The notes under the pieces were generated by a model. It worked only from the letters and a program-made list of their open reading frames with translations. It had not been told where the DNA came from and made no database searches. Below are positions 1 through 64,000 of a stretch of DNA of 64,000 nt, piece by piece. Both the position numbers and the translations under genes were made by a program. The stretch is from sequence record NC_023719.1. One strand, written 5' to 3'. Positions within the stretch are counted from its first letter, which is position 1; the number at the start of each line of letters is the position of its first letter.

Positions 1-2
1 CT

Positions 3-188
3 CAATGTATTGATGTAGTTGCAAGATATGTAAAAAATAACTATTTAAATAATGATGGTCAACATTACAATGGTTCAACTTTAAAAGGTATGAATGTTAA
101 ATACGCTTCAGACACTGCGTGGGCAGAGGGTATTGGGAGTATTATGAAAAAGTTTGTAGGTGACGCTAAAAAAATTAATCAAATTTAA
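3..188 (+). CDS. C-terminal fragment of a GH73-like N-acetylglucosaminidase (cell wall hydrolase), truncated by window start
   Basis: Own translation: QCIDVVARYVKNNYL...YNGSTLKGMNVKYASDTAWAEGIGSIM; the MNVKYASDxxWA motif resembles glucosaminidase C-termini; terminator hairpin follows at ~199-232. Confidence 0.7.
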   Translation, partial: QCIDVVARYVKNNYLNNDGQHYNGSTLKGMNVKYASDTAWAEGIGSIMKKFVGDAKKINQI

Positions 189-310
189 ACATATACAAAA
201 GGCTAAGATATTATTAATATATCTTAGCTTTGAGCTATAAAAACTGTTTACATAGTATGCAACTTTAGTTATAATATATATATAAGGATTTAATAAGGAG
301 TGGTAAAGAA

Positions 311-1246
311 TTGAATACTACAAACGAAGAATCATTTGATAAATTATTAAGTTTAATAGATGAAGCAACCAACATGCTAGATAGGTTAAAAACAATTAAT
401 GAAACACTTGAAGAGATGCAAGGAAATAGTGAAGTTGGAAGACGAGTACCTTTTGGTATGAATTACACTATGCTTTTTGACGCTATTGATAACTTAGAGG
501 ATTTCTTGAGAATTAAAGGGCAAGTTGAAAAAGCAAAAGAAGACTTTAGTCTAATTGATACTTTTGAAATAGGCGATATTGCTAAAGCTAAAGTTGATAT
601 TAGAATTGGTGGTAGACAAGAAATGCATTATAGTAATGCTCGTTTAGATGTAACTGGATATGTTCGTTATTCAAAGGATAAAACATTTTCTATTATTGAT
701 TTTGATGGTGTTGATTATGTATTAGAAGATTTTACTAACAATTATTTATTATTTGTCGATAAGGGTTTAATGAATACGTTTTTTAATAAAACCGAAGAAA
801 AAGAGACTAGGAGTTTCTTAAGAGTTGATTTTTTATTTACTGGGATTAAGAAGAAGTATTTAAAGAATTTATCTAGTATACGTTTATTTTCAGAAAAAGC
901 TAGAGAGCGTACTAATAATAGTTGGGAATTTGGGCAGAATTATGATGATCAAACTCCTTTAGTTAAATTAACAATCGATGAGACATTTGGTAATATGTGT
1001 TCAGTTTATTTTAATGAGAAGTTAGCTCAAAATTATACTGACTTTATATTATATTTTAATGATATTTTTGCAGTAGGTTTTAGTCAAAGTAAGAGTAATA
1101 AAGATATTTACAAATATAATGGAAAGATTAGTTTTTATACAAAAGAGAAGGGAAAGTATGGAGTTCATTATTTCCCTAAAGATGTTTTGTATGGAACAAC
1201 AAGTGATCGTATTTTAACTTTACTTGAAGTAAAACAATTAAATTAA
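311..1246 (+). CDS. hypothetical protein
   Basis: 311 aa ORF behind promoter and AAGGAGTG RBS. Confidence 0.85.
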   Translation: MNTTNEESFDKLLSLIDEATNMLDRLKTINETLEEMQGNSEVGRRVPFGMNYTMLFDAIDNLEDFLRIKGQVEKAKEDFSLIDTFEIGDIAKAKVDIRIGGRQEMHYSNARLDVTGYVRYSKDKTFSIIDFDGVDYVLEDFTNNYLLFVDKGLMNTFFNKTEEKETRSFLRVDFLFTGIKKKYLKNLSSIRLFSEKARERTNNSWEFGQNYDDQTPLVKLTIDETFGNMCSVYFNEKLAQNYTDFILYFNDIFAVGFSQSKSNKDIYKYNGKISFYTKEKGKYGVHYFPKDVLYGTTSDRILTLLEVKQLN

Positions 1247-1250
1247 AATA

Positions 1251-1472
1251 ATGGAAGGGAGAAAATATATGATTAATACAAGAGATATTGCTTTAGATAT
1301 TCTTATGGGAGAATTAGATACGTCTGATTTAGTGAATGATGTTGAGTTTCTAAAAGAAGTTGATGAGTCTATTTTACTATTAGTTAAGAAAAATAATACT
1401 TGGTCAGATTCTTTTGTTGCTAAGAAGCGTAAAGCAATATTGATTAAAATTGAGAAATTGTCAGAAGGGTGA
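1251..1472 (+). CDS. hypothetical protein
   Basis: ORF in operon; start may be ATG 1269. Confidence 0.7.
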   Translation: MEGRKYMINTRDIALDILMGELDTSDLVNDVEFLKEVDESILLLVKKNNTWSDSFVAKKRKAILIKIEKLSEG

Positions 1473-1478
1473 ATGTAA

Positions 1479-1925
1479 GTGGATGTATTTAAAGAGTTAG
1501 AAGATATTAATAAGAATCTCAAGAAGTTGAGGGATTCAATTTACGAGAACAATGTATTTGAAAAGTCTACTAAATTACAGCAAGATACGTTTTATAGAAT
1601 GTTAAAGGTCTTGATAGATAAAACTATTACTTACATGGATAACTTCAATGATAAAAATCATGTAATTAAGACTAGTGAAGATATTGTTAAAATGCAAAAC
1701 GAATTGAAAAATAGTGAAATAACTTTTTATTTAAATACTTTTCAACAAAAGTTGAGTTGGTATTATGAAAATGATAAGTCTGGAGACAGTTTTATCCCCG
1801 CTTCAGATATGATGATTTTATGGCCATTAAGAGCTATTAATGAAAGAATGTATCGCTACTTATTTAATCAAACTCACGATCATAAGTTTGATAATTTCTT
1901 TAATGAAATAGATGAACAAGTGTAA
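1479..1925 (+). CDS. hypothetical protein
   Basis: ORF in operon; terminator hairpin after. Confidence 0.8.
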   Translation: MDVFKELEDINKNLKKLRDSIYENNVFEKSTKLQQDTFYRMLKVLIDKTITYMDNFNDKNHVIKTSEDIVKMQNELKNSEITFYLNTFQQKLSWYYENDKSGDSFIPASDMMILWPLRAINERMYRYLFNQTHDHKFDNFFNEIDEQV

Positions 1926-1983
1926 TAGATATAAAAACTTCTCTTATTTTGTAGTTAAATACGAATAAGAGAGGTTTTTTATT

Positions 1984-2304
1984 GTGTCTAGACTTAGAAA
2001 ATTAGCAAACTTATCAGAAGAGCTTGGAGAAGAATACTCAACAGCGAGCGGGAAAGTAACTCCTTATCATATATTGTTTAAAGATAATGGTGATGAAATT
2101 GCTTCTATGGATGTGGAAGCCGCTATACAATTTTGTTCTACAAAAATAGATGACTTAAATGAACAATATAAGAGTGACCCAAGTTACTATATGATTATTG
2201 ACCAAGAGAAAGAAGAGTTCTTGCAGTCATTGCGTGATTGTCAAAATGGTATGGATGTAGTATTTACTATTAAAGATTATTTATTAAGAGCAGATGAGAA
2301 GTAA
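1984..2304 (+). CDS. hypothetical protein with MSRLRKLAN leader
   Basis: ORF track; basic leader shared with 13196 and 48597. Confidence 0.75.
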   Translation: MSRLRKLANLSEELGEEYSTASGKVTPYHILFKDNGDEIASMDVEAAIQFCSTKIDDLNEQYKSDPSYYMIIDQEKEEFLQSLRDCQNGMDVVFTIKDYLLRADEK

Positions 2305-2416
2305 GTATTTAAAGTAGAGGGAAATCCTTTACTTTTTCATTTTTTTATGTATAATTCACTATATAGTTGTATATAATGATATTAAATAAGGATTATAAAA
2401 AAATGAAAACGGAGGA

Positions 2417-2839
2417 ATGAAGATTATGAAGATTAAGCCAATTCCATTTAATTACGGTTTGTTAGTAAAGGATTTTCCTGGGACAGAAGTAAAGGTACAA
2501 AGAAAAAATGTAGTAGTTGATAATGACATTATTGGTATGTGGGGAGAAAACATTGATGAAGAAAATCAAATTATGTTACTTACTAATATTTCAGTGAAAC
2601 GCGAGCATTCAAAAAATTCAAAGGAAAACTTAATTAGCCTTTGGGAATCAACTTTTAACCAATATGCAACAGATGAGCAGCCAGAAGAGATTTTAGCTCG
2701 TATTCAAGAAAGACAAGATAAAGAAGCAGAAAGAATGAAGAAGGCTGAGGAAGCTGCAAAGAAAGCAGAAGAAAAAGCTAAAGCGTTAAAAGATCAAATT
2801 GAAAGTAAAGAAAATAAAGCTAAAGAGCAAGTATCTTAA
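2417..2839 (+). CDS. hypothetical protein, C-terminal coiled coil
   Basis: GGAGG RBS; E/K/A-rich tail. Confidence 0.85.
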   Translation: MKIMKIKPIPFNYGLLVKDFPGTEVKVQRKNVVVDNDIIGMWGENIDEENQIMLLTNISVKREHSKNSKENLISLWESTFNQYATDEQPEEILARIQERQDKEAERMKKAEEAAKKAEEKAKALKDQIESKENKAKEQVS

Positions 2840-3087
2840 AGAAGGAGGGTTTCCCCTTCTTTTTTTTTGTTTTTAAAAACAGTTTACAATGTTATTTTAA
2901 TATGATATAATGTCTTTATAAGGTAACATACATAATCTAATAGTTATTTTACTGTTTAAACTTAGGGTTTTTATTTCTAATATTAAATTATAATTTTTAA
3001 AAATCCTTAAAAAACAGTTTACACGAAAAACTATTTATGGTATAATTAATTTATAAGGTAATAAATAAATTAAATATAGAGTAGGGA

Positions 3088-4584
3088 GTGTTGGTATTGG
3101 TATTAATTAAGGAAGAGGAAGTTTTATCCCCAGCAGCAGCTTATGAGTTTTTAACTACTCCTTTTAGTCATCAGGTAGAGAGTTTTAATTATGCTCTTGA
3201 GCATGATAAGTTTTTATTAGGTGACGAGCAAGGATTAGGGAAGACAAAGCAATCTATTGATATGGCAGTATATCGAAAGCAAACTGAAGGAATTAAGCAT
3301 TGTTTAATAGTTTGCGGAGTTAATAGTTCAAAGCGAAACTGGGTAAAAGAAATACACACTCACTCTAATGAGGATGCTTTAATACTTGGTACGAGAGTAG
3401 GGAAAAGAGGAAAACTATATATTGGTGGCTCAGTGGAAACAAGAATTGAGGATTTAGAGGAAGTATTACAAGGTGGAATAAGTCAGTATTTTTTAATTAC
3501 AAACGTAGAGACTTTGAGAAATAAAAAAGTACGTGAGTATTTAAATGACTTGACAGAAGCTGGTATGATTGGCTTTACTATTTTTGACGAAATTCATAGA
3601 GCGAAAAATGCTGAGAGTAAACAGGGAAAAGCTATTCATTGTATTAAATCAAAATACAAAGTAGCCCTTACGGGAACACCGCTTATGAATAACCCTATAG
3701 ATTTATTTAATGTCATGAAGTGGTTAGATGCTTATGAATTTGCATTTTATACTTTCCGTCATAGATATTGTGAAATGGGTGGTAAGGGTGGTCACGCTAT
3801 TGTAGGATACAAAAACCTAAAAGAGCTGCGTGATATGTTCGAAAAAATAATGCTAAGACGTAAGAAAAGTGATGTACTTGATTTACCAGATAAGATTCGC
3901 CAGCTTGAAAGAGTTCAAATGACTCCTAAGCAAGCAATGATTTATAAAGATGTACGTGAGTGTATTATGGCAAATATCCAACAAATAAAGTTGAGTCCTA
4001 ATCCGCTCGCTCAATTAATTCGATTAAGACAAGCTACTGGTTATACAGGTATTTTAAGTGATACTATTCAGGAGTCCGCAAAAATTAATCGTCTAAAAGA
4101 GATGTTGGAAGAAGTAGTTGCAAATGGTCATAAAGCTTTAGTGTTTTCTAACTGGACTTCTATGACTAATGTATTAAAAAGAGAATTAGAAGAGTACAAC
4201 CCAGCTGTGATTACTGGTGAAACAAAGGATGTTGACTTCGAGAAAGAAGTATTCCAAAATGACCCTGATTGTAAGATCGCTATTGGTACAATCGGAGTTA
4301 TGGGGACTGCTCACACATTAACAGAAGCCTCTTATGTTTTCTTTGTAGATAAGCCATGGAACTTCGCAAACGTCGAACAAGCAGAAGATAGAGCTCACCG
4401 TATTGGTACAACGAAGAATGTTACTTGTATTACGTTAGTTTGTGAGAATACTATTGATGAACGCATAGAAGAAATTATATTCAATAAAGCCGAGTTATCA
4501 CAAGGTTTAGTTGAAGGTGACAATGATGTAATTGAAAGACTTAATGTCGATACAGATTCATTAGTAGACCAACTACTTTCTTAA
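3088..4584 (+). CDS. SNF2-family (SF2) helicase/ATPase
   Basis: GDEQGLGKT Walker A, DEIH Walker B, LTGTP motif III, QAEDRAHRIG motif VI. Confidence 0.95.
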   Translation: MLVLVLIKEEEVLSPAAAYEFLTTPFSHQVESFNYALEHDKFLLGDEQGLGKTKQSIDMAVYRKQTEGIKHCLIVCGVNSSKRNWVKEIHTHSNEDALILGTRVGKRGKLYIGGSVETRIEDLEEVLQGGISQYFLITNVETLRNKKVREYLNDLTEAGMIGFTIFDEIHRAKNAESKQGKAIHCIKSKYKVALTGTPLMNNPIDLFNVMKWLDAYEFAFYTFRHRYCEMGGKGGHAIVGYKNLKELRDMFEKIMLRRKKSDVLDLPDKIRQLERVQMTPKQAMIYKDVRECIMANIQQIKLSPNPLAQLIRLRQATGYTGILSDTIQESAKINRLKEMLEEVVANGHKALVFSNWTSMTNVLKRELEEYNPAVITGETKDVDFEKEVFQNDPDCKIAIGTIGVMGTAHTLTEASYVFFVDKPWNFANVEQAEDRAHRIGTTKNVTCITLVCENTIDERIEEIIFNKAELSQGLVEGDNDVIERLNVDTDSLVDQLLS

Positions 4585-4649
4585 TGAAAGTAGTTTTTTG
4601 TTAAATTGACAACACTCTCTATATAGTATTATTATAGAGGTGTTGTTAA

Positions 4650-5282
4650 ATGAAAATATGCGGAATTTATTGTATAAAAAACATTAAAAACAATAAAGTA
4701 TATATTGGAAGTTCATCCAATATGAAATACAGATGGAGTAGACACAAAAGTGATCTAAATTGCAATAGACATGACAATAAACACTTGCAGAATTCGTGGA
4801 ATAAGTATGGTGAGAACAATTTTATATTTATTAGTTTAGAAGAAATTGAAGGAGATAAGTTGACAGAAAGAGAACAATTTTATATAGATAAATATAATTC
4901 TATGGATATTAAGTTTGGGTACAATAAAAGAGAAGCAAGTAATAATGGTTCTCCATCAGAAGAAACAAAAAGAAAGATGAGTATATCTGCTAGAAATAGA
5001 CCTAAGATTTCTGAAGAAACGAAAAAGAAGATAAGTGAAAACAATAAAAAAATGTGGGCATCCGGTAAAATGTCAAATGTAGTAAAAGCAAATAAAGAAA
5101 AACGAGTTTCGCAAGAAACGAGAGATAAAATAAGCAAGTCTTTAATGGGTAGAAAAAGACCACTAGAGGTAGGGAAAAAATCCGGAGATACCCAAAGAGG
5201 TAAAAAATTATCTGAGGAAACAAAGGCAAAAATGAGAGAAGCTCAAAAATTAAGAAGAATGAGAGAGAAAGGTTCTATTTGA
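4650..5282 (+). CDS. GIY-YIG homing endonuclease with NUMOD3-like repeats
   Basis: ICGIYCIKN...VYIGSS, E in EREQFYI, GYN motif; repeated SEETKxKMS/ISxS units. Confidence 0.93.
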   Translation: MKICGIYCIKNIKNNKVYIGSSSNMKYRWSRHKSDLNCNRHDNKHLQNSWNKYGENNFIFISLEEIEGDKLTEREQFYIDKYNSMDIKFGYNKREASNNGSPSEETKRKMSISARNRPKISEETKKKISENNKKMWASGKMSNVVKANKEKRVSQETRDKISKSLMGRKRPLEVGKKSGDTQRGKKLSEETKAKMREAQKLRRMREKGSI

Positions 5283-5327
5283 CCAACTACTAGCTTAACG
5301 GCTAGTAGTTTTTTATTGTCTATAAGT

Positions 5328-5410
5328 AATCACACAGAGGGATTAAATTTCTGGTTATATATTTATATTAAATCAGATTTTAAATCCCTCTGAGTGAATC
5401 TCAGTGATTT
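5328..5410. repeat. Dispersed inverted-repeat element (CAGAG family), copy 1
   Basis: AATCACACAGAGGGATTAAA ... TTTAAATCCCTCTGAGTGAAT flanking TATATATTTATAT. Confidence 0.75.
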
Positions 5411-5517
5411 AAAATTACTATATACATAGTTCTATAAATAAAAAATATTAGTTATTTACAAATGATGGGAATTATTATATAATAAATATATAAGGTTTTG
5501 TAGAAGGAGGAGTAGAA

Positions 5518-6756
5518 ATGAACATTCGAGAGCAAGCGGAAGAGTTAATGAAAGCTAAATTAAATGGTATGTTTCTTAATATTTTAAATGATTTCCCGCA
5601 ACTTTCTGATTCTCAAAAAGAAGAGTACCTTAATCAGTTTAAACATCGTTTCCCTTCTGATAAATTTAAAATAATATCACAAATGCAAAAAGCTGAAACA
5701 AATTTAGGGATACTTCGAGTAATCGAACGTCACTTGGGCAATGGTTCAAGTAGATTATCAGATGAAGCTGAAAGAAAAACTAAGCATCGACTTATGAGAG
5801 ATTTTGGTATAACACCAGATCAAACTGAAACTTTTGATGAATATTTGCGTTCAGTAATTGCTGATAACAAAAAAGAGCGTGTGTTTACATCAGAACCAGA
5901 AGCGATTGAAGAAGAAAAAAAAGTATCTTCTTTAGAGTCTTTAAATAAACTAATAGGGTTAGAAAAAGTAAAAGAACAAGTTCAAGGGTTAATAGCCCAC
6001 GAAGAGATCTCTAAATTAAGGGCTTCTCATGGATTAAAACATCAAAAGCATACATTACATATGATGTTTAAGGGTAACCCAGGAACTGGTAAAACAACAG
6101 TGGCGAGATTATTAGGTGAAATATTTAAAGAAATAGGAGTCTTAAGTACAGGGCATGTTGTTGAGATTGATAGAGCAAGCTTAGTATCTAGATATCAAGG
6201 TGACTTTGAAGAGCGAGTAACAGAGTTTGTAAATAAAGCTAAGGGTGGAATTTTATTTATTGATGAAATTTACTCATTATTTGACTCTGGTAAGGGTGAT
6301 GACCAATCTCAACGCGGTATACCAGTACTCCTTAAGTTAATAGAAGATCAAAGAGAAGATTTTATTTGTATTGGTGCAGGTTATACAAAAGAAGTTAATC
6401 AATTTTTAGAAAGTAACCCTGGCTTGAAATCTCGCTTCCCAGTTCATATTGAATTTGATGATTATACTGAAGAGCAGTTAATAGCAATAGCTACAAGCAT
6501 GCTTGGAAGTCAAGATTATAAAATGGATGATGAATTTATAGAGAAGTTTAAAAAGTGTGTCGAAGAAGAGAAGCAACATAAAGACTTCGGTAATGCACGT
6601 ACAGTAAGAAATATTATTGAATCATCTATTCGTCAGCAGTCTTTGCGTTTATTTAGTATTGATAAACAAGATTTAAATAAAGATAAGCTTTCAACAATTA
6701 TTGGCGGAGACTTTAAATATGAACCATTAAGACTTGAGGAAGAAGAAGCTCTATGA
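5518..6756 (+). CDS. SpoVK/CbbX-like AAA+ ATPase
   Basis: LIGLEKVK, HMMFKGNPGTGKTTVAR, GGILFIDEIYSL, NPGLKSRF, FGNARTVRN. Confidence 0.92.
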   Translation: MNIREQAEELMKAKLNGMFLNILNDFPQLSDSQKEEYLNQFKHRFPSDKFKIISQMQKAETNLGILRVIERHLGNGSSRLSDEAERKTKHRLMRDFGITPDQTETFDEYLRSVIADNKKERVFTSEPEAIEEEKKVSSLESLNKLIGLEKVKEQVQGLIAHEEISKLRASHGLKHQKHTLHMMFKGNPGTGKTTVARLLGEIFKEIGVLSTGHVVEIDRASLVSRYQGDFEERVTEFVNKAKGGILFIDEIYSLFDSGKGDDQSQRGIPVLLKLIEDQREDFICIGAGYTKEVNQFLESNPGLKSRFPVHIEFDDYTEEQLIAIATSMLGSQDYKMDDEFIEKFKKCVEEEKQHKDFGNARTVRNIIESSIRQQSLRLFSIDKQDLNKDKLSTIIGGDFKYEPLRLEEEEAL

Positions 6757-6858
6757 GTTTCTTTTTTTTAATTATTTTTAAAAAAATAGTTTACAAATGC
6801 AATATATTATGTTATAATTTATTTATAAGGTTAATCAATTATAAGGAGGCAATACAAT

Positions 6859-7203
6859 ATGAATGTTAAACAAATTGGTTTTTCAGAATTCAATGAGTCA
6901 ATGAAAGAAAGTAATGGAGATGGGATTGTATTATTAGGTGCTGGTGGACCTGCTGATGAATGGATTGATGGAGTGACTGGTATGTTACATGATAAAGGTA
7001 TTGTAAGTAGTGCGAATCCTGAAGAGGTTTGGGGAGAGGCATTTAAACTTTCAACATCCGGAGGTCGAACAGACTTAGCATTGACTTTCAATAGTAAAAT
7101 GGAATTTAAAATGGGAATGATGGCTATGTGGCGTATTGGATTTGGGGATTGTTCTTGGATAAGTGATTATGTAGTGAATTATCAAGATCAACATATATCT
7201 TAA
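6859..7203 (+). CDS. hypothetical protein
   Basis: Promoter, AAGGAGG RBS, terminator. Confidence 0.85.
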   Translation: MNVKQIGFSEFNESMKESNGDGIVLLGAGGPADEWIDGVTGMLHDKGIVSSANPEEVWGEAFKLSTSGGRTDLALTFNSKMEFKMGMMAMWRIGFGDCSWISDYVVNYQDQHIS

Positions 7204-7334
7204 GTCAATAAGGGCTGACAAGAAGTCAGCCTTTTTTTATACATATGTTTAAAATATTCATATCTTATTTATATAATATTTAATAAATTAAAATGAATTA
7301 GATCCTATTTCATAAGTGTGGAGGGTTTAGATAA

Positions 7335-7886
7335 ATGAAGATTAATAATGTAAGCGCACAAGATAAGAGGAAGTTTTTACGTATTATGTTGGATAAGTTA
7401 GATTTCAGTAAGCGCGATTTCGCATGGGTAAAAGATTTTTTATTACATCGACAGAATTATGCAAAAACACTAAAGAAAATACATTTTGTCGATAACCCTG
7501 AAGGGCTGAATAATATTATTATTTTATCTGACAAATATAAGTTGGGTGGAACTGCTTTGCATCTTGTGACAGATAATACTATCATCACTGATGTAGATCA
7601 AATTAATGAAATGATAAATGAAGCAACAGCTAGAAAGCGTTTTTATCTTTATGTCAATACTGATGAGAATTTAATGAAGTTTGAAAGTTTTATTAATATA
7701 GTGTTAGACAATAATAAAGCTAAAATGCCTGAAGAGTATGTTAAAGCAGCTGATGATATAATTGCGCAAGCAATGAAAGAAGCTGAGATACAGCAGTTAT
7801 CTAAAAAAATTGATGAAGCTCTTGATGATAATGATAAAGAATTATTTTATGATTATACTAATCAATTGAAAGAGTTGAGAAAATGA
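7335..7886 (+). CDS. YpiB/ReoY (UPF0302)-like protein with C-terminal IDEAL domain
   Basis: KRKFLRIML..KRDFAWVKDFL..IHFVDN resembles YpiB; IDEALDDNDKELF. Confidence 0.75.
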   Translation: MKINNVSAQDKRKFLRIMLDKLDFSKRDFAWVKDFLLHRQNYAKTLKKIHFVDNPEGLNNIIILSDKYKLGGTALHLVTDNTIITDVDQINEMINEATARKRFYLYVNTDENLMKFESFINIVLDNNKAKMPEEYVKAADDIIAQAMKEAEIQQLSKKIDEALDDNDKELFYDYTNQLKELRK

Positions 7887-8236
7887 ATCAAGAAGAATTA
7901 TCCAAGAGAGTTGATAGCATACGCAATTGTTTGGTAGATATGAAGCAGAGATTAAATAATAGGTTATACTATATAAATAACTTGGATCAAGCAAGTGATG
8001 AAATCGTTGTTTCAATTGTAAATGAGCAACTTGCGAATGGCATTACTACAGATGTATTAAAAAGTATTCTTTTTATATTGGAGACAAAAGAAAATGATTT
8101 AAATTTGTTATTAGATATACTTAATGAACGGAATGATGTAGAAGTAGATACAAGAGAAGGTTCTTTTATTAATGACATGTTTATTGATATTGAAGCTTAT
8201 TTAACAATGATTGAAAAAATGTTTACAAATGTTTAG
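7883..8236 (+). CDS. hypothetical protein
   Basis: Overlaps upstream stop (ATGA coupling). Confidence 0.8.
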   Translation: MNQEELSKRVDSIRNCLVDMKQRLNNRLYYINNLDQASDEIVVSIVNEQLANGITTDVLKSILFILETKENDLNLLLDILNERNDVEVDTREGSFINDMFIDIEAYLTMIEKMFTNV

Positions 8237-8289
8237 TAATGTGATATAATTAATTTATAAATAAAAATAAATTAATTGGAGTGGTAAAT

Positions 8290-8463
8290 ATGAATTTTCA
8301 ACAGTATCTATTTAAAGAGTATCGTAAGGGTTGGGATGAAATACGTGATGATTTAATCTTTAATGGGTTAGAAGAAGATGAAATACGTGAAAGAGAAAAC
8401 CAATTAATTGAAGAGTATGAAGATTATTGTGAAGAATCTGGTATTGATCCTGAAGTTGTGTAA
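8290..8463 (+). CDS. small acidic hypothetical protein
   Basis: GGAGTG-gtaaat-ATG; the track starts at the GTG inside the RBS. Confidence 0.8.
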   Translation: MNFQQYLFKEYRKGWDEIRDDLIFNGLEEDEIRERENQLIEEYEDYCEESGIDPEVV

Positions 8464-8514
8464 AATTATTTGAAAATTGTAAATAATTTCTCAGTTTTGG
8501 TATATAATATAATT

Positions 8515-8700
8515 AAGAGGAACGCTACCCTCGAGGATGATCGTTTAACGGCTAGGCAGGCGTCAGCCATCTGTGTTTTAACAGTTGCCTGGGCTTTCAC
8601 TGAGCAATCGCATACCAGTTATGCATAATGATTGCCTTCTGAAACGTATAGGGTCATATTTACAAAGAGAACTTGGGACGGAACCCCTAAGTTCTCTTTT
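8515..8700 (+). ncRNA. candidate structured small RNA
   Basis: TATAAT at 8503-8508, no ORF, GC-richer, nested stems, strong terminator 8664-8700. Confidence 0.65.
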
Positions 8701-8835
8701 ATTTTGTAGTTAAATGAAGCTTAAAATAGTTAAAAAATAGTGTTTACATTGTGAATTGAATATGATATAATTAATTTATAAGGTAGGAAGGAAATAAACC
8801 TTATAAAATAATTAATTATATTGGAGGAATTATAA

Positions 8836-9129
8836 ATGAATTATTTTGACAAAGTGTATATCGAGGAAATGGGTTTCTATGGTGACGAGGAAATGGCTAA
8901 GGAATTTAAAGGCGCGGTAAGCGTAGAACAAGTAAAGGAATTTAAACAAATCTTAGAAAACAATGATTTAATGAAAAAAAATGAAAAACTATGCGATTTC
9001 CATGTTACAACTCTTGACGATGTGTTAATGGTAATGAAACGAGACAAAGTTGATTTCAAGCAAGCTGTTGATTACATGATTCAAGAGTATAATGGCCAAT
9101 TAAAGGAAATCGCGGGAGTTTTAAATTAA
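8836..9129 (+). CDS. hypothetical protein
   Basis: Cassette promoter, GGAGG RBS, terminator. Confidence 0.85.
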   Translation: MNYFDKVYIEEMGFYGDEEMAKEFKGAVSVEQVKEFKQILENNDLMKKNEKLCDFHVTTLDDVLMVMKRDKVDFKQAVDYMIQEYNGQLKEIAGVLN

Positions 9130-9170
9130 ATAAAAAAGGATAGGGGTAAAATCCTATCCTTTTTTTTATT

Positions 9171-9245
9171 TCACCAGAGATTGGTTCAGGTGAATCGAAA
9201 TTTCAATTCCAATATAAATATATTATTAAAATTCTCTGGGTTCAT
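9171..9245. repeat. Dispersed inverted-repeat element, copy 2
   Basis: TCACCAGAGATTGGTTCAGGTGAATC identical to 28792-28817. Confidence 0.85.
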
Positions 9246-9328
9246 TTAAAAAAAATATAAAAACGGTTTACAAATGTATAGTAATGGGATATAATATATA
9301 TAAGGAAATAAAATATAGGGGTGTTATA

Positions 9329-9700
9329 ATGAAATACACAGCGGAAGAATTTATTGAAAAATACAATGTAAAACCTGGGGTAGTCGCAGTTTTTAAAAAA
9401 TTCTTGAAAGATAATGGTCTCTTAGGATCAAGAGGTAAATTATCCGAAGAGCATTGTGAATTTTTTATAAAAGCAAAAGAAATAAAAGAAAATCAAAATC
9501 ATACTTGGGTTGATTCATTTGATTTAGCACTAAATACACAAGAAATAAGGGATCAATTTCCAGAAACATCTGATCAAAAACAGGTTCAATCCTCAGCGTT
9601 ATCTGCACAAATAAAAGGAATATTATCATTATATGATGACAATACTCTAGATGAAAAACAAGTAATATTAGTTATAAAGAAATTAGTAGAAGCAGAATAA
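9329..9700 (+). CDS. hypothetical protein, possible N-terminal HTH
   Basis: Track ORF 9284-9700; likely start ATG 9329 after the promoter. Confidence 0.75.
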   Translation: MKYTAEEFIEKYNVKPGVVAVFKKFLKDNGLLGSRGKLSEEHCEFFIKAKEIKENQNHTWVDSFDLALNTQEIRDQFPETSDQKQVQSSALSAQIKGILSLYDDNTLDEKQVILVIKKLVEAE

Positions 9701-9801
9701 ATAAAATTAAGGTTAGGGGTAAAACCCTATCCTTTTTTATTAAAAAACCGTTTACAAAATGATAGTTATATGATATAATAAATATATAAATAAGAAACGG
9801 A

Positions 9802-10131
9802 GTGATATTGGTGGAATTAAGTTATGATTTTTTAGAGGAGAATGTTGTTCAAGTTGAAGTGTTGGATGATTTTAAAATGGGTCCTTGGAGTTGGCATTTT
9901 AAAGAAAAGCCAGTATGTTCACAAATTGTTTTCTGTGGAGATGAACTTATTATTCCTAAAGGAACAGTTGGAATATTTAAACAAAGTTGTAACCATAAAA
10001 TTGGATTGGAATTAGAAAACGATTTTGTGATAGATGTGTTTTTTGAAAATGATGAAGAATTAAATGAATATGTGAAGTTTATAAAAGTTATTGGTCCTAA
10101 TGAAAATTTCATTAGAAAGTCTGATAGATAG
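9802..10131 (+). CDS. hypothetical protein
   Basis: Cassette ORF. Confidence 0.8.
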   Translation: MILVELSYDFLEENVVQVEVLDDFKMGPWSWHFKEKPVCSQIVFCGDELIIPKGTVGIFKQSCNHKIGLELENDFVIDVFFENDEELNEYVKFIKVIGPNENFIRKSDR

Positions 10132-10249
10132 ATAGAAAATAAGGGTAGGAGTAAAATCCTATCCTTTTTTTATTAAAAAACAGTTTACAAATATATAATA
10201 GCGTGATATAATAAATATATAAAGGAATACAAATAAAGGAGAGATAATA

Positions 10250-10624
10250 ATGAGTCAATTAACTGAAGAGCAAATCGAAGAAGTTGTAGAAGCTATATTC
10301 GATATGGTACCAGAAGATCTTTGTGGTATGGGTTATTTTGGTGAAGCAATAAAACACAATGGGTTAGAGCATCTCTTTACAGAAGAACAAATGAACACAT
10401 TTCACGAATGTCAAATAGTGTATGGTCCGTTGGGATCAGATGAAGAAGAAGAAGAAAATGAAGATGAAGATGATGACGGTGAAGACAATGGATGCGATTA
10501 CGAAGTAAGACATAGTTATCCATGGATGAGTGGTAGTTGGTATGACTATGAAGAATCACTTGATGAAAGAATTAAAGAAGAAATAACTACTGTAGTCAAA
10601 GTAGTTATTAAAAATGTTAAATAA
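10250..10624 (+). CDS. acidic hypothetical protein
   Basis: Cassette ORF with D/E tract. Confidence 0.85.
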   Translation: MSQLTEEQIEEVVEAIFDMVPEDLCGMGYFGEAIKHNGLEHLFTEEQMNTFHECQIVYGPLGSDEEEEENEDEDDDGEDNGCDYEVRHSYPWMSGSWYDYEESLDERIKEEITTVVKVVIKNVK

Positions 10625-10661
10625 ATAAAAAGCTGCTTCCTGTATATTAATTATACAGGAG

Positions 10662-10850
10662 GTGATTATAGTGTTAGAGAAGATCAAAAGATTGTTTTTT
10701 AAGCCTATGATAAAAGGTAACATAAAGACAAACGGTGAGAGAGTATATCATGTTCCTGGTGGGCAGCTGTATGATGCAACAAGAGCTGAAAAGATGTTTT
10801 ATACTGAAGAAGAAGCGATCAAAGCTGGATTCCGTAAGTCTAAAAGGTAG
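10662..10850 (+). CDS. small protein resembling the C-terminal IKGN..YHxPG domain of thermonucleases
   Basis: IKGNIKTNGERVYHVPGGQLY...FYTEEEAIKAGFRKSKR. Confidence 0.7.
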   Translation: MIIVLEKIKRLFFKPMIKGNIKTNGERVYHVPGGQLYDATRAEKMFYTEEEAIKAGFRKSKR

Positions 10851-10892
10851 GGGGTTAAACTCCTATCTTTTTTACATAATATATATTAAGAG

Positions 10893-11156
10893 GTGATTCA
10901 TATGGAAAAAGAAATAGATGTTCCCGAGCATGTAATAAGAGACATAGAAACAATCAGACGTAGCGGTAAGTACAATATGATAGATGGAGCTTCGGTGTGG
11001 TTAGAAATGAATAACAACCCTAGTATGGCTAAGTCTTTATTATGGTTAGCGGAACAACGAGGAGATTATTATTACGTAGATTATAAAAAGTATGTAGCTG
11101 CATTGGGTGAGCTTAGCGATTTAAAAAAGATGATGAATGATCTTGCAAATAGTTAG
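10893..11156 (+). CDS. DUF5049-like protein
   Basis: IETIRRSGKYNMID motif. Confidence 0.55.
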   Translation: MIHMEKEIDVPEHVIRDIETIRRSGKYNMIDGASVWLEMNNNPSMAKSLLWLAEQRGDYYYVDYKKYVAALGELSDLKKMMNDLANS

Positions 11157-11309
11157 AGAGACTTGGTCTCTCTTTTTTTATGTCTATAGTTTACTATAGG
11201 AAACTTTTAAATATAATATTTAAAAAACAGTTTACATGATAAAATTAACGATATATAATAGAAATATAAGGCAAACACCTTATAAATAAATTTTAAGGGA
11301 GTAGTTTAC

Positions 11310-11663
11310 ATGAATTTAAGCACAGAGAATAATAAGTATAATCTTGACTTGACAAATTCAGAGGAGTTAAAAGATTTTAGAGAGTGGTTAGAAAAGACTT
11401 ATCACGAAAGTTCTAAGAAAAACGTTAATTTACATGTTATAACAGAGACATGCTGTTATCCCGCAGAGATAAACGAAAGCAAAGGCAGTTTAAAAGATTG
11501 TTTAGATGAGTTATTTGGTTATTTTACAAAACCAGAAGATCCAACTTACGAAATTGCAGTTTACACGAAAGAAATCGAAGAAATCTGGAACGAAGATTTA
11601 ATATTTTCTACTAGAAGTGGAGTTAGTACTTACGAAAAAGGTGTACGTAAGTTAATCGGATAA
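11310..11663 (+). CDS. hypothetical protein
   Basis: Cassette ORF. Confidence 0.8.
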   Translation: MNLSTENNKYNLDLTNSEELKDFREWLEKTYHESSKKNVNLHVITETCCYPAEINESKGSLKDCLDELFGYFTKPEDPTYEIAVYTKEIEEIWNEDLIFSTRSGVSTYEKGVRKLIG

Positions 11664-11721
11664 ACGGTATAGAAAGAAAGAAATAATTAAATATAAGGGC
11701 TTCGGCCCTTTTTTAATGCCT

Positions 11722-11905
11722 TGTGCCAGATAACTCTGGGAAAACGAATAATATAAATATATAACCATGTTAATTTCGAATCACGAGAACCAATCTCTGG
11801 TGACTGGGTTTTTATTTATTAGGGTTACCCTGAGTATTTATTTATGGTATAATATAAATATATTAAAAATAAATAAAAAACCCAGACAGGGTATCTGAGT
11901 GAATT
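11722..11905. repeat. Two adjacent dispersed inverted-repeat elements (copies 3a, 3b)
   Basis: 11772-11803 is the reverse complement of the 9171/13039 motif; CCCAGA-N7-TCTGAGTGA at ~11880-11901. Confidence 0.8.
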
Positions 11906-11970
11906 AGAAGTTAGCTTTATTAATAATATATTAGAAAACACAAAAAAGGAGAGGGAATCTCTCCTTTAAT

Positions 11971-12528
11971 TTAGATTACTTCTTTATCTTCAGCTTCTGT
12001 ATTTTCATCTACTGGTTTTCCATCACGTTCACGTAATTCAACTCGGTCGAAGTCAACTGATAGGAAAGTTTTTTGTAGTTCACCAGTAGTTGGATGGATT
12101 AAGTATCCTTTGAAAGCATTTTTCTTCGTACTTGGTTGTTTAACTTGAACTTTACGTCCAATTAAATCTTTACCACTTACGATTTCCACAACATCTCCTT
12201 CTTTGAAGATAAATGCTCCTTCTTCTTCAAACCATTTTTGAGCTTTTGCAACTGTTACTCGGCGGCGTGGTTGGTTTTCACCATTTCCAGAAGTTTCATT
12301 TGTTGTATTTTCTTCAACTTCATCTTGGTACTCTTCAACTACTGGCATTTCAGCTTCACCATTGTTGATTTTAGTAATCATTTGGTTAACTTTTTCAAGT
12401 AAAGTATCTTTTGGAACACCTACGTATGGAATATTTAATCCTTTTGCTTTTTCAGCGATATCACGGTAACCCGCATCCTTCGGTAAAAGTTCCATTGCTA
12501 CCACTTCTGTGTTTTGAATTGTTTCCAT
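11971..12528 (-). CDS. paralog family A protein (N-terminal helical domain + KW(F/Y)EEEG + SH3/KOW-like domain)
   Basis: Clear homology to 33083 and 40972; start ATG 12528 after GGAGG. Confidence 0.9.
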   Translation of the reverse strand: METIQNTEVVAMELLPKDAGYRDIAEKAKGLNIPYVGVPKDTLLEKVNQMITKINNGEAEMPVVEEYQDEVEENTTNETSGNGENQPRRRVTVAKAQKWFEEEGAFIFKEGDVVEIVSGKDLIGRKVQVKQPSTKKNAFKGYLIHPTTGELQKTFLSVDFDRVELRERDGKPVDENTEAEDKEVI

Positions 12529-12733
12529 TTTCAATTCCTCCAATGTTTTATTATATTTTTATTATACCACATAAGGTCCATTTTGTAAATACCTTTTTTA
12601 AAAATTTTTAGGGATTTTTTAAATTTGGTATTTACCTTCCTTCCTTATGATTTAATAATATCACATTATATAGTAATTGTAAACTATTTTTTATGGTTTT
12701 TTTAGTAATGTTACTATATAATAGGAAAGAATA

Positions 12734-12958
12734 TTATTGAGCGCTTTTCTTTTCGTTAATACGATCAATAATTTCTTGTTTTCTTAAGCCCGTGTAATCA
12801 ATGCCTAGTTTGTGAGCTTCTCTAGCGACATCTTCAAAACTTACGTATTCAGAAATCTTTTGTTTGATTTCTTCAATACTTAATCCTTTACAATTAATAT
12901 AACATTTTTTTGCTTTTTCAATCCAGACTTTTCTTTCTTCTCGTTTAGTTAGTGTCAT
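12734..12958 (-). CDS. small protein with the family A N-terminal domain
   Basis: AHKLGIDYTGLRKQEIIDRIN matches AKELGIKYVGVKKEVIIENIN. Confidence 0.8.
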   Translation of the reverse strand: MTLTKREERKVWIEKAKKCYINCKGLSIEEIKQKISEYVSFEDVAREAHKLGIDYTGLRKQEIIDRINEKKSAQ

Positions 12959-13035
12959 TATCCCACTCCTTTTTATATTATGGATTAATTATATCACAAA
13001 AACTAGTCATTGTAAACTGTTTTTATAAAAAAATC

Positions 13036-13112
13036 ATTCCCTCAGGGTTGGTTCTGGTGAATCGAAATTTCCTTGGTAATATGATTATAAATACCAATTA
13101 TTCTCAGGGCAC
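13036..13112. repeat. Dispersed inverted-repeat element, copy 4
   Basis: CCCTCAGGGTTGGTTCTGGTGAATCGAAATTT. Confidence 0.8.
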
Positions 13113-13195
13113 AATATATTTTTTAAAAAATTATTTACAAAATATAGGGTATATGATATAATTAAATTATAAATAAATAAGGAGTGTTTTTAATA

Positions 13196-13843
13196 ATGAA
13201 GAGATTAATTAAAAAAGGCAATATGTCATTTTTTCATGGAACTGATTTGTCTTCGCTTGTTGGTATTATATCGCGAGGTGTCTTAACTAATTCAAGTGTT
13301 AGTGGGCAAAAAAACCCAATAAGCGAAAATTTTGGAGATAATGTATTTCAAAACTGCGTTTATTTAGCGAGTTCATATGACGTTGCTAAAACTTACGCTA
13401 ATATTGATGATGAATTTAATGAAAGTTTTATTGATTATTTACCAGTGGTTTTAGAAATTGAAGTTGATTTTAATAATGCTAATGTATTTATTGATGAAGA
13501 CGCTTTTGATGGTTGGATACCTAATGATGAAGAATGGTATAACTTCATGCTCATGTGTAATGAGAAAGGCTTATTAACTAATTATAGTGTATCTACAGAA
13601 GATAATAAATATATCTTCCCAAGCCCAAATGATATTTATAAAAATAAAGATTTAGAAATAATGAAATTGTATCCTATTGAAAAAGGATTACAGCAATTTG
13701 GAAATATAGCTGTAGAAGATGATATACCAATTTCTCAAATAAAAAATATGACAATTTATTTAGATGAGTCTAGAAAACTCTCATCTTCTACTATAACTTT
13801 AGATGAAATCGAAAAATTAAAAAATGAATTGTTAAGCTTATAA
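13196..13843 (+). CDS. ADP-ribosyltransferase-fold protein (H-Y class)
   Basis: FFHGT, VYLASSYDVAKTYA, VVLEI; MKRLIKKG leader; start ATG 13196. Confidence 0.65.
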   Translation: MKRLIKKGNMSFFHGTDLSSLVGIISRGVLTNSSVSGQKNPISENFGDNVFQNCVYLASSYDVAKTYANIDDEFNESFIDYLPVVLEIEVDFNNANVFIDEDAFDGWIPNDEEWYNFMLMCNEKGLLTNYSVSTEDNKYIFPSPNDIYKNKDLEIMKLYPIEKGLQQFGNIAVEDDIPISQIKNMTIYLDESRKLSSSTITLDEIEKLKNELLSL

Positions 13844-13948
13844 ATAAGCTAATTTAAAAGGAGAGAAGTTCTCTCCTTTTAAAAAATTGTTTACAAAATA
13901 TAAAATGTATGATATAATAAATATATAAATAGGAATGGAGTGATGTAA

Positions 13949-14305
13949 ATGGATATTACAATGGAAAAGTTTAATAGAGATAAACATAACTTTCCTGGTG
14001 AAAATATCGAGCCAAGTCATGTCTTCTATGATGGGGATAAAATTGTTGGTAGAGCTAAGTTAGTTGTTTGTGAAACAGAAGTTTATATTGCTACTATAAC
14101 TGCAGAAGTAAAAGGCTTAGGGTATGGAAAAAAAATGATTGAACTTATTAAACAAAAATATAATAACTTTGATTTATTAACTGGTGATACTACCCCTAAA
14201 GCTAGAGGATTTTGGGAGAAAATGGGTGCAATTATAGACGAGACTTATGAAGATTTTTTCTATATTCAAATTGATCCAGATAAAAATATTAAGCCTATTT
14301 TTTAA
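13949..14305 (+). CDS. GNAT-family acetyltransferase
   Basis: VYIATITAEVKGLGYGKKMIE (motif A); KARGFWEKMG. Confidence 0.8.
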   Translation: MDITMEKFNRDKHNFPGENIEPSHVFYDGDKIVGRAKLVVCETEVYIATITAEVKGLGYGKKMIELIKQKYNNFDLLTGDTTPKARGFWEKMGAIIDETYEDFFYIQIDPDKNIKPIF

Positions 14306-14404
14306 AGAAGGAGTAACTTCCTTCTTTTTTATTTAAAAAATAGTTTACAATACAATAGTAATGTGATATAATTAAATTATAAATAAAGAAATGGAGTGGT
14401 TTAA

Positions 14405-14872
14405 ATGAAATTTAAAAAAGAGTTATTAAGTAAAATAAGTTGTTTTTATGACCATTTAATAACAGAGTATGGGTCAGAAATAGATACAAATAAGCGTTCC
14501 AAAAGTATTGGTGGAACTTATTATGGTTCAACTCAATTATATAGCACTCAATCAGCTATGTTTGAAAAAGAAGAGGGATTTGTAAACCATGGATATGGTG
14601 GAAGTAGAACTGCTTATGATTTTGCAATAAAAGTTGGTGGTTTAAACTATGATGAGTTTAGAGGTATTTGCCATGACCTTTATGCTGAGTTTGTAAATGG
14701 CATAGAAGATATTTTATTTGAATATGGTTTTGTATTAATGGAAAATAGAGAAGGGTTTAGGAATTTTGGAATAAAAGAAGGAAATGAGCGTTATTCAATT
14801 TTCTTAAACAACAAAGTAACTCATGGTACAAACTTCTCAGTACATTGTGGATTTAAATTAACTAAAGTATAA
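14405..14872 (+). CDS. hypothetical protein
   Basis: Cassette ORF. Confidence 0.85.
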   Translation: MKFKKELLSKISCFYDHLITEYGSEIDTNKRSKSIGGTYYGSTQLYSTQSAMFEKEEGFVNHGYGGSRTAYDFAIKVGGLNYDEFRGICHDLYAEFVNGIEDILFEYGFVLMENREGFRNFGIKEGNERYSIFLNNKVTHGTNFSVHCGFKLTKV

Positions 14873-15039
14873 GGGTGCCATCTTGGCCCCTTTTTTTATT
14901 TTTATATATGAATTATAATAAAGAAAATTGGAATTAAATCTGGGTGATTCTAGTGATTTAAAAATAATTGTAAAAACTATTTACATAATACTATTGGTAT
15001 GATATAATAAATATATAAATAAGGAATGGAGTGGTAAAT

Positions 15040-15360
15040 ATGAATCAAAGAGCAGCAAAAAGAGAAATGGACAATTTAATGGGAATTTCAGAAGAGATGG
15101 ATAATAGGTTTAATTCTAAAGAGTTAACTCCTCAATTGAGAAAAGAGTTATTTCAGTATATAAAGAACTTAATATCCAATGTTGGAATGGTACGAGAAGA
15201 TAAAGATAAAACAATTCAACTTTGGGTAAGTCAATCTTATAAAGATTACAAGATGGCTCCTGATATCGTAATTTATGAAGAAAAAGGTTGTGTATTTATT
15301 CATGATGAAATTCTTTGGAAAACAATTTCAGGGTTAAATGAAGTCGTAAGAGGGGATTAA
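15040..15360 (+). CDS. hypothetical protein
   Basis: Cassette ORF (track 15031; ATG 15040). Confidence 0.8.
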   Translation: MNQRAAKREMDNLMGISEEMDNRFNSKELTPQLRKELFQYIKNLISNVGMVREDKDKTIQLWVSQSYKDYKMAPDIVIYEEKGCVFIHDEILWKTISGLNEVVRGD

Positions 15361-15435
15361 TTCCTCTCTTTTTTTTAAAAACAGTTTACATAATGCTAGT
15401 TATGTGATATAATAAATATATAAATAAGGAATGGA

Positions 15436-16161
15436 GTGATAGGGATGGCTACTAATGGAGTTTATGGTTTTAGAAAGAACGGAGTAGAAAAGTTGAATTA
15501 TCAGCATGGTGATGCTTATTTGGAATGCTTAGGTAGAGAAATACTGCAATTTATTAAGTTAGTAGAAACAAAGAGAATGATTAGTTGCTTTGACAACATA
15601 GAGATGAAAGAGGGTAATTCAGATTTTGAATATGTAGATTTAGGTCTTTACGTTACTGGTGAAGAAACCTCTATGATCAATGGTGATAAGTATTATGCAG
15701 ATTATAAGTATATATTAGATTTGGATAAAAAAGTATTAGAATATAAATGTCCAGGTGGCGTTTTTGAAATTAGTTTTAAATTTATTAAAAGCAATAAAAT
15801 CGATTCTATAATGGAATTTATTGAAGTTGAAGAATTAAAAAAGAAATTTGATTCTCTAGAGTTGGAAAAACTTATTAGTAAAGCATTAAAAGATAAAAAC
15901 AACTTTTTCGTTTTAGAGATTGATAGATGTAATGATTTTGATTTTACAAGTCGTTATTCTGAAGATTTCTGTCAAGAGTGCAATCACATTGACAATGATA
16001 TTGACGAAGAAGATATTAGTGAAGATACTAAGTACATTCTTCTCTGGGATGTTGGTCGTCAAAATATTACCATTGACACTTTAGATCCTAAAATTAAAGC
16101 TGTAGTTGAGAAAGTAGAAAGAAAACATGACATTAAAATACAATCATTAAATATTTTTTAA
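15436..16161 (+). CDS. hypothetical protein
   Basis: Cassette ORF; GVYGFRKNG...HGDAYLECLG. Confidence 0.85.
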   Translation: MIGMATNGVYGFRKNGVEKLNYQHGDAYLECLGREILQFIKLVETKRMISCFDNIEMKEGNSDFEYVDLGLYVTGEETSMINGDKYYADYKYILDLDKKVLEYKCPGGVFEISFKFIKSNKIDSIMEFIEVEELKKKFDSLELEKLISKALKDKNNFFVLEIDRCNDFDFTSRYSEDFCQECNHIDNDIDEEDISEDTKYILLWDVGRQNITIDTLDPKIKAVVEKVERKHDIKIQSLNIF

Positions 16162-16225
16162 AAACTGTTTACAACTATTTGATAGTGTGATATAATAAAA
16201 ATATAAATAATAAAGGAGTGGGCTA

Positions 16226-16615
16226 ATGGAATATTTATTTGGTGGAGAAGTTAGTGTAAAAGAAGTTAATGGGGAAGAAATTGTAGTTTGTGAAAACTTT
16301 GATACAAAGGAAGCTTTAGAATACATGCAAGAAGAGATGGGTGAAGAAGAAGAGCTAAACAAAATCTTATCCAATATGGAAATTACTTATGTGGAACATC
16401 CACGAGAAGAGGATGGATGCCCTGGAGTATATATGAAGCTTAAGGGTAAATACAAGGGCGAATCATTCGATTTAGAAATCAATTATGATGATCACGATGA
16501 AGAGGCTCAAGAAGCTCAAGGGTTCCCATATATTAATGCTCCTCAAGAATTAAAAGAAGACATTAATAAGTTTATGTGGGGCGGAGATTGGACAACAGCA
16601 TTATTCTGGACATAA
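16226..16615 (+). CDS. acidic hypothetical protein
   Basis: Cassette ORF. Confidence 0.85.
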   Translation: MEYLFGGEVSVKEVNGEEIVVCENFDTKEALEYMQEEMGEEEELNKILSNMEITYVEHPREEDGCPGVYMKLKGKYKGESFDLEINYDDHDEEAQEAQGFPYINAPQELKEDINKFMWGGDWTTALFWT

Positions 16616-16715
16616 CATAGGGGGGATTAATTCCCTCTTTTTTTATTTAATTTTTAAAAAACAGTTTACATAATACTAGTTATATGATATAATAAATATA
16701 TAAATAAGGAATGGA

Positions 16716-16943
16716 GTGATAGTTATGGATTTAAAAGAACAATTGAAACAAACAATAAAAGAATATGGAAATGAGCTTAGTGCTCAATTTAGCGATGGTC
16801 TTATTGATAGAATTGCTGAACACATGGAAGAAAGATATAAGCTAAAAGGTCTTAATCAATCTGAACTGGATGACTTTTTGGATAGTGACGCTATAGGAGA
16901 AGCTGTTAGTTTCTTCTGGAATGATTACTTAAATGAAGAATAA
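16716..16943 (+). CDS. hypothetical protein
   Basis: Cassette ORF. Confidence 0.8.
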   Translation: MIVMDLKEQLKQTIKEYGNELSAQFSDGLIDRIAEHMEERYKLKGLNQSELDDFLDSDAIGEAVSFFWNDYLNEE

Positions 16944-16983
16944 TATGAAGGGGGAAACCCCTTCCCAAAAAGGAGTGTTTTAA

Positions 16984-17313
16984 ATGACAAATCTTATAGA
17001 TGCAAATATTAAAAATGAAGAAATACGCGAAAAATTTAATCAATTTGTAAGTAAATTAAAATCAATGGGTTGTGGGGTTCTTGTTTGTAAGACTTGGAGT
17101 ACTCAATTAGCTATACGTTTTTCTAAAAACATACGTTTAGATGAAGCAACCTGTAGTGAAGTATTGATAGATGTTAGTCATGGAGAAGTAAAATGCATTC
17201 GTGTAGATATGACTGAAGGAGAAAATCAAATTAACTTCTCTCATGATGTAAGAGAAATCAGACTTGATAGAATGTTTAAAATACTAGAGAGAATTATTGT
17301 TTGGATAAGTTAA
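16984..17313 (+). CDS. hypothetical protein
   Basis: AAGGAGTG RBS. Confidence 0.8.
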   Translation: MTNLIDANIKNEEIREKFNQFVSKLKSMGCGVLVCKTWSTQLAIRFSKNIRLDEATCSEVLIDVSHGEVKCIRVDMTEGENQINFSHDVREIRLDRMFKILERIIVWIS

Positions 17314-17390
17314 ATTATTTTAAAAAACAGTTTACAAAATGATAGTTGTATGATATAATTAAATTATAAATAAGGAATGGAGTGATTTAG

Positions 17391-17606
17391 ATGTTAGATG
17401 GAATTTTATATAACATTATTTATTCAGAGAGAGAAGGTACTATTAGATTTCATAATGATGAAAAAAGTCCAATGAAATGTTCAAATGGTGAAAGATTGAT
17501 TGGGCAAGTTCAAGGTTCTGAAGATGCATATGGAGTTGCAGATGTTATTAGAATACTTAGACCTGATTTAAAAACTAATGACAGTGAGATAGTGGGAGAG
17601 GAGTAA
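17391..17606 (+). CDS. hypothetical protein
   Basis: Cassette ORF. Confidence 0.75.
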   Translation: MLDGILYNIIYSEREGTIRFHNDEKSPMKCSNGERLIGQVQGSEDAYGVADVIRILRPDLKTNDSEIVGEE

Positions 17607-17637
17607 ATCCTCTCTTTTCTTTTTAGGAGAGTGCATA

Positions 17638-17727
17638 GTGGAATTTTTCATAATCTTATTTCTTACAGCATTGTTTACCGCTACAATAGCTTTTTCTCTT
17701 TGGGTCTTATTGGATCATTGGGACTAA
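17638..17727 (+). CDS. 29-aa single-TM micropeptide (not in track)
   Basis: AGGAGAG RBS; MEFFIILFLTALFTATIAFSLWVLLDHWD. Confidence 0.6.
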   Translation: MEFFIILFLTALFTATIAFSLWVLLDHWD

Positions 17728-17835
17728 AAGCGAAGCATAATTTATCTTTATTTTTATAAAAAACTTTTAATTAAAAAACAGTTTACAATATTTTCAATAT
17801 ATGATATAATAATCATATAAGGTAAGAAGGGAGTA

Positions 17836-18345
17836 ATGGATATGTCAGTAGTGAAATGGTGGGTGGAAAATGATTTAAGCGCAGTTGAGCAAGGTAAAAT
17901 GAAAAGACGCGCAGAAACTACATTGTCTGATATTTTGTTGAACTGGGGAAAAGACGCTACAGCTGCAAAAGAAACGCATGTTAAATTCATCAAAGTAACT
18001 AACGGAAGAAGTAAAGCTATTGAGTTTGAAATACACACTTCTGAACCAATTACAAAAAAAGAAAATCGTATGTACCAAAACATTCCCATCATTATAGGTA
18101 AATATCAATTAGTTTTTAGAAGAGCAAATTTAAAAAGAAAAGATGGACCTCAAGGGAACTCTATTAATATACAAATTGCAAGAGAAAAATTAGACGATAT
18201 TTTGGATTCTCATCCAATTTCAGCGTTTAAAGCTGCAAATAGAAACTGGGTTGATTTAGATGAGTTGAATGTTATGTTAATGGAAATTGATGAATTTATG
18301 CAAGAAATAGAAAGTTATGAAGTTATGGATACATTAATGTTTTAA
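17836..18345 (+). CDS. hypothetical protein
   Basis: Cassette ORF. Confidence 0.85.
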   Translation: MDMSVVKWWVENDLSAVEQGKMKRRAETTLSDILLNWGKDATAAKETHVKFIKVTNGRSKAIEFEIHTSEPITKKENRMYQNIPIIIGKYQLVFRRANLKRKDGPQGNSINIQIAREKLDDILDSHPISAFKAANRNWVDLDELNVMLMEIDEFMQEIESYEVMDTLMF

Positions 18346-18378
18346 AAAAAGAATTAAGAAAAAAAGGATAGATTATTT

Positions 18379-18549
18379 ATGAGTAAAGATATTATTAACC
18401 TAGGGTTATCAAATTTTACAGGAAGTCTATATGCAATAAAGAGAGATGGTAAGTATTTTTTAATCCTAGGAAATTACTTAGATGACAAAGAACGCGAAAT
18501 TAGTGAAGAATTTTACTTATCAATTGTTAATGAATTTGTTAAAAAATAG
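18379..18549 (+). CDS. 56-aa hypothetical protein (not in track)
   Basis: AAAGGA RBS; MSKDIINLGLSNFTG... Confidence 0.6.
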   Translation: MSKDIINLGLSNFTGSLYAIKRDGKYFLILGNYLDDKEREISEEFYLSIVNEFVKK

Positions 18550-18680
18550 TTTACATAATATTATGACTATGATATAATTTATACAATAATAGTACATTAA
18601 ATTATAATTATTTGAATCACTGTAGTTCATTCTCAGTGATTTTATTTAAAATATAAATATATTTATTGAGAGGATGAAAA

Positions 18681-19016
18681 ATGATGTTAGAAGCAGCATT
18701 AGTATTAGATAAAGAAGAATTAATTCAATATAAAGAATTCTTAATGGATAAAACAAATTTAAATCAAAAAGAACAATTTACATTATATAAGGTTAATTTA
18801 GCTCTTCAAAAAATCAAAGAAACAGAAGATTTGATGAATAAACCTGTCTTATTTAATGCTGTTTATGATTCAGGTGTTGGCTTTTATGATGGGGTAACAC
18901 GTGGTCAAGAGTACCCTGTGCTTGAAGAATTAGAAGATCAATATGTCATCATTAATGATAATCTTAAAATGAGCATGTTAAATAAATCTAAGTTTACAAG
19001 ACCTGAACCCCATTGA
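18681..19016 (+). CDS. hypothetical protein
   Basis: GAGAGG RBS; no canonical terminator before the downstream RNA. Confidence 0.8.
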   Translation: MMLEAALVLDKEELIQYKEFLMDKTNLNQKEQFTLYKVNLALQKIKETEDLMNKPVLFNAVYDSGVGFYDGVTRGQEYPVLEELEDQYVIINDNLKMSMLNKSKFTRPEPH

Positions 19017-19019
19017 TAT

Positions 19020-19690
19020 GTTCCACTTGCTTAGCAAGTTCCACAGAGAGGTTATCCAACCTCTCGCCTTCTCTCTTTTCTTTTGCTTCTTTTTTTTGAT
19101 CTCTTCTTTGATCTCAAGATGTACTTAACACTTCTTCAGGTAGGCAAGCTTGAAGTGTAGAAGTGGACACACTTCTATCCCCCTGACAGTAGAAAACACT
19201 CAAGAAATACGAGAGAGCACACTACTATCTAAAAGGGGAGATCACTTAACTCTTCTTCAGTATAGGCTAAGAATTTCGTGCCGTAGCGTATCTTTTGCAA
19301 GACTCTTCCAGGTCTGTCGTTACAGAGTATGTTATTTCTAATATTTGGCTACGTTCCCTCACTTGCAGCTTAATTATGAATCCAACAGTTTCCAGTGGTA
19401 ATTAAGAAGCATCACAGGACGGTTAACTAACATGGTGAGTGTTAGTTGCTTCTGGAAATGATTGACGTTCCCCATCTAACGGACCATCTATGGACTGGTA
19501 TCACCATTCACTATTACCATGAGTTTATCCATAGGTGGTCACTATCCACTACTCCTCAGTTGACGGCTGAACAGGTTTTGTAAAGTATCTTTTAGATCAA
19601 CTTCATTGTTAAGAGTTTAGATACTTAGCTACAATCGTTATTACACACAAAAACCCTTACTAACAACGTACGCTAGTAAGGGTTTTCTAC
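19020..19690 (+). ncRNA. candidate large, highly structured ncRNA
   Basis: No credible ORF; GC-richer; many 6-13 bp stems; G-U pairs favour plus strand; terminator 19650-19690. Confidence 0.7.
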
Positions 19691-19694
19691 TTTG

Positions 19695-19875
19695 CAAATT
19701 TGCTCACTAAAAATTTAAATATCTTTTAAGATATTGTTATAAAATGAGTGCCACTTTCATATAATGTATATGAAAGAGCTTTGGAAAATAGAAAACAACT
19801 AGTACCAGTAGTTGTTATTCTAGTTATTGAGATGCTGTCAACATTTCAATAACCCAAGTTCTTTTTTATTTTGAA
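19695..19875 (+). ncRNA. tandem hairpin array downstream of the large RNA
   Basis: Back-to-back stems such as CTTTCATATA/TATATGAAAG, AACAACTA/TAGTTGTT, GTTATTGA/TCAATAAC. Confidence 0.5.
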
Positions 19876-20055
19876 CTTAACGAGTATTATGTATTTTTTT
19901 ATCTTTACGTTTATTGAATACAAGTTGTTTTATGCAATATAACCATTTTTACATACTTATTTACAAAGACAACTAAAATTTATTTAAAAAACAGTTTACA
20001 AACTATGCATATCGTGATATAATTAAATTATAAATAAGGAACGGAGTGACGTAAA

Positions 20056-20301
20056 ATGAAAATCACAGTAAAGTTTATTCAAGAACGCAACGAAGATGGC
20101 GAGAGATATTATGCTTTTCTTGATAGAAGCAGAAATGAGTTTCGTTTATATATAGAGAATAAAATTGATATGAAAATATACGAATGGTACGAAATAAGTG
20201 CAACAATTCTAGGAGAAGGTTATAGTTCACCAGTAGAATCACAAGCGATTCATACGATTATTACGGATGTAAAAGTAATTAGACAAGTTGAAATTGAGTA
20301 A
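20056..20301 (+). CDS. hypothetical protein
   Basis: Cassette ORF. Confidence 0.8.
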   Translation: MKITVKFIQERNEDGERYYAFLDRSRNEFRLYIENKIDMKIYEWYEISATILGEGYSSPVESQAIHTIITDVKVIRQVEIE

Positions 20302-20405
20302 GAGATCTATTAAAAGTAAAGGAGTGTAATGCTTCTTTTTATTTAAAAAAACAATTTACAAATAGTTGGATATATGATATAATTAAATTATAAATAAGGA
20401 ATGGA

Positions 20406-20609
20406 GTGATACAAATGGAATTAAACGAAAAAGAAAAAATGTTGATAGAAGCTGTTAGAGAAATGGGAGAGGTACCAGTAAACGTTTTACTTTGGTATGT
20501 TGCTGGTTTAGAAGAAGCAGTGAAAACAGAAGTAGCAATTCATGGAAAAGAAGTTCGTGGTAATTCAAGAAATATAGAAATAGCGAGAAGCTATATGAGG
20601 TCGATGTAA
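20406..20609 (+). CDS. hypothetical protein
   Basis: Cassette ORF. Confidence 0.75.
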   Translation: MIQMELNEKEKMLIEAVREMGEVPVNVLLWYVAGLEEAVKTEVAIHGKEVRGNSRNIEIARSYMRSM

Positions 20610-20610
20610 T

Positions 20611-20763
20611 ATGAAAAAGTTAAATATAGAAGATAATTGGGAAAAAATATATAAAGCTGCTAATGAATTAGGGTTAACTGTAATAAGCGGCGTAAAAGAA
20701 GATGTAGTAAAAGATGTTAATAAAGAAATTGATAAAAAGATGTGGGAGGCGAAATGTGAGTAA
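20611..20763 (+). CDS. 50-aa protein resembling the family A N-terminal domain (not in track)
   Basis: IYKAANELGLTVISGVKEDVVKDVN. Confidence 0.55.
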   Translation: MKKLNIEDNWEKIYKAANELGLTVISGVKEDVVKDVNKEIDKKMWEAKCE

Positions 20764-20878
20764 CAGGGAAGAATATTTAGTGAGTAAAAATTTCGACAGA
20801 TTCTTCTTAGTTTTTCTTTTAGCTAGTAGTATTGGATTATTTGTAATTCTTCCTATATTAGTTATGCTTAGTAATTAA
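20756..20878 (+). CDS. 40-aa single-TM micropeptide (not in track)
   Basis: GGGAGG RBS; FFLVFLLASSIGLFVILPILVML. Confidence 0.6.
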   Translation: MSNREEYLVSKNFDRFFLVFLLASSIGLFVILPILVMLSN

Positions 20879-20898
20879 GTGATTGAAAGGATGATAAT

Positions 20899-21162
20899 AT
20901 GAGTAAACCTATCTTTACCTATCGAGAAACTAAAAACGTTGTTATTAAAATGTGTTTATCTTGTCGTCATGTACAAGAATTTCCTGAATCAAGAATTGAA
21001 TGCCCATCATGTAAGTTAGTTGGTCACATGGGTTTCTGGGATAAACCAGAAGGGTTTCAAAAATATGTAAGGTTAAATAAACCAACAGGTTTAAAAATAA
21101 TTGGAGAACATCTCCAGTATATTTATGATGAAGAAATGGGTAATGAATTGGAGGCAATTTAA
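20899..21162 (+). CDS. zinc-ribbon protein
   Basis: CLSC...CPSC. Confidence 0.75.
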   Translation: MSKPIFTYRETKNVVIKMCLSCRHVQEFPESRIECPSCKLVGHMGFWDKPEGFQKYVRLNKPTGLKIIGEHLQYIYDEEMGNELEAI

Positions 21163-21239
21163 ATTGCCTCTTTTTTATTTAAAAATAGTTTACATAACGC
21201 TATTGGTGTGATATAATTAATTTATAAGGTAATACTAAA

Positions 21240-21647
21240 TTGAAAGGATTGATGAGAATGGCAAAGGAATATTACAAATTTGGAAAGAAGCACTTCGAAT
21301 GGGAGTTAAGAAGTATGAGGTTAGGTGTAGTAACTGATATTACTGATGAGCTTCTAGATGAAGGAAAAAACATTTGGGAGAGAGTTTATTCTATTTCAAC
21401 TAAGAATAAGTCAGTAGATGTTATTGTTTTCTCTTCTATAGATATGAGAACAGATTTCGTAAGAGATCATGGAGCAGATATGGTGAGAGTAGTTCTCCGA
21501 TGGAAGACAAAACGTGGATATGTTTATAAGAAAGTCCAGCATAGAGAAAGAATTAAAACTTTATTTAATAACTTAAAAGTTACAATTGAAGGAGCACAGT
21601 CTCAAGTATTTGATTTAAGTTTTAGCGAGTTTTCAGAGGCGATATAA
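21240..21647 (+). CDS. hypothetical protein
   Basis: Cassette ORF; start may be ATG 21257. Confidence 0.8.
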   Translation: MKGLMRMAKEYYKFGKKHFEWELRSMRLGVVTDITDELLDEGKNIWERVYSISTKNKSVDVIVFSSIDMRTDFVRDHGADMVRVVLRWKTKRGYVYKKVQHRERIKTLFNNLKVTIEGAQSQVFDLSFSEFSEAI

Positions 21648-21677
21648 TTCGCCTCTTCTATAAAAGGGGGAATTTAA

Positions 21678-21968
21678 GTGATTACAATGCAAGACAAGAT
21701 TTTAAGTCATATTGATTCAGTTGCAAGAGATAATGGGTTTGAAGCAGTTGTTTCGGACAGTGGAAATCGTGATGGTACAATATATATTATGGATGGCATC
21801 AAAACAATTTTAACTATTTCTTTTAAGTTTAATATATCAGATTGTTACTTAAGAAGTTTTGTGTTAAATAACTATAATGCTAATTTAGATTATGAAGATT
21901 CAATTGGGTTTAGTAATTTATTTGATTATCTCGATGTGTATTTACGTAAATTTCCATCTAATTTCTAA
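21678..21968 (+). CDS. hypothetical protein, paralog of 22649
   Basis: MQDKILSHID...FEA shared with 22649. Confidence 0.85.
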   Translation: MITMQDKILSHIDSVARDNGFEAVVSDSGNRDGTIYIMDGIKTILTISFKFNISDCYLRSFVLNNYNANLDYEDSIGFSNLFDYLDVYLRKFPSNF

Positions 21969-22039
21969 TTTATAAAAACAGTTTACAAATAATTAATTAT
22001 ATGGTATAATTAAATTATAAATAAATAAGGAGTGGTTAA

Positions 22040-22558
22040 ATGGAATTTACTATTGAAGTAGAAAATGTTGAACAATTAGGGTTAAATAAAACTAAAAGGA
22101 ATTATTTAATATTTGCTTTTATAAATAATGAAAAAGTTGGATATTTACGTTTTGAAGATCAAACAAATTGTGACTTATCTTTTTATGGTGGAGAAGATAA
22201 AGTAGTAAGTAGAATTATTTATTTAGCTATGGTAAATGTTCACCCTAATCACAAACAAAAAGGTATAGGTATGGAATTATATAAAGAGTTTGGTAAGTAT
22301 TACAAGCAAAACTTTAATGGTGTACCTGTACTTCACTTGTTTAATAATTCAATTGCGGATTATATGTTCCGTAAGTCTGTTGCAAGTGATGATATTCCAA
22401 TAGAAGCATATAATGAAGAGTATTTTTATAAAGATGATATGAGTGAGGAAAACAATATTAATTGGAGAAACTTAAGAGAAAAACTTCCAAAACAATTCCA
22501 AGGAAGCGCAATAGATTGGGATTATGAAGCTCTTTATGGAGAAGAAGTAGAGGGGTAA
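22040..22558 (+). CDS. GNAT-family acetyltransferase, homolog of the repeats in 50887
   Basis: VGYLRF, VNVHPNHKQKGIGMELYKEFG, FNNSIADYMFRK. Confidence 0.8.
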   Translation: MEFTIEVENVEQLGLNKTKRNYLIFAFINNEKVGYLRFEDQTNCDLSFYGGEDKVVSRIIYLAMVNVHPNHKQKGIGMELYKEFGKYYKQNFNGVPVLHLFNNSIADYMFRKSVASDDIPIEAYNEEYFYKDDMSEENNINWRNLREKLPKQFQGSAIDWDYEALYGEEVEG

Positions 22559-22648
22559 ATCCCTCTCTTTTTTTTTTATAAAAACAGTTTACATAATGCT
22601 AGTTATGTGATATAATAAATATATAAATAAGGAATGGAGTGGTTTTAA

Positions 22649-22969
22649 ATGATGAAAATGCAAGATAAGATTTTAAATCATATTGATAAAATAGCAAGTG
22701 ACAATAGTTTTGAAGCAACTATTTCATATTCTGCTTCTAATGTAGGTAAAGTATTCATTATAGATGATTATTTTAAAAGTGTTTTAATTATTTCATTTAA
22801 TTTCCAAACACAATATTGTACAATAACAAGTACTGATTGTGCTGAAGTGGCTAAACCAAATTGTAGCAATAGTTATTTAGAATATAAAAATTCAGATGAG
22901 CTTAATCGTTTGTTTGATAACATTGGTCAATACTTGCACAAAGTTTATTGGTCAAGTAATATGGAATAG
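22649..22969 (+). CDS. hypothetical protein, paralog of 21678
   Basis: MQDKILNHID...FEA. Confidence 0.85.
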   Translation: MMKMQDKILNHIDKIASDNSFEATISYSASNVGKVFIIDDYFKSVLIISFNFQTQYCTITSTDCAEVAKPNCSNSYLEYKNSDELNRLFDNIGQYLHKVYWSSNME

Positions 22970-23055
22970 AGGGATTAATTTCCCTCTAATTTTTAAAAAA
23001 TAGTTTACATAATATTGTTAATGTGGTATAATAAATATATAAATAAGGAAATGGA

Positions 23056-23388
23056 GTGTTAGTAATGACATTAATTACAAACGAAATTAAAGAAAAGATT
23101 GAACAATTAGTGATAAGTAAAAAACAAGCTAGACGTCTCGCTTATACTGTACAGGAAACAGAAAAGTATATTGAACGAAATGAACGAGGATTAGCGGGGG
23201 CTAAAGAAGCACTTGAAGAGTTAGAAAAACACGATAATAAATTCCCAATAGGAATAGGTTTAATGTCGGGTCAAATAGAAGAGTTTAGTAATGCTTTAAA
23301 ACATAACAAATTTGAAAGAGATAGAGCTTTTCAATATTTAACAAATATCCTTAATAAAGGGGAAAATTTCGTACATAAGGCAGAGTGA
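23056..23388 (+). CDS. coiled-coil hypothetical protein
   Basis: Cassette ORF. Confidence 0.8.
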   Translation: MLVMTLITNEIKEKIEQLVISKKQARRLAYTVQETEKYIERNERGLAGAKEALEELEKHDNKFPIGIGLMSGQIEEFSNALKHNKFERDRAFQYLTNILNKGENFVHKAE

Positions 23389-23455
23389 TCTGCCTTTTTT
23401 ATTTGTTTGGATATTTTCAGTTTACATCAGATAAATGGTATGATATAATGTAAAT

Positions 23456-23878
23456 ATAAATAAAGGAATGAAGATTTAAGAACTGACAGAGTCACAGGGT
23501 GATTCTAATAAGGAATCAAATAGTTGATTATTTACTAGAGGTATAACCCTCAATTTGATGTTTACTCCCATCAAAAAAATTTTCTTTTTTCTTTCTTTCT
23601 TGTCACATGGAACTTGTATCTATTCATGGAGATACAATGAAACTCTGAGTTGATGGTTTAAAGAGTTTCGAAGTTTATCTTGAGCATTAGACTTTTTCTA
23701 ATGTTGAATATAAACTACTCTTTAGATCAAGTGGTTTATGCACTATCACTTCCTCTAATTTATTTACCTTATATGGAGCCCTCATCTAAGAACGTTATGG
23801 AGATGAGCAGTAAGTTTGGCAGATGCGGTTTTGGAACTTACACTAAAAGAGATATCTTAAATGATATCTCTTTTTTTA
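23456..23878 (+). ncRNA. candidate multi-hairpin sRNA from its own early promoter
   Basis: Promoter 23421-23449, no RBS-led ORF, about 10 consecutive stems, terminator 23847-23878. Confidence 0.6.
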
Positions 23879-23968
23879 TTTTGTTTAAAAATATTGTTTA
23901 CGTGATTCGATTTTTATGATATAATGTAAATATAAGGAATACCATAAAAAATCGAGGAGGTACCAGAA

Positions 23969-24526
23969 ATGGGACAAGTAAAAAAACAATTAAGAAGCGA
24001 TGCATGGACAGAGAAAGATGATAAATATTTAGTAGAAACAGTAATTAAATTTGTGCAGCACGGTTTCCCTCAATTAAGAGCTTTTGATGAAGCAGCTGCG
24101 AAATTAAAAAGAACACCATATGCGTGTGGGTATCGTTTCAATCAATTCTTAAGAAAAGAATATGCTGAGGAAATTGAAGCAGCAAAATCAATCGCGCTTA
24201 AAAATAAACAAAGTGTTGTTAAGACTGCCACTTTTGTTCCAGAAGTTACAAACGTACCAAAAGTAGGATCAATTGGAAAAAGTGATATAAGTGATCAAAT
24301 CTCAGTTATTATAGAAGGTGTTCAGCAATTAGAAAATCTTGTTACAGATTTAGAAGTTAGTACCAAGCAAAACGAGCACTTAGCAGTTGAAAATAAAGAA
24401 CTAAAAGAAGAAAATGCTGGGTTAAAAAATGATAAGGAAATCTTATTAGAAGAAAATAAGCAACTAAGAGACAGAGTACAAGACTTCGAAAGCGTATTGA
24501 TGCAACTTAAATCACTTAATTTCTAA
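23969..24526 (+). CDS. rsfA: RsfA-family sporulation transcriptional regulator
   Basis: RSDAWTEKDD..L.ETV...QLRAFDEAAAKLKRT..ACGYRFN..LRK; coiled-coil tail. Confidence 0.85.
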   Translation: MGQVKKQLRSDAWTEKDDKYLVETVIKFVQHGFPQLRAFDEAAAKLKRTPYACGYRFNQFLRKEYAEEIEAAKSIALKNKQSVVKTATFVPEVTNVPKVGSIGKSDISDQISVIIEGVQQLENLVTDLEVSTKQNEHLAVENKELKEENAGLKNDKEILLEENKQLRDRVQDFESVLMQLKSLNF

Positions 24527-24537
24527 GGAGTCTATAT

Positions 24538-24936
24538 ATGGGAAAAGTTAAAGTAATGGCCAAGCGAGTAAGGGTAGAATATACTTTGTATGGTAGTCGC
24601 GATGAGGTTTATGCTGGCAAGTACCATAATGAAGCAGGAGAAAAGGTGCTTTGGGAGGGTGAATTAGATTTTACGCTCCAAAAATATGAACATTTGTATA
24701 TTAAAGAATTAGATCTAGAAGTACAGATAAAAGAAATATCTAAACAAACAGATGGCATTGTTTATTATACTAATGTTACTGAAGAGTTTGAGGATGAGAG
24801 AACAGAAGAGAGTAGAATTGAAGCTGAAAGAGACGCTAAGAATCATAATCTTTGGATTCAAGAAAAGAAAGAAGCGCTTAAAGAAGAGCGTTTAATGAAT
24901 AGAATTAAAAAGAAAATCAAAAATTTATTTTCTTAG
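24538..24936 (+). CDS. hypothetical protein
   Basis: AAGGAG RBS; operon. Confidence 0.8.
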   Translation: MGKVKVMAKRVRVEYTLYGSRDEVYAGKYHNEAGEKVLWEGELDFTLQKYEHLYIKELDLEVQIKEISKQTDGIVYYTNVTEEFEDERTEESRIEAERDAKNHNLWIQEKKEALKEERLMNRIKKKIKNLFS

Positions 24937-25010
24937 AAGTCTTATTAAATATTAGAGTTTGATTTTTTTCAAACTCTTTTTTATTTTGACACTGAAAGTG
25001 AGCGATTAGC

Positions 25011-25538
25011 ATGGAAAAAAGAGTAAATAAGTTTTCAAAAGATCCAACAAAAATAAGATTGTATTTACTTATAGGTTTGTTAATGGTTCTTATTGCTTCA
25101 TTAGTATTGATTTTCATGGTAGAAAATGTATTAGATGATACAACAGTTGCTGTAGATACAGAAGCTCAAAAGACTTTAGATAAAGCGTATGAAGATAAAT
25201 CATATATGAGTTTCAATGTAACTGAAGAAGACTTTCAAAATATGTTACATAAGATGACACATCAAAAAGTTATAGCAACATTAAAGTATGGATCTATTAA
25301 ATTGACTGAAAAGAATGTTAAGGGTATGCTAGTTATTTTAGATCAAAATGAATATAAGCATGAAGATTTATATAGAGAAATTTTAAATGAGTGGGAAGAA
25401 AATGATTTTAGTAATATAATTGAAAATCATAATGATGTTTGGGAATTACTTGGAGAACCTGATGGAAAAGCAATATCAAAAGCAAGTGGAAGTAAAGAAA
25501 GAAAATTCATAGAGAAGAACTTTAAACAGAATGATTAA
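25011..25538 (+). CDS. DUF6241-like membrane-anchored protein
   Basis: N-terminal TM; LHKMTHQKV...KYG...HNDVWELLG..GKA. Confidence 0.75.
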   Translation: MEKRVNKFSKDPTKIRLYLLIGLLMVLIASLVLIFMVENVLDDTTVAVDTEAQKTLDKAYEDKSYMSFNVTEEDFQNMLHKMTHQKVIATLKYGSIKLTEKNVKGMLVILDQNEYKHEDLYREILNEWEENDFSNIIENHNDVWELLGEPDGKAISKASGSKERKFIEKNFKQND

Positions 25539-25850
25539 TTCATTCTGTTTTTAATTTTTTAAGGATATATAAAATAATACAAAAATACATACAAAATCAC
25601 CCTGTGATTAAAGTGAATCACTAAAGAATAATCTATTTATAATAGGAAAAAATAAAAAATTTAGTAAAATAGAATACAGTGCACAGCACTTATCTTTATA
25701 TATTTCTTTTATATATTATCTATAATATTAATTATATTTATAGCTGCACACTTTGAATCAAACTGCACCTTTTGAATTAGTTTTTATAAAAACAGTTTAC
25801 AAACTATACTAATGATGATATAATGTATATATAAGGAAGGAGAATACAAA

Positions 25851-25940
25851 ATGGAAATAGAAATAATGTTCGTTGTTATGTTTGTTTTGCTTTTTACCTT
25901 AGTTGGTTTTGTTATAGATGGAATAAAAAATGGAAAGTGA
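25851..25940 (+). CDS. 29-aa single-TM micropeptide (not in track)
   Basis: Promoter + AGGAG RBS; MEIEIMFVVMFVLLFTLVGFVIDGIKNGK. Confidence 0.65.
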   Translation: MEIEIMFVVMFVLLFTLVGFVIDGIKNGK

Positions 25941-26189
25941 GTGATTGTTATGCATAATGTAGAAATGGAAACAATTGAAATTAAGTATGTTGAACATGAA
26001 GGGAATGAACTTTTAGATTTCTTAAGGGCTTATACAGAAGATGAAGAAGTACAGGGCAATACTAAAATTGTCAAGTATGAAGTTCCTTCATCTTGGATTG
26101 AGAAAGTAATCAAGCCTTTTATTGAATCATATAATGAAATGGCGAGTATTAACGAGTCAAGCGCTAAAATCATTTTAGATCTCCCTTAA
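25941..26189 (+). CDS. hypothetical protein
   Basis: Operon ORF. Confidence 0.75.
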   Translation: MIVMHNVEMETIEIKYVEHEGNELLDFLRAYTEDEEVQGNTKIVKYEVPSSWIEKVIKPFIESYNEMASINESSAKIILDLP

Positions 26190-26287
26190 AAAGGAGATCT
26201 TTTTTAAAAAAATAGTAACATAATTGGCCGATACATAATATAATAAATATATAAGGAAATAAAAATTAAAAACGAAGGGAAGATGGA

Positions 26288-26743
26288 ATGAAAATCGAAA
26301 TTAAATTATTTGAGCCAAGAGGTATTACGAAAAATGGTGATGATTTAAGTTTCGTGTTAGACCCACATAATTTTAAAGTAGCTTTTAATGAATATAAAGA
26401 GCAATTTGTATTAATAGAAGGCAAGCGTTTTACAGTTAATCTTAATGACTATCAAATAGCAGGTAGAAATGATAAGTTAATGTTATGTAATAGTACTTTA
26501 CACGCGGTAGAGATTTCATTGGCAAGATTAATTGATTGTTCAAATATAGTAGATCACTTAGTAAAGTTTTTAATGGAGTATAATAGTTGTGTACCCGCAA
26601 AAGAAATAAGTGAATTAGTACAAGAAATGGAACTTATGAATATTAATCGTTTAATAGATGGTTCATTATTATTGAAAGATAAGAAAAAGTTTTATGAGTT
26701 AATTGAATATAAAAACAACTTATTAGGTAAGCAGGAAGTTTGA
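26288..26743 (+). CDS. protein with C-terminal IDEAL-like domain
   Basis: NRLIDGSLLLKDKKKFYEL. Confidence 0.65.
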   Translation: MKIEIKLFEPRGITKNGDDLSFVLDPHNFKVAFNEYKEQFVLIEGKRFTVNLNDYQIAGRNDKLMLCNSTLHAVEISLARLIDCSNIVDHLVKFLMEYNSCVPAKEISELVQEMELMNINRLIDGSLLLKDKKKFYELIEYKNNLLGKQEV

Positions 26744-26820
26744 AACGGGATTCCCACTGTTTTAAAAAGAGTAGCTAATTATAATATAATATATAAATAA
26801 CAAGATACAGAGGTAATGAT

Positions 26821-27018
26821 ATGAAGACAAAACTAATTAAGATAAGCACATCACAGTGGGAAGTACATAATAAAGAAAATGGTAAAATAGCTAATATAGA
26901 ACAAGTTTTTCATAATCATGGTAGTTCTTATCAAGTAGAGATTGATGGAGAATTAGAGGCTAAGAATTTAACAAACTTTCATCAAGCTAAAAGAAAAGCT
27001 GTACAACTTATTAAATAA
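26821..27018 (+). CDS. hypothetical protein
   Basis: GAGG RBS; terminator. Confidence 0.75.
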   Translation: MKTKLIKISTSQWEVHNKENGKIANIEQVFHNHGSSYQVEIDGELEAKNLTNFHQAKRKAVQLIK

Positions 27019-27117
27019 GAGAGGGATTTATTCCTTCTCTTTTTATTAAAAAATTGTTTACAATTACATAGAATTTGATATAATATATATATAAGGAGAA
27101 TACAAAGGAGGTTCATT

Positions 27118-27573
27118 ATGATTACGATTCAGTATATGAAACCATTTTATCAAAAAGTTAGTGCTAATGGAGAAACGTTAAGGCTTGTTTTCGCTTTTCA
27201 GTATTTCTCTATTTCAAAAGATCAAGAGATATTTCATTTTATCCCTATTGAAGGTAAAGAAGTAATTATTGATTTAAAGCAAAGAACAATTAAAAATATG
27301 TCTGAAGTCTTTGTTTTCCAAAAGGGTAATAGATTTATTAGATTACCTTTGTATCAATTAGCTTTGATTTCTAATTTTGATGAAATGTTAAGTGAGTTTA
27401 TTGATAAACATGAACCTAAAATTAATAAAATTGAAGTTACAAGAGAAGAAGCGAGTGAGTTGATGATTCAACTTGAAAATGCTAATATTGATAACTTAAT
27501 TGATATCGCTTTAGATAACAAAGACGAAGAAGCTTTTTATACTTTAGTGGCTCAAAAACAAAAGGGAGAATAA
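27118..27573 (+). CDS. IDEAL domain protein, host-like
   Basis: MKPFY..LRLVFAFQYFSI..VFQKGNRFIRLPLYQL; LIDIALDNKDEEAFYTL. Confidence 0.8.
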   Translation: MITIQYMKPFYQKVSANGETLRLVFAFQYFSISKDQEIFHFIPIEGKEVIIDLKQRTIKNMSEVFVFQKGNRFIRLPLYQLALISNFDEMLSEFIDKHEPKINKIEVTREEASELMIQLENANIDNLIDIALDNKDEEAFYTLVAQKQKGE

Positions 27574-27661
27574 TTTCTCCTCTTTTTTATTTAAAAACAG
27601 TTTACAAAGTACTAACCTTTTGATATAATATATATATAAGGTATTAAATATTATTGAAGGA

Positions 27662-28165
27662 GTGTTGAGTATGAATTATTGTAAAGTATTAGTAAAACCT
27701 TTCATGGTTAAGAAGCCTGGTGGAATGCCAATGAGAACGATGTTTGGAACAATTGTTAACGAGACAGCGAAAGCAATCCAAGTAAAGTTATATTGCAAAC
27801 CAGAGAAAAGCAGCGTATGTTTACATTGTAATCGTAAGTTAACACACCCTATTAGTAAGCTTTATGGACTTGGTCCAATATGCGGGCAGCATTATTACAT
27901 TGCTCCATTCCAATCTGAGGAAGCGTTGGAAGAAGGGTATAATGAATTAGATTCAAAACTTAAATCTATTACTTGGGAAGGTTGGATTCCAAAATCTCTA
28001 ATAATGGATTTAGAAAGACTAGAAGATTCAGCTGTGGAAGAACAAAGATTTGAAGTATCGTTTAAGTTTGATGGTCAATTATATAAGTCTGTTGTTGGAA
28101 AAGAAAACTTAAATAAAATTAGACATCATTCAGAAGAGATTGTGGAATTAGTGCAAATAAGTTAA
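27662..28165 (+). CDS. DUF6011-like zinc-binding protein
   Basis: CLHCNRKLTHPISKLYGLGPICG. Confidence 0.75.
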   Translation: MLSMNYCKVLVKPFMVKKPGGMPMRTMFGTIVNETAKAIQVKLYCKPEKSSVCLHCNRKLTHPISKLYGLGPICGQHYYIAPFQSEEALEEGYNELDSKLKSITWEGWIPKSLIMDLERLEDSAVEEQRFEVSFKFDGQLYKSVVGKENLNKIRHHSEEIVELVQIS

Positions 28166-28262
28166 GGGGGAGAAATAATCTCCCTTTTTTATTTGAAAAC
28201 AGTTTACAAAGTCAAGATATGTGATATAATTAATATATAACCAATACTAAAGGGGAAACCAA

Positions 28263-28370
28263 ATGGGTATATTGAAACTTATAATGGATGGATTTAATCT
28301 TGTATTTAGAGTGGTCGGATTTATTACTTTCATAATTATTCTTGTAGCATTATATTACTTATTTACTTAA
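28263..28370 (+). CDS. 35-aa TM micropeptide (not in track)
   Basis: Promoter + GGGG RBS; VFRVVGFITFIIILVALYYLF. Confidence 0.6.
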   Translation: MGILKLIMDGFNLVFRVVGFITFIIILVALYYLFT

Positions 28371-28382
28371 GGAGAGATATTG

Positions 28383-28466
28383 ATGAAAAACAACAATGAC
28401 GATTCATTGCTTTTGATTACGTGTATGATATTAATGGTTTTAGTAGTTATTCTAGCAATGTTTTAA
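28383..28466 (+). CDS. 27-aa TM micropeptide (not in track)
   Basis: AAGGAG RBS; LLLITCMILMVLVVILAMF. Confidence 0.6.
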   Translation: MKNNNDDSLLLITCMILMVLVVILAMF

Positions 28467-28554
28467 AAAATAGTTTACAAATAGTGATAGCTATGATATA
28501 ATTAAATCATAAGGAATAGGAAATAATAATAAAAACAGATTAGGAGTGGTTTAA

Positions 28555-28773
28555 ATGAAGAATTTTGTTAAGTTCGCAATTTTAGCAGTTATGATGGCGG
28601 TAGTGATTAATCAATTATTTGTATCAGCTGAAAGTAATACTGAAGAAGAATATAAACATGCTTATTCATCAAACGCTCAAATCAAGCAAGATAGACTGGA
28701 TGAAATCCTAGAAGATGGAATCATTGATCATACAGAAGAAGCTGAATATAAAGAATTAACAAAAGACTTCTAA
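28555..28773 (+). CDS. small secreted or membrane-anchored protein
   Basis: Signal-peptide-like N-terminus. Confidence 0.75.
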   Translation: MKNFVKFAILAVMMAVVINQLFVSAESNTEEEYKHAYSSNAQIKQDRLDEILEDGIIDHTEEAEYKELTKDF

Positions 28774-28790
28774 AAGGAGTCTTTTTTTAT

Positions 28791-28862
28791 GTCACCAGAG
28801 ATTGGTTCAGGTGAATCAAAATTTATTAAATAATATATATCTATTATTCGTTGTTTCTGAAA
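28791..28862. repeat. Dispersed inverted-repeat element, copy 9
   Basis: 26 bp identical to 9171-9196. Confidence 0.85.
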
Positions 28863-28917
28863 AACAATTTACAAATAGGGAAAAACGTGGTATAATATAT
28901 ATATAAGGAGTGATAAT

Positions 28918-29223
28918 ATGTTAGAAGGATACAATGAAAAGGAACTTCTTAGTATATTTGTTGATTATTTATATTCTCAGTCATCACAGTGTGATTTTAA
29001 ATTAGAATTAAATAGTTTATATATGGTCGGTAGTAGAGTGACTCAGACAAATAGAAATGATAGTGATTTAGATATAATATTGGTTTATTCTAATTCAATT
29101 AAAGATTATGTAATGCATGAAATATTAAATGAAGAGCTATTGTACGTAGATGGGATAAGAATAGACTTTATTCCATATAAAGATAGAGTTGAATTAAATG
29201 GAAAGTATATACGATTACTATAG
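28918..29223 (+). CDS. minimal nucleotidyltransferase (Pol-beta superfamily)
   Basis: LYMVGSR, DSDLDI, RIDF. Confidence 0.8.
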   Translation: MLEGYNEKELLSIFVDYLYSQSSQCDFKLELNSLYMVGSRVTQTNRNDSDLDIILVYSNSIKDYVMHEILNEELLYVDGIRIDFIPYKDRVELNGKYIRLL

Positions 29224-29236
29224 AGGAGTGATAAAG

Positions 29237-29650
29237 ATGAGGCTAAACGTTAGAAGAAGACATAAACCAGATATAATTGAACAGAGAAAAGCAGAGAATT
29301 TAAAAAGAAAAGATGAAGTTGATAAAGTAGAAGAGCTTATATCTAATGCGTTTTTAATGAAAGCTTTAGTTAATGGTTGGGAACTTAAAATTAATAAGCC
29401 ATCTCACTATGCAGTCCCTGTAATAGAAGTTGAAGTTAATGGTAAACTAATTCTTGACATAACGTTTAAGCAACAAGAGATAAGTGAGATATGGGCAGAA
29501 ATAACAATGTCTCACCTTGAGTATAAAGAGAAATTTGAAGAATTTAATTATCGTTATAGTAGCAGTTATTGTTTAAAGAATGATACTCAAATAACTAAGT
29601 TTATGGATATTATGGCTGAGTGCTATGAACATTATGTAACAACTTTATAA
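29237..29650 (+). CDS. hypothetical protein
   Basis: Track 29198; likely ATG 29237 after GAGGAG. Confidence 0.75.
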   Translation: MRLNVRRRHKPDIIEQRKAENLKRKDEVDKVEELISNAFLMKALVNGWELKINKPSHYAVPVIEVEVNGKLILDITFKQQEISEIWAEITMSHLEYKEKFEEFNYRYSSSYCLKNDTQITKFMDIMAECYEHYVTTL

Positions 29651-29706
29651 AAATAGTTTACAAATAGCCACTACTATGATATAATTAAATTATAAATAAT
29701 AAAGGA

Positions 29707-30054
29707 GTGGTTAATATGTTAGATAAAAAAGCAAAGGTGATTTTAAGGGAGTTAATTAGATCAAACAATGCATCTTATTTAGTAATTCTTAAAAGTTTTT
29801 ATCCACATGGTTCCTGTACTAATCCTTGCGTAAAAGCAAGAGATTTAGGAGCAAACTATGAAATTTGGGCAGATATTTACAAGTTACACGAAAGATACAG
29901 AAGATTCCGTTATTATATGAGTGACATTAAACCTCAATGGAAAGATGTTGAAACAATTCCATATGCTGATAATTCAGTAGAAGTAATACAAGAAAATATA
30001 AATGGAGAAAGAAGAAAGATAATGACAAAAGCTCCATCGGGAGACATTTGCTAA
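29707..30054 (+). CDS. hypothetical protein
   Basis: Cassette ORF. Confidence 0.8.
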   Translation: MVNMLDKKAKVILRELIRSNNASYLVILKSFYPHGSCTNPCVKARDLGANYEIWADIYKLHERYRRFRYYMSDIKPQWKDVETIPYADNSVEVIQENINGERRKIMTKAPSGDIC

Positions 30055-30149
30055 GAGGGATTAATTCCCTCTTTTTTATTTAAAAACGGTTTACAAATAA
30101 ATAGTAGTATGATATAATAAATATATAAATAAAGGATGGAGTGAGTTAA

Positions 30150-30554
30150 ATGGAACTTAAAGATTTTAATTTAAATGAAGTAACAATGAAATTAGTTGAT
30201 TATGTATATCTAGAAAGACAAGATATCATAAAGAAAGCATTTGAAGTGGGGAGAAAGATTAAACTTAAACATTCTACTTGGGGAGCGCCTGAAAAATATA
30301 TAGAGGAATGCGAATCATTTTTACTTGAAGGTCAAGTAGTTGAATTGGATGGTTCACATTATAAGTTACCAGCAGGAGCTGAAATAGAAATAGTTAAAGG
30401 CTTATATGGAAGTAAAACTGAGTTTGCTGGTGGAGCTGGGATTGATTTTAAGTATAAAGATGTTGTTTTTGCAAGTGATTTATTTCCAATTTGGGAAGAT
30501 GAAAAAGAATTTGAGAATTTTTTTAGTGAAGAATTTCTAATGACATTTTTATAA
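30150..30554 (+). CDS. hypothetical protein
   Basis: Cassette ORF. Confidence 0.85.
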   Translation: MELKDFNLNEVTMKLVDYVYLERQDIIKKAFEVGRKIKLKHSTWGAPEKYIEECESFLLEGQVVELDGSHYKLPAGAEIEIVKGLYGSKTEFAGGAGIDFKYKDVVFASDLFPIWEDEKEFENFFSEEFLMTFL

Positions 30555-30573
30555 AATTAAGGAGTGAGTTTAG

Positions 30574-30861
30574 ATGCAATTATCAGATGAGTTATATGAA
30601 ACTCAAGTATTTGTAGGTAATGATGATTTAAGTGACTATAAGATTGTGTGGTTACAAGAAACAAATGAACAAGAATTTGAAATAGACTTTATTGAAGAAC
30701 CAGAACCAGAAGAAGAGGAAGATGGATTTGAAAGTTTGTATGATTTAATAATCGCCTGTGCAGAATCCCAACCACGTTTCGTAAGACTTATAAGAAAGTC
30801 AACTGGTGAAGAGCATTTGGTATTTGACCAAAATAACAATTCAATATTATTAGATGATTAA
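30574..30861 (+). CDS. acidic hypothetical protein
   Basis: AAGGAG RBS. Confidence 0.8.
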   Translation: MQLSDELYETQVFVGNDDLSDYKIVWLQETNEQEFEIDFIEEPEPEEEEDGFESLYDLIIACAESQPRFVRLIRKSTGEEHLVFDQNNNSILLDD

Positions 30862-31106
30862 TGATTTTCAAAAACCTCTTTTTGTGTTATAATAAACATA
30901 TAACATGAAGGAGGTTTTTGTTTTGAGTAAATATACATATGATTTTAGAGTTGAGCCTATTGAAAGACTTAGTAATCAATTACCAAGTAAGGAACAAACT
31001 TGTCAGAAATCTAAGAAATCAAACAAAACTTCTTTTAAAGAAATATTGAAAAACAGTTTACAAAGTACTAGTAATATGATATAATTAAATTATAAATAAA
31101 TAAGGA

Positions 31107-31373
31107 GTGGTAAATATGAAAAAAGTAAGACAAATGGATATAGTTTTAGGAGTAAACGTTAAATGGGATAGTATGTTTGATGATGAAGAAGAATTAATTA
31201 AATATTTACGAAGTGTAGATGTTGAAAAATTCAAAAGAGATCATAGAAAAGGTTATGCGTATGTTGAAGGGTTCCAGAAACAGCTTGAAAGTGGAAAAGA
31301 ATTAAGCCCAAAGCAAGTAACTCAACTTAAGAGAATTGCAAAAGAGATTTATCGATACCACTTAAACTTTTAA
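31107..31373 (+). CDS. hypothetical protein
   Basis: Cassette ORF. Confidence 0.8.
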   Translation: MVNMKKVRQMDIVLGVNVKWDSMFDDEEELIKYLRSVDVEKFKRDHRKGYAYVEGFQKQLESGKELSPKQVTQLKRIAKEIYRYHLNF

Positions 31374-31495
31374 ATAGAGGGATTAATTTCCCTCAGTTTT
31401 TTGTAAAAACATTAAAAAACAGTTTACATCAAAACAATGATGTGATATAATTAATTTATAAATAAAATAAATTTACTCAATTGGAGGAATATAAA

Positions 31496-31870
31496 ATGGA
31501 AATGTTTCAAAAATTCAATGAATTATCAAAATTAAACACTGGTGACAAAGTTAAATTAACAAATGGTGAAGTTGCTGTATTTACAAAACTTAAGCGAAAA
31601 AACTTTGAAGGAACAATTGATGATAAAGCTTTTAATATCCCAATTGAGATGTTTGTAGAAGTAATTGAAACAGTAGATGTAAATGCAAAAGATGGAGAAA
31701 TTGTTTCATTAAAGAAAGGAGAGCCTTTCTTTATAAATAAAAATGGAAATGCACTGCTATTTACTTTTGAAAAAATCGAAAATGGAAGAATTATTGGAAT
31801 CAATCCTGTTTCTAAAAGCAGAACAAGAATTGATAAAAGTTTATATGCGGGTAAAGTAGAGGGTATCTAA
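31496..31870 (+). CDS. hypothetical protein with two SH3-like halves
   Basis: Track 31481; ATG after GGAGG; KLNTGDKV and LKKGEPF halves. Confidence 0.75.
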   Translation: MEMFQKFNELSKLNTGDKVKLTNGEVAVFTKLKRKNFEGTIDDKAFNIPIEMFVEVIETVDVNAKDGEIVSLKKGEPFFINKNGNALLFTFEKIENGRIIGINPVSKSRTRIDKSLYAGKVEGI

Positions 31871-31944
31871 CCCTCTTTTTTTTTGCCTTTAAATTCTTTA
31901 ACAATTATTTATATATTTATTATATAAAAATTGGAGGGAATAAA

Positions 31945-32409
31945 ATGAAGGCAAAAGAAAAAGCTCTTAAATATTTATCTGGTTATCCAGAAAGATATCC
32001 AGAAGGTTATACAAAAATAGACTCATTAATAGAGCCTTTATGTAAGCTTCTAACTGAAAAAGGTTACGTAACTTTGCATTCTTGTTCCAGTCATGTTAGA
32101 ATAAGAAGTTATAAAAAATCTATGTTTACAAAAGTAGAAGAGGATGAAAGATTTTTTAGCCCTTTTCTTGGGTGGTATGTATCTTTTGTGGTAACTCACT
32201 CTATAAAAGATATACAAAAGGCTGTAAAGATCATTAATAAAAAGTACGGTTATGGTATAAGAGTTTACAAACGACCAGCATTTCAAGGTGTAACTAGAAG
32301 ATGGATGTTAGAGAAGTTTATAGATACGTCTTGGAATGATGATAAAATTTATGAGTTGAATAAAAATGTATATTTAGAATTTAAAAAGTTTTTTGAAGAA
32401 TTAAATTAA
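31945..32409 (+). CDS. hypothetical protein
   Basis: GGAGGG RBS; TLHSCSSH motif. Confidence 0.8.
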   Translation: MKAKEKALKYLSGYPERYPEGYTKIDSLIEPLCKLLTEKGYVTLHSCSSHVRIRSYKKSMFTKVEEDERFFSPFLGWYVSFVVTHSIKDIQKAVKIINKKYGYGIRVYKRPAFQGVTRRWMLEKFIDTSWNDDKIYELNKNVYLEFKKFFEELN

Positions 32410-32480
32410 GCTCTCTTTTTGGTCTTTATGTTGATTGATTTTTATATAATATATAAACAATCAGTTAACGGAGGGAATGT

Positions 32481-32861
32481 ATGAGAAAGAAAACCAATGT
32501 GGTGAGTATTTTTGATTCCGATAAGAGTCAACTTGTTTTATCTGAAGAATTGATTTGGTTCTTCAAACAAGCTTTTAGATCAAACTTGCTTTGTGTTAGA
32601 AAAGACGGTGATGAAGTAGCTTTATTCGAATCGCATATTAATAGAAGTAGCTTAGATGAATACTTAGATTGCGACTTTTCTACTGATGATTCTACGATAA
32701 GAGTAATTATTGACTCCTTTGAACATGAAAGTTTTAAACTCGAATTAATGGAAGAAATAAATGATTTCCTATTTAAAGAAAGATTTGATTTAAGAATTAG
32801 CAATATATATTATGAGTACGATGATTTAAGGATAAAATTAATAGTAGCCTGTTTAGAGTAA
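32481..32861 (+). CDS. hypothetical protein
   Basis: GGAGGG RBS. Confidence 0.8.
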   Translation: MRKKTNVVSIFDSDKSQLVLSEELIWFFKQAFRSNLLCVRKDGDEVALFESHINRSSLDEYLDCDFSTDDSTIRVIIDSFEHESFKLELMEEINDFLFKERFDLRISNIYYEYDDLRIKLIVACLE

Positions 32862-33082
32862 AAAGTTTAAAAAAATTAAAAAAAGTTACAAAAAACAGTT
32901 TACATTACACAGAAATAGGATAAAATATAATTATATAAGGCACCAGGTACTAACTAAGAATAAAAATGAAAGGAGAGAAAAAGTTAAAAAAAATTAAAAT
33001 AAGGTATTTACAATACCAAGAAAACATGGTATAATAAAATTATAAATAAAAATAAAACAAAAACAAATTGGAGGAATGAAAA

Positions 33083-33892
33083 ATGGAAACAATTAAAAAG
33101 ATGGAATTATTACCTGAAAGCGCTGGGTACCGCGATGCTGCTAAAATTGCAAAAGAATTAGGTATTGCTTATGTTGGAGTTAGTAAAGGCGATTTAATCA
33201 CTAAAGTAAATGAAAAAATTGAAAAAATTAATAATGGCGAAATTGAAGTACCAGTTATTGAAGAAACTGCAGATCCAGTTGACTCTAAAGATACAACAAA
33301 TGAAGAAACTGTTGCTAAACCAGCAGGAACTGAAAGTCCGGCTCAACAAGCTGCACAAACTGCAAGAGCAAAACGTGAAAAAGCTCCAAAAGTTGAAGTT
33401 AAAAAATGGTACGAAGAAGAAGGTGCAAACCCTTACGAACCAGGTGATGTAGTTAAAATCATTGGTGGTAAAGACTTAATTGGCCGACTACTTAAAACAA
33501 TTGAACCATCAACTAAAAAAGATATGATCAAAGGTAAGTTAATCCACCCAGTAACTGGAAAATTACAAAATACAGTAATTTCAATTGCATTCGAACGACT
33601 TGAATTACATCAAAAAGCTGCAGAAGCAGAAGCTGCTGAAAAAGCAAAGGTTGAAGCAGAAGCTGCGGCAACAAATGTTGAACAAGCTACTGAAGCTCCA
33701 GTAAACCAACAAGCTCAAGTTGAAGAAGTAAAAAATGAAGAAGTAACTCAAACTGAAGATCAAGAAGTAAAAGAAGTAAATGAAAATCCTGAAAATCAAG
33801 AAAACAAGGAAGAAATTACTGCTGGCGCAGAAGAAGAAATTACTGTGAAACAAGAAGATGAGCAGCAAAATGAAGTAAAAGAAGCTGAATAA
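33083..33892 (+). CDS. paralog family A protein with long acidic tail
   Basis: Homologous to 11971 and 40972; tandem promoters upstream. Confidence 0.9.
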   Translation: METIKKMELLPESAGYRDAAKIAKELGIAYVGVSKGDLITKVNEKIEKINNGEIEVPVIEETADPVDSKDTTNEETVAKPAGTESPAQQAAQTARAKREKAPKVEVKKWYEEEGANPYEPGDVVKIIGGKDLIGRLLKTIEPSTKKDMIKGKLIHPVTGKLQNTVISIAFERLELHQKAAEAEAAEKAKVEAEAAATNVEQATEAPVNQQAQVEEVKNEEVTQTEDQEVKEVNENPENQENKEEITAGAEEEITVKQEDEQQNEVKEAE

Positions 33893-33942
33893 AAAACATA
33901 TAAACAAGGGCTGCGCTTCATGTGTGGCTCTTTTTATTTGAT

Positions 33943-34028
33943 TTTCACCAGAAAATACATAAAAATCAGTTTAATATAAATAATATAAACATAAAAACAA
34001 AAATCTCTGAGGGAATCTCAGTGACCCA
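33943..34028. repeat. Dispersed inverted-repeat element, copy 10
   Basis: TCACCAGA...ATATAAATAATAT...CTCTGAGGGAATCTCAGTGA. Confidence 0.75.
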
Positions 34029-34348
34029 AGGAAACAATTCGGATATATATTCATAATATCATAATCAATAAATTAGTTTTTACTAAAAAATATCAAAAAG
34101 TTGTTTACAAAGTATGTATTTTATGATATAATGATAGTATACTAAAAAGCAAAGGTATGGGATGTAATGACTAGTAAAGATTTCTTAGAGACTTGGCATG
34201 GACAAAGATTTCAAGAAAGACTTTTGAAATCATTAGAAACTATTGGTAGTGAATTAAGAAGAGCAAATGATTTAAAAGAAGAAGAATTAATAATGCACAA
34301 AAAAGACTCTACTAAAAAGTAGAGTCTTTTTTATTTACAACAAATAAA

Positions 34349-34630
34349 CTAGAAGGGAGGTAAGTTTGATAAGTTGTTGCTAGGGTCGCCATCTGGATAA
34401 GAACGTAAAGTTTTTCTTCTTTCTTTACCTCTTGTGGTACCAGTATTGACGTCCTCTATTAAATCTTGTTCTGCCATTACAATAGCTTCATCTATGGAGG
34501 CGATTTGGCCGTTTTGAAACTTAACTTCTGATATATCTCCATCGTCATCTTTCCTTACTGCTACAATTTGTAACTTTTTTGGATCTATATGATGCTTAGG
34601 GTTATTAACTCCACGATTTTGATAAGTCAT
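34349..34630 (-). CDS. DUF3892-like protein
   Basis: IVAVRKDDDGDISEVKF.NG...LRSYPDGDPSNNLSNLP; ATG 34630 after AAAGGAG. Confidence 0.8.
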   Translation of the reverse strand: MTYQNRGVNNPKHHIDPKKLQIVAVRKDDDGDISEVKFQNGQIASIDEAIVMAEQDLIEDVNTGTTRGKERRKTLRSYPDGDPSNNLSNLPPF

Positions 34631-34784
34631 ATAAGTTTCTCCTTTGTAATGATTTATTTTCCTTACATGATTATTATAACCCAAGAGTTCCCAATAATAC
34701 ATTGTTTTTTAATTTAAAAAACAGTTTACAAATGGTAGATACTAGGTTATAATTAATATATAAATAAGGAATGGAGTGGTTTAA

Positions 34785-35003
34785 ATGGAAGATAAATTAT
34801 TGGCTTCAAGTTCAACTGATGATATTGAGATTGAAATCTATGAAAACGGGATTACAGTTAATGGGAATTTCTTATCTACAAAAGATGTAGCGGATTCTTT
34901 AGACAAGATAGATGATTTCCTTACACTATCTGGAATTGAGTCTCAATGGGTAATACAAGATTTAGATGAGCAAATGGGTGCAGAAGAAGACGAAGAGGAG
35001 TGA
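34785..35003 (+). CDS. acidic hypothetical protein
   Basis: Cassette ORF. Confidence 0.8.
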   Translation: MEDKLLASSSTDDIEIEIYENGITVNGNFLSTKDVADSLDKIDDFLTLSGIESQWVIQDLDEQMGAEEDEEE

Positions 35004-35008
35004 TGTAA

Positions 35009-35650
35009 ATGTTTCAAGAAGTTATTGAAAAAACTCATGATTATAAAATTTTAGCTATAGGACGCGGATATGATGAAAGTAAAGCGACTGCGTACCGAAA
35101 TTATAAAGTTATACATTATTGGTATAAGGGTAAATGTTATTTAGTAAACATGTTTGGACAATATTATTATTTAGAAAGAATAGAGAAGAATCCTGACTTA
35201 AAAGAATTTAGTCATGAATTGTATTATGAAGCTAGAGCGATATTAGCAAGAAATGATGCACCCCGTAGGGTAAAATCATTAAAGGAAAAAGGACAAACAA
35301 AAACTCAAATAATGAATATGTTATCATGGTATGGAACTATAAAGTTAAGGGCAATTTGCGATGAATTAGAAGTAAAATATGATAACAAAGAGTCTAATGG
35401 GAAATTGAAACAAAAAATAGTTGATGCGTTAGGATTAAGTACTAAAAGTGATAAAGGTAAAAAGATAGTTGTTATTGTTGATACTATTGTCAAAGATAAT
35501 ACTTTTAATATTCGGGTTGAAGATGATGAATCTAAAGAAGTTACTGAACATACAAAATTAGGATTAACTTCTGAAGAATTAAATAAGTATACTGCTAAAT
35601 TGTTAAGTAAATTAAAAACAACAAATCTTAAAATTAATATTATAAATTAA
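35009..35650 (+). CDS. hypothetical protein with internal Rho-N/HeH-like helical motif
   Basis: IKLRAICDELEVKY...KLKQKIVDAL. Confidence 0.75.
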   Translation: MFQEVIEKTHDYKILAIGRGYDESKATAYRNYKVIHYWYKGKCYLVNMFGQYYYLERIEKNPDLKEFSHELYYEARAILARNDAPRRVKSLKEKGQTKTQIMNMLSWYGTIKLRAICDELEVKYDNKESNGKLKQKIVDALGLSTKSDKGKKIVVIVDTIVKDNTFNIRVEDDESKEVTEHTKLGLTSEELNKYTAKLLSKLKTTNLKINIIN

Positions 35651-35661
35651 AAAAAGAGGTC

Positions 35662-36201
35662 TCATGAAGAGACTTCTTTTGCTATATAATTTTCTTTTTT
35701 GATATAGAAAATTAAGTGAGTATCTTCTATTTTACCTTTATAGAACTCTCTTAACTCAGTATCTTCTGCAAAACTCATTTGTTTAATGTAAGAAATCTTA
35801 TTACAAGCCGCTATAGATCTTTCATTGTGTTTTCTAACAAGTAGGTAAATTGTATCAAGATGCGGTAGCGCAAATAGCTCATCAAAGAATAATTGTTTAG
35901 CTATTTGATTATATCCTCTTCCCCAGTGATTTTCCCCAATGACAGTAGCAAGAAACCCTTCTTGTCTAAAGAATGAATAGTCCCATAAGATAATTAGTCC
36001 AACTACGATATCCTCTTCGTTGATAATAACTCTAGGAATAACTCTTAATTCGTTTTCTTCGTTTTGTAAATACTTAATCATTTCTCCCATTTCCTCTACA
36101 GAGGTGGGTTTTAAACGAGAATACCTTGAGACGCAAGGATTAGAAAGATGGGAATAGAGAATAGCAGCATCGGATAGTTGAACTTGACGTAATGTCGTCA
36201 T
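35662..36201 (-). CDS. RimJ/RimL-like GNAT acetyltransferase
   Basis: LRQVQLSDA, HWGRGYNQ, HNERSIAA; ATG 36201 after GAGGTG. Confidence 0.85.
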   Translation of the reverse strand: MTTLRQVQLSDAAILYSHLSNPCVSRYSRLKPTSVEEMGEMIKYLQNEENELRVIPRVIINEEDIVVGLIILWDYSFFRQEGFLATVIGENHWGRGYNQIAKQLFFDELFALPHLDTIYLLVRKHNERSIAACNKISYIKQMSFAEDTELREFYKGKIEDTHLIFYIKKENYIAKEVSS

Positions 36202-36465
36202 AATTATCACCTCACGCCTCTGACTTAAAGTCACGAGTTATTTTATTTTTATCAACACATTTCTTGACGTAATAGTATATATGAAAAAAACAAAAAAATA
36301 ATAACAACCATTTGCGTCATTTTGTATGATATAATTTTATTATATAATGATATTAAATCATTTTTTTGACTTTGTAAATAGATTCTCCAAAATTATTTTT
36401 TATTTAAAAAACTATTTACAAATTAATGAATACATGATATAATAAATATATAAATAAGGAATGGA

Positions 36466-36942
36466 GTGGTAAATATGAATAGTTTACTCATTAATGCTTG
36501 GGATCAAACTAAACAGGAAGAAAAACAAACTAAAAAAGCATCAAAGGATTATAAATATTATTGTTTTTTATCATCAAAGGTTACAGGAGTAGAACAACAA
36601 CATTTGTTTTTCAATAATCCAAATGAATTAGACTTTGATCTGGATACAAAAGAATATATTATGGAATATTGTCAAGAAATAAATAAGGAAGCAATGTTTA
36701 TGAACAAAAAACAAATTAAAGAAATGCTTTGTTCAATGAATTTTAAGGAAGTTACTTTCCAAAGAAATGGAAACCTTAGATTAGTTTCAAATTTAATTTA
36801 TGAAAATGAAGAAACTTGGGAAAACTTTGGAAAACAACTTGAAGAAGTGATTTCAATTCTTCCACCAGGTTATATAAGTGGTAAATTTACTACTGTGGAA
36901 AAAGATATTTATTGCGGAGCTAATATTAGTTTATATATTTAA
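36466..36942 (+). CDS. hypothetical protein
   Basis: Cassette ORF. Confidence 0.8.
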   Translation: MVNMNSLLINAWDQTKQEEKQTKKASKDYKYYCFLSSKVTGVEQQHLFFNNPNELDFDLDTKEYIMEYCQEINKEAMFMNKKQIKEMLCSMNFKEVTFQRNGNLRLVSNLIYENEETWENFGKQLEEVISILPPGYISGKFTTVEKDIYCGANISLYI

Positions 36943-36982
36943 GTTTAATTAAATTCCACTAATATCATATATATAATCAGAG

Positions 36983-37180
36983 GTGATATTAGTGGAATTT
37001 AAAACTACAAGAGAAATAACTATAGAAAATCTTAATAGCATTCTAATTATTCCCGAAGGTGCTACTTTATATCAAATACCTAATGATCATTTAGGGAATG
37101 TTAGAGATGTTAATCATTATAGTTGGAATGGGGAAATCATTGCTATTGAGAAAGACTCTGATTCAGTAGAAAAAGTTTAG
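36983..37180 (+). CDS. hypothetical protein
   Basis: GAGGTG RBS. Confidence 0.7.
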   Translation: MILVEFKTTREITIENLNSILIIPEGATLYQIPNDHLGNVRDVNHYSWNGEIIAIEKDSDSVEKV

Positions 37181-37186
37181 AGGAGA

Positions 37187-37582
37187 GTGTTTTATATGTT
37201 AGCTATTGAAAGTTTTGCAGGGTTAAAAGGGATAATGGAAAAAGACTCTGGTGAAAGTTTAGATATGTATGAACATTGGGATCGTTTATTTATCAATGGT
37301 CAAGAAACAGAATTGATGTTACGATTCTTCAATCATACAAGTACATTAGTAATTGCTCGTATCAAAGTAAAAAATCGACGTACTGGTGTAGCCACTTCTA
37401 TTCTTGATTGGCTGAAAGAATACGCTAAACAAAACAAAATCGCTAACATTGCACTAGAAAGTACAACTACTCATGAGATCAATGCGTTTGCTGAAAAGCA
37501 TGGTTTTGAGAAAATCGAACAACAAGGGATGTACTATGAAGGAGTATTTTTTGGCAACTGGAATTTATCCTTAAATAATTGA
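37187..37582 (+). CDS. GNAT-family acetyltransferase
   Basis: VIARIKVKNRRTGVATSILDWL; NAFAEKHGF. Confidence 0.8.
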   Translation: MFYMLAIESFAGLKGIMEKDSGESLDMYEHWDRLFINGQETELMLRFFNHTSTLVIARIKVKNRRTGVATSILDWLKEYAKQNKIANIALESTTTHEINAFAEKHGFEKIEQQGMYYEGVFFGNWNLSLNN

Positions 37583-37668
37583 TTAAAAACAGTTTACAAT
37601 ACAATGTTTGTATGATATAATATATATATAAGGTAATAAAAATTCCAACATTGAAAGGATTCGATATC

Positions 37669-37857
37669 ATGCCACTATTATGCGAAGGTGAAACTGTAGA
37701 ATATAACCAAAAACATGCTTTAGAAGTTTTAACTGAAACAGAAGCAGTAATGCTTGATATGCTGGTTTCAAAAATACAACAGTACTCTGAAGATAAGATG
37801 ATTGAAAATTTCCATGAGAACAATGCTAAATGTACTGTTTATGCTCATAGTAAATAG
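37669..37857 (+). CDS. small hypothetical protein
   Basis: Promoter at ~37592-37620; AAAGGA RBS before ATG 37669. Confidence 0.55.
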   Translation: MPLLCEGETVEYNQKHALEVLTETEAVMLDMLVSKIQQYSEDKMIENFHENNAKCTVYAHSK

Positions 37858-38065
37858 CAGGGAGTTTTCCCTGCACCTTCTAATAAGGATTTAAATACTT
37901 TAAGTCTTTATTAGAGGGTCTCACTCCACCCTCTCGATATCATTCGATATTAGTATTACCTTTATATGGAACTGAGGACTGTAGCACCATGGAAGTCTCC
38001 AGAGAACTAGTTGGTATGTGGTTTGGGTTCTCACTTAAAAGACAGATAATTATCTGTCTTTTTTT
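37858..38065 (+). ncRNA. tandem-hairpin 3'-UTR or sRNA candidate upstream of tnpB
   Basis: Consecutive stems GCAGGG/CCCTGC, CTAATAAGG/CTTTATTAG, GAGGGT/ACCCTC, GAGAAC/GTTCTC; terminator 38037-38065. Confidence 0.5.
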
Positions 38066-38118
38066 ATTTAAAAAATATGTACTTTCTTTCTATAATTAAA
38101 ATAGAAAGGAGGGAAACC

Positions 38119-39318
38119 ATGAAACGTTCTAAATTAATTAGGATTTCTAAAAATAATAGTAAATATAAATTAATAGATTCTTTATCTTTAAAATCTAAAA
38201 ACTTGTATAATTACGCTAATTATTTAATTAGACAAGAGTTTATTTTAAATGGGAAATGGATAAGATATAATGAATTAAATAAAAGATTAAAAGAAGAAAT
38301 AGTATATAAAGAATTACCAATCCAAACATCTCAACAAACACTCATGTTATTGGATAAAAATTGGAAATCTTACTTTAACTCGATAAAAGATTGGTCTAAA
38401 AATAAAAGTAAATATTCAGGCAAACCAAAACTACCTAAGTATAAAAAGAAAGATGGGAGATTTAATGTAGTTTTTACTAATCAACAAGCAAAACATAAAA
38501 ATGGGATTATTAAAATTTGTCCAGCAAGTTTGGATCTTATTTTTAATATCAATATTGAAAACAAAATAAAACAAATTCAAATAATACCTAAAAATAATTT
38601 TTATCAATTGGAAATAATCTATGAAATTGATAAAAAAGAAGTGGAATTAAATGACGAATTATATTGTGGGATTGATTTAGGAATTAATAATCTTATAACT
38701 TTAACAGATAACCTGCATAATAATCCAATTGTTATCAATGGTAAAATTATTAAGTCTATAAATCAATATTACAATAAGAAAAGAGCCGAAATACAATCTA
38801 CTTTACTAATAAAAAATAAAAAAACTTGGTCAAATAAGCTAACTCAATTAACTGAAAAAAGAAATAATAAAATAAAAGATTATATGCATAAGAGTTCTAG
38901 ATATATAATTAATTATTGCTTATCTAATAAGATAAAAACAATAGTGATTGGATATAATCAAAATTGGAAAGAAAGACTTATTGTCTCAAAACAACAAAAT
39001 CAAAATTTCTTTCAAATTCCTTATTTAACTTTAATTGAAATGATACAATATAAAGCTGAAGAATATGATATAGATGTTATACTAACTGAAGAATCTTATA
39101 CTTCCAAAGCTAGTTTTTTAGATTTAGATGAGATGGAAAAAGATTTTAAATTTAATGGAGAAAGAATAAAAAGAGGATTGTATAAGACTAATAATGGTAT
39201 TTTAATAAATGCTGATGTAAACGGTTCTTATAATATAATTAGAAAAGTAGCTCCAAATGTTTTTACAGATGGAGTAGAGGGTGTAAAGTTACATCCATTG
39301 AAAATTAATTTTTCATAA
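38119..39318 (+). mobile_element. tnpB: solo TnpB (IS200/IS605 family, IS1341-like) RNA-guided nuclease
   Basis: GIDLGINN (RuvC-I), IVIGYN, TEESYTSK, NADVNGSYNI (RuvC-III), GVEGVKLHP tail; no tnpA nearby; ATG 38119 after AAGGAGG. Confidence 0.9.
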
Positions 39319-39431
39319 ACTTATAACTAGGAACTCCGATTGTATCATAATATAGATGATGTAAAGATACCTTTAATGGTATCTTTTTTATTTGTCTTCT
39401 ATCTCTATAACCTAATAGTTTACTATGGTAA

Positions 39432-39552
39432 ACACATACGCTCGCGCGTGTGTATATGTACTACACGTATGCATCTGTGCATCTATGTGCTCGTATATAC
39501 GTATGTGCATGTATACGCGCTTGCTATATATATACTTACGTACATGTATATG
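39432..39552. repeat. alternating purine-pyrimidine tract
   Basis: ACACATACGCTCGCGCGTGTGTATATGTAC...TACATGTATATG. Confidence 0.85.
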
Positions 39553-39979
39553 ACGAACTATGATAAAACAATTCAATAATTCTGTTAAGTACATAAAAGT
39601 AGAATCATAAGAGAAAATGAGACTTCAAAATTAGATAAGGAATATTTCATTTTGATAATAAATCTTAAATCAATCAACAATCATAACTCAGATGAAATCA
39701 GAAGATTAAATAATAATCTTTCTATATTGAGTATTAGAATATTTTATTCAAAATAATACGATTATTCTATCATAAAAATCTAATTTTGAAAACACATAAT
39801 AGATAAAGGTTGTAATCGCAAGTGTAATAAGAAAATAGAGTAATGCTTAATGGAAGAAACAAATTGATTTAGTAATGATATTAGCAATTGTTTTTAAAAT
39901 ATTGTTTACATAATTCGATAATTATGTTATAATGAATATATAAGGAAATGGTATATATATGAAGGGAGTAGTTTAAATA

Positions 39980-40294
39980 ATGGCAAAATCAAATAATCCA
40001 AGATATTTAAAACAGTATATGGGAGTTACAGAAGGTAGTTTTATGGGAAGAGACGATGGATATCCTGAAACAAAGAATGTAGTCTTTGATGATCTTGAGT
40101 CTTTGTCTCCCCAATTTGGAACGAAGAAAGATGAAAAGTATTATCAGCTGATTCCAATTGATATTAAAACTCTTGAAGGGGAAGTAAATGAAATAAAAGA
40201 GCTTCAAGATAAAGAGAAAAAAGAAGCTAAAAAGAAATCAATCGATGATCAAATCGCTAAGTTGCAAGCTCAAAGAGAATTATTAGAAGATTAA
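39980..40294 (+). CDS. hypothetical protein, C-terminal coiled coil
   Basis: Cassette ORF. Confidence 0.85.
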   Translation: MAKSNNPRYLKQYMGVTEGSFMGRDDGYPETKNVVFDDLESLSPQFGTKKDEKYYQLIPIDIKTLEGEVNEIKELQDKEKKEAKKKSIDDQIAKLQAQRELLED

Positions 40295-40971
40295 TAATCA
40301 TGATAAATTAATTAGCTACTAACTTTAAATTAGTAGCTTTTTTATATTTGTATTATTTTATATATTATAAGTAGTTACTCTATAGTTTGATTAAATATAG
40401 TATATTACATTAACTAACATTTGTAAATAGTTTTTTGATTATAAATAAAGAAAATGATAATCACTAGATGATTGCTGAGGATGACCCAGTTTTTATTAGA
40501 TATATATTTATATATCTCAAATAATCTCTGAACACAAAACTATTTTTATAAAAACAATTTACATAGCAATAAAGATGTCATATAATAAATAGATTTAAAA
40601 TGAAATAGAACTGGTTAAGAGATCATTACATTATTACGGGAGTTAAGTTGAGTTAAATTTGATTTGATAAACATATGAGAGAAACCGCCGATAAGATAAG
40701 TGTGAGTATATTATCTATAAGCACAAGTAAAGGATTAAACTCACTTAAATAATTTATTTAAAAAAAATTAAAAAACCATTTACAAATACAAAGTTATGTG
40801 ATATTATTAATATATAAGGTAATACAAATTCAAACCTTATAAAAATTATATCCTAAAAAATTAAAAAATTTTAAAAAAACTATTTACAAATACCAAGTAA
40901 TAGGATATAATAAATATATAAGGTAAGGAATTAAAAAAACCTTATAAAAAAAACTTAAGGAGTGTTCAATT

Positions 40972-41415
40972 ATGAAAAAAGTAAACATGGAAACTAAATT
41001 CAACGTGGTAAAGGAAATGGCTAATGAATTAGGAATTAAATATGTAGGAGTTAAAAAGGAAGTTATCATTGAAAATATCAATAACAAAATTGATGAAATC
41101 GAGGCTTCAAAATCTCAGGAATCACAAGAAACACCAAAGGAAACTAAAAAAGCTGGGAAATGGTATGAACAAGAAGGAGCATTTCCATACACAGAAGGGA
41201 CTCTAATGATTATTACAAATCACCCTAACAAAGCAATTGTTGGAAGAATGGTGGAAGTATCTGGACCATCAACAAAAAGAAATGCAGTTAAATGTTTCCT
41301 AATAAGTGGAAAGAATGGACAAAAACAAAAAACTCACCTATCTCTAGATTTCGATATGGTCACTGAACATACTCCACAATATCCAGCATTAATTCCTTCA
41401 ATCATCACAGCATAA
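40972..41415 (+). CDS. paralog family A protein
   Basis: ELGIKYVGVKK, KWYEQEGAF, VSGPSTKRN. Confidence 0.9.
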   Translation: MKKVNMETKFNVVKEMANELGIKYVGVKKEVIIENINNKIDEIEASKSQESQETPKETKKAGKWYEQEGAFPYTEGTLMIITNHPNKAIVGRMVEVSGPSTKRNAVKCFLISGKNGQKQKTHLSLDFDMVTEHTPQYPALIPSIITA

Positions 41416-41543
41416 TCAAACAGGGAGGTCCCTCCTCCCTCTCTTTATCTTTAAAATAACTTATAAAAACGGTTTACATATTTAAAGTAATGTGATATAA
41501 TTAATCTATAAGGTAATACAAATACCTTAATAAAAACTTAGGA

Positions 41544-41924
41544 GTGGTTAATATGAGATATCAAAGTTCTTTCTTAAGAGAAACAGGTAAAAATACAACG
41601 CTTGTATTCGAAAATGAAGCAATGGAAATTCTCTGGAAAAAAGAATTAGTTGGACAAATATCTGACGGGTATTGGGAAAATACTCAAAATAGTGGCTGGC
41701 AATTCTGGTGCAACGTAAATACAACTGTCGGAAGTGAAAACAAATTAATTGGTAAAATCCCTTATGACATCAAACGGAATTTTGGATTCACAAGATTAAT
41801 TCCTTACGTTGGTGATAGAATGGTCGAAGTAATTCAAGGAGTTCACCCTGGAGCTACAGAAAAAGATGTTAGGAAATACCTACAATTAATTTCAAAAACA
41901 CTTAAGGGTGACAAGAGGGATTAA
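41544..41924 (+). CDS. hypothetical protein
   Basis: Cassette ORF; GQISDGYWEN. Confidence 0.85.
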   Translation: MVNMRYQSSFLRETGKNTTLVFENEAMEILWKKELVGQISDGYWENTQNSGWQFWCNVNTTVGSENKLIGKIPYDIKRNFGFTRLIPYVGDRMVEVIQGVHPGATEKDVRKYLQLISKTLKGDKRD

Positions 41925-42047
41925 TCTCCCTCTCTTTCTTTCTATAAAAAGTTTATAAAAACAGTTTACAAATACTCAAAACTAGGATATAATAAATATA
42001 TAAGGTAAGGAATTACTTTACCTAATAAAATCTAAGGAGTGTTTTAA

Positions 42048-42401
42048 ATGAATTTAACAGAAAAGTTAATAAAAGGTTTTGATTTCCACCAAGCAAATTA
42101 TAATTTAACTTGCGATGGTAAATACGAGTTAGACCAATCAAACACTATCGACTTGCGATTTGGTAACTTAGAAGAAGACGGATTCAAAGTGCTTATATCA
42201 GTTTTCGTAATCGACGGGTCACTCAGTAAAATTATTGTATCGGACTATAGTAATTATATAGAAACAAGAGAACAAAACATCTTAGAGGATTTCCTGTACC
42301 ACACGGGCTACTTCATGGACTTCCTTCATGAATCACAAGACAAGCTAGAAGATAAATTGGAAAAAAGCTACGTAGGTAAATTAAAACCAAAGGGGAAATA
42401 A
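42048..42401 (+). CDS. hypothetical protein
   Basis: Cassette ORF. Confidence 0.85.
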   Translation: MNLTEKLIKGFDFHQANYNLTCDGKYELDQSNTIDLRFGNLEEDGFKVLISVFVIDGSLSKIIVSDYSNYIETREQNILEDFLYHTGYFMDFLHESQDKLEDKLEKSYVGKLKPKGK

Positions 42402-42510
42402 TTCCCCTCTCTTTTTTAAAAACTTTATAAAAACCGTTTACAAATACTCAAAACTAGGATATAATAAATATATAAGGTAAGGAATTACTTTATAAAAATA
42501 AAATTTAGGA

Positions 42511-42813
42511 GTGTTTCATATGACAAAAACAATTCAAATTGGTACAGAGGCTACAGGAAGATATTGGTCAGATTGTATCCCGTTAGAAGTAATCGAAATG
42601 ACAGCTTCAGGTAAAACAATTACACTAAGAGAACTAGACGCAGAACCTGCTGAAGGTTACGATTACTTCTCCAATCAAGTCCATACCTTCTCATCAAACC
42701 CAGAAAACAGAATTTTCAAAGCAAGATTCCGCAAACATGGCGGCTGGACTTCATCTTGTGGGTTAAGCATTTCATTCGGAACGGCAAGAAAATACACAGA
42801 CCCACAATACTAA
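42511..42813 (+). CDS. hypothetical protein
   Basis: Cassette ORF. Confidence 0.85.
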   Translation: MFHMTKTIQIGTEATGRYWSDCIPLEVIEMTASGKTITLRELDAEPAEGYDYFSNQVHTFSSNPENRIFKARFRKHGGWTSSCGLSISFGTARKYTDPQY

Positions 42814-43316
42814 GAGAGGGATTCCCTCTCTTTTCTTTCTAACAAGTTCATAAAACAGTTTACATATTAAAATTAATGTGATATAATCTATATATAAGGT
42901 AATAACAATACTTAATAAAGGAGAATAAAAATTAAATAAACGGTTTACAAATACCCAGCTGTATGTTATAATAAATATATAAGGTAATAGAGAGTTCCTC
43001 TGTCTGTAAAAGTGATTAGAAATAACCCAGAGGGCCCTCTGAGCGTGGGCAGATCCCTCTCGAATCACGGGTATATTTTTAGGTTGCGTTTTGACACTTC
43101 TACTGGTTTGATTGTTAGTGTATAAAGGGGGTATATGTGTTGTCTGATATACAATTGGCATCTATTCTGATAATAGGGGTAATAACCATTTGGGCAATTA
43201 TAGAGCACTATCTGACACATTAGGGGTGTTTCCAGAGGGGAAAGTGGGGATAGTAAAAAAATTCTCGGGAGTATTTTTAAGGCAAAAATTAACACTTCAA
43301 AGGGGAGAAATAGATA

Positions 43317-43676
43317 TTGAAACGTGACGAGTTTAATCAAAAGTTAACAGGAAGACTTAAAGCTAATGGACTTGATTATGAAACTATGATGAAAAAAATA
43401 GGGGACGATCTTGCTAAAGCTATGAATTATCATATGGAAGAAAAATATTCAAACCTACAAAAAACTTTAATGACAGTTACCAGGTGTGTAAGTGGCCATA
43501 TGTTTGGGTATATAGATAGTGATGTAATATCAGAAATAAATGGTAAAAAAATATGTAATAATTGTGAAAGAACATATCTGGAAAAATACGCAACCGAGAG
43601 AGTGGCTGAACATAGTACGTTTGAAGAGTTTGTAGAAAGTCAAGTTGTGTTAGAAAAATTAACTGAAGAAGATTGA
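43317..43676 (+). CDS. hypothetical protein, possible zinc-binding
   Basis: GGGGAG RBS; RCVSGH...CNNC. Confidence 0.75.
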   Translation: MKRDEFNQKLTGRLKANGLDYETMMKKIGDDLAKAMNYHMEEKYSNLQKTLMTVTRCVSGHMFGYIDSDVISEINGKKICNNCERTYLEKYATERVAEHSTFEEFVESQVVLEKLTEED

Positions 43677-43896
43677 TATATAGTGAATAAGAAGCAATTG
43701 TGCATAGGTTTAGAACGACATAAATGAACAAAATAGAAAGTAGTAAAAATAACGCACAGCGTTAAAATTACAAAAACAGAATAGTTCAAAAAGATCGATA
43801 GATTGATGAGTAAAAACCAACAAGTTGGTGATGAAAAAAAATAATCTATTGATTTAAAGTGTCGTAGATGTAGTTGCACATATAGGGGGTAATTAG

Positions 43897-44301
43897 TTGA
43901 ATGTAGAAGAAAAAATAGATAATATCATTGAAGAACAATCATGTAGAATGCAAGTAGCATGGGCGCTTGCTGGGTTTACGGGTAAAATTGTATATAAAAA
44001 ACAAATAGAAGAATCAGAGATACTTTGGGGTATAGGTGGGTATAGAAGTACTAATGTTAAGACGGCAAGAATGCCTATTAATATTATTTTTGAAAATAAA
44101 GAAATAACAATATCTCTTTCTAGGAGAGGATTAGGTATTCGTGAATCTGATTTAAAAGATTGTAAAAACTATTTTAGTAAAAATAATATTAAAAGAACTG
44201 ATAGTTTGCATCTTTTGGAATTTAAAGTAACCAATGTAGATGATTTAGTGCATTTATTTTATCTAATAGATAGAAGTAATTTCATAAAAGGATTTGAATA
44301 A
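43897..44301 (+). CDS. hypothetical protein
   Basis: GGGGG RBS. Confidence 0.7.
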   Translation: MNVEEKIDNIIEEQSCRMQVAWALAGFTGKIVYKKQIEESEILWGIGGYRSTNVKTARMPINIIFENKEITISLSRRGLGIRESDLKDCKNYFSKNNIKRTDSLHLLEFKVTNVDDLVHLFYLIDRSNFIKGFE

Positions 44302-44569
44302 GAGAAAGGGGAAATTCATGATGAGACTATTCAGTAGAAAAAGACCAGAACTTAAAAAAGTAAATTATGGCACCCTATTTGGAGAGAAGAAATTCGTAAA
44401 AGGGTATCAAATGATAAAGGATAGAGAGTTTTCAGATGTTGAGGTGAGAATCTTGTTGTCGATGTTGGGAGTTGCTTTACATAGGGGAGATATGAAAGAA
44501 TTTGAAGCATTTCTTGATGAAAAGAAGAAAGCGTTTGAAGAAATGAATAAGAAAGATAAAGTTCAATAG
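44294..44569 (+). CDS. hypothetical protein
   Basis: Operon ORF. Confidence 0.7.
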   Translation: MNKRKGKFMMRLFSRKRPELKKVNYGTLFGEKKFVKGYQMIKDREFSDVEVRILLSMLGVALHRGDMKEFEAFLDEKKKAFEEMNKKDKVQ

Positions 44570-44835
44570 AGTCTTCATATAGAGGATTCTAGAAAGAGTT
44601 TGATTTTGGACTGGGAGGCGATAATACCCCAGCTAAAGTAATATATAAAAAGGCACTTTAATGAGTGTCTTTTTTTTATTTATTTAGTGTATCTACATAG
44701 AGGTGGGCCCATTGTTATTAATTTAATTACTTATTTTATATTTTAAATAGACATAGTATGTCTGTACTAGTGTTTAAAAAACAAAATGTTTAAAACAATT
44801 AATTTGTTTTTTGCATGAAGGGAGGGAGTAATAGT

Positions 44836-47800
44836 ATGTCGTTTTCACGTAATGATAAGTTTAATGCTGATCGTAACTTTGTTAGAGTGAGATTTGGTAA
44901 GGGTAAAGTTTTATTAGAATCAGAATTAAACGAAATGCAGAAGATTCTTACACAACAAATTAGAAATAGCAACAAAATTATTTTTGAAGATGGTTTTGTA
45001 GGTATTCAACATGTAAAGTATGAAAATGCTATATTTAGATTTTTAGTTGATTACTACATTCAAGATGGATTAATTTATCCATTGGGAACTGAAATGGTAC
45101 TGAATATATCTAATACTAAAACAGAATATGATATTTATTTTGAAGCGCAAGAACTTACTGTAAGTTATGCTGATAAAATACCTAACAAAGGTAATTTAAA
45201 CATGAACGAATTAATTTCCATTTCTGATATTTTAGATGTAGAAGTAGAGATAGAAGATAAAGAAACATCTAGAAGAGTTCAATGGCAATATAAGCTAGTG
45301 TTGGTTGCTAAAGGTACAAATTATACTGGTAATGGTAAATTAATTGCTAATATTTCTTCTAATGGTGTACTTACTACGATAGTTGAAGAAAGTAAAAACG
45401 CGATCCAAACAATTTATGATGACCATCTTGTGCCTTTACAAAATGGATATGAAAACTTAAGAGAAAAAGTTGATTCTCAAGGTATCACTGTAACTTCTTT
45501 ACAAGATAAAGTAAACGTAATAGAAACAACAAGTGTTAGATCTGTGAATAATAGTTTCCCAAATGTTGATGGCGACATTACTATTGGTATTCCAACTAAC
45601 ACGAGTGAATTAAATAATGATAGTGAATTTACTACATCTAGTTTTGTTGATACAAAAGTTGAGGAAGTAAAGGATTTTGTAAAAACTGAAATAGACGCAA
45701 AAAATTATATCATTAATCCGAATAAATGGAAAGGAGCAAGCGTTTCTGTATTTGGAACTTACACATTTGATTCAATTTATCAATCCGTAAAGGATTTGAA
45801 TGTCAATATTTTGACAATACCCGTAAATGTTGAAGCAGTTAGTTTAACTGACTCTGAGCCGAAAATTAATCAAGCTCAATTTACTAAAGTGAAAGATGTT
45901 GTTGCTCGTTTATTAGAAAAAGGAATAAGAGTTATTCTAGAACCATTCCCATTAATTGGAGAAGGTAAATTGGTTGAAACAGAATGGAATCCATCAGATC
46001 CAAACTTATGGTTTACTCATTGGGGAAATGCATTAAAAGAGCTAGCTCAATATTCACAAGAAAATAATTTAGAAGCATTATATATAGCGAGTAACTTTAC
46101 GCACATGGAACAACACATAACTAAATGGGAATCTTTAATCTCAGATGTCAGAGCGATATATAATGGTAAGATATTGTATAGAACTAGCTGGTGGATTACA
46201 GCTTCTTGGGCTCCAGAAACAGTTACAGCGTATCAAGCTAAACTAAACAATCCAATTTATGGTTTAGTGGATGTTATTTCTATTGCTGCATACTTTGAAT
46301 TAACTGATAATTCAGATGCTAGTGTTGATGATTTAATAGCGAATATCTATAGTGTTTCTTTATTTGGAAGAGGACAAAATGTATTCCAAGAAATAAAGAA
46401 TTTTAATGATAAATGGAATAAGCCTATCTTCTTTGGTGAATTAGGTATTGCGCCATATAAAACTGCTTATTCTCAGCCTTGGCAATTCCAATTCGATGGA
46501 GCGTTATATGATGAGAAGATCCAAAGTAGATGGTTCGATGCTTTCTATCAAGTATTCCATAAGGAAGATTGGTTCAAAGGGTTCTCTATTTTCGCAGTAG
46601 ATGATGAAACTTCTGAATATAAAATAAGACAAAACAACGTCTCTCAATTAGCTCTATATGATTTTAATAAAAACAATGAAAATCCATTTAAAAATTATAT
46701 AGATAGTGAGTTAAAGAGAAAAGTTGATAATTCTCAATTAGAAGAATATAAGAAAAAGTTAGATGACGCTGAGTACACTATTAGCAAACTTGGATATGTA
46801 CCACCAAGTAGAAAAGGAAGGCTTGTTACAGATTTCAGTAAGTTTGTATTATGGTATGGAATAGTTGCGCAAGATACTGAACATGTAATAGTTGGTCCTT
46901 CTTCTGTGAAAGTCACAACAGATACTGCTAATACTACAGCAGCTGCTCGTTTACGTAGTACTAAATATAATTTCTCTAAAGCTAAAAATATGACAATTAG
47001 ATTTTATGTAGAAGATATAAATAAACTATCTAATATTGAGTTGAGATTATCTTCAGTAGATAATATGACTAGCTATTTATCTTGGAAAACCACAAAATGG
47101 AAAGTTGTAAATGGATGGAACGAAGTAATGATTCCACTTTCTAAACTCACTGCTACAGGCGGAGAGCTAATAACTAATACTATTACAACAATTCAAATTA
47201 GCGTAACTGGAGATCATACTTCTGTAATATTTGATAGTATTTTTGTTAATAGGAAAAGTAATGCTAATGTAATGTTCCAATTTGACGATGGTTGGTTATC
47301 AGTTTATACTAATGCATTCCCAGAAATGCGCAGTAGAGGAATGGTCGGTAATGTTGGTGTTATTAGTAACTCAGTTGGCACTAATAACTATATTACTTTA
47401 AATCAGTTTAAAGAATTGCAAAATTATGGTTGGGAAATGTTTAATCACACTGTAACACACAGGGATTTATCTCTATTAACAGAAGAAGAAATAAGAACGG
47501 AGCTTAATGGTTGTAGAGATTGGTTAATAGCGAATGGATTTAAAACTGCTGCTAATTTTGTAGCTTATCCTTATGGTAATTCAAACGATGCAGTATTTGA
47601 AGTAATGAAAGATTTTGAATTTGGAAGAACAGTGAGAGAAGAATATGAAGTGCTTCCGCCTATTAATCCACATCGTTTAAAGTGTTTTACATTTGATAAT
47701 GCTATAGACGTAAGTGTTGCTACAAATGCGATAGATCACGCTATAGAATGTGGTGACACAGTAATTTTCTTATTCCACAAAATAGAAGCAAACACTAATA

Positions 47801-47913
47801 CAGAAACAATTAATTACCCAATAGATAAATTTATACAAATTTTAGATTACATCTATGATAAATTAGATAAAATTGATGTAATCACTTGTAGTGAATTTGC
47901 AAATATTCGTTAA
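44836..47913 (+). CDS. virion/tail-associated multi-domain carbohydrate enzyme: DUF4815-like anchor + GH113-like TIM barrel + beta-sandwich + CE4 polysaccharide deacetylase
   Basis: FVRVRFGKGKVLLESELNEMQ; ILEPFP...DVISIAAYF...PIFFGELG; FQFDDG...WEMFNHTVTH...AYPYG...IFLFH. Confidence 0.75.
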   Translation: MSFSRNDKFNADRNFVRVRFGKGKVLLESELNEMQKILTQQIRNSNKIIFEDGFVGIQHVKYENAIFRFLVDYYIQDGLIYPLGTEMVLNISNTKTEYDIYFEAQELTVSYADKIPNKGNLNMNELISISDILDVEVEIEDKETSRRVQWQYKLVLVAKGTNYTGNGKLIANISSNGVLTTIVEESKNAIQTIYDDHLVPLQNGYENLREKVDSQGITVTSLQDKVNVIETTSVRSVNNSFPNVDGDITIGIPTNTSELNNDSEFTTSSFVDTKVEEVKDFVKTEIDAKNYIINPNKWKGASVSVFGTYTFDSIYQSVKDLNVNILTIPVNVEAVSLTDSEPKINQAQFTKVKDVVARLLEKGIRVILEPFPLIGEGKLVETEWNPSDPNLWFTHWGNALKELAQYSQENNLEALYIASNFTHMEQHITKWESLISDVRAIYNGKILYRTSWWITASWAPETVTAYQAKLNNPIYGLVDVISIAAYFELTDNSDASVDDLIANIYSVSLFGRGQNVFQEIKNFNDKWNKPIFFGELGIAPYKTAYSQPWQFQFDGALYDEKIQSRWFDAFYQVFHKEDWFKGFSIFAVDDETSEYKIRQNNVSQLALYDFNKNNENPFKNYIDSELKRKVDNSQLEEYKKKLDDAEYTISKLGYVPPSRKGRLVTDFSKFVLWYGIVAQDTEHVIVGPSSVKVTTDTANTTAAARLRSTKYNFSKAKNMTIRFYVEDINKLSNIELRLSSVDNMTSYLSWKTTKWKVVNGWNEVMIPLSKLTATGGELITNTITTIQISVTGDHTSVIFDSIFVNRKSNANVMFQFDDGWLSVYTNAFPEMRSRGMVGNVGVISNSVGTNNYITLNQFKELQNYGWEMFNHTVTHRDLSLLTEEEIRTELNGCRDWLIANGFKTAANFVAYPYGNSNDAVFEVMKDFEFGRTVREEYEVLPPINPHRLKCFTFDNAIDVSVATNAIDHAIECGDTVIFLFHKIEANTNTETINYPIDKFIQILDYIYDKLDKIDVITCSEFANIR

Positions 47914-48103
47914 GTAATTTTTAGAGAAGATATTCATTTATCTTCTCTTTTTTTATTTTACAATCATACAATATGATTATTATTTAATAACAGAGTTTAA
48001 TTCTGAGTGAAAATAAATGAATATGAATGATAAATATAATGATGGTAAAATATTTTAATTTCTTTTAACTTTTACATAAAATGAAAATAAAAAGGGGATA
48101 AAA

Positions 48104-48523
48104 ATGACATTAGAAAATCCAAAGAAGAAAAGGGTAATAGAGATATTAAATAACTTTATCGTAATAGATTCTTTAGCAGCGACTGATAAAACTTTTACAT
48201 TAGAAGTATACGAAAGATTAGCAAAAGATTGTTACTTATGGGAAATTAGATTTGTTGAAAATGCTCAAGAGGCTATAAGTTTTTCTCACAATTTAATAAA
48301 TATACGATTAAAGAATGGTAGAATAGAAGTTACATCTAATTTGTTTCTTGTAAAAAGTATTTTTAAGTATGAATTTCTTGGTTATAAAAAATCAGAAGTT
48401 GGAGATGTGCCGTTTAATAGGTTTTTATATGAAGTTACATTAGATAGTATAGAAGAGCTGTCTTATCTATTAGAAAGAGTCGTTTCAAAAGCAAGGTTAG
48501 AATTTGTATTAACGAAATTTTAA
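48104..48523 (+). CDS. hypothetical protein
   Basis: GGGG RBS. Confidence 0.75.
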   Translation: MTLENPKKKRVIEILNNFIVIDSLAATDKTFTLEVYERLAKDCYLWEIRFVENAQEAISFSHNLINIRLKNGRIEVTSNLFLVKSIFKYEFLGYKKSEVGDVPFNRFLYEVTLDSIEELSYLLERVVSKARLEFVLTKF

Positions 48524-48596
48524 AAAATGTGAATAGAATTAACTAAAAAGCCTATTTAAAAATAAAATTAGGTTTCAATAAAAAGGAGATAACAGT

Positions 48597-49124
48597 ATGA
48601 AAAGATTAAGAAAGACTGCGAATGTTGATATTGATATGTTCTTAGATTCATTATTAAATTTTAATCAATATTCTCAAGATGATATAGATAATTTAGTTAA
48701 AAATAATCCAGACTGTTTATATAATGGAGAAGGTTATAGAGTTTTTTTGTTTGAAATTGAAGATTTTAAACAAGCTAGAAAAGAGAGTCAAAAAGAAGGT
48801 TTATGGGGAACTATTGACAGATTGATTAGAGTTGATGATTCATTTCAATCTTTTTCTAAAAGTCTAAATGGGATAAATAATGTTACAGATAACTTTGAAC
48901 ATTCTGGTGAACATGGGGAAGTGAAAATTGTCATTAAATTTATTATAGATGATGGATTAGATATTTCAAAACTAATAGAGAAATTTAAGAATGAATTATC
49001 AGAAGAAACTGTCATGAGTTATGAAACCTATGCTAGCGAAGAAGAAGTTTTAGCTAGATTCAATTCGGAAGATTTTGAAATAGCAAATATGGAGGAATTT
49101 TCTAAACTTTATTATGAATTATAA
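48597..49124 (+). CDS. ADP-ribosyltransferase-fold protein (R-S-E class)
   Basis: LYNGEGYRV, FQSFSKS, SEEEVL; MKRLRKTAN leader. Confidence 0.65.
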   Translation: MKRLRKTANVDIDMFLDSLLNFNQYSQDDIDNLVKNNPDCLYNGEGYRVFLFEIEDFKQARKESQKEGLWGTIDRLIRVDDSFQSFSKSLNGINNVTDNFEHSGEHGEVKIVIKFIIDDGLDISKLIEKFKNELSEETVMSYETYASEEEVLARFNSEDFEIANMEEFSKLYYEL

Positions 49125-49181
49125 TGGAAATATGAATAGAATGCTATAAAAAACTTATTAAAGTAATAGATATAGCAGGAG

Positions 49182-49442
49182 GTGCAATTAAGCACAATGG
49201 ATTATGACCCCAGGGTGATTGAAGTTAACATCCAGTTGAGTGATTTACATCAACAAATGCAGCAACAAGAGGAATTAATTAAAAAGTCACATCTAATAAA
49301 GAAATTTATAGAATGGCGGAAGTTAAAGAATTTGCGAAATGAATATAAGAAGAAAAAAGAATTTAAGAAAACACTGGTAGCAAATATAAAAAGATCCTCA
49401 CAAAGAAGAAAAAGAAAAAGAAATGCTGCAAGATATAATTAA
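49182..49442 (+). CDS. basic coiled-coil hypothetical protein
   Basis: AGGAGG just upstream; start uncertain (ATG 49197). Confidence 0.65.
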   Translation: MQLSTMDYDPRVIEVNIQLSDLHQQMQQQEELIKKSHLIKKFIEWRKLKNLRNEYKKKKEFKKTLVANIKRSSQRRKRKRNAARYN

Positions 49443-49601
49443 AACTATCTATCTATTAGATAGTTTTTTTATTTATAGTAAAATGTAACCAGAAATCAAA
49501 AATCACATAAAATGTATATTGTATAAGAGATGTAGAAAAAGAAAGAATAATACAAAAGAATAGATTAAATAATAATCTTTCTATATTATAAGGAGAGGAT
49601 T

Positions 49602-49970
49602 GTGATGAATCTAATAGAGATAAACGATTATTACGAATACGAGATAGAAATTAGTTTAAAGAGAACATCGGGCCAGATAATAGAAAATACTGTAATAGTA
49701 GAAGTTCGGCTGTATGAAAAGAATACTCTAGGCGGGGAAAAGGCTGGCGGCGGAACGACGACACGATCTCTCATTAATACATTCAAAGAAGAAGTAAAAC
49801 GACCTAATATACTACAATTTCTATTAGGACTATCTTGGCAGGATAGAATAAACTCCGCGCGAGATTGTTTAAAGAATAAAGCAATTTATAATGCGGCAAT
49901 AAGATGGCATCAGGAGATATTCCCGAAAGAAATAAGACATTTATTAAGTGAAGAAGATAGAATTAGATAA
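49602..49970 (+). CDS. hypothetical protein
   Basis: AGGAGAGG RBS; runs into the repeat array. Confidence 0.6.
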   Translation: MMNLIEINDYYEYEIEISLKRTSGQIIENTVIVEVRLYEKNTLGGEKAGGGTTTRSLINTFKEEVKRPNILQFLLGLSWQDRINSARDCLKNKAIYNAAIRWHQEIFPKEIRHLLSEEDRIR

Positions 49971-50396
49971 TAGATAGAATAGAACAATGATTAATTGAAA
50001 CTATCTAATAGATAGAATAAAACATTTAGATAATAGATAGAAAGAACATTTAATTAAAAATATCTAATAGATAGAATATTATAGATAATACTAATAGATA
50101 GACCAAGCTACTCCTTAAATAGATAGAATAAAGGATTCATACAATCTATCTAATATTACAGTTAGGAGGACATACGACATTTTAATCTTTTATCTAATAG
50201 ATAGAGCTATAGAAATTACTAATAGATAGAATAGATAGTTGTCGTATTAGTTCTATTAACTGGTAGCTGAGCTATTAGCTTTGCATGAATAGATAGATTA
50301 CTCTAATAGATAGAATAAAGAATCTAATAGAATAGATAGAATAAAACTTTTTTATCTATTCATGCTATAATCATTTTGCTCATTTTATCTATTAGA
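49968..50396. repeat. iteron-like array of (TATCT)AATAGATAGAAT
   Basis: 12 direct ATAGATAG copies plus inverted TATCTATT copies at ~50353 and ~50386. Confidence 0.85.
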
Positions 50397-50437
50397 TTTA
50401 TGAATCAATAAACTTTTAGCAAAGGAGCGTTATGTAA

Positions 50438-50554
50438 TTGGAAAATAGTACTACAATAGTCGTATTGCTTTGCGTATTATGTACCGTTGAAATGATAAAC
50501 GTAACAAACTTTAGTTTATTTAAGCTTTATCTAAAAAACAAATTCTCAAAGTAA
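50438..50554 (+). CDS. 38-aa hydrophobic peptide (not in track)
   Basis: AAGGAG RBS, TTG start; STTIVVLLCVLCTVEMINVTNFSLFKLYLKNKFSK. Confidence 0.5.
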   Translation: MENSTTIVVLLCVLCTVEMINVTNFSLFKLYLKNKFSK

Positions 50555-50886
50555 TCATACCACGAGCGACAGCCGTGGTTTTTTACTGCCCCGCAGGGGC
50601 AGCTACGCGAGTGGAAAATGATTGAAAAGTGGATGATTGAGAGAGTAGGAAGGAGAGTTGTAATGAAGAGTAGGATTTTAGATTGGTAGGTCTGAGTACC
50701 CCTTCTAAAAACATGATGTCTTAAGACCAAATGGGCCAAGCAGGGTTTAGATCGCGAGGGAAAAGAAGAATAAAATAGAAAAATTGTTCTAAAAAGTTAA
50801 GACGATAGTATTTTACATAGAAAGCACTGTATATATTTATAGTAAGAATAGAAATTACAAAGTAAGAGGTAGGGAAGAGGAGTATT

Positions 50887-52500
50887 ATGGCTAAAGAGTA
50901 CATTTATCAAAATGATGACAATAATGAAGAATACAAGATAGATTGGGATAAGATTTCAATTTATGTTCAAGATACTATTAGAGATCTTAACACTAATAAT
51001 GCTAAATATGTGACTGATCATGAGATTTATTGTGATTATTATGGAGAGCAAATTGGATATCTTCATTTTTCAGAATTTCATGATGTAAATGCTAAAGATA
51101 TTCATCCATCTTTACCAAGCAAGTATTACAATAAATTACTTTATATTAACAACGTATTAGTAAACTTAGATTTTCGTGGATGGGGAATTGGAACCCAACT
51201 ATATAAAGAGTTTGGTGAAATTTATTCAAGGCAATTTAAAGATTGGCCATTAGCTCAAGTATTTGTAAACCCTATAGCGGAATATTCCTTTAGAAGAGCT
51301 ATAGAAAAGGGATCTATACCTAAAAGCGCTTATGTGGAAGAACTAATAGCTAGGGATTACAATGAAGAAGAAAAACAAAAAGCAAAAAATTTGTTTGATT
51401 GGTTACCGAAAGATGAACAAAAAGACTTTAAACAAAAGATGAAAAATATAAAAAAAGAAAAATCCGCAACAATAAACAAAGGGGAATTGAATAGAATGAT
51501 GAAAGATATGAGGCGAAAGTTAGATAAAGCATTAGATTTACGTAAAATAAAAGCTAATACAATTGTTGAAGCAATAGATGCTTCTGAAGCAGCTGATCTA
51601 AGAGCTGGTATCACATTTGATTATCAAAGTAATGTTGGTATTGATCAAAGTCAAACAGAAGAAACAGAAACTTTTCAAATAGTAGCTAATTTAGGTGGCC
51701 AACAAGCTGGTTATATGCTATTTACTGCTTATTTAGAAAGTCAAAAGATAACATTAGATATTTTACTAACTAATGGTAAATACAAAGATGTTGGTTTTGA
51801 AATGATGTTACTTGCAGAATTTAATACTATTTACGTTGATAGATTTAGTGGATGGCCATTAGCAAGACACTTTACTGATCCGTTTGCAGAACTGAAATTC
51901 AGACAAGCGCTAGAAGTTGGTTGGCTATCTAGAGATATGCTTAATGAAGAATATATCACTAGAGATTATAGTGATACTGACCAAAAGTTCTGGGATAACA
52001 CTTTGAAAAATGTTATAAATGATGAGAGAGTTCGTGGGGCTCATGTAATTAGAAAAGATTTAAGAAAAACAGCAACAAATATTACTATTGCTCCAATAGA
52101 AATTGAAAGAAATCAACTAAACAGTAGAGAACATAAGATAAATATCAGAAGAGATGGAGAACTTCTAGCAGAATTAAAATATACAGTTTATGCTGAAAAA
52201 GAAATAATATATGTTAATTACATTGAAGTTTTTGAACAATATAGACAAAATGGTTTAGCATCTTTACTGTACGAAGAGTTTTCAAAAGATTACAATGCCG
52301 ATTATTCAGGTTGGAAAATGACTAGAGTATTTATTAATCCTGTAGCTGAGTATGCATTTCAAAAGGCTGTTTCTGAAGGATTGTTCCCAGCAGAAACTCT
52401 AAATAGTATTAGAAGAGATTACAATCATGAAGATGAAGAGCTTTGGTATAATGAGTTAGAACCAAAATTGAAAGATTTAAGAAAACAAAAAGCTGTTTAA
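50887..52500 (+). CDS. protein with three tandem GNAT-like domains
   Basis: Three repeats of GY/AE...V..(F/Y)R..G...LY.EF...Y...F.GW.....F.(N/D)P.AE..F..A...G; homologous to 22040. Confidence 0.8.
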   Translation: MAKEYIYQNDDNNEEYKIDWDKISIYVQDTIRDLNTNNAKYVTDHEIYCDYYGEQIGYLHFSEFHDVNAKDIHPSLPSKYYNKLLYINNVLVNLDFRGWGIGTQLYKEFGEIYSRQFKDWPLAQVFVNPIAEYSFRRAIEKGSIPKSAYVEELIARDYNEEEKQKAKNLFDWLPKDEQKDFKQKMKNIKKEKSATINKGELNRMMKDMRRKLDKALDLRKIKANTIVEAIDASEAADLRAGITFDYQSNVGIDQSQTEETETFQIVANLGGQQAGYMLFTAYLESQKITLDILLTNGKYKDVGFEMMLLAEFNTIYVDRFSGWPLARHFTDPFAELKFRQALEVGWLSRDMLNEEYITRDYSDTDQKFWDNTLKNVINDERVRGAHVIRKDLRKTATNITIAPIEIERNQLNSREHKINIRRDGELLAELKYTVYAEKEIIYVNYIEVFEQYRQNGLASLLYEEFSKDYNADYSGWKMTRVFINPVAEYAFQKAVSEGLFPAETLNSIRRDYNHEDEELWYNELEPKLKDLRKQKAV

Positions 52501-52517
52501 TAAAAAGGAGTGTAAGT

Positions 52518-52814
52518 ATGATTCAACCTACTACAAAAGATATTATTAGAATTGTTAGAACATATGCTTATCAAAATGGTATTACTATTACACAATTTGC
52601 TAAAAAAGCTGATGTTTCTAAGTCTTGGATTTCTCGTTTAAAGAATGAAGATTCAGAAATTTCCTTACAATTAGCAAAACAATTATTAGAAACTGCTGGT
52701 TATAAGATTATCATTAAGCATCAGTCAAATATTGACTCAGATGACACTAAAGAAATTAAAACATTAACTGATGAGCAAATTAAAGAGTTAGAAAAGCAAA
52801 AGAAAAAGAAATAG
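52518..52814 (+). CDS. XRE-family HTH transcriptional regulator
   Basis: GITITQFAKKADVSKSWISRLKN...ISLQLAKQL. Confidence 0.85.
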   Translation: MIQPTTKDIIRIVRTYAYQNGITITQFAKKADVSKSWISRLKNEDSEISLQLAKQLLETAGYKIIIKHQSNIDSDDTKEIKTLTDEQIKELEKQKKKK

Positions 52815-52848
52815 TTTTTAAAAAAAATGAAAGGAGGTTGATGTTTTA

Positions 52849-54309
52849 ATGATTAGAAGACCAATAGAAAATAAAAATACTGGTCCATTTAGAAAAATAA
52901 TTATCAATATTTTAGGTGAACAAATTATTAATGGTTCAGATTTAAATAAAGTGTCTATATCAAAAGTAATTACTGATTTAGAAAGTAAAACCCCTGCTCA
53001 AAAAGAGGAAATCCTTACTTCAACTACTATTACAGACAATGATTATATGACACTTCTTGGTTTTTTTAAAGTTTGTTTAGCTTATTTAGATTTACCATTA
53101 CCTCCAGAAACTATAAACGACACTAAGACAATGATTAAACCAAAAGAAAGAGTTATAAGATATGAAGCATTTGGTTATCATTTAACTCTAATATCTGAAA
53201 AATTTGAGATAGTGTTTCCGCGTCAGCCAAAAGAGCCATTAAACACAACTCAGCGTCCAAGTTATGATCTAAGTAATGACCCAAATCCAAGCATTGAAAA
53301 TCGAGATATTAGCGACTATATAAGAAATACAACTGATAGTGACATAGAAATAAAAGGTAGTAATAAAGATGTTATTTTAACTTTTAAAAAGCACGACATA
53401 GATAATAAATTCCCTGGTGATTTAATTTCTATAGATGAGCCTTATGTTATTTGTTCAAATTGTTACACAATTGAAGAGTCTATGTTGAAAAATGACTTTT
53501 ACAACTTAGAGATAAATGATACTAGTTTAAAGGGAACACCTAAGAACACAGCCAGTGTTATAGATAATGGTTGGGAATTAAGTCAAGGCAGTGGAACTAT
53601 GGGACTTTTATACAACAACTTATTAGAGAAATTTACAAAAGAACTAAGACATGATGAAGTTAAAAGAACTTACTGGTGCAATGAATGTAAAAGTTTAATT
53701 TTTACAAGATTATTTGGGATGGTGAATAAAGATTCCTTTGAAATTGGGATAACAACTTTTGCAGGAGAAGAAATACCAGATAAGATCTTTATTGATTTCC
53801 CACAACAATTTGTTATGTTTATTGGAGGAAATATTGAAAATGTAGGTAACTTTATAATTTACAATAACGGAATTTCCTACTATACTCTAAAAAAAGAATT
53901 ATCAACAAAAATTAATATTTTTAGAGGCGATGAAATTGTTGGTTACATATCTTTTAATGTAGCTAAAAAGCGAATGGAAATTTCTATTGATAAAACAAAA
54001 ATAACAACTGGCGAAGATCAGATTAGTACGATTAATATAAATAAAAATACTACTTTCTTCTTTGAATTAGCTGGCGAAATTATTCTTAATGACCAAGTAA
54101 ACTCAATAGAAGAATATGAAATGATGAAATCAGAATTTTTATTTAGTAATGAAACTATAAAGAACTACAATGGTTGTATTATGAGAAATATGACGCTTGC
54201 TCCAGCTATTAAGTGGACTCCTAAGAGGATTACTTTTGGAGAATTGAAAAAATACACATTTGAAAGAGTTGGGATAGACTTAATGTTATTCCATACGTTT
54301 AAAGATTAA
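52849..54309 (+). CDS. hypothetical protein, possibly structural
   Basis: AAGGAGG RBS; coupled to the tailspike-like gene. Confidence 0.8.
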   Translation: MIRRPIENKNTGPFRKIIINILGEQIINGSDLNKVSISKVITDLESKTPAQKEEILTSTTITDNDYMTLLGFFKVCLAYLDLPLPPETINDTKTMIKPKERVIRYEAFGYHLTLISEKFEIVFPRQPKEPLNTTQRPSYDLSNDPNPSIENRDISDYIRNTTDSDIEIKGSNKDVILTFKKHDIDNKFPGDLISIDEPYVICSNCYTIEESMLKNDFYNLEINDTSLKGTPKNTASVIDNGWELSQGSGTMGLLYNNLLEKFTKELRHDEVKRTYWCNECKSLIFTRLFGMVNKDSFEIGITTFAGEEIPDKIFIDFPQQFVMFIGGNIENVGNFIIYNNGISYYTLKKELSTKINIFRGDEIVGYISFNVAKKRMEISIDKTKITTGEDQISTININKNTTFFFELAGEIILNDQVNSIEEYEMMKSEFLFSNETIKNYNGCIMRNMTLAPAIKWTPKRITFGELKKYTFERVGIDLMLFHTFKD

Positions 54310-54324
54310 TTAGGGGTGATAAAA

Positions 54325-56283
54325 ATGGCTAATAATGAGCTAAATGTTACTAAATTTTTAAGATTACTTAAAGGTGTAGATGGAGCTTACTTTGATTATA
54401 AGCAATATTTAAATGATAACTGGGATAAAGTTGATGAAAACGTTAAGATTATCTATGATAGAGATAACAACGTTTATGTAGGAGAGTTGACTTTAGAAAC
54501 AAAAGATGATTATTCAGCTATTATGGCAGCACTTCAAAAAGCTACATTAGAGAAAAAAACTTTAGTTTTCCCAAATGGTATTTACAGAGTTCCTAATTTA
54601 GACATTACTTCTTTTAATGTAGATGTTGTATTTGAAAAAGGAACAGTAATAGTAGGTAATGTAAAAATATACAATATTTCCGATGTTTCTTTTACTAATT
54701 TAAAAATAGAAGGTAATTTAACATTAGAATCAATAGAAAATTGCAAATTTATTAACGCAGAAGTTCAAGGTAATACTTTAATAGGTACTTCTGGTAAAGG
54801 TCACAATAAATCTAACTATTTTATAAATAGTAAATTCAATAGCCCAAACAGAGCGGTTGAATTCTATTGTACAAACCAATTAGCTGAAAGTAGTAATGCT
54901 TATTTAGAAGTATCGTATAATACTTTTACTAATTGTCAAATTACAGGCAGTTCAAATGGTATTTATTCTAACATTTTGGAAAATGTTACAAATGCTGAAA
55001 TTTCTCATAATTTATTTGTAAATTGCAAGACAGATGCTACTAACTTAAGTATTGACACTAATTCTGCTATTTATTTAGGTAGAAATACAAAAGCTTTCCA
55101 TTTCATTGAACAGAGAGCATCTGGATACAATTCTGTTGACGCAGAAAAATCTGGTGGTTTACACGTGTTTACTGGTGGTTTACTAAATGGAGAAATTAAA
55201 GGTACTGATAAGTTTTTAATTTATAAGCCTGCTGTTTCTAATACTGTTAGTTTTGATAAGATTGGTAACAACATTAACAATATGAGAAAAATGAAAGTAT
55301 TTAAAAATGAAGTACCTAAATGGACAAAGTTCAATGTAGATGTTGAAAACGCTAGTAACATAGTAGATATTACTGGTGATACTTGTCTAAAAATAATTAG
55401 TCCCGATAATGCATCTTTCCCTACTTTAGAAAGAACATTTCGTGCAAACGATCATTTGAATCAACCAATAAACGTAATTGCGAGAGTTAGGGTAATTCCA
55501 AACAAATATAGCACTGATGCAGCTCTTATTTTAACAAATGGGGTTAGCAGTAATACTGTCACCGTTCCAATAAAACCTGATAATAAATGGAAAATAGTAG
55601 CAGCTAAAATTGAAAACACTACGAATAAAGATATTGTCGTTAAATTATCACCAAATAATTCATATATTAAAAGTGACAACACTCTTTATGTTGATTGGAT
55701 TATCATAACATTAGGTGATTTCGCTCAATTTAGTTCTATCCCAACAGAAGAACATCACTATCGAGACTTAGAACACTATGGTAACTTTACAGTTTATGGT
55801 GATTCTAAAGTGGAGGGTAATTTAAGTGTTGGTGGTAATTTAGCTCTAACTGGTAACATTATGAACGATACGACTATTAAAAATGGTAACTTATCCCTAA
55901 TGAAAGATAGTAGTATGGAAAACAATAAGACATCTATTAACATTGGTAATGAAACAATAAATAGTGCTAATTCTTCTGTATTTAAATTCTTTAGAATTAA
56001 TATAGAGGGTACCGATAATAATCAAAGTTTAAAAATCTACTCAGTTACTGGTCAGAAGAGTGGAAACAACTATATAGAGACTGTAGAAGAAATGTTAAAA
56101 ATATCACATGATTCTATTACTTTTAAAGATCAAGAACTCTACAATGATAATAACTTTGGTGGGGCTGGTTTCCAAAGACCCGAAAACCCTAAAATTGGAA
56201 GAATGTTTTATGATATTTCTCTAAGACAACCAATTTGGTTTGATGGTTTTGATTGGAGAGACGCTGATAAAAATAAAGTTTAA
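54325..56283 (+). CDS. tailspike/fibre-like protein with beta-helix (pectate lyase-like) region
   Basis: DDYSAIMAALQKA...LVFPNGIYRV; N/F-rich beta-helix repeats; GAGFQRPENPKIG..FYD...PIWFDG tail. Confidence 0.7.
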   Translation: MANNELNVTKFLRLLKGVDGAYFDYKQYLNDNWDKVDENVKIIYDRDNNVYVGELTLETKDDYSAIMAALQKATLEKKTLVFPNGIYRVPNLDITSFNVDVVFEKGTVIVGNVKIYNISDVSFTNLKIEGNLTLESIENCKFINAEVQGNTLIGTSGKGHNKSNYFINSKFNSPNRAVEFYCTNQLAESSNAYLEVSYNTFTNCQITGSSNGIYSNILENVTNAEISHNLFVNCKTDATNLSIDTNSAIYLGRNTKAFHFIEQRASGYNSVDAEKSGGLHVFTGGLLNGEIKGTDKFLIYKPAVSNTVSFDKIGNNINNMRKMKVFKNEVPKWTKFNVDVENASNIVDITGDTCLKIISPDNASFPTLERTFRANDHLNQPINVIARVRVIPNKYSTDAALILTNGVSSNTVTVPIKPDNKWKIVAAKIENTTNKDIVVKLSPNNSYIKSDNTLYVDWIIITLGDFAQFSSIPTEEHHYRDLEHYGNFTVYGDSKVEGNLSVGGNLALTGNIMNDTTIKNGNLSLMKDSSMENNKTSINIGNETINSANSSVFKFFRINIEGTDNNQSLKIYSVTGQKSGNNYIETVEEMLKISHDSITFKDQELYNDNNFGGAGFQRPENPKIGRMFYDISLRQPIWFDGFDWRDADKNKV

Positions 56284-56300
56284 TAATAGAAAGGAAGACG

Positions 56301-56567
56301 ATGATGAACGAAGATATGTCATTTGAATCTCTAGATAGAACGATTGCTTCATTAACTCAGCAAATTGAATTGTTATCTAATAAATGTAAATTAGAAGACA
56401 ATAAGAAAAATACAAATTTTGAATATATAATTGAAGCAAGTTCTTTAATGCTTCAACTATCTCGTACATTAAATGAATTGTTAGTTACGAGAAGATTTTT
56501 AAAAGATTCAGATGGCGATGCGAATAGTTTCTTCAATTCAATTATGCATGGAAGGAAGATGAATTAA
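56301..56567 (+). CDS. hypothetical protein
   Basis: AAGGA RBS. Confidence 0.75.
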   Translation: MMNEDMSFESLDRTIASLTQQIELLSNKCKLEDNKKNTNFEYIIEASSLMLQLSRTLNELLVTRRFLKDSDGDANSFFNSIMHGRKMN

Positions 56568-56927
56568 GTGGTTAATAAAATAGAAGAGTTACAGAAATTA
56601 GTCAATCAAGAAATAAAAAATATCACCTATGAAGGTCAAATGACAATTGTAGAATTTGTGGATGGACAAATATTGCCTTTATATGGAGGGGTAGCGGGTA
56701 TTTCTGAACCGTTAAAAGCAATTCGTTATTGTTCTTTTTGTGGTAATGAGGGTACAAAAGAAAAACCAGTTGTATCTTTAAACTCTAAAGATGACCCTTT
56801 GATTTGTCCAGATTGTGCTATAAATGCTATCCAAACTCTCATTGAGAATGGTATTGAAGTAGAGCTTGATATTTCCAGTCTTGCATCTAATGAATTACTT
56901 GAGAAGCTATTAGAAGGGAAGAAATAG
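56568..56927 (+). CDS. protein with ClpX-type C4 zinc finger
   Basis: YCSFCG...LICPDCAINA. Confidence 0.8.
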   Translation: MVNKIEELQKLVNQEIKNITYEGQMTIVEFVDGQILPLYGGVAGISEPLKAIRYCSFCGNEGTKEKPVVSLNSKDDPLICPDCAINAIQTLIENGIEVELDISSLASNELLEKLLEGKK

Positions 56928-57023
56928 AGGACCTATCATTTAAGATAGGTTCTTTTTTTTTGCATAATGACGATTTCTTTTAATTAAAGCGGCTTCTTTG
57001 TATATAAAGATAAAAATGATATT

Positions 57024-57296
57024 TTGAAAGAATGCGGAGGTGACAATATGACTGTTAAAATTAGCACCAATGGTTACTATTTCGCAATAGCAAAACACCC
57101 AGATTTCAAATATGATGGAGTGAATTGCAAAATAAAGGGCTGGACTGTAATGTTTACTAGCTCACAAAGTAAATCTTTAGGTGTACCTTTAGAAGTTACT
57201 ATGGCAATTGTAAAAGATGATACTAAAATTGAAGTCAAATTAAGTAATCAAAAAGATGCTGAAATATTAGAACTCATCAATAAGTATTGTTCTTGA
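57024..57296 (+). CDS. hypothetical protein
   Basis: Likely ATG 57048 after GGAGG. Confidence 0.75.
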   Translation: MKECGGDNMTVKISTNGYYFAIAKHPDFKYDGVNCKIKGWTVMFTSSQSKSLGVPLEVTMAIVKDDTKIEVKLSNQKDAEILELINKYCS

Positions 57297-57317
57297 CAAG
57301 TAGTTATCGACATCGAG

Positions 57318-57833
57318 GTGAATTTTAACATGTATAAGAAAGATAACAGAACATTTAATGAAAAATTAGAGATAGGAAATAAAAAGGAGGATGAGCTTGT
57401 TGAAATATTGAATTGGTGTGGTATTCCAGCAAGAATAAACAATAAAGAAAATGTGCGAGATATAGACATAGAGTTAACTTATGACGATATGTTTGTTGAT
57501 TGTAAATTAGTAGAAACTCCTTTTTATAAATCAAAACAGTATGTAAACATTGATCCAGATAAGTGTTTACCTATGAATGTTAGTCATATTCAAGCTTATG
57601 ATAAAAAAGAAAAAGCGACAGGTAAAAAATGTTGGGTTGCATTCTTTGTTAATTTTAAAGATTTCAATGTGCGTGAGTTAATTTTTATCCCTAATTCACA
57701 GCTTGTTTATTTGGTGAATAATGGTTTGATAAAAGCTCACAATGACAAAGTGTCGTTTAGTAGAGAGATTGGTAGAGATGTATATTCATTTTTAGATTAT
57801 GTTAAGCAATTGAGAAAAATTAACAAAAAGTGA
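57318..57833 (+). CDS. putative PD-(D/E)xK nuclease
   Basis: GNKKEDE, RDIDI, VDCK. Confidence 0.55.
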   Translation: MNFNMYKKDNRTFNEKLEIGNKKEDELVEILNWCGIPARINNKENVRDIDIELTYDDMFVDCKLVETPFYKSKQYVNIDPDKCLPMNVSHIQAYDKKEKATGKKCWVAFFVNFKDFNVRELIFIPNSQLVYLVNNGLIKAHNDKVSFSREIGRDVYSFLDYVKQLRKINKK

Positions 57834-57905
57834 ATATAAAAGCTTTTTAATCCTATTAATAGACAAATAAGGTTTTAATAAATTCTCAATAAGGAGGTTT
57901 TTCTA

Positions 57906-58115
57906 ATGAAAAATCTAGTTGAAAAAATTACTTGTAAAAAATGTAATACAATTGAATATCGTGAGATTGAAACTTTAAATAATGAAAAAATTCAATTATC
58001 TGATAAGAGTTTAGTTGCAGTAGCGATTAAAAGAGTAAATTGTAAAGAATGTAATTCTTCAGAGCATAATCGAGAATTTGTTGAAAAGCCGAAAGAAAAT
58101 AAAGACGCAATTTAA
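57906..58115 (+). CDS. zinc-ribbon protein
   Basis: CKKC...CKEC; AAGGAGG RBS. Confidence 0.8.
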   Translation: MKNLVEKITCKKCNTIEYREIETLNNEKIQLSDKSLVAVAIKRVNCKECNSSEHNREFVEKPKENKDAI

Positions 58116-58279
58116 AACTTTAATATTATTTTCTATCACAAAAGCATCTTTGTAAGGTGCTTTTTTTTATTTTCATAAATATCGCTAGTATTACTAATAT
58201 TACGATTGGTTTACAATGTGATTGATAAATTAATAATTATCGCCATTTAAATTAATATATATTTATCGGAGGTGATTGG

Positions 58280-58681
58280 ATGCAAAATCCAAATAGAAAA
58301 ACCGCATCCGTTAGTAAGTTTGTAACTTGGAAAAATATTTTATTAGTTACAATTTCAATCTTACTAATAGGTTCGATGATTACTATCTGGGTAGGGTATA
58401 ATCAAATTACTGAGAGAAATGAGCAAATTGATAAGCTTAGTAATGACGTGGTTGAGATTAGCAAGCAATTAAAAGAAACCAAAACTAAGAATGAGGAGAA
58501 TGAGAAAGTTATTGGTGCGTTAAACGCCGAAGTAACTAAGCAAAAGGAAACTGTTTCATCTTTGAATGATGAAATCAATTCTCATAAGACTTTAATTGAA
58601 AAATTTAAAGTTGAAAATCAAAAGCTTAAAAACGACAATAACGATTTAACAAAAAAATACAGGGAATTCGTGAAGCCCTAA
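58280..58681 (+). CDS. TM-anchored coiled-coil protein (0-frame part of a frameshifted gene)
   Basis: GGAGG RBS, TM helix, heptad repeats. Confidence 0.85.
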   Translation: MQNPNRKTASVSKFVTWKNILLVTISILLIGSMITIWVGYNQITERNEQIDKLSNDVVEISKQLKETKTKNEENEKVIGALNAEVTKQKETVSSLNDEINSHKTLIEKFKVENQKLKNDNNDLTKKYREFVKP

Positions 58682-59049
58682 GTAGAAAAAGCGATAATAA
58701 CATAGAAACAACTCCTAGACAGAAACAATACTCTGTTTCAAGAGGAAATAGTTCCAACCCAAGAGAATTTGCAGGGGTATTTAAAGCCTCTCATTATACT
58801 CCTCATTGTAAAGGTTGTACAGGAAAAACAGCGAGTGGTGCACCAGCTACCCCTGGAGTTACCGTTGCGGTAGATCCTAGTTATTGGCCATTAGGAACTA
58901 AGTTCTATATTGAAGGTTATGGTTATGTCGTTGCACAAGATACTGGTGGTGCAATCAAAGGAAGGAACAGAATGGATATTTGCGTTTCTTCTACCGAAGA
59001 GGCTTACCGACTCGGTGTAAAAGATGTTAAAGTTTATGTAATACAATAA
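58642..59049 (+). CDS. 3D-domain (lytic transglycosylase-like) cell wall enzyme in the -1 frame, with no start of its own
   Basis: Own translation: ASHYTPHCKGCTGKTASG...VAVDP..WPLGTKFYIEGYG..VAQDTGGAIKG.RMDICV; open frame 58642-59049. Confidence 0.85.
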   Translation, partial: RFNKKIQGIREALSRKSDNNIETTPRQKQYSVSRGNSSNPREFAGVFKASHYTPHCKGCTGKTASGAPATPGVTVAVDPSYWPLGTKFYIEGYGYVVAQDTGGAIKGRNRMDICVSSTEEAYRLGVKDVKVYVIQ

Positions 59050-59159
59050 TTAATTTATTTCTTACTGTAAGTAAGCTATGACTCACTAAGTAATAAATAT
59101 TTATAATAGTGTTATTTATCTCTTGAAGGGTAAATGTTTCCCTTCAAGGGGGTCATAGA

Positions 59160-59465
59160 ATGGATGACAAAAAAGACATTAAACCAAAATTAATCTTATT
59201 GCCGAATAGTAATAAGAAGAAAATCAATCTCACATCAGAAGAAATAGAAATAAAATCTAAGTTAATCGATATTGAGAAAAAAATTGATTCCCTAGAAAAT
59301 ATTGTCGAAGCAATTTCTGATGAGCTACCAGAAACTTTTTATTCCAGCGATATTTTTATGACAATTATTGCGGGAGCTGCTTTAACGGCTGCAACTGAGG
59401 TTGTAAATGAAGTATTCGGCATAAAACAAAAGAATAACGAGGATGACAATGATCCTTTAATTTAA
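59160..59465 (+). CDS. hypothetical protein
   Basis: GGGGG RBS; terminator. Confidence 0.75.
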   Translation: MDDKKDIKPKLILLPNSNKKKINLTSEEIEIKSKLIDIEKKIDSLENIVEAISDELPETFYSSDIFMTIIAGAALTAATEVVNEVFGIKQKNNEDDNDPLI

Positions 59466-59516
59466 CAAAGAAAGGAAGTGACTGGGTACTAGAATTTATT
59501 TTAGTATCCTTTTTTT

Positions 59517-60209
59517 ATGAAAGACTTAACTGATAAGATTTTACAAATATTAAAAGAGGAAGGGATAGAAGATAGAGATATTAGAAGTCAATTATCTCAG
59601 GTTGTCGATAATATCGAAAGTAGATTGTGGATGAAAATACCTTTATCACTTCCTCTGTTATACAATTTAAAAGACACAGTTTGGTATAACTTAGAGCATT
59701 TACCAAGTGGCGGAAAAGAAAAAGGTATTGATGACTTAAGACTAATTGGTTCAAAATATCCAACATTTATGTTTTATGGAAATGATGATTTCTATATTAC
59801 TAATGATGTATTAAAAGATTTACTAAAAGAACTCGAGGATATTCTAAAACAATGGTCTAATGAATGGGTATTCGTACAATTGTTTACTAAATCTACTAAT
59901 GGTTGGAATGGTGGAGAAAACAATCCATCTCCAGTAGTTATTTATGATCCAAACAAAGGTGAATCTCCTTCGAAATATGGTTATCAACCTTCAAAGTCCC
60001 AATTTAAAATATTTAGTACAAACGGAGACATCATAGTTCCAGAAAAACAAGAAATGGTTTTATGTTCACTTGAAACAAAGTTAGGTATTTATGGTAGAGA
60101 ACCAATGATGAAAGCTCAGTTAGAAAGATTAATTTATACATGCAAGAAATGTATTGAAGGTAATAAGGGTATGTTGATTGACACTGAGAATTATAATTAT
60201 TCGAACTAA
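59517..60209 (+). CDS. hypothetical protein
   Basis: 230 aa ORF; terminator. Confidence 0.75.
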   Translation: MKDLTDKILQILKEEGIEDRDIRSQLSQVVDNIESRLWMKIPLSLPLLYNLKDTVWYNLEHLPSGGKEKGIDDLRLIGSKYPTFMFYGNDDFYITNDVLKDLLKELEDILKQWSNEWVFVQLFTKSTNGWNGGENNPSPVVIYDPNKGESPSKYGYQPSKSQFKIFSTNGDIIVPEKQEMVLCSLETKLGIYGREPMMKAQLERLIYTCKKCIEGNKGMLIDTENYNYSN

Positions 60210-60298
60210 TGAGATAACTATGTTATCTCATTTTTATTTAAAAAAATATTTTGCTTATCATAGAATATATATTACATAGGTTAGGAGGAAGAATTCAC

Positions 60299-61174
60299 AT
60301 GACAGAAACTTTATTAGTAGTAGATGGAAATTCAATAGCTTGTCGAGGTGCCTTTGTAAAACCAACATTGACAAACTCTAAAGGGCGAGAAACTGGAGGT
60401 AGTTTTAGATTTTTTAGTATGTTAGATAAAGCTATGCGAATGGTTAGAGCAACTCACGTAGTAGTTAGTTGGGATGTTGGTGGTCAAACATTCAGAAATG
60501 TTATTGACGAAACTTACAAAGCTAACAGATTACCTAAAGGTGATTCTTTATACCATCAATTTGATGACATCAAACTTATTCTTGATGCTGTAGGTATTAA
60601 ACATGTTGGGATTCAAGGATATGAGGGAGATGACATTGTTGGTACTTATGCATCTGTTATTGGTCCAGATAAGATTTATGTATTTAGTGGTGACAAAGAT
60701 AATTTCCAATTAATTGATGATAATGTTAGAGTTCTTTATCCATTGACTGGTAGCGAAATGAGAACTGTCGATAGAGAGTATTTTGAAAAGAGCTACGGTA
60801 TTAAAGTTGAACAATTTGTTGATATGAAAACTCTAATGGGTGATGGCGGAGATAATGTTAAGGGAATTGAGAAATGCGGAGAAAAAACAGCCGCTAAGTG
60901 GTTAAATACTTATGGTGACCTAGAAAACATCATCTTAAACGCTGGAGATATTAAAGGGAAAATTGGAGAAAACTTACGCAGTTGGATACCAGATGCTTAC
61001 AAAACAAGAGATTTAGTGAGAATCGACAGAACAGTTGAAGTTCCTTATAAATACGAAGACTTGAAGATTGATCTAAAATGGGAAGAAGCTGAACCAATTT
61101 TTAGAGAATTAGAATTCTTCTCCTACATTAAAAAAGCAAAACAAGGAGGATTTTATAATGTCTCAACGTGGTAG
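60299..61174 (+). CDS. 5'-3' exonuclease/flap endonuclease (Pol I N-terminal-like)
   Basis: VVDGNS, YKANR, YEGDDIVG, SGDKDNFQL, GDGGDNVKGI...GEKTA; ATG 60299 after AGGAGG. Confidence 0.95.
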   Translation: MTETLLVVDGNSIACRGAFVKPTLTNSKGRETGGSFRFFSMLDKAMRMVRATHVVVSWDVGGQTFRNVIDETYKANRLPKGDSLYHQFDDIKLILDAVGIKHVGIQGYEGDDIVGTYASVIGPDKIYVFSGDKDNFQLIDDNVRVLYPLTGSEMRTVDREYFEKSYGIKVEQFVDMKTLMGDGGDNVKGIEKCGEKTAAKWLNTYGDLENIILNAGDIKGKIGENLRSWIPDAYKTRDLVRIDRTVEVPYKYEDLKIDLKWEEAEPIFRELEFFSYIKKAKQGGFYNVSTW

Positions 61175-61925
61175 GAGAAATTATAAACCAAGACAGCAAA
61201 ATAATAATCAAATAAATAAAGAAGAGGCATCAGAGCAAAAAAATACTGATGACATAGTAAAAGAACCAACAGCTAAAATAATTGAGCCAGAAATTGAGAA
61301 AGAGACTGTTATTGAGAAACTTCAAGTGGTAGATCAAAAACCAATAAGTACAGAAGAGTGGATAGACGAGGTAATTAAATTAGAACCACCAAGTTCTACT
61401 CCCATAATCATTAATAGAGAAAAACAAAAAGAAAATAGAGATGAATGGTTGGAAGAAGTAATAAAACATAAGCCTGTTCAAGAAGAAATAGTAGTAGTTG
61501 AAGAACAGCCTGAAAAACAAATTGTTGAAAAGAAGCATGAAACAAAGAAAACTACAAAAGTAAAAGAGAGTAAAGAAAAAACAAGCAAGAAAGCCCACTA
61601 TGTTTTTGATAGAGATATTGAAACAGGTAAAATAAATAGAAAAACAGTTTCAGAAAATAAAAAAGAGGTGCAAACAATGAAGAGAGATAGTAAAAAAGAT
61701 ACAGGAAGAAAAATTAAACATTTAAATGCATTATATGAGCATAATGAAGATACAATTGCAAAATTAGAAATTGAAATTGAAGTTCATCAATTACAAAGAG
61801 ATAAAGAATTAGTACCAGAAAAGATTGCATCGTTAGAAGCAAAGATTAAAAATTACACAAATTCTTTAGAAGATATGATCACGAGAAAGAAAGTATTAGA
61901 AGAGTTAATAAGTAAATATCAATAA
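61158..61925 (+). CDS. low-complexity E/K-rich protein with C-terminal coiled coil
   Basis: AAGGAGG RBS; internal EW(I/L)(D/E)EVIK repeat. Confidence 0.8.
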   Translation: MSQRGRRNYKPRQQNNNQINKEEASEQKNTDDIVKEPTAKIIEPEIEKETVIEKLQVVDQKPISTEEWIDEVIKLEPPSSTPIIINREKQKENRDEWLEEVIKHKPVQEEIVVVEEQPEKQIVEKKHETKKTTKVKESKEKTSKKAHYVFDRDIETGKINRKTVSENKKEVQTMKRDSKKDTGRKIKHLNALYEHNEDTIAKLEIEIEVHQLQRDKELVPEKIASLEAKIKNYTNSLEDMITRKKVLEELISKYQ

Positions 61926-62014
61926 AAGAAAGGGATTAAATCCCTTTTTTTTATTAAGTAGGATAAAAACAAGTGAGTATTTGTATATATTAAATAATAA
62001 ATACAAATATAGAG

Positions 62015-62713
62015 GTGTACACATTGGCAGAAGGGTTAGTTCATAAAAATTTAAAAAGATTAGCTTTATATTTTTTGAAAGAGAAAGTAACGGATATCGT
62101 AGCAAACGAAGTAGACTTTGCAAATTCATGGTCAGTAGCTGATGCGGTTGGTTTAAATTTAAAAAGAAGAGAAGTAAGGGTTGTAGAGGTAAAAGCATCA
62201 AAAGGAGATTTTACAAGAGATAAGAAATTATTTGGTGATAAAACTTCTTATTTTTATCACGCTCATTATTCGTATATTATGTGTCCAACAAATGTTATTA
62301 AACCCGAAGAAGTACCATATGGCTATGGATTATTATGGGTTGATGAATATGATAAGATAGAAGTTATTAAAAAACCAATTAAGAATACTGCAAGACTGAA
62401 GACGTTATTTGATACAACACTTCGAAGAACCTGTAGATCATTAACTAATACTCATCTATATCATGAAGAAAATAAAGAAGCTAAAGACGAGACTCAAGGT
62501 CGCTTTAAGAGAAATGCAGATATTTTATTAGTGGCGGCAAGATGCCCTAATTGCAAGAAACATGCAAAAGAATTAATAAAGAAAGATGTTACTAAAACTA
62601 TTAAATGCAAGTGCAAGACTGAAATAGATATAACTAAAGCTAAAACAAGAGAAATTACAGGATTCAATAAAACATTTATTGATAAAATAAATAAATTAAA
62701 TGATACTGAATAG
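62015..62713 (+). CDS. MmcB-like PD-(D/E)xK nuclease with C-terminal zinc ribbon
   Basis: NEV, VADAVG, VVEVKASKGDF; CPNC...CKC. Confidence 0.7.
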   Translation: MYTLAEGLVHKNLKRLALYFLKEKVTDIVANEVDFANSWSVADAVGLNLKRREVRVVEVKASKGDFTRDKKLFGDKTSYFYHAHYSYIMCPTNVIKPEEVPYGYGLLWVDEYDKIEVIKKPIKNTARLKTLFDTTLRRTCRSLTNTHLYHEENKEAKDETQGRFKRNADILLVAARCPNCKKHAKELIKKDVTKTIKCKCKTEIDITKAKTREITGFNKTFIDKINKLNDTE

Positions 62714-62781
62714 TAGTATCATTTTTTTATTTGTCTCAAAAACAATTATAAAAACTATAAAGTTTTTTATATTTTTAAAAA

Positions 62782-63096
62782 GTGAGGGAGGATATATGTA
62801 TGACTGAAGAATTTTTGATTTCTAAGTTGGAGAGAGGTACTTTATGTAAAGTCGTAACAACCGAGCATAAGATGGTGAAGTCTGGTGATATAGTTGAATT
62901 CTGTTTTTTTAGTCATAATATAGGTTACAATTTTAAAAATAAAAAAGGCATTATGGTTTTATTTAAAAGTGATTCGGATTTTCAAGTAGTACCTCATGAA
63001 GATTCAGTAAGAGAGATTATAGATTTAGCATTATCAACGAAAGATGAAGAATGGTTTAATGAACTGTGTTTAAATTTAGCCAATAAAAATGATTAA
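62782..63096 (+). CDS. protein with C-terminal IDEAL domain
   Basis: IIDLALSTKDEEWFNEL. Confidence 0.75.
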   Translation: MREDICMTEEFLISKLERGTLCKVVTTEHKMVKSGDIVEFCFFSHNIGYNFKNKKGIMVLFKSDSDFQVVPHEDSVREIIDLALSTKDEEWFNELCLNLANKND

Positions 63097-63175
63097 ATGT
63101 GTTTCTCTTTTCTGTTAAAACGTCTGTTAGTATTACATATTATATATATAAACAGACATACGGAGGAACCTCTTA

Positions 63176-63898
63176 ATGGATAAATTACAAGTATATAACT
63201 TATTTAGAAAGAATAAAAAACTAAAAAAAGGAAAACTATTAACGTTTGAAGGCTTAGACGGTAGTTCGAAAGAAACTCAGACTAACAATCTTATTTCATA
63301 TTTGGAAAAAGAAGGTTACAAAGTTTTAAAAGTTGATTTTCCAAATTATGATAGTCCAATTGGTGAAGTAATTTCTTCTTATTTAAGAGGAGAATTTGGA
63401 AAATTAGAAGATGTACCGCTTAAATTAATTTCAATGGTGTATTCATCTGATAGAGCTAGATACGCTAATACAATTGAAAACCATATTAAAAATGGTGGAG
63501 TAGTTATAGCTAATAGATATACTTATTCTAACTTATTCCACGCTGCTAAAATGGAAAAAGAAGAACGAACTGAATTTATTGATTGGATAGAAGAAATAGA
63601 ATTCAACGAAATGAAAGTATTCCAACCAGATTACAATTTTTATTTATATGTTGACCCAACTATTTCTCTTAAAAGAATTGAAGAACGTGGAAAAAGAGGA
63701 TATCAAGAAGGTAAAGAAGATATTCACGAAAACAATTCAAAACTGTTAATAGACACAGCAGAAACATACTTAGATTTTGCAAAATCAAGAGATAATTGGG
63801 TAATAATTGATCAAATGAAAAAAGGTAAACAGTTACCAATAGATGTTGTTTTTGAAATGATAAAAGACGAAGTTAATAAAATTCTTATTGAAGAATAA
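63176..63898 (+). CDS. tmk: thymidylate kinase
   Basis: LLTFEGLDGSSKETQ, FPNYDSPIG, YSSDR, VVIANRYTYS, QPDYNFYL. Confidence 0.9.
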   Translation: MDKLQVYNLFRKNKKLKKGKLLTFEGLDGSSKETQTNNLISYLEKEGYKVLKVDFPNYDSPIGEVISSYLRGEFGKLEDVPLKLISMVYSSDRARYANTIENHIKNGGVVIANRYTYSNLFHAAKMEKEERTEFIDWIEEIEFNEMKVFQPDYNFYLYVDPTISLKRIEERGKRGYQEGKEDIHENNSKLLIDTAETYLDFAKSRDNWVIIDQMKKGKQLPIDVVFEMIKDEVNKILIEE

Positions 63899-64000
63899 TT
63901 TAATATAAGATGATTTAAACCTATAAAGTTATAACTTTATAGGTTTTTTTTATGTCTAAATAAAGAGTTTTTTAAAAGGTTATTTTTGAGGAGGAAGAAG

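Follow-up and report, generated by a model that had tools for sequence, protein, structure and literature searches.

The window analysed in this study comprises the last 64 kb (64,000 nucleotides) of the record of Bacillus phage G (NC_023719.1; genus Donellivirus). To our knowledge, no other phage of about half a megabase has been cultivated. Positions 247 to 42972 of the window, on the plus strand, form an array of genes (gp589 to gp668) interspersed with about 55 promoters of one family. Genome-wide this family counts 112 sites, all with TTTACA, and it clusters at record positions 380–477 kb, where about 90 promoters lie within some 97 kb; the window holds the downstream 43 kb of this cluster. 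An earlier note on this DNA had the array begin at 247, but the same family is already present 53 kb ahead of the window start, from about 380 kb of the record onwards. The array has more than 80 genes and is internal to the genome, not terminal. Its genes have a median length of 115 aa and are mostly without homologs (ORFans), and host-directed functions are represented by RsfA-like, SpoVK-like and GNAT proteins. As for mobile elements, the one gene present is a TnpB insertion, which is absent from a close relative found in soil. No known RNA family reached the gathering threshold in the window when searched against Rfam.

The array is not uniform. Its first part in the window, from gp589 to the helicase gene gp594 (247–4584, plus strand), has a few family promoters, is not hyperplastic and is collinear in the relatives L136 and L148 at 25–59 % amino acid identity; this stretch therefore has to be taken out of the variable gene bank which the earlier note had extended over the whole of 247–43000. 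At the other end, the last two promoters stand in tandem (42859–42972, plus strand), after which a collinear conserved block begins. A short distance upstream of these, three successive family promoters (40558, 40779 and 40883) have no ORFs between them and can be described as 'empty' cassettes (40558–40911, plus strand). Cassettes are also found on the minus strand, such as gp608 (11971–12589, with its family promoter at 12561–12589), which belongs to one paralog family with gp652 and gp665. Among the 76 annotated plus-strand genes of the window, 34 are preceded by a terminator and a promoter, 17 by a promoter only, seven by a terminator only and 18 by neither. Hence 51 of 76 have their own promoter, and in 34 of these 51 promoter-bearing junctions a terminator is joined to it, defined as a GC stem with a T-tract within about 60 nt upstream of the promoter. 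The type of junction that had been proposed for 'nearly every small gene' is real, but 'nearly every' overstates its spread.

Promoters and terminators of the array

The window contains 53 exact TTTACA-N16–18-TATAAT sites (51 on the plus and two on the minus strand) where 0.37 would be expected, and all of them lie between 247 and 42,972, in agreement with the recurring promoter described earlier. A column-by-column consensus of 99 sites consists of an A-tract, TTTACA, TRTGn and TATAAT with a nearly information-free spacer; the latter is 17 bp long and ends in TRTG-n, an extended −10. A TATAA(G/A) box lies five bases past TATAAT, at the predicted start site, and is conserved in 90–99 of the 99 sites. 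The leader that follows is short and contains ATAAGG, and it leads into a strong Shine–Dalgarno sequence, GGAGTG, which is present 35 times before 43 kb of the window and twice after it. As a general cause of the box at the start site we considered a 5′-terminal AAGGTA...TACCTT hairpin, which was discarded since it fits only about six of 32 class-B leaders; none was seen when the leaders of a distant relative were read by eye.

A typical full junction (15348–15444, plus strand) has a terminator at 15348–15370, an A-tract, the −35 at 15385 and TGn-TATAAT up to 15413, followed by the TATAA box, ATAAGG and the GGAGTG ribosome-binding site (RBS), with gp614 starting at 15445. The stem-loop always stands upstream of the A-tract. 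In three 20-kb stretches 38, 34 and 24 terminator-like sites were counted against 5.2, 4.0 and 4.7 expected, that is, terminators are five to eight times above chance. One terminator type, GGATAGGGG...CCTATCC, does recur, as had been noticed before, at 9132, 9705, 10137 and 10841 (cluster 9132–10875, plus strand) with 71–91 % identity, and the genes ahead of these four copies (gp601, gp602, gp603 and gp605) are unrelated. The GC hairpin that had been given as the frequent form, the exact 17-mer GAGGGATTAATTCCCTC, was found only once; it does represent a looser family of G-rich stems.

Near-identical junctions between unrelated genes

Some of the junctions are copies of each other. The 63 bp at 15376–15438 are identical to those at 22579–22641 (both plus strand), as had been claimed, and the identity ends sharply at both ends. 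Under the column frequencies of the family itself the expected number of such identical 63-mer pairs is 5e-12. The two copies lie between genes (gp613/614 and gp628/629) that are unrelated. The second pair that had been pointed out, 41952–42020 and 42424–42492, differs indeed at one of 69 positions. It forms the core of the junctions upstream (41940–42051) and downstream (42412–42523; both plus strand) of gp667, which are 88 % identical over 112 nt and lie as direct repeats around this one gene. Based on this arrangement, gp667 is a predicted substrate for the formation of single-gene mini-circles. Across phage G, ten spacer pairs are identical at 15 or more of 17 positions and two at 17 of 17, where a column-shuffle null gives 0.68 and 0, respectively, and the genes beside near-identical junctions have no similarity even at E values up to 10. 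A subset of junctions is thus far more alike than the constraint of the consensus allows, which was one of the two points on which the earlier note had staked its reading, and some promoter–leader modules of about 50–110 bp between unrelated genes are, as judged from their sequence, recent copies. Spacer and leader identities are nearly uncorrelated across pairs (rho 0.04), and leaders identical at 25 of 25 positions occur with unrelated spacers. The similarity of adjacent junctions is weak in phage G itself.

Comparison with related phages

Contigs from a soil sample (SRR26888022) represent a relative that is 88–99.96 % identical to phage G over about 16.6 kb aligned. Six structural differences were found, which is too few for a statistic; two replacements and one deletion have their breakpoints in junctions. 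In one replacement, the ORF of the gp666 cassette (41553–41924, plus strand) is swapped in the soil relative (L120) for a 78-aa ORF that is unrelated to it, with the junctions on both sides conserved; the contig carrying gp666 itself has a depth of 2.3 in this sample, as compared with 7.3–9.7 for its neighbours. In the other, the gp609 cassette (12732–13016, minus strand; promoter 12988–13016, ORF 12734–12958) has as its counterpart in the soil relative (L165) another version of the promoter, a 148-aa ORF and a terminator. The deletion begins just after a −10 and has left a scar in phage G, an atypical junction without a TATAA box (18550–18680, plus strand), where in the soil relative a 63-aa ORF is present together with a canonical leader. 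The other three differences, an operon-internal deletion, the TnpB insertion and an indel in a minus-strand ORF, are not bounded by junctions. Breakpoints at ORF edges could in part reflect selection for intact genes. The soil sample may hold two strains, so differences in contig identity are not clean evidence of mosaicism. Among its assembled contigs, no circle or deletion junction was seen that would mark a recombination intermediate. Contig joints between junctions were set aside as evidence of recombination, since they are ambiguous, lie on repeated sequence and are short-sided.

The same consensus, including the A-tract, TTTACA, TGTGA-TATAAT and the TATAAGGTAAT box at the start site, is shared by 66 promoters of a more distant relative from IMG/VR. 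The consensus with TATAAGGTAAT is also present in rumen and other megaphage contigs, of which the large rumen contigs were found with the class-B pattern and compared as fragments. Since the conserved proteins of these megaphages are only about 25–90 % identical, the shared consensus must have been kept by selection, and most of the similarity between junctions is functional constraint and not evidence of mobility. The class-A leader pattern had no match in JGI metagenome contigs.

Neither the gene content nor the order of the cassettes is conserved among distant relatives, while the adjacent blocks are collinear, a comparison that the earlier note had proposed and that came out in its favour. 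In the IMG/VR relative, the block downstream of the array is collinear with that of phage G, mostly at 50–88 % and in some cases at 23–39 % amino acid identity, whereas only about nine array ORFs have homologs in phage G and these are in scrambled order; other relatives behave likewise. The promoters are concentrated upstream of ORFans in the variable region, and the core blocks are conserved. The IMG/VR relative has 29 high-identity spacer pairs against 1.45 expected, and these are enriched among adjacent junctions around single unrelated genes. As to individual genes, an IMG/VR search returned no close relatives of gp665, and gp614 has a single distant relative.

Discussion

The array is a hyperplastic, probably early region of the PeSL (promoter-early stem-loop) type. 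PeSL cassettes were defined in T4-like phages, whose hyperplastic regions they occupy (Arbiol et al. 2010, PMC2839356; Comeau et al. 2014, PMC4122927). In its full form we consider the following reading highly probable: about 97 kb of early genes are organised as self-contained expression cassettes under a selected consensus, and the region is hyperplastic through recombination as in the PeSL model, without an integrase. A full junction runs from an intrinsic terminator through the A-tract UP element, TTTACA, 17-bp spacer, TATAAT, +1 box, leader and RBS to a small gene, and the G-rich stem and T-tract of the terminator would insulate the cassette from upstream transcription. Cassettes come and go, are replaced and change their order, with the neighbouring blocks remaining collinear. 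We infer that the driver is recombination between junctions, most likely homologous recombination or gene conversion between the repeated modules by the phage's own machinery. A UvsX/RecA-like recombinase is among the proteins encoded by phage G (PMC12484599).

As in PeSL systems, the genome has some 50 or more repeats in which a strong sigma-70/sigma-A-type promoter and an AT-rich upstream element are combined with a terminator stem-loop; they precede small ORFans and are concentrated in variable regions. In PeSL systems close relatives differ by insertion, deletion or replacement of cassettes at the motifs, and the two replacements and the deletion seen against the soil relative are candidate cases of this. 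With the T4/PST pair the array also shares the TTTAC −35. However, phage G is a Gram-positive megaphage of about 0.5 Mb and not a T4-like myovirus, so that the two systems resemble each other in kind and not by descent. Its stem-loops stand upstream of the A-tract instead of inside or overlapping the promoter, its leader and RBS are conserved and a TATAA(G/A)G box, nearly invariant, is added at +1, and its scale is larger, with promoter and terminator activity in this case predicted from sequence. A second likeness is to the host-takeover module of the Bacillus phage SPO1, which, as cited in PMC6873191, is a terminal region of 12.4 kb with 26 genes (Stewart et al. 1998). According to this source, it is likewise a cluster of small early genes in many short operons, with promoters and RBSs typical of very highly expressed genes, and a small-gene cluster with consensus promoters and GGAGTG sites is what we find here. 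The likeness is drawn from organisation and not from proteins or −35 hexamers; the phage G array is larger, does not lie in a long terminal redundancy (phage G has a terminal repeat of just 127 bp, and its record starts at an artificial point; PMC12484599), and the evidence of shuffling is specific to phage G.

Several other explanations need to be weighed. The junctions might be alike only through independent selection for a maximal promoter, leader and RBS, with turnover being illegitimate and the repeats without a role. The persistence of the consensus in diverged relatives, the lack of correlation between spacer and leader identities and the three differences from the soil relative outside junctions would all fit with this, yet spacers that are nearly free of information match far beyond the column-shuffle null, the 63-mer pair is practically inexplicable by chance, and two replacements start and stop inside or at junction sequence; we regard this explanation as unlikely. 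Tandem duplication of gene-plus-junction units, with the genes diverged past recognition and the junctions conserved, could account for the paralogs gp627/gp629, gp636/gp638 and gp608/gp652/gp665 and for a seven-member family at record positions 404–418 kb. But gp608, gp652 and gp665 are dispersed and not behind the most similar junctions, and we reject duplication with divergence because the genes flanking near-identical junctions lack similarity although unconstrained spacer bases are identical; it is very improbable. The term 'integron-like' used in the earlier note would imply that a site-specific recombinase moves cassettes into and out of structured sites. A large number of small genes, mostly unrelated and sharing one orientation, with hairpin-containing repeats between them does give this superficial picture. 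However, the tyrosine recombinase profile PF00589 had no match in the whole 497-kb genome (14 of 14 control genomes scored), the hairpins, as GC stems with T-tracts, are terminators and not attC, there is no attI, most cassettes have their own promoter in place of a single common one, and the sole mobile-element gene is the TnpB insertion. Any repeat-mediated exchange would here be general homologous recombination, and, judged by sequence, an integron is extremely improbable. Of the earlier interpretation, the PeSL likeness and the reshuffled accessory gene bank thus hold up, given the unconserved order, the excess identity of junctions and the junction-bounded swaps, and the integron comparison is to be dropped.

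A different question is which polymerase reads the promoters. TTGACA is the optimal −35 of sigma-A, and none of the 112 sites has it. Combined with an A-tract UP element and TRTG-n-TATAAT, TTTACA nevertheless makes a good sigma-A/sigma-70 promoter, and unmodified host polymerase (sigma-70) recognises the early promoters of T4, in which the −35 is likewise TTTAC. The T4 consensus is TTTACW-N17-TAYWAT (PMC2839356, PMC4122927). By analogy with these promoters, those of phage G would most likely be read by the host sigma-A RNA polymerase right after infection; their start sites, timing and sigma factor are thus predictions. Alternatively, a phage-encoded sigma-70-family factor might read them, in which case this would be a middle-gene region with its cassette architecture unchanged. 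The missing TTGACA could mean a non-host specificity, the +1 box is conserved beyond the known needs of sigma-A, and phage G encodes three sigma-70-like factors (PMC12484599). Small ORFans and genes of the RsfA-like, SpoVK-like and GNAT kinds are, on the other hand, typical of early takeover regions, and we think a phage factor quite unlikely.

Beyond the PeSL-type reading, we tentatively put forward a further possibility, which we hold to be rather doubtful. The promoter–leader module (A-tract to about +12, 50–110 bp) might be the unit of an integrase-free cassette exchange throughout the G-like megaphages, and single genes flanked by identical modules might result from, or serve as material for, the excision of circles and their re-insertion between co-infecting phages, a traffic that might have helped these genomes to reach half a megabase. 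On this view, the invariant TATAAGGTAAT box at +1 would be more than a start-site preference, namely a dedicated cis-element that serves, for instance, a global early shut-off factor or the stabilisation of mRNA.

Two thirds of the phage G genes are without known function. A 2025 multi-omics paper on the phage gave 2,852 generic promoter predictions, and this promoter family is not described there. The PeSL idea, so far tied to T4-like coliphages, now also covers a Gram-positive megaphage clade in which a natural population shows single-cassette swaps, and an evolutionarily fluid 40 kb of the genome is marked out. The promoter module may serve as a compact, presumably very strong and insulated expression unit for Bacillus-type hosts. 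The approximately 110 near-identical promoters provide a map of probable early transcription units, and they also correct gene starts, for example that of gp602.

Organization of the array in phage G

The window corresponds with 100% identity to positions 433,514–497,513 of the Bacillus phage G record (JN638751 / NC_023719, 497,513 bp), and nearly all of the genes annotated in it, gp588–gp673, are without an assigned function. Because the record has an artificial start and the actual terminal repeat measures 127 bp (PMC12484599), the array is internal to the phage G genome. It is built of cassettes, small genes with their own junction, in which a terminator hairpin is followed by a promoter, a leader and a ribosome-binding site (RBS). 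The promoters form one family, TTTACA-N16–18-TATAAT, which is not described in the 2025 phage G paper; 53 sites are present in the window versus 0.37 expected, all of them within 247–42,972. Genome-wide, 104 sites are on the plus strand and 8 on the minus strand, and they are densest at record 380–477 kb. TTGACA-N17-TATAAT was not found anywhere in the 497 kb phage G genome, nor was the N16–18 form (versus 112 sites with TTTACA), while the bare TTGACA hexamer occurs 110 times; a G at the third position of the −35 element seems to be avoided in phage G promoters.

An alignment of the 99 sites with a 17-nt spacer gave a consensus with a T-run, an A-tract and c-a-G ahead of TTTACA, a spacer that is almost information-free at positions 8–17 and ends in T-a/g-T-G-A before TATAAT, and then five A/T bases, TATAA (at 90–99 of the 99 sites) and G/A. 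Given this promoter form, and given that T4 early promoters have TTTACW in common (PMC4122927), we infer that host sigma-A would read these promoters early in infection. Phage G itself encodes three sigma-70-like factors (PMC12484599). Candidate roles for the start-site box, TATAA(G/A)G or ATAAGG, are optimization of the start site and of escape, a 5′ stabilizer, a target for a global shut-off factor and a sigma-dependent pause; a 5′ hairpin was rejected as a general explanation, as it covers only a minority of leaders. Terminator-like sites are 5–8 times more frequent in the window than expected by chance, the GGATAGGGG-type terminator family is indeed a recurring one, and the terminators presumably insulate the cassettes from one another. 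It had been proposed in an earlier note that nearly every small gene has such a junction. This is too strong: of the 76 plus-strand genes 51 are promoter-bearing (34 with terminator and promoter, 17 with a promoter only), but 7 have a terminator only and 18 have neither element.

Tandem family promoters, two or three without an ORF between them, are present at 40558–40911, 42859–42972, 2883–3046 and 32899–33035, and these empty cassettes may have been left behind when cassettes were lost, or may give rise to short RNAs. In the annotation, gp602 starts at 9284, within a promoter (9267–9295; region 9267–9330). In a 99.6% identical soil contig the gene call starts at the equivalent of 9330, giving 123 rather than 138 amino acids, in keeping with the promoter–leader–RBS layout; gp602 has probably been annotated from the wrong start.

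Selection on the junctions and copying of promoter modules

Scanning IMG/VR with the promoter pattern yielded a relative, UViG_3300042923_001459, with 68 family promoters on one strand inside 40 kb; megaphage contigs as long as 476 kb, some of them rumen-type, also match the pattern. The consensus of the relative agrees with that of G in the A-tract, TTTACA, TGTGA-TATAAT and the TATAAGGTAAT box, despite the conserved proteins being only about 25–90% identical; selection therefore maintains the consensus, +1 box included, throughout the clade. Such selection explains most of the similarity between junctions.

Common descent was addressed separately, using the unconstrained spacer as an ancestry marker. 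The spacers of 78 G promoters include 10 pairs that match at 15 or more of the 17 positions, where column shuffles predict 0.68 and gave no more than 5 in any of 500 rounds; two pairs are identical at all 17. Both near-exact junction copies reported earlier were recovered, at 15376–15438 and 22579–22641 and at 41952–42020 and 42424–42492; the 63-bp identity of the former pair breaks off sharply at both ends, and 5e-12 such identical pairs are expected from the family's own column frequencies. The genes flanking the near-identical junctions (gp613/614 versus gp628/629, and gp666/667/668) show no similarity at very loose thresholds, which excludes a duplicated gene together with its promoter and identifies the promoter–leader module alone as the copied unit. 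In the latter case, gp667 lies between direct repeats with 88% identity over 112 nt. The signal is stronger in UViG_3300042923_001459 (29 pairs matching at 15 or more spacer positions versus 1.45 expected), where similar pairs are enriched among adjacent junctions (p = 0.0005) and adjacent pairs have an identical promoter module with unrelated sequence up- and downstream; in G, neighbouring junctions resemble each other only a little more closely than distant junctions do. Promoter modules have thus been copied recently between unrelated genes. Reading junction likeness as copying therefore holds for some pairs, which lie far above the shuffle null, but most of the likeness reflects the selected, clade-wide consensus. 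Within junctions, spacer similarity hardly correlates with leader similarity, a pattern compatible either with crossovers in the junctions themselves or with selection acting independently on the leader.

Cassette turnover and gene order in relatives

A soil metagenome contains sequence near-identical to G. Seven contigs were compared, three of which are collinear with G at 99.4–99.96%, and the remaining contigs show six structural differences, several with breakpoints in junctions. In the soil relative, an unrelated 78-aa ORF stands in place of gp666, with 96% homology spanning gp665, its terminator, the promoter and the leader up to the RBS and returning with the A-tract of the following junction. 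A soil contig carrying gp666 itself has a depth of 2.3 versus 7.3–9.7 for its neighbours, and hence the two forms seem to coexist in the sample. The minus-strand gp609 cassette, promoter spacer included, has given way to another version of the promoter with a 148-aa ORF and a terminator. A cassette with a 63-aa ORF following promoter 18550 is present in the relative and deleted in G from just past the −10 element, which is why this promoter is among the few without a TATAA box. Another 63-aa ORF, between gp619 and gp620, has been deleted in G with a 3′ remnant left; this deletion lies inside an operon rather than at a junction. Finally, a TnpB-type insertion sequence is present only in G and a 70-aa minus-strand ORF only in the relative.

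Conserved gene order among relatives, part of what the earlier note named as evidence against reshuffling, was not found in the array. UViG_3300042923_001459 is collinear with G 483–497 kb in the block downstream of its array; within the array only about 9 of ~100 ORFs have G homologues, mapping to 466.6, 474.5, 445.5 (opposite strand), 454.8, 142.4, 474.5, 474.5 and 443.8 kb. A 3-kb contig (L121) has gp648-like, gp644-like and gp665-like genes side by side in an order unlike that of G, and two further contigs, L122 and L118, with 8 and 13 family promoters, respectively, are equally scrambled. Rumen-type contigs are collinear with G at 381–395 kb and 424–437 kb, the latter taking in 247–4,584 of the window, and are scrambled in the array proper.

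We suggest that homologous recombination or gene conversion between modules would drive the shuffling, in the manner of the promoter-early stem-loop (PeSL) elements (PMC2839356); phage G encodes a UvsX/RecA-like recombinase (PMC12484599). PeSLs are described in the literature only for T4-like phages, and the G array is a well-supported further member of this kind. The proposal that the array is integron-like fails, as no tyrosine recombinase is encoded in the phage G genome, the array's hairpins are terminators and the majority of cassettes are equipped with a promoter of their own.

Other elements in and beside the array

The insertion sequence gene gp662 encodes a TnpB-type protein with OrfB_IS605 and Cas12f-like TNB domains. 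The element (~38070–39410) adjoins a terminator hairpin and is missing from the otherwise 94–96% identical soil relative (L124), so that the lineage of phage G acquired it recently; gp663, as annotated, may represent the RNA or right end of this element and not a gene. Four GNAT-type acetyltransferase genes are present in the array (13949–14305, 22040–22558, 35662–36210 on the minus strand, and 37196–37582), gp628 and gp657 being assigned by Pfam and gp611 and gp660 by annotation. gp628 resembles the N-terminal part of gp676 (50887–52500) and a gene at record 388 kb.

A 43-nt conserved element with a TTCACC...GGTGAA hairpin is found at 9161–9203, 28782–28824 and, inverted, 13028–13070, immediately behind terminators and ahead of promoters. 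In UViG_3300042923_001459, an analogous repeat, GATTCAC...GAGATCAATT, takes the place of a terminator immediately ahead of several promoters. The array is interrupted at 19017–20055 by a gap of ~1 kb with no ORF above 63 aa, higher GC and reversed skew, 94% identical to a soil contig over the part covered (to 19463). Its minus strand at 19281–19440 gives a sub-threshold match to the Rfam EGFOA RNA (32.7 bits versus a gathering cut-off of 37.7, E 4.5e-4) with a folding z of −4.4; EGFOA RNAs are described as occupying intergenic regions of unusual size that are devoid of genes (bioRxiv 10.64898/2026.07.01.735769). Outside the array, upstream of gp676, iteron-like direct repeats with TAATAGATAGAA-type units (49963–50341) lie within ~0.9 kb without a plus-strand ORF of 50 aa or more, a stretch that may function as an origin or in regulation.

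Follow-up and report, generated by a model that had tools for sequence, protein, structure and literature searches.

In bacteriophage T4, the internal proteins IPI-III and Alt carry a short N-terminal peptide, the capsid-targeting sequence (CTS), which is removed by the prohead protease gp21. In Staphylococcus phage 80alpha, the capsid and scaffold proteins have N-terminal leaders of the ribosomal L27 type, which are cut by the host protease Prp. Other phages have fusions of the ADP-ribosyltransferase fold with MuF or portal head proteins, and the passages searched of the same source count at least 10 ADP-ribosyltransferases in phage G and argue that such enzymes are packaged (PMC9503650). A leader on these enzymes is not mentioned in the passages searched of PMC9503650 and PMC7824862; in those of PMC9503650 the word "leader" occurs 0 times. 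Likewise, no description of the motif strings reported here was found in the searchable literature.

The window analyzed here comprises 64,000 nucleotides and is the right end of the genome of Bacillus phage G (Bacillus/Lysinibacillus phage G; JN638751, 433514-497513). The features of the window described here are encoded on the + strand. The gene for gp592 (1984-2304, 106 aa) opens with the leader (V/M)SRLRKLA (1984..2007, full match (V/M)SRLRKLAN), and a paralog at genome position 382868 opens with MSRLKKLAV. The gene for gp610 (13196-13843, 215 aa) starts with MKRLIKKG (13196..13219, full match MKRLIKKGN) and the gene for gp675 (48597-49124, 175 aa) with MKRLRKTA (48597..48620, full match MKRLRKTAN). 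The initial annotation had combined these leaders with motifs inside gp678 to a single (K/D)LRKxA pattern on modifying enzymes. The six occurrences on which it was based were all found, and the N-terminal leaders are real; the single pattern, in contrast, merges the Arg-Leu leader with the Asp-Leu-Arg-Lys of gp678.

To define the leader, the ORFs of the whole 497.5-kb genome were called anew (n=662). About 30 of the ~660 ORFs (~5%) open with M-K-R-L-[I/x]-[K/R]-K-[S/A]. The pattern [KRST]RL[IVLMFTRK][KRS][KRQTLA] is present at 29 N-termini, compared to 6 internal matches in 125,876 positions. The internal rate predicts 0.22 N-terminal matches, which corresponds to a roughly 130-fold enrichment, so that the frequency at N-termini is not background. 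MKRL forms the first residues of 18 ORFs (0.4-1.1 expected), and the runner-up tripeptide after KRL at positions 2-4 was found only 3 times among the 662 ORFs. A six-frame scan that is blind to starts located 31 of 48 core matches at most seven codons from a start preceded by a ribosome binding site (RBS). The carriers gp9, gp10 and an ORF at 401818 were absent from the first ORF calls. The leader core is [K/S]-R-L-[I/hydrophobic]-[K/R]-K-[S/A], usually in the form M-K-R-L-I-K-K-S/A at the extreme N-terminus, with a charge of +4 to +5 per 7 residues. In the sequence logo (n=52; M46 K43 R52 L52 I30 K40 K39 S21/A19) conservation ends after residue 8, and Arg-Leu is present in 52 of 52 canonical leaders.

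The codons of the leader follow genome-wide synonymous usage (AGA 62% versus 63%, TTA 55% versus 60%, AAA 70% versus 78%). Since this variation matches the genome average, it is the peptide that is under selection, and a DNA-level repeat or a translation-start bias is ruled out. A looser DNA pattern without the ATG performed no better than the control. No k-mer upstream of the carriers survived multiple testing as a shared promoter element, and the carriers are scattered over the genome. A Sec/Tat secretion signal was rejected, because carriers have no h-region after the basic n-region: a 15-aa window with a Kyte-Doolittle value >1.6 in residues 6-45 was found in 0 of 29 carriers versus 58 of 633 other ORFs. 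As a separate observation, ordinary signal peptides of unrelated phages have the same heptapeptide as their n-region.

The carriers belong to ~20 families that are unrelated by BLAST and contain different Pfam domains, which rules out a single paralogous family as the source of the leader. Pfam and fold classes among them include PARP-like, ParB_N, WYL, Nuc_deoxyri_tr2, SLOG, Ferritin and GNAT. The leader is found on 11 of the 13 ADP-ribosyltransferase-like proteins (ARTs) of phage G; it is also carried by a GNAT, a ParB_N, a WYL and a SLOG protein, a deoxyribosyltransferase-Nudix protein and the ferritin-like gp346. Paralogs occur among the carriers (5 + 2 PARP-like proteins and three R-S-E ARTs), and the paralogs gp628, g402421 and g420403 have no leader. 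The leader is thus a real peptide-level signal common to unrelated modifying enzymes, as had been claimed for a few proteins, and with ~30 ORFs from ~20 families it is far more widespread than originally noted.

The assignment of gp610 and gp675 as ARTs, made initially from the sequence, is borne out for gp675 and plausible for gp610, judged by motifs and structural atlas neighbors. In gp610, the leader directly adjoins the FFHGT strand, and the motifs YLASSY and VVLEIE are present as well. The protein is 36% identical to gp336, which itself has a weak PARP match; its structural atlas neighbors are DUF3990, DUF4433/DarT, PARP and Arr (TM 0.52-0.57), and no Pfam match above the cut-off was obtained. 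Sequence motifs and atlas neighbors suggest that gp610 is a putative ART-superfamily protein of the H-Y-E/DarT/PARP-like clade. gp675 is an ART of the R-S-E clade, as are gp38 and gp347. Its family contains the motifs of this clade (conserved Arg, Ser-x-Ser, [Q/E]-x-Glu), and R48, S85 and E150 are conserved in 98%, 96% and 100% of the 52 cluster representatives. In the same representatives the leader residues R3 and L4 are 92% conserved, similar to the catalytic R, S and E, and mean pairwise identity is 67% in the leader versus 25% in the body. In ARTs, the catalytic strand begins at approximately residue 12. Atlas matches of gp675 by structure and features are DRAT, NarE, ADPrib_exo_Tox and MuF-ART fusions, and a Pfam match is absent. 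Close homologs were not found by word search or in IMG/VR, whereas an exhaustive profile search did find homologs; one of the search profiles included the leader, which biases its matches towards leader-bearing homologs.

The leader is clade-wide. Orthologs in related megaphages keep it although they are only 25-55% identical elsewhere. ORFs starting with MKRLxKK number 6 in the relative G001, 8 in G002 and 7 in G003, and a reversed-pattern control gave 0. The major capsid protein (MCP) of phage G is also present in G002 and G003 (86-89% identity), and so is its protease (58-59%). The unrelated low-GC contig G004 (416 kb) has 4 MKRLxKK starts versus 3 in the control.

In homologous multi-domain proteins, canonical leaders are located exactly at the domain junctions. 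Such junction copies were found in independent fusions (P0017, P0038 and P0070, with the ORF verified; P0127, P0128 and a 294-aa ORF of G001), and P0123 and P0124 consist of a GNAT, then an ART with RLVKKANSLLLYHGT, then a GNAT. The junction leaders of P0017 and the G001 ORF are not preceded by an RBS that would point to an internal translation start. The location at junctions fits the prediction of a polyprotein or cleavage-site model, which was part of the initial annotation. A search for Rosetta-stone fusions among giant ORFs and portal fusions of distant relatives yielded only inteins, homing-endonuclease domains and zinc ribbons.

gp678 (50887..52500, 537 aa) had been described as a triple GNAT, and a triple GNAT-like repeat was confirmed. 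Repeat 1 matches Acetyltransf_1 with 32 bits (cut-off 20.7), repeat 3 matches Acetyltransf_CG with 24 bits, which is under the cut-off of 30, and the three tandem GNAT-like repeats align with the single-domain paralogs g388147, which has the leader MKRLIKAS, and gp628 (22040..22558). gp628 has no leader, which shows that the leader has been added to the fold and does not belong to it. The motifs DLRKIKAN (aa 217-224), DLRKTATN (aa 391-398) and the C-terminal DLRKQKAV (aa 530-537) are present in gp678. Junction 1 (51508..51558, aa 208-224) reads MRRKLDKALDLRKIKAN, a degenerate leader with the Met kept, after which repeat 2 begins with DLRK; upstream of M204 only a weak AAAGGGG was found when an internal translation start was checked. 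Junction 2 (52042..52080, aa 386-398) reads HVIRKDLRKTATN, and the homologs P0130 and P0132 have NVIRKDLRKLAN at this position; its distance to the domain core equals the leader-to-core spacing in g388147. The C-terminal tail KDLRKQKAV-COOH (52471..52497, aa 529-537) is kept as ...DLRK(K/Q)K..V-COOH in the homologs P0129, P0130, P0132 and P0133. DLRK marks the start of each GNAT-like repeat and lies beside degenerate leader remnants (MRRKLDKA, HVIRK). That this junction motif represents a leader variant or leader remnant is plausible but ambiguous, and the motif may be partly intrinsic to the domain. DLRK was rejected as a genome-wide motif, with 8 occurrences versus 2.4 expected, three of them in gp678 and two in gp8.

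Six small proteins of the head module carry the leader (gp9, gp10, gp12, gp13, gp17 and gp20), and their orthologs in six relatives keep it. gp13 is encoded just before the portal gp14 and gp20 just after the prohead protease gp19; gp21, an acidic coiled-coil, scaffold-like protein, has a degenerate leader copy. By its location, the leader is linked to the head module and to domain junctions, and it is an add-on to many unrelated folds. Two phage proteases are candidates for its removal, the prohead serine protease gp19 and the M16 metallopeptidase gp2. gp19 matches PHROG 18299 "head maturation protease" (E 2.6e-19) and has the conserved motifs FVDHQN and DTSMGC; sequence searches of PDB and Pfam were empty, and the AlphaFold2 model from three sequences (pLDDT 31) is unusable. 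The MCP gp27, a short (282-aa) HK97-fold protein without delta domain, is said to be processed and has no leader-like motif, which shows that the leader is not a general gp19 site. A Glu-ending cleavage site is also absent from the leader: the logo (n=52) contains no conserved Glu, unlike the sites L/I-x-E of T4 and S/A/G-x-E of phiKZ. The carrier gp346 was detected in the 2025 phage G particle proteome, the sole literature hint of a particle location; this proteome is permissive, with 55% of the nucleic-acid-metabolism ORFs detected, so that the detection of gp346 is weak evidence (PMC12484599).

We infer from this analysis, and consider it an even call, that the leader is a head-targeting and processing tag that resembles the CTS of T4; loading, cleavage, receptor and protease are all part of this proposal. 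The leader would dock its carrier on a procapsid component; the candidates are the scaffold-like gp21, gp20, the portal and the inside of the HK97-fold shell. About 30 small proteins would thereby enter the head, among them ARTs, a GNAT, NAD- and nucleotide-signal enzymes, ParB_N-like, ferritin-like and head-module proteins, and they would be injected together with the DNA when the next cell is infected. The leader might be clipped by gp19 or gp2. Where carriers were fused into one ORF, the leader would stay at the junctions; such fusions, gp678 and its homologs among them, would enter the head in one piece and might be cut into separate domains. A more detailed version, which we consider rather unlikely, is a presequence-like sorting system: leaders at N-termini, junctions and perhaps C-termini would route ~5% of the proteome, with at least 11 ARTs and NAD- and nucleotide-signal enzymes, into the head, and the M16 peptidase, a member of the family of the mitochondrial processing peptidase (MPP), and/or the prohead protease would clip the leader and split tagged fusions such as gp678 into injected effectors.

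Without head loading, the leader could be a pro-sequence for gp2, in the manner of a mitochondrial presequence for MPP, whose clipping in the cytoplasm would mature or activate toxic enzymes and split fusions; this appears doubtful to us. gp2 is encoded beside the terminase and is an M16 peptidase (Peptidase_M16 1.7e-33, M16_C 4.2e-37), in which HFIEH fits the HxxEH zinc site. It co-occurs with the leader clade, with orthologs in 4 of 4 leader-clade relatives covered (G002, G003, G006, G007) and none in three distant leaderless relatives (G008-G010). This co-occurrence may just mirror clade membership, and G004 has an M16 protein (32% identity) without leader enrichment. K-R-L↓I-K-K-S fits the MPP consensus xRx↓(F/L/I)xx(S/T/G) (PMC3117770), a pattern fit only, with R in all 52 leaders, a hydrophobic residue at R+2 in ~42, and S in 21, A in 19 and T in 1 at R+5. 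However, Ala instead of S/T/G is found in half of the leaders, a cut after R-L would take off only four residues, and MPP presequences are amphipathic helices of 15-50 residues, whereas leader conservation spans 8. MPP also acts on polyproteins, which it cleaves internally where the sequence resembles a presequence (PMC8734313), and the junction copies fit this; the leader on the six head-module proteins is left unexplained. Processing by gp2 is compatible with head loading, since gp2 could process packaged cargo.

ClpX recognizes short basic terminal motifs such as the C-terminal RRKKAI of MuA. It seems improbable that the leader is a signal for ClpX together with ClpP (gp257-258), either as a degron by which toxic effectors and scaffold-like proteins are eliminated at a set time or as an unfoldase handle that aids assembly. 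Phage G encodes ClpX and ClpP, both of which were detected in particle preparations (PMC12484599), and passages of Iyer et al. propose that the phage ClpX (AEO93517.1) might serve in the translocation of unfolded proteins or in virion assembly (PMC7824862). The C-termini of gp678 (...KDLRKQKAV) and gp5 (...TRLKKK) resemble the basic ClpX motif class, but N-terminal ClpX motifs on record differ from the leader, copies inside proteins are hard to read as degrons, and the strong conservation on small late head-module proteins points to assembly and not to disposal.

Docking on another hub, namely the DNA or nucleoid, acidic membrane lipids or the coupling protein of the type IV secretion-like module of the phage, has a similarly low probability. 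The leader is strongly basic and, like a binding peptide, seems functional whether it is N-terminal, internal or C-terminal; TraC/TraD-like genes are present in phage G (PMC12484599). A specific protein receptor, and not a charge-only interaction, is indicated by the invariant Arg-Leu and by S/A at position 8, type IV secretion signals are typically C-terminal, no contextual link of the leader to gp155-156 was seen, and the head-module context favors the procapsid. That the leader has no common function and reflects A-rich codons after start codons or one expanded gene family is effectively refuted: Lys follows the start codon more often than any other residue (118 of 662 ORFs), several carriers are paralogous and the heptapeptide recurs as a signal-peptide n-region in unrelated phages, but this reading is opposed by the ~130-fold enrichment, freely varying synonymous codons, ~20 unrelated families, the 67%/25% identity of leader and body, retention at junctions and absence from G004.

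If the leader is a head-loading signal, it defines the likely injected arsenal, ~30 proteins, of the only cultivated megaphage, and would explain how ARTs enter the next host as free-standing proteins, unfused to a head protein. It would also offer a directly testable tag of 8 residues that could be transferred to foreign proteins in order to package them into a very large capsid. If presequence-like sorting were true, ~5% of the proteome of a phage G-type megaphage would be routed into the largest known head of a cultured phage. The junction copies and the M16 peptidase make polyprotein processing conceivable in a tailed phage, in parallel to mitochondrial presequence processing. Even with another function, a peptide conserved like catalytic residues over ~20 families indicates that phages of this clade share a recognition step that has not been described.

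The leaders of 80alpha are similar in that a short N-terminal peptide is common to scaffold and capsid proteins of a Firmicute phage and has a dedicated protease. Their motif is …LQFFA↓S and only two phage substrates are known, whereas in phage G the MCP has no leader and dozens of enzymes do. Encapsulins use short terminal peptides to send unrelated cargo, classically ferritin-like, into an HK97-fold shell, and phage G has an HK97-fold MCP and the leader-bearing ferritin-like gp346; the peptide sequence is unrelated, phage G is a virus and not a nanocompartment, and binding to the shell is only a candidate here. In pattern, the carriers resemble MPP substrates: their N-terminal tag is basic, its Arg precedes a hydrophobic residue by two positions, and a small or hydroxyl residue comes three positions later (PMC3117770). 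An M16 peptidase with HxxEH is encoded by the phage, and tag-like sequences lie at the junctions of its fused proteins, comparable to the internal MPP cleavage of tandem proteins such as Arg5,6 (PMC8734313). In contrast to MPP presequences, the leader comprises 8 residues, is not an amphipathic helix of 15-50 residues, and involves no membrane translocation.

Passages of PMC9503650 and PMC7824862 (Iyer, Aravind and co-workers) predict that MuF and portal "polyvalent" proteins with the same ART, GNAT, Nudix and SLOG classes are carried in the head and injected. The phage G enzymes are instead free-standing or fused only to each other, and the 8-residue tag replaces the head-protein domain. The CTS of T4 is likewise a short N-terminal peptide common to unrelated proteins of one phage, its cargo includes the injected ART Alt, and the proteins that carry it belong to the scaffold core or the internal proteins, some of them encoded in the head module together with the prohead protease. 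It differs in that the T4 peptide is acidic and ends with L/I-x-E, whereas the phage G leader is basic (K-R-L-I-K-K-S/A), and gp19 matches only the PHROG "head maturation protease" family. T4 has ~6 carriers and phage G ~30, and in phage G the leader is also located at domain junctions and possibly at C-termini.

The window corresponds to positions 433514-497513 of JN638751 (100% identity), the right end of the 497.5-kb genome of Bacillus (Lysinibacillus) phage G. The initial annotation had proposed that an LRKxA-type motif marks modifying enzymes for packaging and release. Translation confirmed the presence and position of every motif it had quoted, in gp592, gp610, gp675 and gp678. The observation is genuine, strongly non-random and extends far beyond the initial annotation, in which three of approximately 33 carriers of the leader had been noted. 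In the 662 ORFs of the whole phage G genome, defined with heuristic, RBS-based starts, 18 begin with MKRL (0.4-1.1 expected), and other tripeptides at positions 2-4 occur three times at most. A slightly wider pattern gave 29 N-terminal matches, well above the 0.22 predicted from the internal rate (6 in 125,876 positions). In a six-frame, start-agnostic scan 31 of 48 core matches follow an RBS-preceded start codon within seven codons; the ORF at 401818 was found as an additional carrier in this way. The aligned logo of phage G and its relatives (n = 52) reads M46 K43 R52 L52 I30 K40 K39 S21/A19, and no conservation was found beyond these eight positions. From its GenBank start, gp9 reads (M)TRLKKIKQ. 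The core is set back from the start by one to five residues in a few proteins, for example MSKKISRLKKTAL in gp20 and MKKSRLKKVS in gp10, and the free Met is thus outside the signal.

The peptide itself is under selection and is an add-on to its carriers: the Arg, Leu and Lys codons of the leader vary in genome-wide proportions, and the leader-trimmed carriers fall into approximately 20 BLAST-unrelated groups. Their Pfam and atlas assignments are diverse and include PARP/DarT-like ADP-ribosyltransferase-like proteins (ARTs; gp53, g70929, g81748, g163172, g178671, gp336, g401818 and gp610), the R-S-E ART family (gp38, gp347 and gp675) and GNAT-like (g388147), ParB_N (g207449), WYL (g214437), SLOG (gp345) and ferritin-like (gp346) proteins, as well as the nucleoside-deoxyribosyltransferase-like gp334, which is annotated as a NUDIX hydrolase. 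Paralogs without leader exist (gp628, g402421 and g420403), and no carrier has a hydrophobic stretch downstream of the tag.

The domain assignments of the initial annotation hold. gp675 has no match in Pfam; its family motifs C-x-[YF]-x-G-x-x-Y-R, S-F-[SA]-x-S and [EQ]-x-E are conserved, with E150, R48 and S85 as the top three columns among 52 cluster representatives drawn from an exhaustive profile search, and in the atlas it lies close to DRAT, NarE, ADPrib_exo_Tox and MuF-ART fusions. The other protein assigned as an ART, gp610, is 36% identical to gp336 and neighbours DarT/DUF4433, DUF3990, PARP and Arr in the atlas; its assignment is the least certain. The triple GNAT gp678 passes the Acetyltransf_1 cut-off and consists of three repeats homologous to the single-domain proteins g388147 and gp628. 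Further small GNAT genes are located near ART genes, gp611 (window 13949-14305) and gp660 (37187-37582); gp611 lies directly 3′ of gp610, which suggests paired modifiers. Elsewhere in the window, gp662 (38077-39318) encodes an IS605 OrfB/TnpB-type transposase with OrfB_IS605 and Cas12f1-like TNB domains, and gp673 (44815-47913; 1032 aa) combines a DUF4815-like N-terminus with GH113/GH5 glycosidase and polysaccharide deacetylase domains and has been reported in particles as tail-fibre-associated mannanase (PMC12484599).

IMG/VR was searched with a degenerate DNA pattern for MKRLIKK[AS], which matched mainly ordinary signal peptides and, repeatedly, several large low-GC contigs. Whole-record scans of three of these relatives, G001 (175 kb), G002 (110 kb) and G003 (100 kb), revealed 6, 8 and 7 ORFs starting with MKRLxKK, against none with the reversed pattern; for G004, an unrelated contig of 416 kb, the counts were 4 and 3. 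The phage G major capsid protein (MCP; 86-89% identity) and protease (58-59%) have counterparts in G002 and G003 but not in G004. The tag is kept by orthologs that are only 30-55% identical outside it. In the gp675 family 60 of 116 matches passed a strict leader test, many others being near-variants, and the shortest, most distant homologs have no leader. Mean pairwise identity in this family is 67% for the leader and 25% for the body, with a search profile that included the leader.

Several carriers are located in the head module: gp9, gp10, gp12 and gp13 lie 5′ of the portal gene gp14, gp17 between the portal and gp19, and gp20 directly after gp19, the predicted head-maturation protease (PHROG 18299, E 2.6e-19). 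In the acidic coiled-coil protein gp21 the copy is degenerate (ARKKLARAEQQ; cf. MKRLVKAEQQ in gp53). Order and leaders recur in G002, G003 and four further relatives, and G002 and G003 have an additional carrier 3′ of the MCP gene. No leaders were seen around the protease gene of more distant protease relatives (32-39% identity), and in phage G they are absent from the MCP gp27, the portal, the protease and the tail genes. A role of the tag in head assembly or loading is suggested above all by this context. gp19 (genome 16840-17742) and its orthologs (L138:8903-9826 and L139:8841-9758) share a Cys-rich, zinc-ribbon-like insertion, CRC...CSIC...FCDH, and an invariant C-terminal tail ...LNNLPW[ST], which could be a capsid-docking motif of the protease itself. 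The head-module gene gp8 (genome 9085-9477) contains a tandem RKDLRKDLRKTS. Loci of distant gp19 relatives (L153:535-5259 and L154:1526-5023) have portal genes of 1165-1574 aa with LAGLIDADG and DUF559/REase domains (inteins or homing endonucleases) and, 5′ of the protease, a 56-aa ORF family starting with M-x-x-F-K-K-[IVL]-S-E-L.

Canonical leaders are also found exactly at domain boundaries in several independent fusions. In P0017 ...KLIMAKRLIRKAEVNY... precedes an ART domain; P0038, with three modules, and P0070 also carry junction leaders. A 294-aa ORF of G001 starts with MKRLIKKA and later carries ...TSRLKKIAFGG; the domain that follows is paralogous to the leader-bearing gene upstream. 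Among gp678 homologs, junction leaders are present in P0123, P0124 (GNAT, then FRLVKKANSLLLYHGT ART, then GNAT), P0127 and P0128. No RBS precedes the internal copies, thus these proteins are true fusions. A leader-bearing domain family of approximately 130 aa (...R[DN]xA[IV]xY[IV][ND]G...H) is expanded in the relatives (L137:449-1333 of G001, L146:1815-3226, P0017, P0038 and P0070) and repeatedly fused upstream of an R-S-E ART.

The junctions of gp678 itself, MRRKLDKA-LDLRKIKAN and HVIRK-DLRKTATN, resemble degenerate remnants of the leader, each with a D-L-R motif after it. This motif also opens the domain in homologs with a separate N-terminal leader (P0127: MNRLRKIAFEAAE-IDLRNLVV). By contrast, the G003 orthologs of gp17 and gp13 start with MKDLRTKK and MQDLRKKA, those of phage G and G002 with MKRLIKK and MKRLISK; D-L-R-K can therefore stand for R-L-I-K in orthologous leaders. 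Since the gp678 tail ...DLRK(K/Q)K..V is kept in four homologs, and the LysM protein gp5 (genome 4754-5851; start MSRIKKIN) ends in the leader-like ...NTRLKKK-COOH, the tag may be independent of position, which would speak for a docking peptide rather than a site of cleavage alone. Cleavage and the polyprotein nature of gp678, both proposed initially, are plausible, if less likely than not.

An article in which gp334 (AEO93593.1) is listed counts at least ten ARTs in phage G. According to its argument, packaging of ARTs and Nudix proteins is frequent and proceeds via fusion to MuF or portal proteins or via linkage to head genes; the passages searched do not mention a leader (PMC9503650). The leader motif strings do not occur in the searchable literature. 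The carrier gp346 was reported in particle proteomics, as were 55% of the nucleic-acid-metabolism ORFs (PMC12484599).

Context and analogy make a packaging and processing tag the best-supported reading, to which we give an even chance. Candidate processing enzymes, by analogy, are gp19 and gp2 (genome 1980-3212). The latter, encoded directly 3′ of the terminase gp1, is an M16 metallopeptidase of the insulinase/MPP family with the zinc motif HFIEH, and goes undiscussed in the 2025 phage G paper. Orthologs (45-68% identity) are present in every leader-clade relative covered, and three distant, leaderless relatives yielded none; G004, which is unrelated, encodes a 32% identical homolog. That the leader is instead a pro-sequence for M16 processing in the cytoplasm seems unlikely; a ClpX tag and docking to another hub are each less probable again. 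Leaders without any shared function hardly need consideration, given 29 N-terminal matches against 0.22 predicted, the unrelated carrier groups and the codon variation.

A packaging and processing tag can be compared with mitochondrial-type presequences: as a pattern it fits the MPP-type consensus xRx|(F/L/I)xx(S/T/G) (PMC3117770), a likeness that serves as analogy only. MPP also cleaves tandem proteins internally, at sites resembling presequences (PMC8734313), and copies of the tag likewise lie at fusion junctions.

Follow-up and report, generated by a model that had tools for sequence, protein, structure and literature searches.

The stretch analyzed here, termed the window, is the final 64 kb of the 497.5-kb Bacillus phage G genome. 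Its early-gene region carries a family of eight two-armed elements of 75–95 bp (Table 1). The eight elements are real and previously undescribed; the phage G literature that was searched makes no mention of them. On the left the elements carry the motif TCAC(N)CAGAG and on the right the motif CTCWGRG; between them lies a core, ATATAWWTATAT, that is AT-rich and quasi-palindromic. The spacing between the left and right motifs is 63.0 ± 3.0 bp in 8/8 elements. All eight are intergenic and lie inside 35 kb of the genome, and no further family member is found elsewhere in its 497.5 kb. As a sequence-only reading of this DNA had proposed, they are located between terminators and promoters or in a convergent gap, in either orientation. 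That reading had listed about 14 copies, which is too many. The sequences it quoted are present at all 14 coordinates, of which eight are composite elements and the other six are lone half-sites or different hairpins and palindromes. At site 18614 a T-run and the core follow a leader hairpin, sites 23486 and 25595 share a separate palindrome, TCACCCTGTGA, and site 43022 is a GC-rich structured stretch; none of these belongs to the family.

Table 1. Elements and associated features in the window (positions are those of the window)
Feature	Site as listed	Position	Strand	Left motif	Core	Right motif	Remarks
F	5328	5328..5410	+	5330-5339	5357-5368	5388-5398	Near-perfect long palindrome after gp595 terminator; second tandem right-type motif 5400-5409
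A	9171	9170..9243	+	9171-9179	9212-9223	9234-9240	A–D subfamily; box ~9182-9203; between gp601 terminator and gp602 promoter
B	11722	11720..11806	-	11795-11803	11751-11762		A–D subfamily, reversed; convergent gap after gp607 terminator
G	11822	11812..11902	-	11894-11902	11852-11863		Long palindrome, AT-rich; tandem with B; downstream of gp608 terminator; composite pattern matches
gp608 + gp609		11971..12958	-				Bracketed by inverted copies B and C
C	13036	13036..13113	+	CCCTCAGGG 13039-13047		13103-13109	A–D subfamily; box 13048-13069; between divergent gp609 and gp610 promoters
Lone half-element	14939	14937..14960	+				Two tandem right-type motifs, ~-72 and -62 from gp613 promoter (-62 counted from the sequence by hand)
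D	28791	28790..28866	+	28792-28800			A–D subfamily
E	33943	33944..34028	+	33945-33952	degenerate	34005-34011	After gp652 terminator; tandem second motif follows right motif; matches relaxed three-part pattern
H	40459	40459..40533	+	TCACTAGAT 40461-40469	exact, 40502-40513	CTCTGAA 40526-40532	Right motif ~-65 from promoter at 40558 (counted from the sequence by hand; CTCTGAA is outside the scanned end motif)
Lone half-site	47990	47990..48012	+				TCTGAGTGA at 48002-48010, after gp673 terminator
Iteron array		49960-50400					12 direct ATAGATAG repeats

The exact core ATATAAATATAT has six copies in the window, 6/6 of them intergenic and within flagged sites, and just 11 copies in the entire phage G genome. 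The composite pattern (TCAC, 0–1 nt, CAGA, 18–45 nt, core) gives 5 matches in the window vs 0.00 in 100 shuffles, and a scan of the other 460 kb of the genome gives zero. The intergenic DNA at 438–475 kb of the record, 10.4 kb in total, contains 8 copies of TCAC(N)CAGA, where 0.31 are expected and 300 simulations gave a maximum of 3; the enrichment is limited to early-region intergenic DNA. Taken literally, the half-sites of the sequence-only reading occur at background frequency: AATCACTG is found 4 times vs 2.2 expected and TCACYCAGA, with one mismatch allowed, 18 times vs 16.6 expected, and GTGAAT and CAGTGA show no enrichment. The original observation is partly upheld: the composite family stands, and the other six sites listed, together with the loose half-sites, do not. 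Motifs are arranged inverted about 63 bp apart, inverted 7 bp apart or in tandem 11–12 bp apart, and such a variety of arrangements is the usual picture for binding-site arrays. No copies of the elements were found in the host.

Elements A, B, C and D are homologous across approximately 85 nt (nhmmer E-values 1e-17 to 1e-20); the following match in the genome already has E > 1. The 26-bp identity that had been noticed between two copies is confirmed and is shared by A and D. Conservation in A–D is mosaic; a 22-nt box, TTGGYTCWGGTGAATYGAAATT, displays 83% identity and the remainder 55%. The box recurs in metagenomic relatives, where the flanking genes have no phage G homologue. The RNA fold of A–D is not better than that of shuffled sequences (z between -0.3 and -1.6). 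This weak folding and the mixed orientation of the copies argue for a role at the DNA level and not at the RNA level.

A role in RNA would have the elements form hairpins in read-through transcripts, which are cut by RNase III or which stabilise 3′ ends, on the model of T7 and SP82, whose early mRNAs have processing sites between genes. The long stems of F (-29.1 kcal/mol, z = -5.5) and G (z = -2.5) are compatible with this, as is the co-orientation of 6/8 elements with the upstream gene. However E and H, like A–D, fold no better than shuffles or only marginally better, the elements lie downstream of strong intrinsic terminators, B and the copy in the relative L148 have the opposite orientation, and the elements have no match in Rfam, even at E = 0.5 or below. 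Such a role appears very improbable.

The arms of F are 33 nt long, 79% complementary and 2 nt apart, and the composite pattern is found on both strands of this element. The F arms resemble the AGAGGGATTAATTTCCCTCT terminator family (family D19), and 24 nt of G show 92% complementarity with the gp608 promoter in its -10 region. The apparent partial construction of F and G from terminator stems and a promoter -10 region suits an origin as by-products. In addition, TAAATATAT is found both in the core and immediately 3′ of the canonical -10 (TGATATAAT-AAATATATAA). The family might consist of non-functional relics, i.e. debris, palindromic or chimeric, that derives from terminator stems and promoter -10/start regions and was left by illegitimate recombination or template switching where cassettes meet. 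This is quite unlikely given the mosaic conservation of the 22-nt box in phage G and relatives, the 63-bp geometry that is constant in eight copies, and the TCAC part of the motif, which is absent from terminators and promoters.

The elements had been described as not being promoters. This is correct for sigma-A promoters with the exception of the + strand of G, which alone scores well; G has the top sigma-A score among the elements and displays an extended -10-like sequence, TGGTATAAT. A factor-dependent promoter may be present within A–D. A T4-type late promoter was considered and rejected; TATAAATA is no more frequent in the late region than expected by chance.

Element ends are found at about -63 from adjacent sigma-A promoters. 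Each end of C is at -63 from one of the two divergent promoters (gp609 and gp610), the right end of A is at -65 from the gp602 promoter, and the right end of D enters the UP region of the gp642 promoter. Ends near -63 are limited to A, C (both ends), H and the lone 14939 site; F and E end farther from their promoters, and B and G face none. In a set of 474 non-redundant promoters from phage G and relatives, CTCWGRG is at -63 to -66 in 8 of its 20 upstream occurrences (binomial P = 2e-8); C contributes both of its ends, one for each divergent promoter. Several cases in relatives are homologous copies and hence not independent, and P is 6e-5 if the independent cases are taken to number just 5. 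Elements are found in only 7 intergenic gaps, vs 45 plus-strand promoters over the same span. The fixed position could alternatively be that of an inserted module adjoining a promoter cassette of constant length.

The most likely function is that of binding a protein which controls or organises the early transcription units. The elements are putative operator-like protein-binding boundary modules that are also recombination substrates, a reading to which a tentative probability of about 0.35 is given. They would be cis-acting boundaries at the DNA level, between the terminator of the prior cassette and the promoter of the next early cassette. We infer that a sequence-specific DNA-binding protein, either phage-encoded or of the host, reads the 9–11 bp motif TCAC(N)CWGAG. 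With two facing motifs about six helical turns (63 bp) apart across a core that may be easily bent or melted, a dimer or higher oligomer could grip the two ends together, with the DNA wrapped or looped. The outer end adjoins the A/T-rich UP region of the promoter at about -63, and protein bound there may raise or shut off the neighboring sigma-A early promoter; it could also stop read-through from the upstream unit. The 22-nt box of A–D appears to be under selection and probably carries an additional site. We know of no operator consensus that fits the element motif. More distant metagenomic contigs that share the early-promoter module, among them one of 188 kb and one of 476 kb, have their own inverted-repeat inserts, which carry a TCACTCTGAG motif and are found at the same terminator/promoter junction.

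gp608 and gp609 are the sole minus-strand genes in positions 1–34 kb of the window. Elements B and C, which flank this inverted module, form an inverted repeat of 62 nt that is 73% complementary, with the copies 1214 nt apart. In the relatives L146–L148 the gp608 homologue is co-oriented with its neighbors. gp608 belongs to a paralogue family (phrog_25189) that includes gp652, gp665 and the N-termini of gp609 and gp624, and members of this family adjoin elements B/G, C, E and H. The structure model displays a pair of helices at the N-terminus, with a weak Rho_N match, and its C-terminal part is a KOW fold that resembles the C-terminal domain of NusG/Spt5 (Foldseek E = 5.6e-4).

If the elements are protein-binding modules, as dispersed repeats they would in addition serve as recombination substrates, and the gp608–gp609 inversion would be the visible case. 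Another interpretation is that the significance of these boundary sequences is mainly recombinational, in the shuffling, inversion and loss of early cassettes, similar to the PeSLs of T4-type phages. The bracketing of gp608–gp609 by B and C and the co-oriented homologues are in keeping with this, as are the dense promoter-gene-terminator cassette array of the region and the gene neighborhoods near elements, which are wholly different between relatives. However the window's canonical promoter modules, 57 in all, are much more abundant than the elements and resemble each other more closely, and thus would dominate homologous exchange. Identities of 55–83% over ≤85 nt make poor substrates, and the conserved box and fixed anatomy are left unexplained. 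This interpretation is considered unlikely.

Of the options put forward in the sequence-only reading, protein binding, recombination and MITE-like elements are viable, and segregation and secondary origins are not supported. Secondary replication origins or centromere-like segregation sites would agree with the AT-rich centre between inverted motifs, and phage G does encode, elsewhere in the genome, proteins annotated as partition-type and as a nicking initiator. However, the elements contain no iterons, origins would hardly be expected to number eight in 35 kb, the annotated partition gene lies at a distance of 50 kb with no par genes nearby, and the iteron array (Table 1) is a much better origin candidate. 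It is extremely improbable that the elements have such a function.

As MITE-like non-autonomous mobile elements or selfish palindromes, the elements would use the terminator/promoter junction as their insertion point and propagate both inside individual phage G-like phages and from one such phage to another, with any effect on expression incidental. The uniform size, inverted terminal motifs, AT-rich centre and presence of copies in either orientation agree with this, and in relatives the neighbor genes are unrelated and the A–D box is better conserved than the flanking genes. The relative L149 has no element E in its gp652-like to gp654-like region, however this “empty” site is not orthologous at the nucleotide level. 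Multi-copy palindromes of ~100 bp with the same TCACCAGA ends and a TATATAATTATATA centre are found in two viral contigs of ~100 kb that are unrelated; one of the palindromes lies directly upstream of a TnpB gene. On the other hand, three defining features fail. No target-site duplication is visible by sequence inspection at any copy; there is no cognate element, and the window's sole transposase-type gene, the TnpB gene gp662, has ends unrelated to the elements; and near-identical copies are absent, the copies being old and diverged, with 55% identity outside the box. Good terminal repeats are present in F only, and the elements are restricted to 35 kb of a 497-kb genome. A mobile origin is considered somewhat unlikely.

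In Correia elements the terminal repeats span 26 bp, a TA target is duplicated and near-identical copies number in the hundreds; the phage G elements show none of this. The resemblance to Correia elements and similar bacterial MITEs is in the small size, inverted ends, AT-rich centre with promoter-like boxes and intergenic location, and some copies have the potential to form hairpins. The contig palindromes mentioned above are from uncultured viruses (IMGVR_UViG_3300045594_000099 and 3300044557_000185). They share the TCACCAGA-type outer ends, an inner CTCTGTGAAC / GTTCACAGAG pair and the palindromic TATATAATTATATA centre, and are intergenic between co-directional genes. However these phages, with a GC of about 40%, are unrelated and their arms have other sequences. 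Since the search pattern demanded the left end and core, independent evidence is limited to the copy multiplicity in each contig and the symmetric right ends.

Cluster O mycobacteriophages have a compact 17-bp dyad repeat of invariant 7+3+7 bp, with >30 copies genome-wide and some within genes (PMC4351075). The phage G elements are likewise a lineage-specific repeat with dyad symmetry, an A/T-rich centre and a presumed regulatory role, but they are long, variable, strictly intergenic and regional. Stoperators are single asymmetric sites of 13–14 bp, with ~20–30 copies oriented with transcription and a known repressor. The phage G unit differs in its 75–95 bp, two arms, eight copies and mixed orientation. 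Both are dispersed families of short conserved sites, enriched in intergenic DNA, where one phage regulator is thought or shown to bind at many places; the stoperators of mycobacteriophage L5 and other Cluster A phages are discussed in PMC3029335. The PeSL (promoter-early stem-loop) regulatory cassettes known from T4-type phages are conserved short non-coding modules that border small variable genes in hyperplastic early regions and are implicated in shuffling (PMC2839356, PMC4122927). The close analogue in phage G is its own set of promoter/terminator modules. Unlike PeSLs, the elements have no good sigma-A promoter or terminator; they are a third kind of module, located between terminator and promoter, with a motif and palindromic core of their own.

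The sequence-only reading of this region proposed about 14 dispersed bipartite inverted-repeat elements. All of the sequences that it quoted are found at the positions it assigned to them, and eight of the sites are composite elements, here termed A to H, with a left motif TCAC(N)CAGAG, an AT-rich quasi-palindromic core and a right motif CTCWGRG; however, two others are lone half-sites and four are sites of other kinds. The window matches Bacillus phage G (NC_023719 / JN638751, 497,513 bp) at 100% identity. Coordinates are window positions unless termed record positions, and addition of 433,513 converts the former to the latter.

The half-sites as literally written in that reading are at background frequency: AATCACTG is present 4 times vs 2.2 expected, TCACYCAGA with one mismatch allowed 18 times vs 16.6 expected, and GTGAAT and CAGTGA show no enrichment. 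The half-sites also do not stand out in 8-mer enrichment over the whole window. This is due to the small size of the family and to the promoters and terminators, which dominate the signal. In contrast, the composite pattern (TCAC, 0–1 nt, CAGA, 18–45 nt, ATATAWWTATAT) displays 5 matches vs 0.00 in 100 shuffles, with none elsewhere when the whole phage G record is scanned, and a relaxed three-part pattern also picks up E and H and has no match in the genome beyond the window. The 12-mer ATATAAATATAT is present in 6 copies in the window, all intergenic and all inside flagged sites, and its genome total is only 11. TCAC(N)CAGA is found 30 times in the genome, and 8 of these are in the 10.4 kb of intergenic DNA at record positions 438–475 kb, where 0.31 are expected. 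Thus the family is real and is smaller than had been claimed. It is lineage-specific and previously undescribed, and its kind is that of dispersed intergenic regulatory/boundary repeats of phages. The 2025 multi-omics paper on phage G has no mention of intergenic or inverted repeats.

Flagged sites and genes of the gp608 type, with their positions in the window
Feature	Window position	Description
F	5328	composite element
A	9171	composite element
B	11722	composite element
G	11822	composite element
C	13036	composite element
D	28791	composite element
E	33943	composite element
H	40459	composite element
Lone half-sites	14939, 47990	
Other kind	18614	hairpin with T-run in gp621 leader, followed by core
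Other kind	23486, 25595	common palindrome TCACCCTGTGA of their own
Other kind	43022	GC-rich structured stretch downstream of promoter
gp608/gp652/gp665 family	11971–12528, 33083–33892, 40972–41415	

Hairpins of the AATCACTGAG...CTCAGTGATTTT type are also present at record positions 421954 and 432025 and look like terminators. The palindrome TCACCCTGTGA is found at 23492–23502 and 25597–25607 in opposite orientations (2 copies vs 0.36 expected), one copy being in a 580-nt leader without open reading frames upstream of the RsfA-like gene gp631 and the other upstream of gp634. This palindrome resembles an operator and does not belong to the main family. An exact copy of the core is found at record positions ~81041–81110, upstream of a ribosome-binding site and a short, apparently unannotated open reading frame that starts with a Cys-rich peptide.

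The distance between the left and right motifs, start to start, is 63.0 ± 3.0 bp in 8 of the 8 elements. A–D share homology across approximately 85 nt (nhmmer E-values 1e-17 to 1e-20; the next genome hit has E > 1), and the two copies noted earlier as identical over 26 bp are A and D. Conservation among these four is mosaic: a 22-nt box, TTGGYTCWGGTGAATYGAAATT, displays 83% mean pairwise identity vs 55% in the remaining sequence. The palindrome of F is almost perfect (arms of 33 nt, 79% complementary), and that of G is long and AT-rich. As terminal repeats, the elements other than F have just the 7–10 nt end motifs in common. C and B each carry one end motif in direct, not inverted, orientation, and the AA/TT asymmetry of the core is uncoupled from the orientation of the arms. 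Other repeats in the window are an exact 26-nt repeat in two intergenic regions 10 kb apart (39703–39728 and 49562–49587) and, in the gp658–gp659 gap (36949–37002), a 19-nt inverted repeat without mismatches whose arms are 16 nt apart.

That the elements act as RNA hairpins, i.e. as terminators or RNase III sites, is very improbable. F and G fold clearly (z = −5.5 and −2.5, respectively), however A–D, E and H fold no better than shuffled sequences or marginally so (A–D, z −0.3 to −1.6), and the orientation of the copies is mixed. In a search of Rfam 15, nothing reaches the gathering score, and within the elements there is no match with E ≤ 0.5. Apart from the elements, positions 19017–20055 comprise 1,039 bp without open reading frames, GC-richer and amid tightly packed small genes. 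The minus strand at 19281–19440 shows a weak, sub-threshold match to the Rfam EGFOA RNA (32.7 bits; gathering score 37.7; E = 0.04), and the region may hold a large structured RNA.

The window has a GC content of 29%, and genes gp588–gp694 are nearly all small and on the + strand. Most window genes have their own strong host-type promoter (AAAAACAGTTTACA, 14 nt, TGATATAAT) and an intrinsic terminator. These promoters number 57 in the window and 126 genome-wide, 87 of the 126 being between record positions 375 and 475 kb. The promoter modules are near-identical, of a sigma-A, T4-early-like form, and each is paired with a terminator. All elements are at the borders of these promoter-gene-terminator cassettes, placed between a terminator and a promoter that are distinct from them. 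A, D, E and F begin 3–15 nt past the T-run of the terminator upstream; G and then B come after the gp608 terminator, on the minus strand; and C is between the divergent gp609 and gp610 promoters. The elements might represent debris of terminator and promoter modules. Part of G is a promoter −10 region in inverted form, and the F arms are similar to a family of terminators; this origin is considered rather improbable.

The right motif may have a preferred position upstream of promoters. In the 160 nt upstream of 474 canonical promoters, a non-redundant set drawn from phage G and relatives, CTCWGRG is found 20 times; eight of these are at −63 to −66 and two at −53. The −63 to −66 peak has a binomial P of 2e-8, or of 6e-5 when five cases are counted as independent, as several are homologous copies. 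A is among the eight, its end being at −65 relative to the gp602 promoter, and so are the two ends of C, each at −63 relative to one of the divergent promoters. For F and E the distance between end and promoter is greater, and there is no promoter that B or G faces.

The earlier statement that the elements are not promoters is, for sigma-A promoters, borne out by weak scores inside them, except for the + strand of G. On these scores and on the location of the elements between terminator and promoter, a promoter and stem-loop content of the PeSL type was rejected. A–D contain boxes of the type GTGAAT-N17-TATAAA, which in A are on both strands and which match no sigma consensus known to us. Their spacing is inherited among homologous copies, thus a factor-dependent promoter in A–D is a lead only. 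No late-promoter consensus was detected upstream of late genes by hand inspection and a k-mer search. The T4-type late promoter TATAAATA is at chance level in the structural-gene region (13 vs 12.7 expected; 5 plus-strand and 8 minus-strand matches), therefore the core is not a promoter of this type. By informal comparison, DnaA, Rex, CRP/FNR, LexA, SinR, Spo0A, CodY, cre and parS sites do not fit the elements.

A function as replication origins or centromeres, the former having been an option of the sequence-only reading, is the least probable of the explanations: the elements have no iterons and no direct-repeat array. At a different location, the gp677–gp678 gap (49960–50400), twelve direct copies of ATAGATAG (unit ~CTAATAGATAGAAT) are on one strand at a spacing of ~25–35 nt, and inverted copies are found nearby. 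The window total of ATAGATAG is 19 vs 4.8 expected, and 0 of 100 shuffles reach 19. The array is iteron-like, a candidate for a replication origin or for an operator with multiple sites.

No close relative of phage G was found in the GenBank phage set or in IMG/VR, nor did searches with gp594 in IMG/VR and with the gp608 family in JGI contigs detect one. Homologues of gp608 (49–66% identity) are present on short metagenomic contigs that display the same promoter module. One of these, L148, has an A–D-type copy between a terminator and a promoter (nhmmer E = 4e-6), in the opposite orientation and with neighbouring genes that have no phage G homologue, and a second, L147, has a partial copy at the contig end. 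In an nhmmer search of 739 kb from relatives with the A–D profile, only L148 matched. A metagenome scan with the promoter module yielded more distant contigs, including RCUH01000011.1 (476 kb) and RCUU01000001.1 (188 kb). The A–D box is absent from this distant set, and the contigs have their own inverted-repeat inserts at the terminator/promoter junction, which end ...GATCACTCTGAGATC... just upstream of the UP region.

Bacterial genomes gave nine scattered, chance-level hits to the 22-nt box, none in Bacillaceae, and the exact arm patterns in IMG/VR found only phage G itself and chance hits, apparently coding, in unrelated contigs. The composite pattern in IMG/VR detected two unrelated contigs of ~100 kb, each carrying a ~100-bp palindrome in four to six copies. 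The palindrome has ends of the TCACCAGA type and, further in, the pair CTCTGTGAAC / GTTCACAGAG and the centre TATATAATTATATA; its copies are intergenic, one being directly upstream of a TnpB gene. The search pattern forced the left end and the core, thus independent evidence comes only from the number of copies in a contig and from the symmetry of the right ends. These suggest that the architecture of the element may be wider than the phage G lineage.

An origin as MITE-like mobile elements is possible, if somewhat unlikely. The small size, inverted ends and non-orthologous positions of the elements are compatible with it, however target duplications, a cognate element and near-identical copies are lacking. 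Inspection of the sequences that border each of the eight copies reveals no direct repeat in common. The TnpB gene gp662 is alone in the window in being of the transposase type, and no other product is named a transposase in the whole-genome annotation tables. A TnpB insertion sequence as the cognate autonomous element was rejected, as the flanks and ends of gp662 have no similarity to the elements. The gp662 protein (37858–39579) has an OrfB_IS605 domain and a Cas12f-like TNB domain; TnpA is absent, and ~260 nt of GC-rich, hairpin-rich sequence is upstream of the gene. In the metagenomic contig L149, a region comparable to gp652–gp654 is without element E and the terminator abuts the promoter; the junction cannot be aligned base for base.

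Together, B and C make up an inverted repeat of 62 nt, with arms that are 73% complementary and separated by 1214 nt. The repeat flanks gp608–gp609, the only minus-strand genes in window positions 1–34 kb. The gp608 homologue is co-oriented with its neighbours in L146–L148, and flipping gp608–gp609 back would restore a plain terminator-element-promoter order on one strand. Thus the simplest history would be an inversion of gp608–gp609 by recombination between two copies. A mainly recombinational role, as for PeSLs, would suit the inverted module and the cassette array; it is unlikely, ranking below a MITE-like origin and above module debris.

In an all-against-all comparison of window proteins, one paralogue family was found, which consists of gp608, gp652, gp665 and the N-termini of gp609 and gp624 (phrog_25189). 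Seven intergenic gaps bear an element, and four of these are next to a family member (hypergeometric P 2e-4 to 5e-4, in a test chosen post hoc). A structure model (mean pLDDT 70) displays an N-terminal helix pair with a weak Pfam Rho_N hit, a disordered linker, and a C-terminal barrel similar to the NusG/Spt5 KOW domain (Foldseek E = 5.6e-4). The predicted combination of a HeH helix pair with a NusG-type KOW domain points to a role of gp608, gp652 and gp665 in transcription or its coupling. By position only, these HeH-KOW proteins, the RsfA-like gp631 and the HTH protein gp679 are candidate element-binding proteins. It is conceivable, although quite improbable, that the elements and gp608/gp652/gp665 form one system, a DNA-tethered mimic of the NusG C-terminal domain with its own dispersed docking sites. 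The proteins, in which a nucleic-acid-binding HeH (Rho_N/SAP-like) helix pair is joined to the KOW domain, would recognise the two-armed, AT-rich elements at the borders between cassettes, the KOW domain would engage Rho, ribosomal protein S10 or RNA polymerase, and termination or read-through would be set for each unit individually throughout the early region of megaphages of the phage G type.

The elements may represent DNA-level, protein-binding boundary modules, a function inferred from sequence and given a probability of roughly 35%. This reading is the preferred one and is favored by a short motif that is enriched only in early intergenic DNA and is found in several arrangements, by ends six helical turns apart around a bendable core, by one end that abuts the UP region at about −63, and by one internal box under selection across relatives. 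The absence of both a conserved RNA fold and a fixed strand also favors it.

Phage G is the sole cultivated megaphage known to us. The defined cis-element family, with its conserved 22-nt box, apparently fixed position beside some of the early promoters and equivalents in uncultured relatives, provides a testable handle on the control of ~130 host-type early promoters and on the reshuffling of the hyperplastic early region. Should a binding protein be found, this would be the first regulatory circuit for the phage G lineage; if there is none, the family would represent a new type of small palindromic repeat that targets terminator/promoter junctions in large phages. With respect to known systems, window positions 1–43000 and record positions 375–475 kb constitute a PeSL-like cassette array. 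Elements in this array flank variable genes and the neighbouring genes are unrelated in relatives; as far as the sequence data show, the elements mark recombination breakpoints, similar to PeSLs.

Follow-up and report, generated by a model that had tools for sequence, protein, structure and literature searches.

The 64-kb window analysed here covers the right end of the 497,513-bp genome of Bacillus phage G (JN638751), which infects Bacillus megaterium. It holds a GC-rich, gene-free island whose minus strand probably encodes a structured non-coding RNA of the EGFOA class, with a core that runs from ~19491 down to 19282. This assignment is drawn from sequence comparison and predicted folding. 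The phage G copy is a divergent member of an already described class and accounts for about one third of the island. An initial annotation of the same DNA had proposed a plus-strand RNA of ~650 nt, either a relative of ROOL and GOLLD or a new class. Its core intuition, that a GC-rich, ORF-free stretch denotes a non-coding RNA, agrees with our reading of the island as the site of a structured-RNA gene. Other parts of the proposal have to be revised, as the sole homolog-bearing part lies on the minus strand, with no plus-strand match in the window from any model, covers about 200 nt (19282-19491) instead of ~650 nt, and belongs to the described class EGFOA (RF02955) instead of a new one.

The gene-free island and its surroundings

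Window position 19000 corresponds to record position 452513 of phage G. The island lies in the 1040-nt gap between gp621 (18681-19016, plus strand) and gp622 (20056-20301, plus strand), which is without annotation in GenBank JN638751 and sits within a long run of small plus-strand genes whose function is unassigned. The EGFOA core is antisense to all neighbouring genes, which are all on the plus strand. The island itself (19017-19690, unannotated and given no strand as a whole) begins after gp621 and ends with a hairpin at 19650-19686. As initially described, this stretch is free of sizeable ORFs (longest ORF at most 63 amino acids) and richer in GC than its surroundings (0.38-0.41 vs 0.20-0.30 on both flanks). 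The enrichment is unbroken across 19020-19650 in a genome of 29% GC, which argues for constraint across the whole island. A protein-coding reading was dropped, as the six short ORFs of the island gave no match to Pfam or PHROG families. No tRNA or tmRNA genes are present in the 64-kb window.

Both ends of the island are marked by hairpins. Directly after the gp621 stop codon lie two of them (19025-19039 and 19046-19065), followed by a 48-nt tract (19066-19113) that is purine-rich on the minus strand and, as the initial annotation had noted, pyrimidine-rich on the plus strand; taken together, 19025-19113 is possibly the gp621 terminator region. At the other end, the reported 13-bp terminator is indeed a perfect 13-bp hairpin with A-run and T-run flanks (19650-19686), which looks like a terminator in both directions and escaped a strict terminator scan because its loop is 11 nt. 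This hairpin forms the 3′ end of the island in the plus sense, where it is followed by UUUUCUACUUU, and lies upstream of the EGFOA core in the minus sense. The adjoining 19690-20055 contains a series of near-perfect palindromes between divergent promoter-like sites.

Among 50,697 phage records, blastn with the island matched phage G alone. Neither gp621 nor gp622 has a relative in IMG/VR or in a set of 5.8 billion proteins. No syntenic loci could therefore be compared, and relatives were sought by RNA pattern instead.

Family assignment and architecture of the minus-strand core

With Rfam 15, no family reached its gathering score in the whole 64-kb window, and a permissive search of 18600-20100 returned no ROOL, GOLLD, OLE, intron or RNase P even at E<=10. 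Membership in ROOL or GOLLD thus fails at both thresholds. The Rfam comparison that the initial annotation had called for clears away the families it named and leaves one notable sub-threshold match: EGFOA, whose 32.7-bit minus-strand alignment at 19281-19440 (E 9e-4 for 18600-20100) falls short of the 37.7-bit gathering score.

For comparison we assembled 19 loci, EGFOA or EGFOA-like, drawn from viral contigs, a single genome and metagenome contigs, with C or T allowed at position 6 of box B. Among viral contigs, the pattern CCGTCYT-N(35-65)-GTAANNNNAGACCTGG yielded 17 loci. The class is recurrent in IMG/VR viral contigs, where at least 9 loci score above the Rfam cut-off, and the other viral loci are mostly clear look-alikes just under it (L011, 37.3 bits; L018, 37.0; L029, 31.7). 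The cut-off is conservative, as L011 and L018 fall below it and the latter is a close relative of L006 (44.2 bits). A genome scan yielded a locus of Aneurinibacillus tyrosinisolvens (L038, NZ_BBWZ01000024), the only real one among 15 matches, 13 of which were chance coding matches in GC-rich genomes and one of which (L031) was without the family boxes. A metagenome scan yielded one bioreactor sequence type (L046-L050), and a scan with the 5′ motif described below yielded L052 and L069, the latter next to tRNA genes. A long-gap pattern in viral contigs gave mostly chance coding matches, except phage G and L029, and L051, found in viral contigs with a CCACTGG pattern, was a false match. The closest relatives of the phage G copy are L038 (blastn 67% over 121 nt, E 2e-8) and the bioreactor sequence; both have an enlarged H2 helix, and neither is detected by Rfam at E<=0.1.

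Full-length MAFFT alignments misalign P1, H2 and H3, and we therefore used a hand-cut alignment (A4) and one in which H4 only was annotated (A6). The profile R2, built on A6 from the 19 relatives with phage G left out, gave one match in the 64-kb window, over its full model length, at 19296-19491 on the minus strand (53.5 bits, next best 5.7; E 2.4e-19 by rough calibration). The gapless hand-cut core model R1 (A4, 12 relatives, phage G left out) picked out window-wide the H4 of phage G alone, at 22.9 bits and E 2.7e-5, within the 20.3-29.1 bits scored by relatives; this match is local and limited to H4 because a gapless model cannot bridge insertions. In addition, the pattern CCGUCYU-N-GUAANNNNAGACCUGG occurs once in 64 kb and not at all in shuffles. 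The analytic expectation for the composite motif is 1e-6, which falls to 3e-13 with the two 5′ boxes added.

Constrained folds give one architecture for all relatives and phage G. The family order is a 5′ motif (CCGUYnGAnGG), box A (CCCAGA), an optional hairpin, box B (CCGUCCUG), the H2 helix, a purine strand and P1, which encloses an optional H3 and H4, the latter a 5-bp helix with the 17-nt loop GUAAnnnnAGACCUGG. Read along the minus strand, the phage G copy begins with the 5′ extension motif CCGUUAGAUGGGG (19470-19482), which is absent from the Rfam model and was aligned by R2; its family form is common to phage G, L069, L008, L052, L038 and L046. Box A, as read from the sequence, is UUUCCAGA (19451-19458) and lies upstream of an inserted 23-nt hairpin, Hx (AACUAACA/UGUUAGUU, 19425-19447), which separates it from box B. 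A hairpin at the Hx position is also found in L004, L012, L010, L011, L029, L038 and L046. The Rfam alignment puts the 5′ CCcAG box of phage G in the wrong place because the model cannot span this insertion. Box B (CCGUCCUG, 19415-19422) is a single-stranded CCGUCCU box 5′ of H2, invariant among the 19 aligned relatives, although the pattern used to gather them already demanded CCGTCYT.

Between box B and the GG/purine strand, where a member of the class should carry H2, phage G has an enlarged helix of 8 bp with an apical stem-loop (CUUAAUUA/UAAUUAAG, 19369-19406; apical element CCACUGGAAACUGUUGG at 19382-19398), which the Rfam alignment treats as a 55-nt insertion. The enlarged H2 and its CCACUGGnAAC..GUGG element are common only to phage G, L038 and the bioreactor contigs L046-L050. 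Pairing of the H2 apical loop with a CCAG further upstream (19495-19498), as a second pseudoknot, was considered but dropped as unsupported because alignment A5 suggests that the loop CUGGnAAC may instead correspond to the canonical GGnUA box. The purine strand GUGAGGGAACGU connects H2 to P1, for which the Rfam alignment and the constrained fold give six Watson-Crick pairs (CGUAGC/GCUACG, 19348-19353 with 19282-19287). Covariation of P1 in A4 is circular, as its segments there were hand-picked, and was not counted. As in other members of the class, P1 encloses a weak H3 (3 bp) and H4.

In phage G, H4 is a 5-bp helix (ACUCU/AGAGU, 19302-19328) that closes the 17-nt loop GUAACGACAGACCUGGA (19307-19323), in keeping with the ~5-bp helix and 17-nt loop GUAAAGCUAGACCUgGG of EGFOA, and is joined to P1 by a 14-nt linker. 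The three inner pairs of H4 are paired in 17/17 sequences, with 9-10 double changes each. The 5′ CCcAG box and the H4-loop CUgGG, complementary in the class, are also complementary in phage G, where UUUCCAG (19452-19458) matches CUGGAAG of the loop with 7 pairs including one U-G. Across the family, this pseudoknot has four invariant pairs and one variable pair, which is CG in 9 sequences, UA in 4 (phage G included) and UG in 1, so that the switch from CG to UA is seen in four lineages. Box A would thereby pair with the CUGGAAG end of the H4 loop and lock the predicted fold as a pseudoknot. The minus strand is taken as the RNA strand because the G-U pairs in H4 fit it, because L038, which runs in the same direction as its neighbour genes, has a clear same-sense intrinsic terminator ~90 nt after P1, and because L006 and L018 have a conserved TTGACT promoter upstream of the core.

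The integrity of these elements bears on whether the island could be horizontally acquired DNA that has lost its function and is decaying, for instance a non-coding fragment of another phage. Such an origin would fit a GC content foreign to phage G, flanks without relatives and an Rfam score under threshold. However, 19/19 invariant family positions are intact, the core helices are fully Watson-Crick and the variable pseudoknot pair is compensatory, all of which decay would strike first, and we regard a remnant as the least probable of the readings considered here.

The flanks and the extent of the transcript

The rest of the island (19017-19280 and 19492-19650) amounts to ~470 nt, or ~70% of its length, and nothing similar to it turned up among phage records or viral contigs, nor in the flanks of any EGFOA locus, where blastn gave no more than chance similarity. 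These segments could be peripheral domains that are specific to this lineage and belong to the same transcript, or elements in their own right.

As a whole, the island folds better than shuffled controls on both strands, and the signal is stronger on the minus strand (z -5.65, -188.7 kcal/mol) than on the plus strand (z -3.9, -174.5 kcal/mol). The excess is mostly lost once segments are folded separately: z is ~0 for the EGFOA core (19281-19486), -0.3/-1.3 for 19487-19649 and -2.0/-2.3 for 19110-19280 (-2.3 on the minus strand). The whole-island signal therefore apparently arises mainly from the hairpins at the two island ends. The z of ~0 for the core gives the EGFOA reading no support, yet it is not unusual for an RNA with single-stranded or pseudoknotted conserved parts. 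The arm pairs quoted in the initial annotation, as well as its repeats, were all found where it had placed them. Its claim of G-U pairing confined to the plus strand applies to a few helix extensions and does not extend to the helices overall, others of which, read from the sequence, need G-U on the minus strand. Flank helices that need G-U on the plus strand are 19097-19109/19232-19244 and 19482-19540; the latter is a hairpin of 13 bp around a 33-nt loop, immediately 5′ of the EGFOA core in the minus sense, with one G-U on the plus strand and one C-A mismatch on the minus strand.

These observations also weigh on the earlier model itself, a single ~650-nt plus-strand RNA that reaches, with a pyrimidine tract near its 5′ end, from the gp621 stop to the 19650-19686 terminator. 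Such an RNA would have the same orientation as the neighbouring genes and end in the plus sense at a terminator-like hairpin followed by UUUUCUACUUU, and the few helix extensions that pair only via G-U on the plus strand and the whole-island z of -3.9 would be in its favour. It is nevertheless very unlikely, since none of ROOL, GOLLD, OLE, introns or RNase P was found at E<=10, the only conserved part of the island matches EGFOA in the opposite orientation, folding is better on the minus strand, and the proposed loop-loop pseudoknot between TGGTGAG and TCACCA has no counterpart among the EGFOA relatives.

Sequence repeats are a further feature of the flanks. The ~30-nt unit noticed earlier is a genuine direct repeat (19117-19145, in minus sense GCCUACCUGAAGAAGUGUUAAGUACAUCU, and 19239-19267, 121-122 nt from the first copy), with a score of 38 (shuffles: mean 18.7, maximum 33), and a scan of viral contigs for this 29-nt unit found it in phage G alone. 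A modular spacing of 115-120 nt had been read from the repeats; the repeats exist, but the modularity rests on two short repeats only. A second reported repeat, ACGTTCCC, present twice, corresponds to GGGAACGU on the minus strand, within or after two similar EGFOA sub-motifs. The 5′ motif CCGUYnGAnGG accounts for this recurrence. Among the relatives, direct repeats above shuffle level are found in the 300 nt that follow the core in 6/19 loci, among them L004/L012, L011, L046 and L069, with a different sequence in each lineage.

Transcription signals in the island are sparse. The minus strand shows no convincing promoter: its best candidate matches 9/12 positions at 19612-19584, and promoter-like sites are no commoner than in shuffles. 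No minus-strand intrinsic terminator was found downstream of 19282. These negative results count against the EGFOA reading, as do the strong hairpin upstream of the core in the minus sense, the plus-strand orientation of all neighbours and the Rfam score under the cut-off. Our literature search turned up no phage G transcriptomes. Transcription of the RNA may start at a dedicated promoter between 19650 and 19500.

The relatives give some indication of how far a transcript might extend. L006 and L018 share a conserved non-coding block of ~430 nt around the core, which includes the promoter and a 3′ hairpin, L004 and L012 are ~92-100% identical over the ~420 nt that precede box B, with ~300 nt or more of this stretch non-coding, and the Aneurinibacillus and bioreactor contigs have structured gene-free regions of 0.9-1.4 kb around the core. 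Together with the downstream repeats and the GC enrichment, these long conserved blocks are compatible with either one long RNA or a mosaic. Under the first alternative, the whole island would be one minus-strand RNA of ~450-650 nt, with the EGFOA core as its conserved heart and the flanks as phage G-specific peripheral domains. The continuous GC enrichment from 19020 to 19650, the blocks in L006/L018 and L004/L012 that far exceed the 108-nt Rfam model, the large structured regions of the Aneurinibacillus and bioreactor contigs, and a segment (19110-19280) that folds somewhat better than shuffles on the minus strand are all consistent with this. The extended transcript is nonetheless only a tentative proposal, as neither flank has homologs, the segment z-scores are weak, no promoter or terminator delimits the RNA, and some flank helices need G-U on the plus strand, as noted above.

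A similarly doubtful alternative, which we also hold to be possible, is that the island combines a compact EGFOA gene with the gp621 terminator hairpins, the bidirectional terminator and protein-binding DNA sites, namely the 29-nt repeats and palindromes, of a regulatory or origin-like kind. The position of the 19025-19065 hairpins directly after the gp621 stop, and the 19690-20055 palindrome string between divergent promoter-like sites, are in line with such a composite, and downstream repeats that differ in sequence by lineage are what would be expected of lineage-specific protein sites. However, a GC content of 40% sustained over 260 nt is more than protein-binding DNA would require, the direct repeats overlap predicted hairpins, and such repeats occur in only 6/19 loci.

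Somewhat more speculative still is a generalization to the whole class, in which EGFOA would be the conserved core of larger, lineage-variable phage RNAs of 400-650 nt and not an sRNA of ~110 nt. The phage G RNA would then be the largest, occupying most of 19017-19650 on the minus strand, with peripheral domains, among them the duplicated 29-nt unit, around a self-assembling pseudoknotted core. If true, this would add a third kind of assembly-forming large phage RNA, alongside GOLLD and ROOL.

The proposed phage G RNA among known phage RNAs

The EGFOA family was described by Weinberg et al. 2017 (PMC5737381) and remains an orphan RNA class. Its members are putative sRNAs from unusually long gene-free regions, and two of them have recently been solved by cryo-EM as RNA-only homo-oligomers, either a trimer or a strand-exchanged dimer (10.64898/2026.07.01.735769). 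By analogy with these two structures, the phage G RNA may self-associate into a small homo-oligomer, which could serve as a scaffold or decoy during infection, and the RNA may act in trans. Oligomerisation and any function of the phage G RNA are thus extrapolated from two other family members. As a cultured jumbo phage with a laboratory host, phage G is a usable model for EGFOA, in which deletion, expression timing and partner pull-downs are feasible. Our comparison also indicates that the Rfam EGFOA model is incomplete, as it misses the conserved 5′ motif and the enlarged-H2 subclass to which phage G, Aneurinibacillus and the bioreactor contigs belong; the family therefore extends, in breadth and in length, beyond what is catalogued. 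In addition, the ~470 nt of GC-rich sequence unique to phage G are a candidate for further RNA structure.

The phage G copy resembles described EGFOA RNAs in its CCGUCCU box, its H2 hairpin, a P1 around H3 and H4, a 17-nt H4 loop (GUAAnnnnAGACCUGG) with a complementary 5′ CCAG box, its location in a long gene-free stretch (the 1040-nt gap), and the same strand logic as members with a promoter or terminator. In contrast to these members, it scores under the gathering cut-off (32.7 vs 37.7) and has a 23-nt hairpin between box A and box B, an H2 of ~38 nt or more with the CCACUGGAAAC apical element, a 14-nt H4-P1 linker and a 5′ motif, CCGUYnGAnGG, outside the Rfam model. It also differs in its setting, a jumbo phage of 497 kb in which the neighbouring genes lie on the opposite strand, and in the ~470-nt GC-rich flank unique to phage G. 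Its closest relatives, L038 and L046-L050, share with it the box order, the CCACUGGnAAC..GUGG tip of H2, the GAUGAGG-type purine strand and the 5′ motif, whereas their flanks are unrelated to those of phage G and they go undetected by Rfam at E<=0.1; L038 is further distinguished by being co-directional with its neighbour genes and by its clear terminator ~90 nt past P1.

GOLLD and ROOL are large RNAs of Firmicutes phages and prophages (PMC5737381; 10.1101/2024.12.08.627333). The phage G RNA is like them in being phage-borne, GC-rich for its genome and located in a gene-free stretch, and some EGFOA relatives lie beside tRNA genes (L069). Members of both groups, EGFOA on the one hand and GOLLD and ROOL on the other, form RNA-only homo-oligomers in vitro. 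However, the phage G RNA has no sequence or structure match to GOLLD or ROOL and is unrelated to them in architecture, and its conserved unit is ~200 nt, as compared with 500-800 nt in those RNAs.

Conserved 5′ motif and predicted transcript extent in the EGFOA family

The motif CCGUYnGAnGG is conserved on the 5′ side of the orphan structured RNA EGFOA, occurring at 19470-19482 in the phage G window, in the viral contigs L008, L052 and L069, in Aneurinibacillus tyrosinisolvens (L038) and in the bioreactor metagenome contig L046. It starts roughly 25-45 nt 5′ of box A, the CCAG-type box that pairs with the H4 loop, and is absent from the Rfam EGFOA model (RF02955). An additional CCAG box lies 5′ of this motif in phage G, L038, L046 and L008. 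Comparison of the related viral contigs L006 and L018 revealed a sharp-edged conserved island of ~430 nt surrounding the EGFOA core, which begins at a TTGACT promoter and ends past a GC-rich hairpin that covaries, while the sequence outside the island cannot be aligned. Because the conserved block runs from the promoter to past the hairpin, the predicted transcript in these contigs would be about four times the length of the Rfam motif.

Other ORF-free stretches of phage G

The GC-rich island carrying the phage G core is adjoined by an ORF-free, AT-rich stretch (19690-20055) in which near-perfect palindromes follow in series (19716-19735, 19750-19779, 19792-19817, 19823-19853 and 19855-19877). 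It also contains a sigma-A-like site for gp622 (19995-20023, plus strand) and a divergent one (20055-20027, minus strand). Its minus-strand MFE z lies between -5.4 and -5.7. This stretch could be an operator array or a terminator array; alternatively, it could encode a second RNA on the minus strand whose 3′ end would be the hairpin at 19650-19686.

Besides the island, another ORF-free GC-rich region (GC 0.43) occupies 8513-8706 on the plus strand. A sigma-A-like promoter (TTGTAA ... TGGTATATAAT, ~8478-8510, plus strand) lies immediately 5′, and the 3′ end is formed by an intrinsic terminator (~8663-8706, plus strand) made up of a 14-bp stem and a U-run. With an MFE z of -3.3 and no matching Rfam family, the region is a candidate for a predicted phage sRNA of ~190 nt. 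A GC-richer gap in the ORF map at 58682-59159 looks protein-coding rather than RNA, its peptide resembling a 3D domain by eye (motif DTGGAIKG); it had appeared gene-free as an artefact of the ORF start rule used in mapping.

Gene neighbourhoods of EGFOA relatives

An unrelated viral contig (L013), picked up as a chance match to the search pattern, carries a '6A RNA' (RF02925) match scoring over the gathering level at 8974-9024. In the bioreactor metagenome contig L050, a 378-aa ORF (1417-2553, oriented) is located ~400 nt 3′ of the EGFOA core; judged by eye on the N-terminal sequence, it resembles TnpB (IS605 OrfB). The otherwise identical L046 has no such ORF, and the L050 ORF is probably an unrelated insertion. 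On the low-GC viral contig L069 (3240-3580), the EGFOA copy adjoins an opposite-strand cluster of genes that are tRNA-like by eye, a setting similar to the tRNA-gene vicinity also reported for GOLLD and ROOL.
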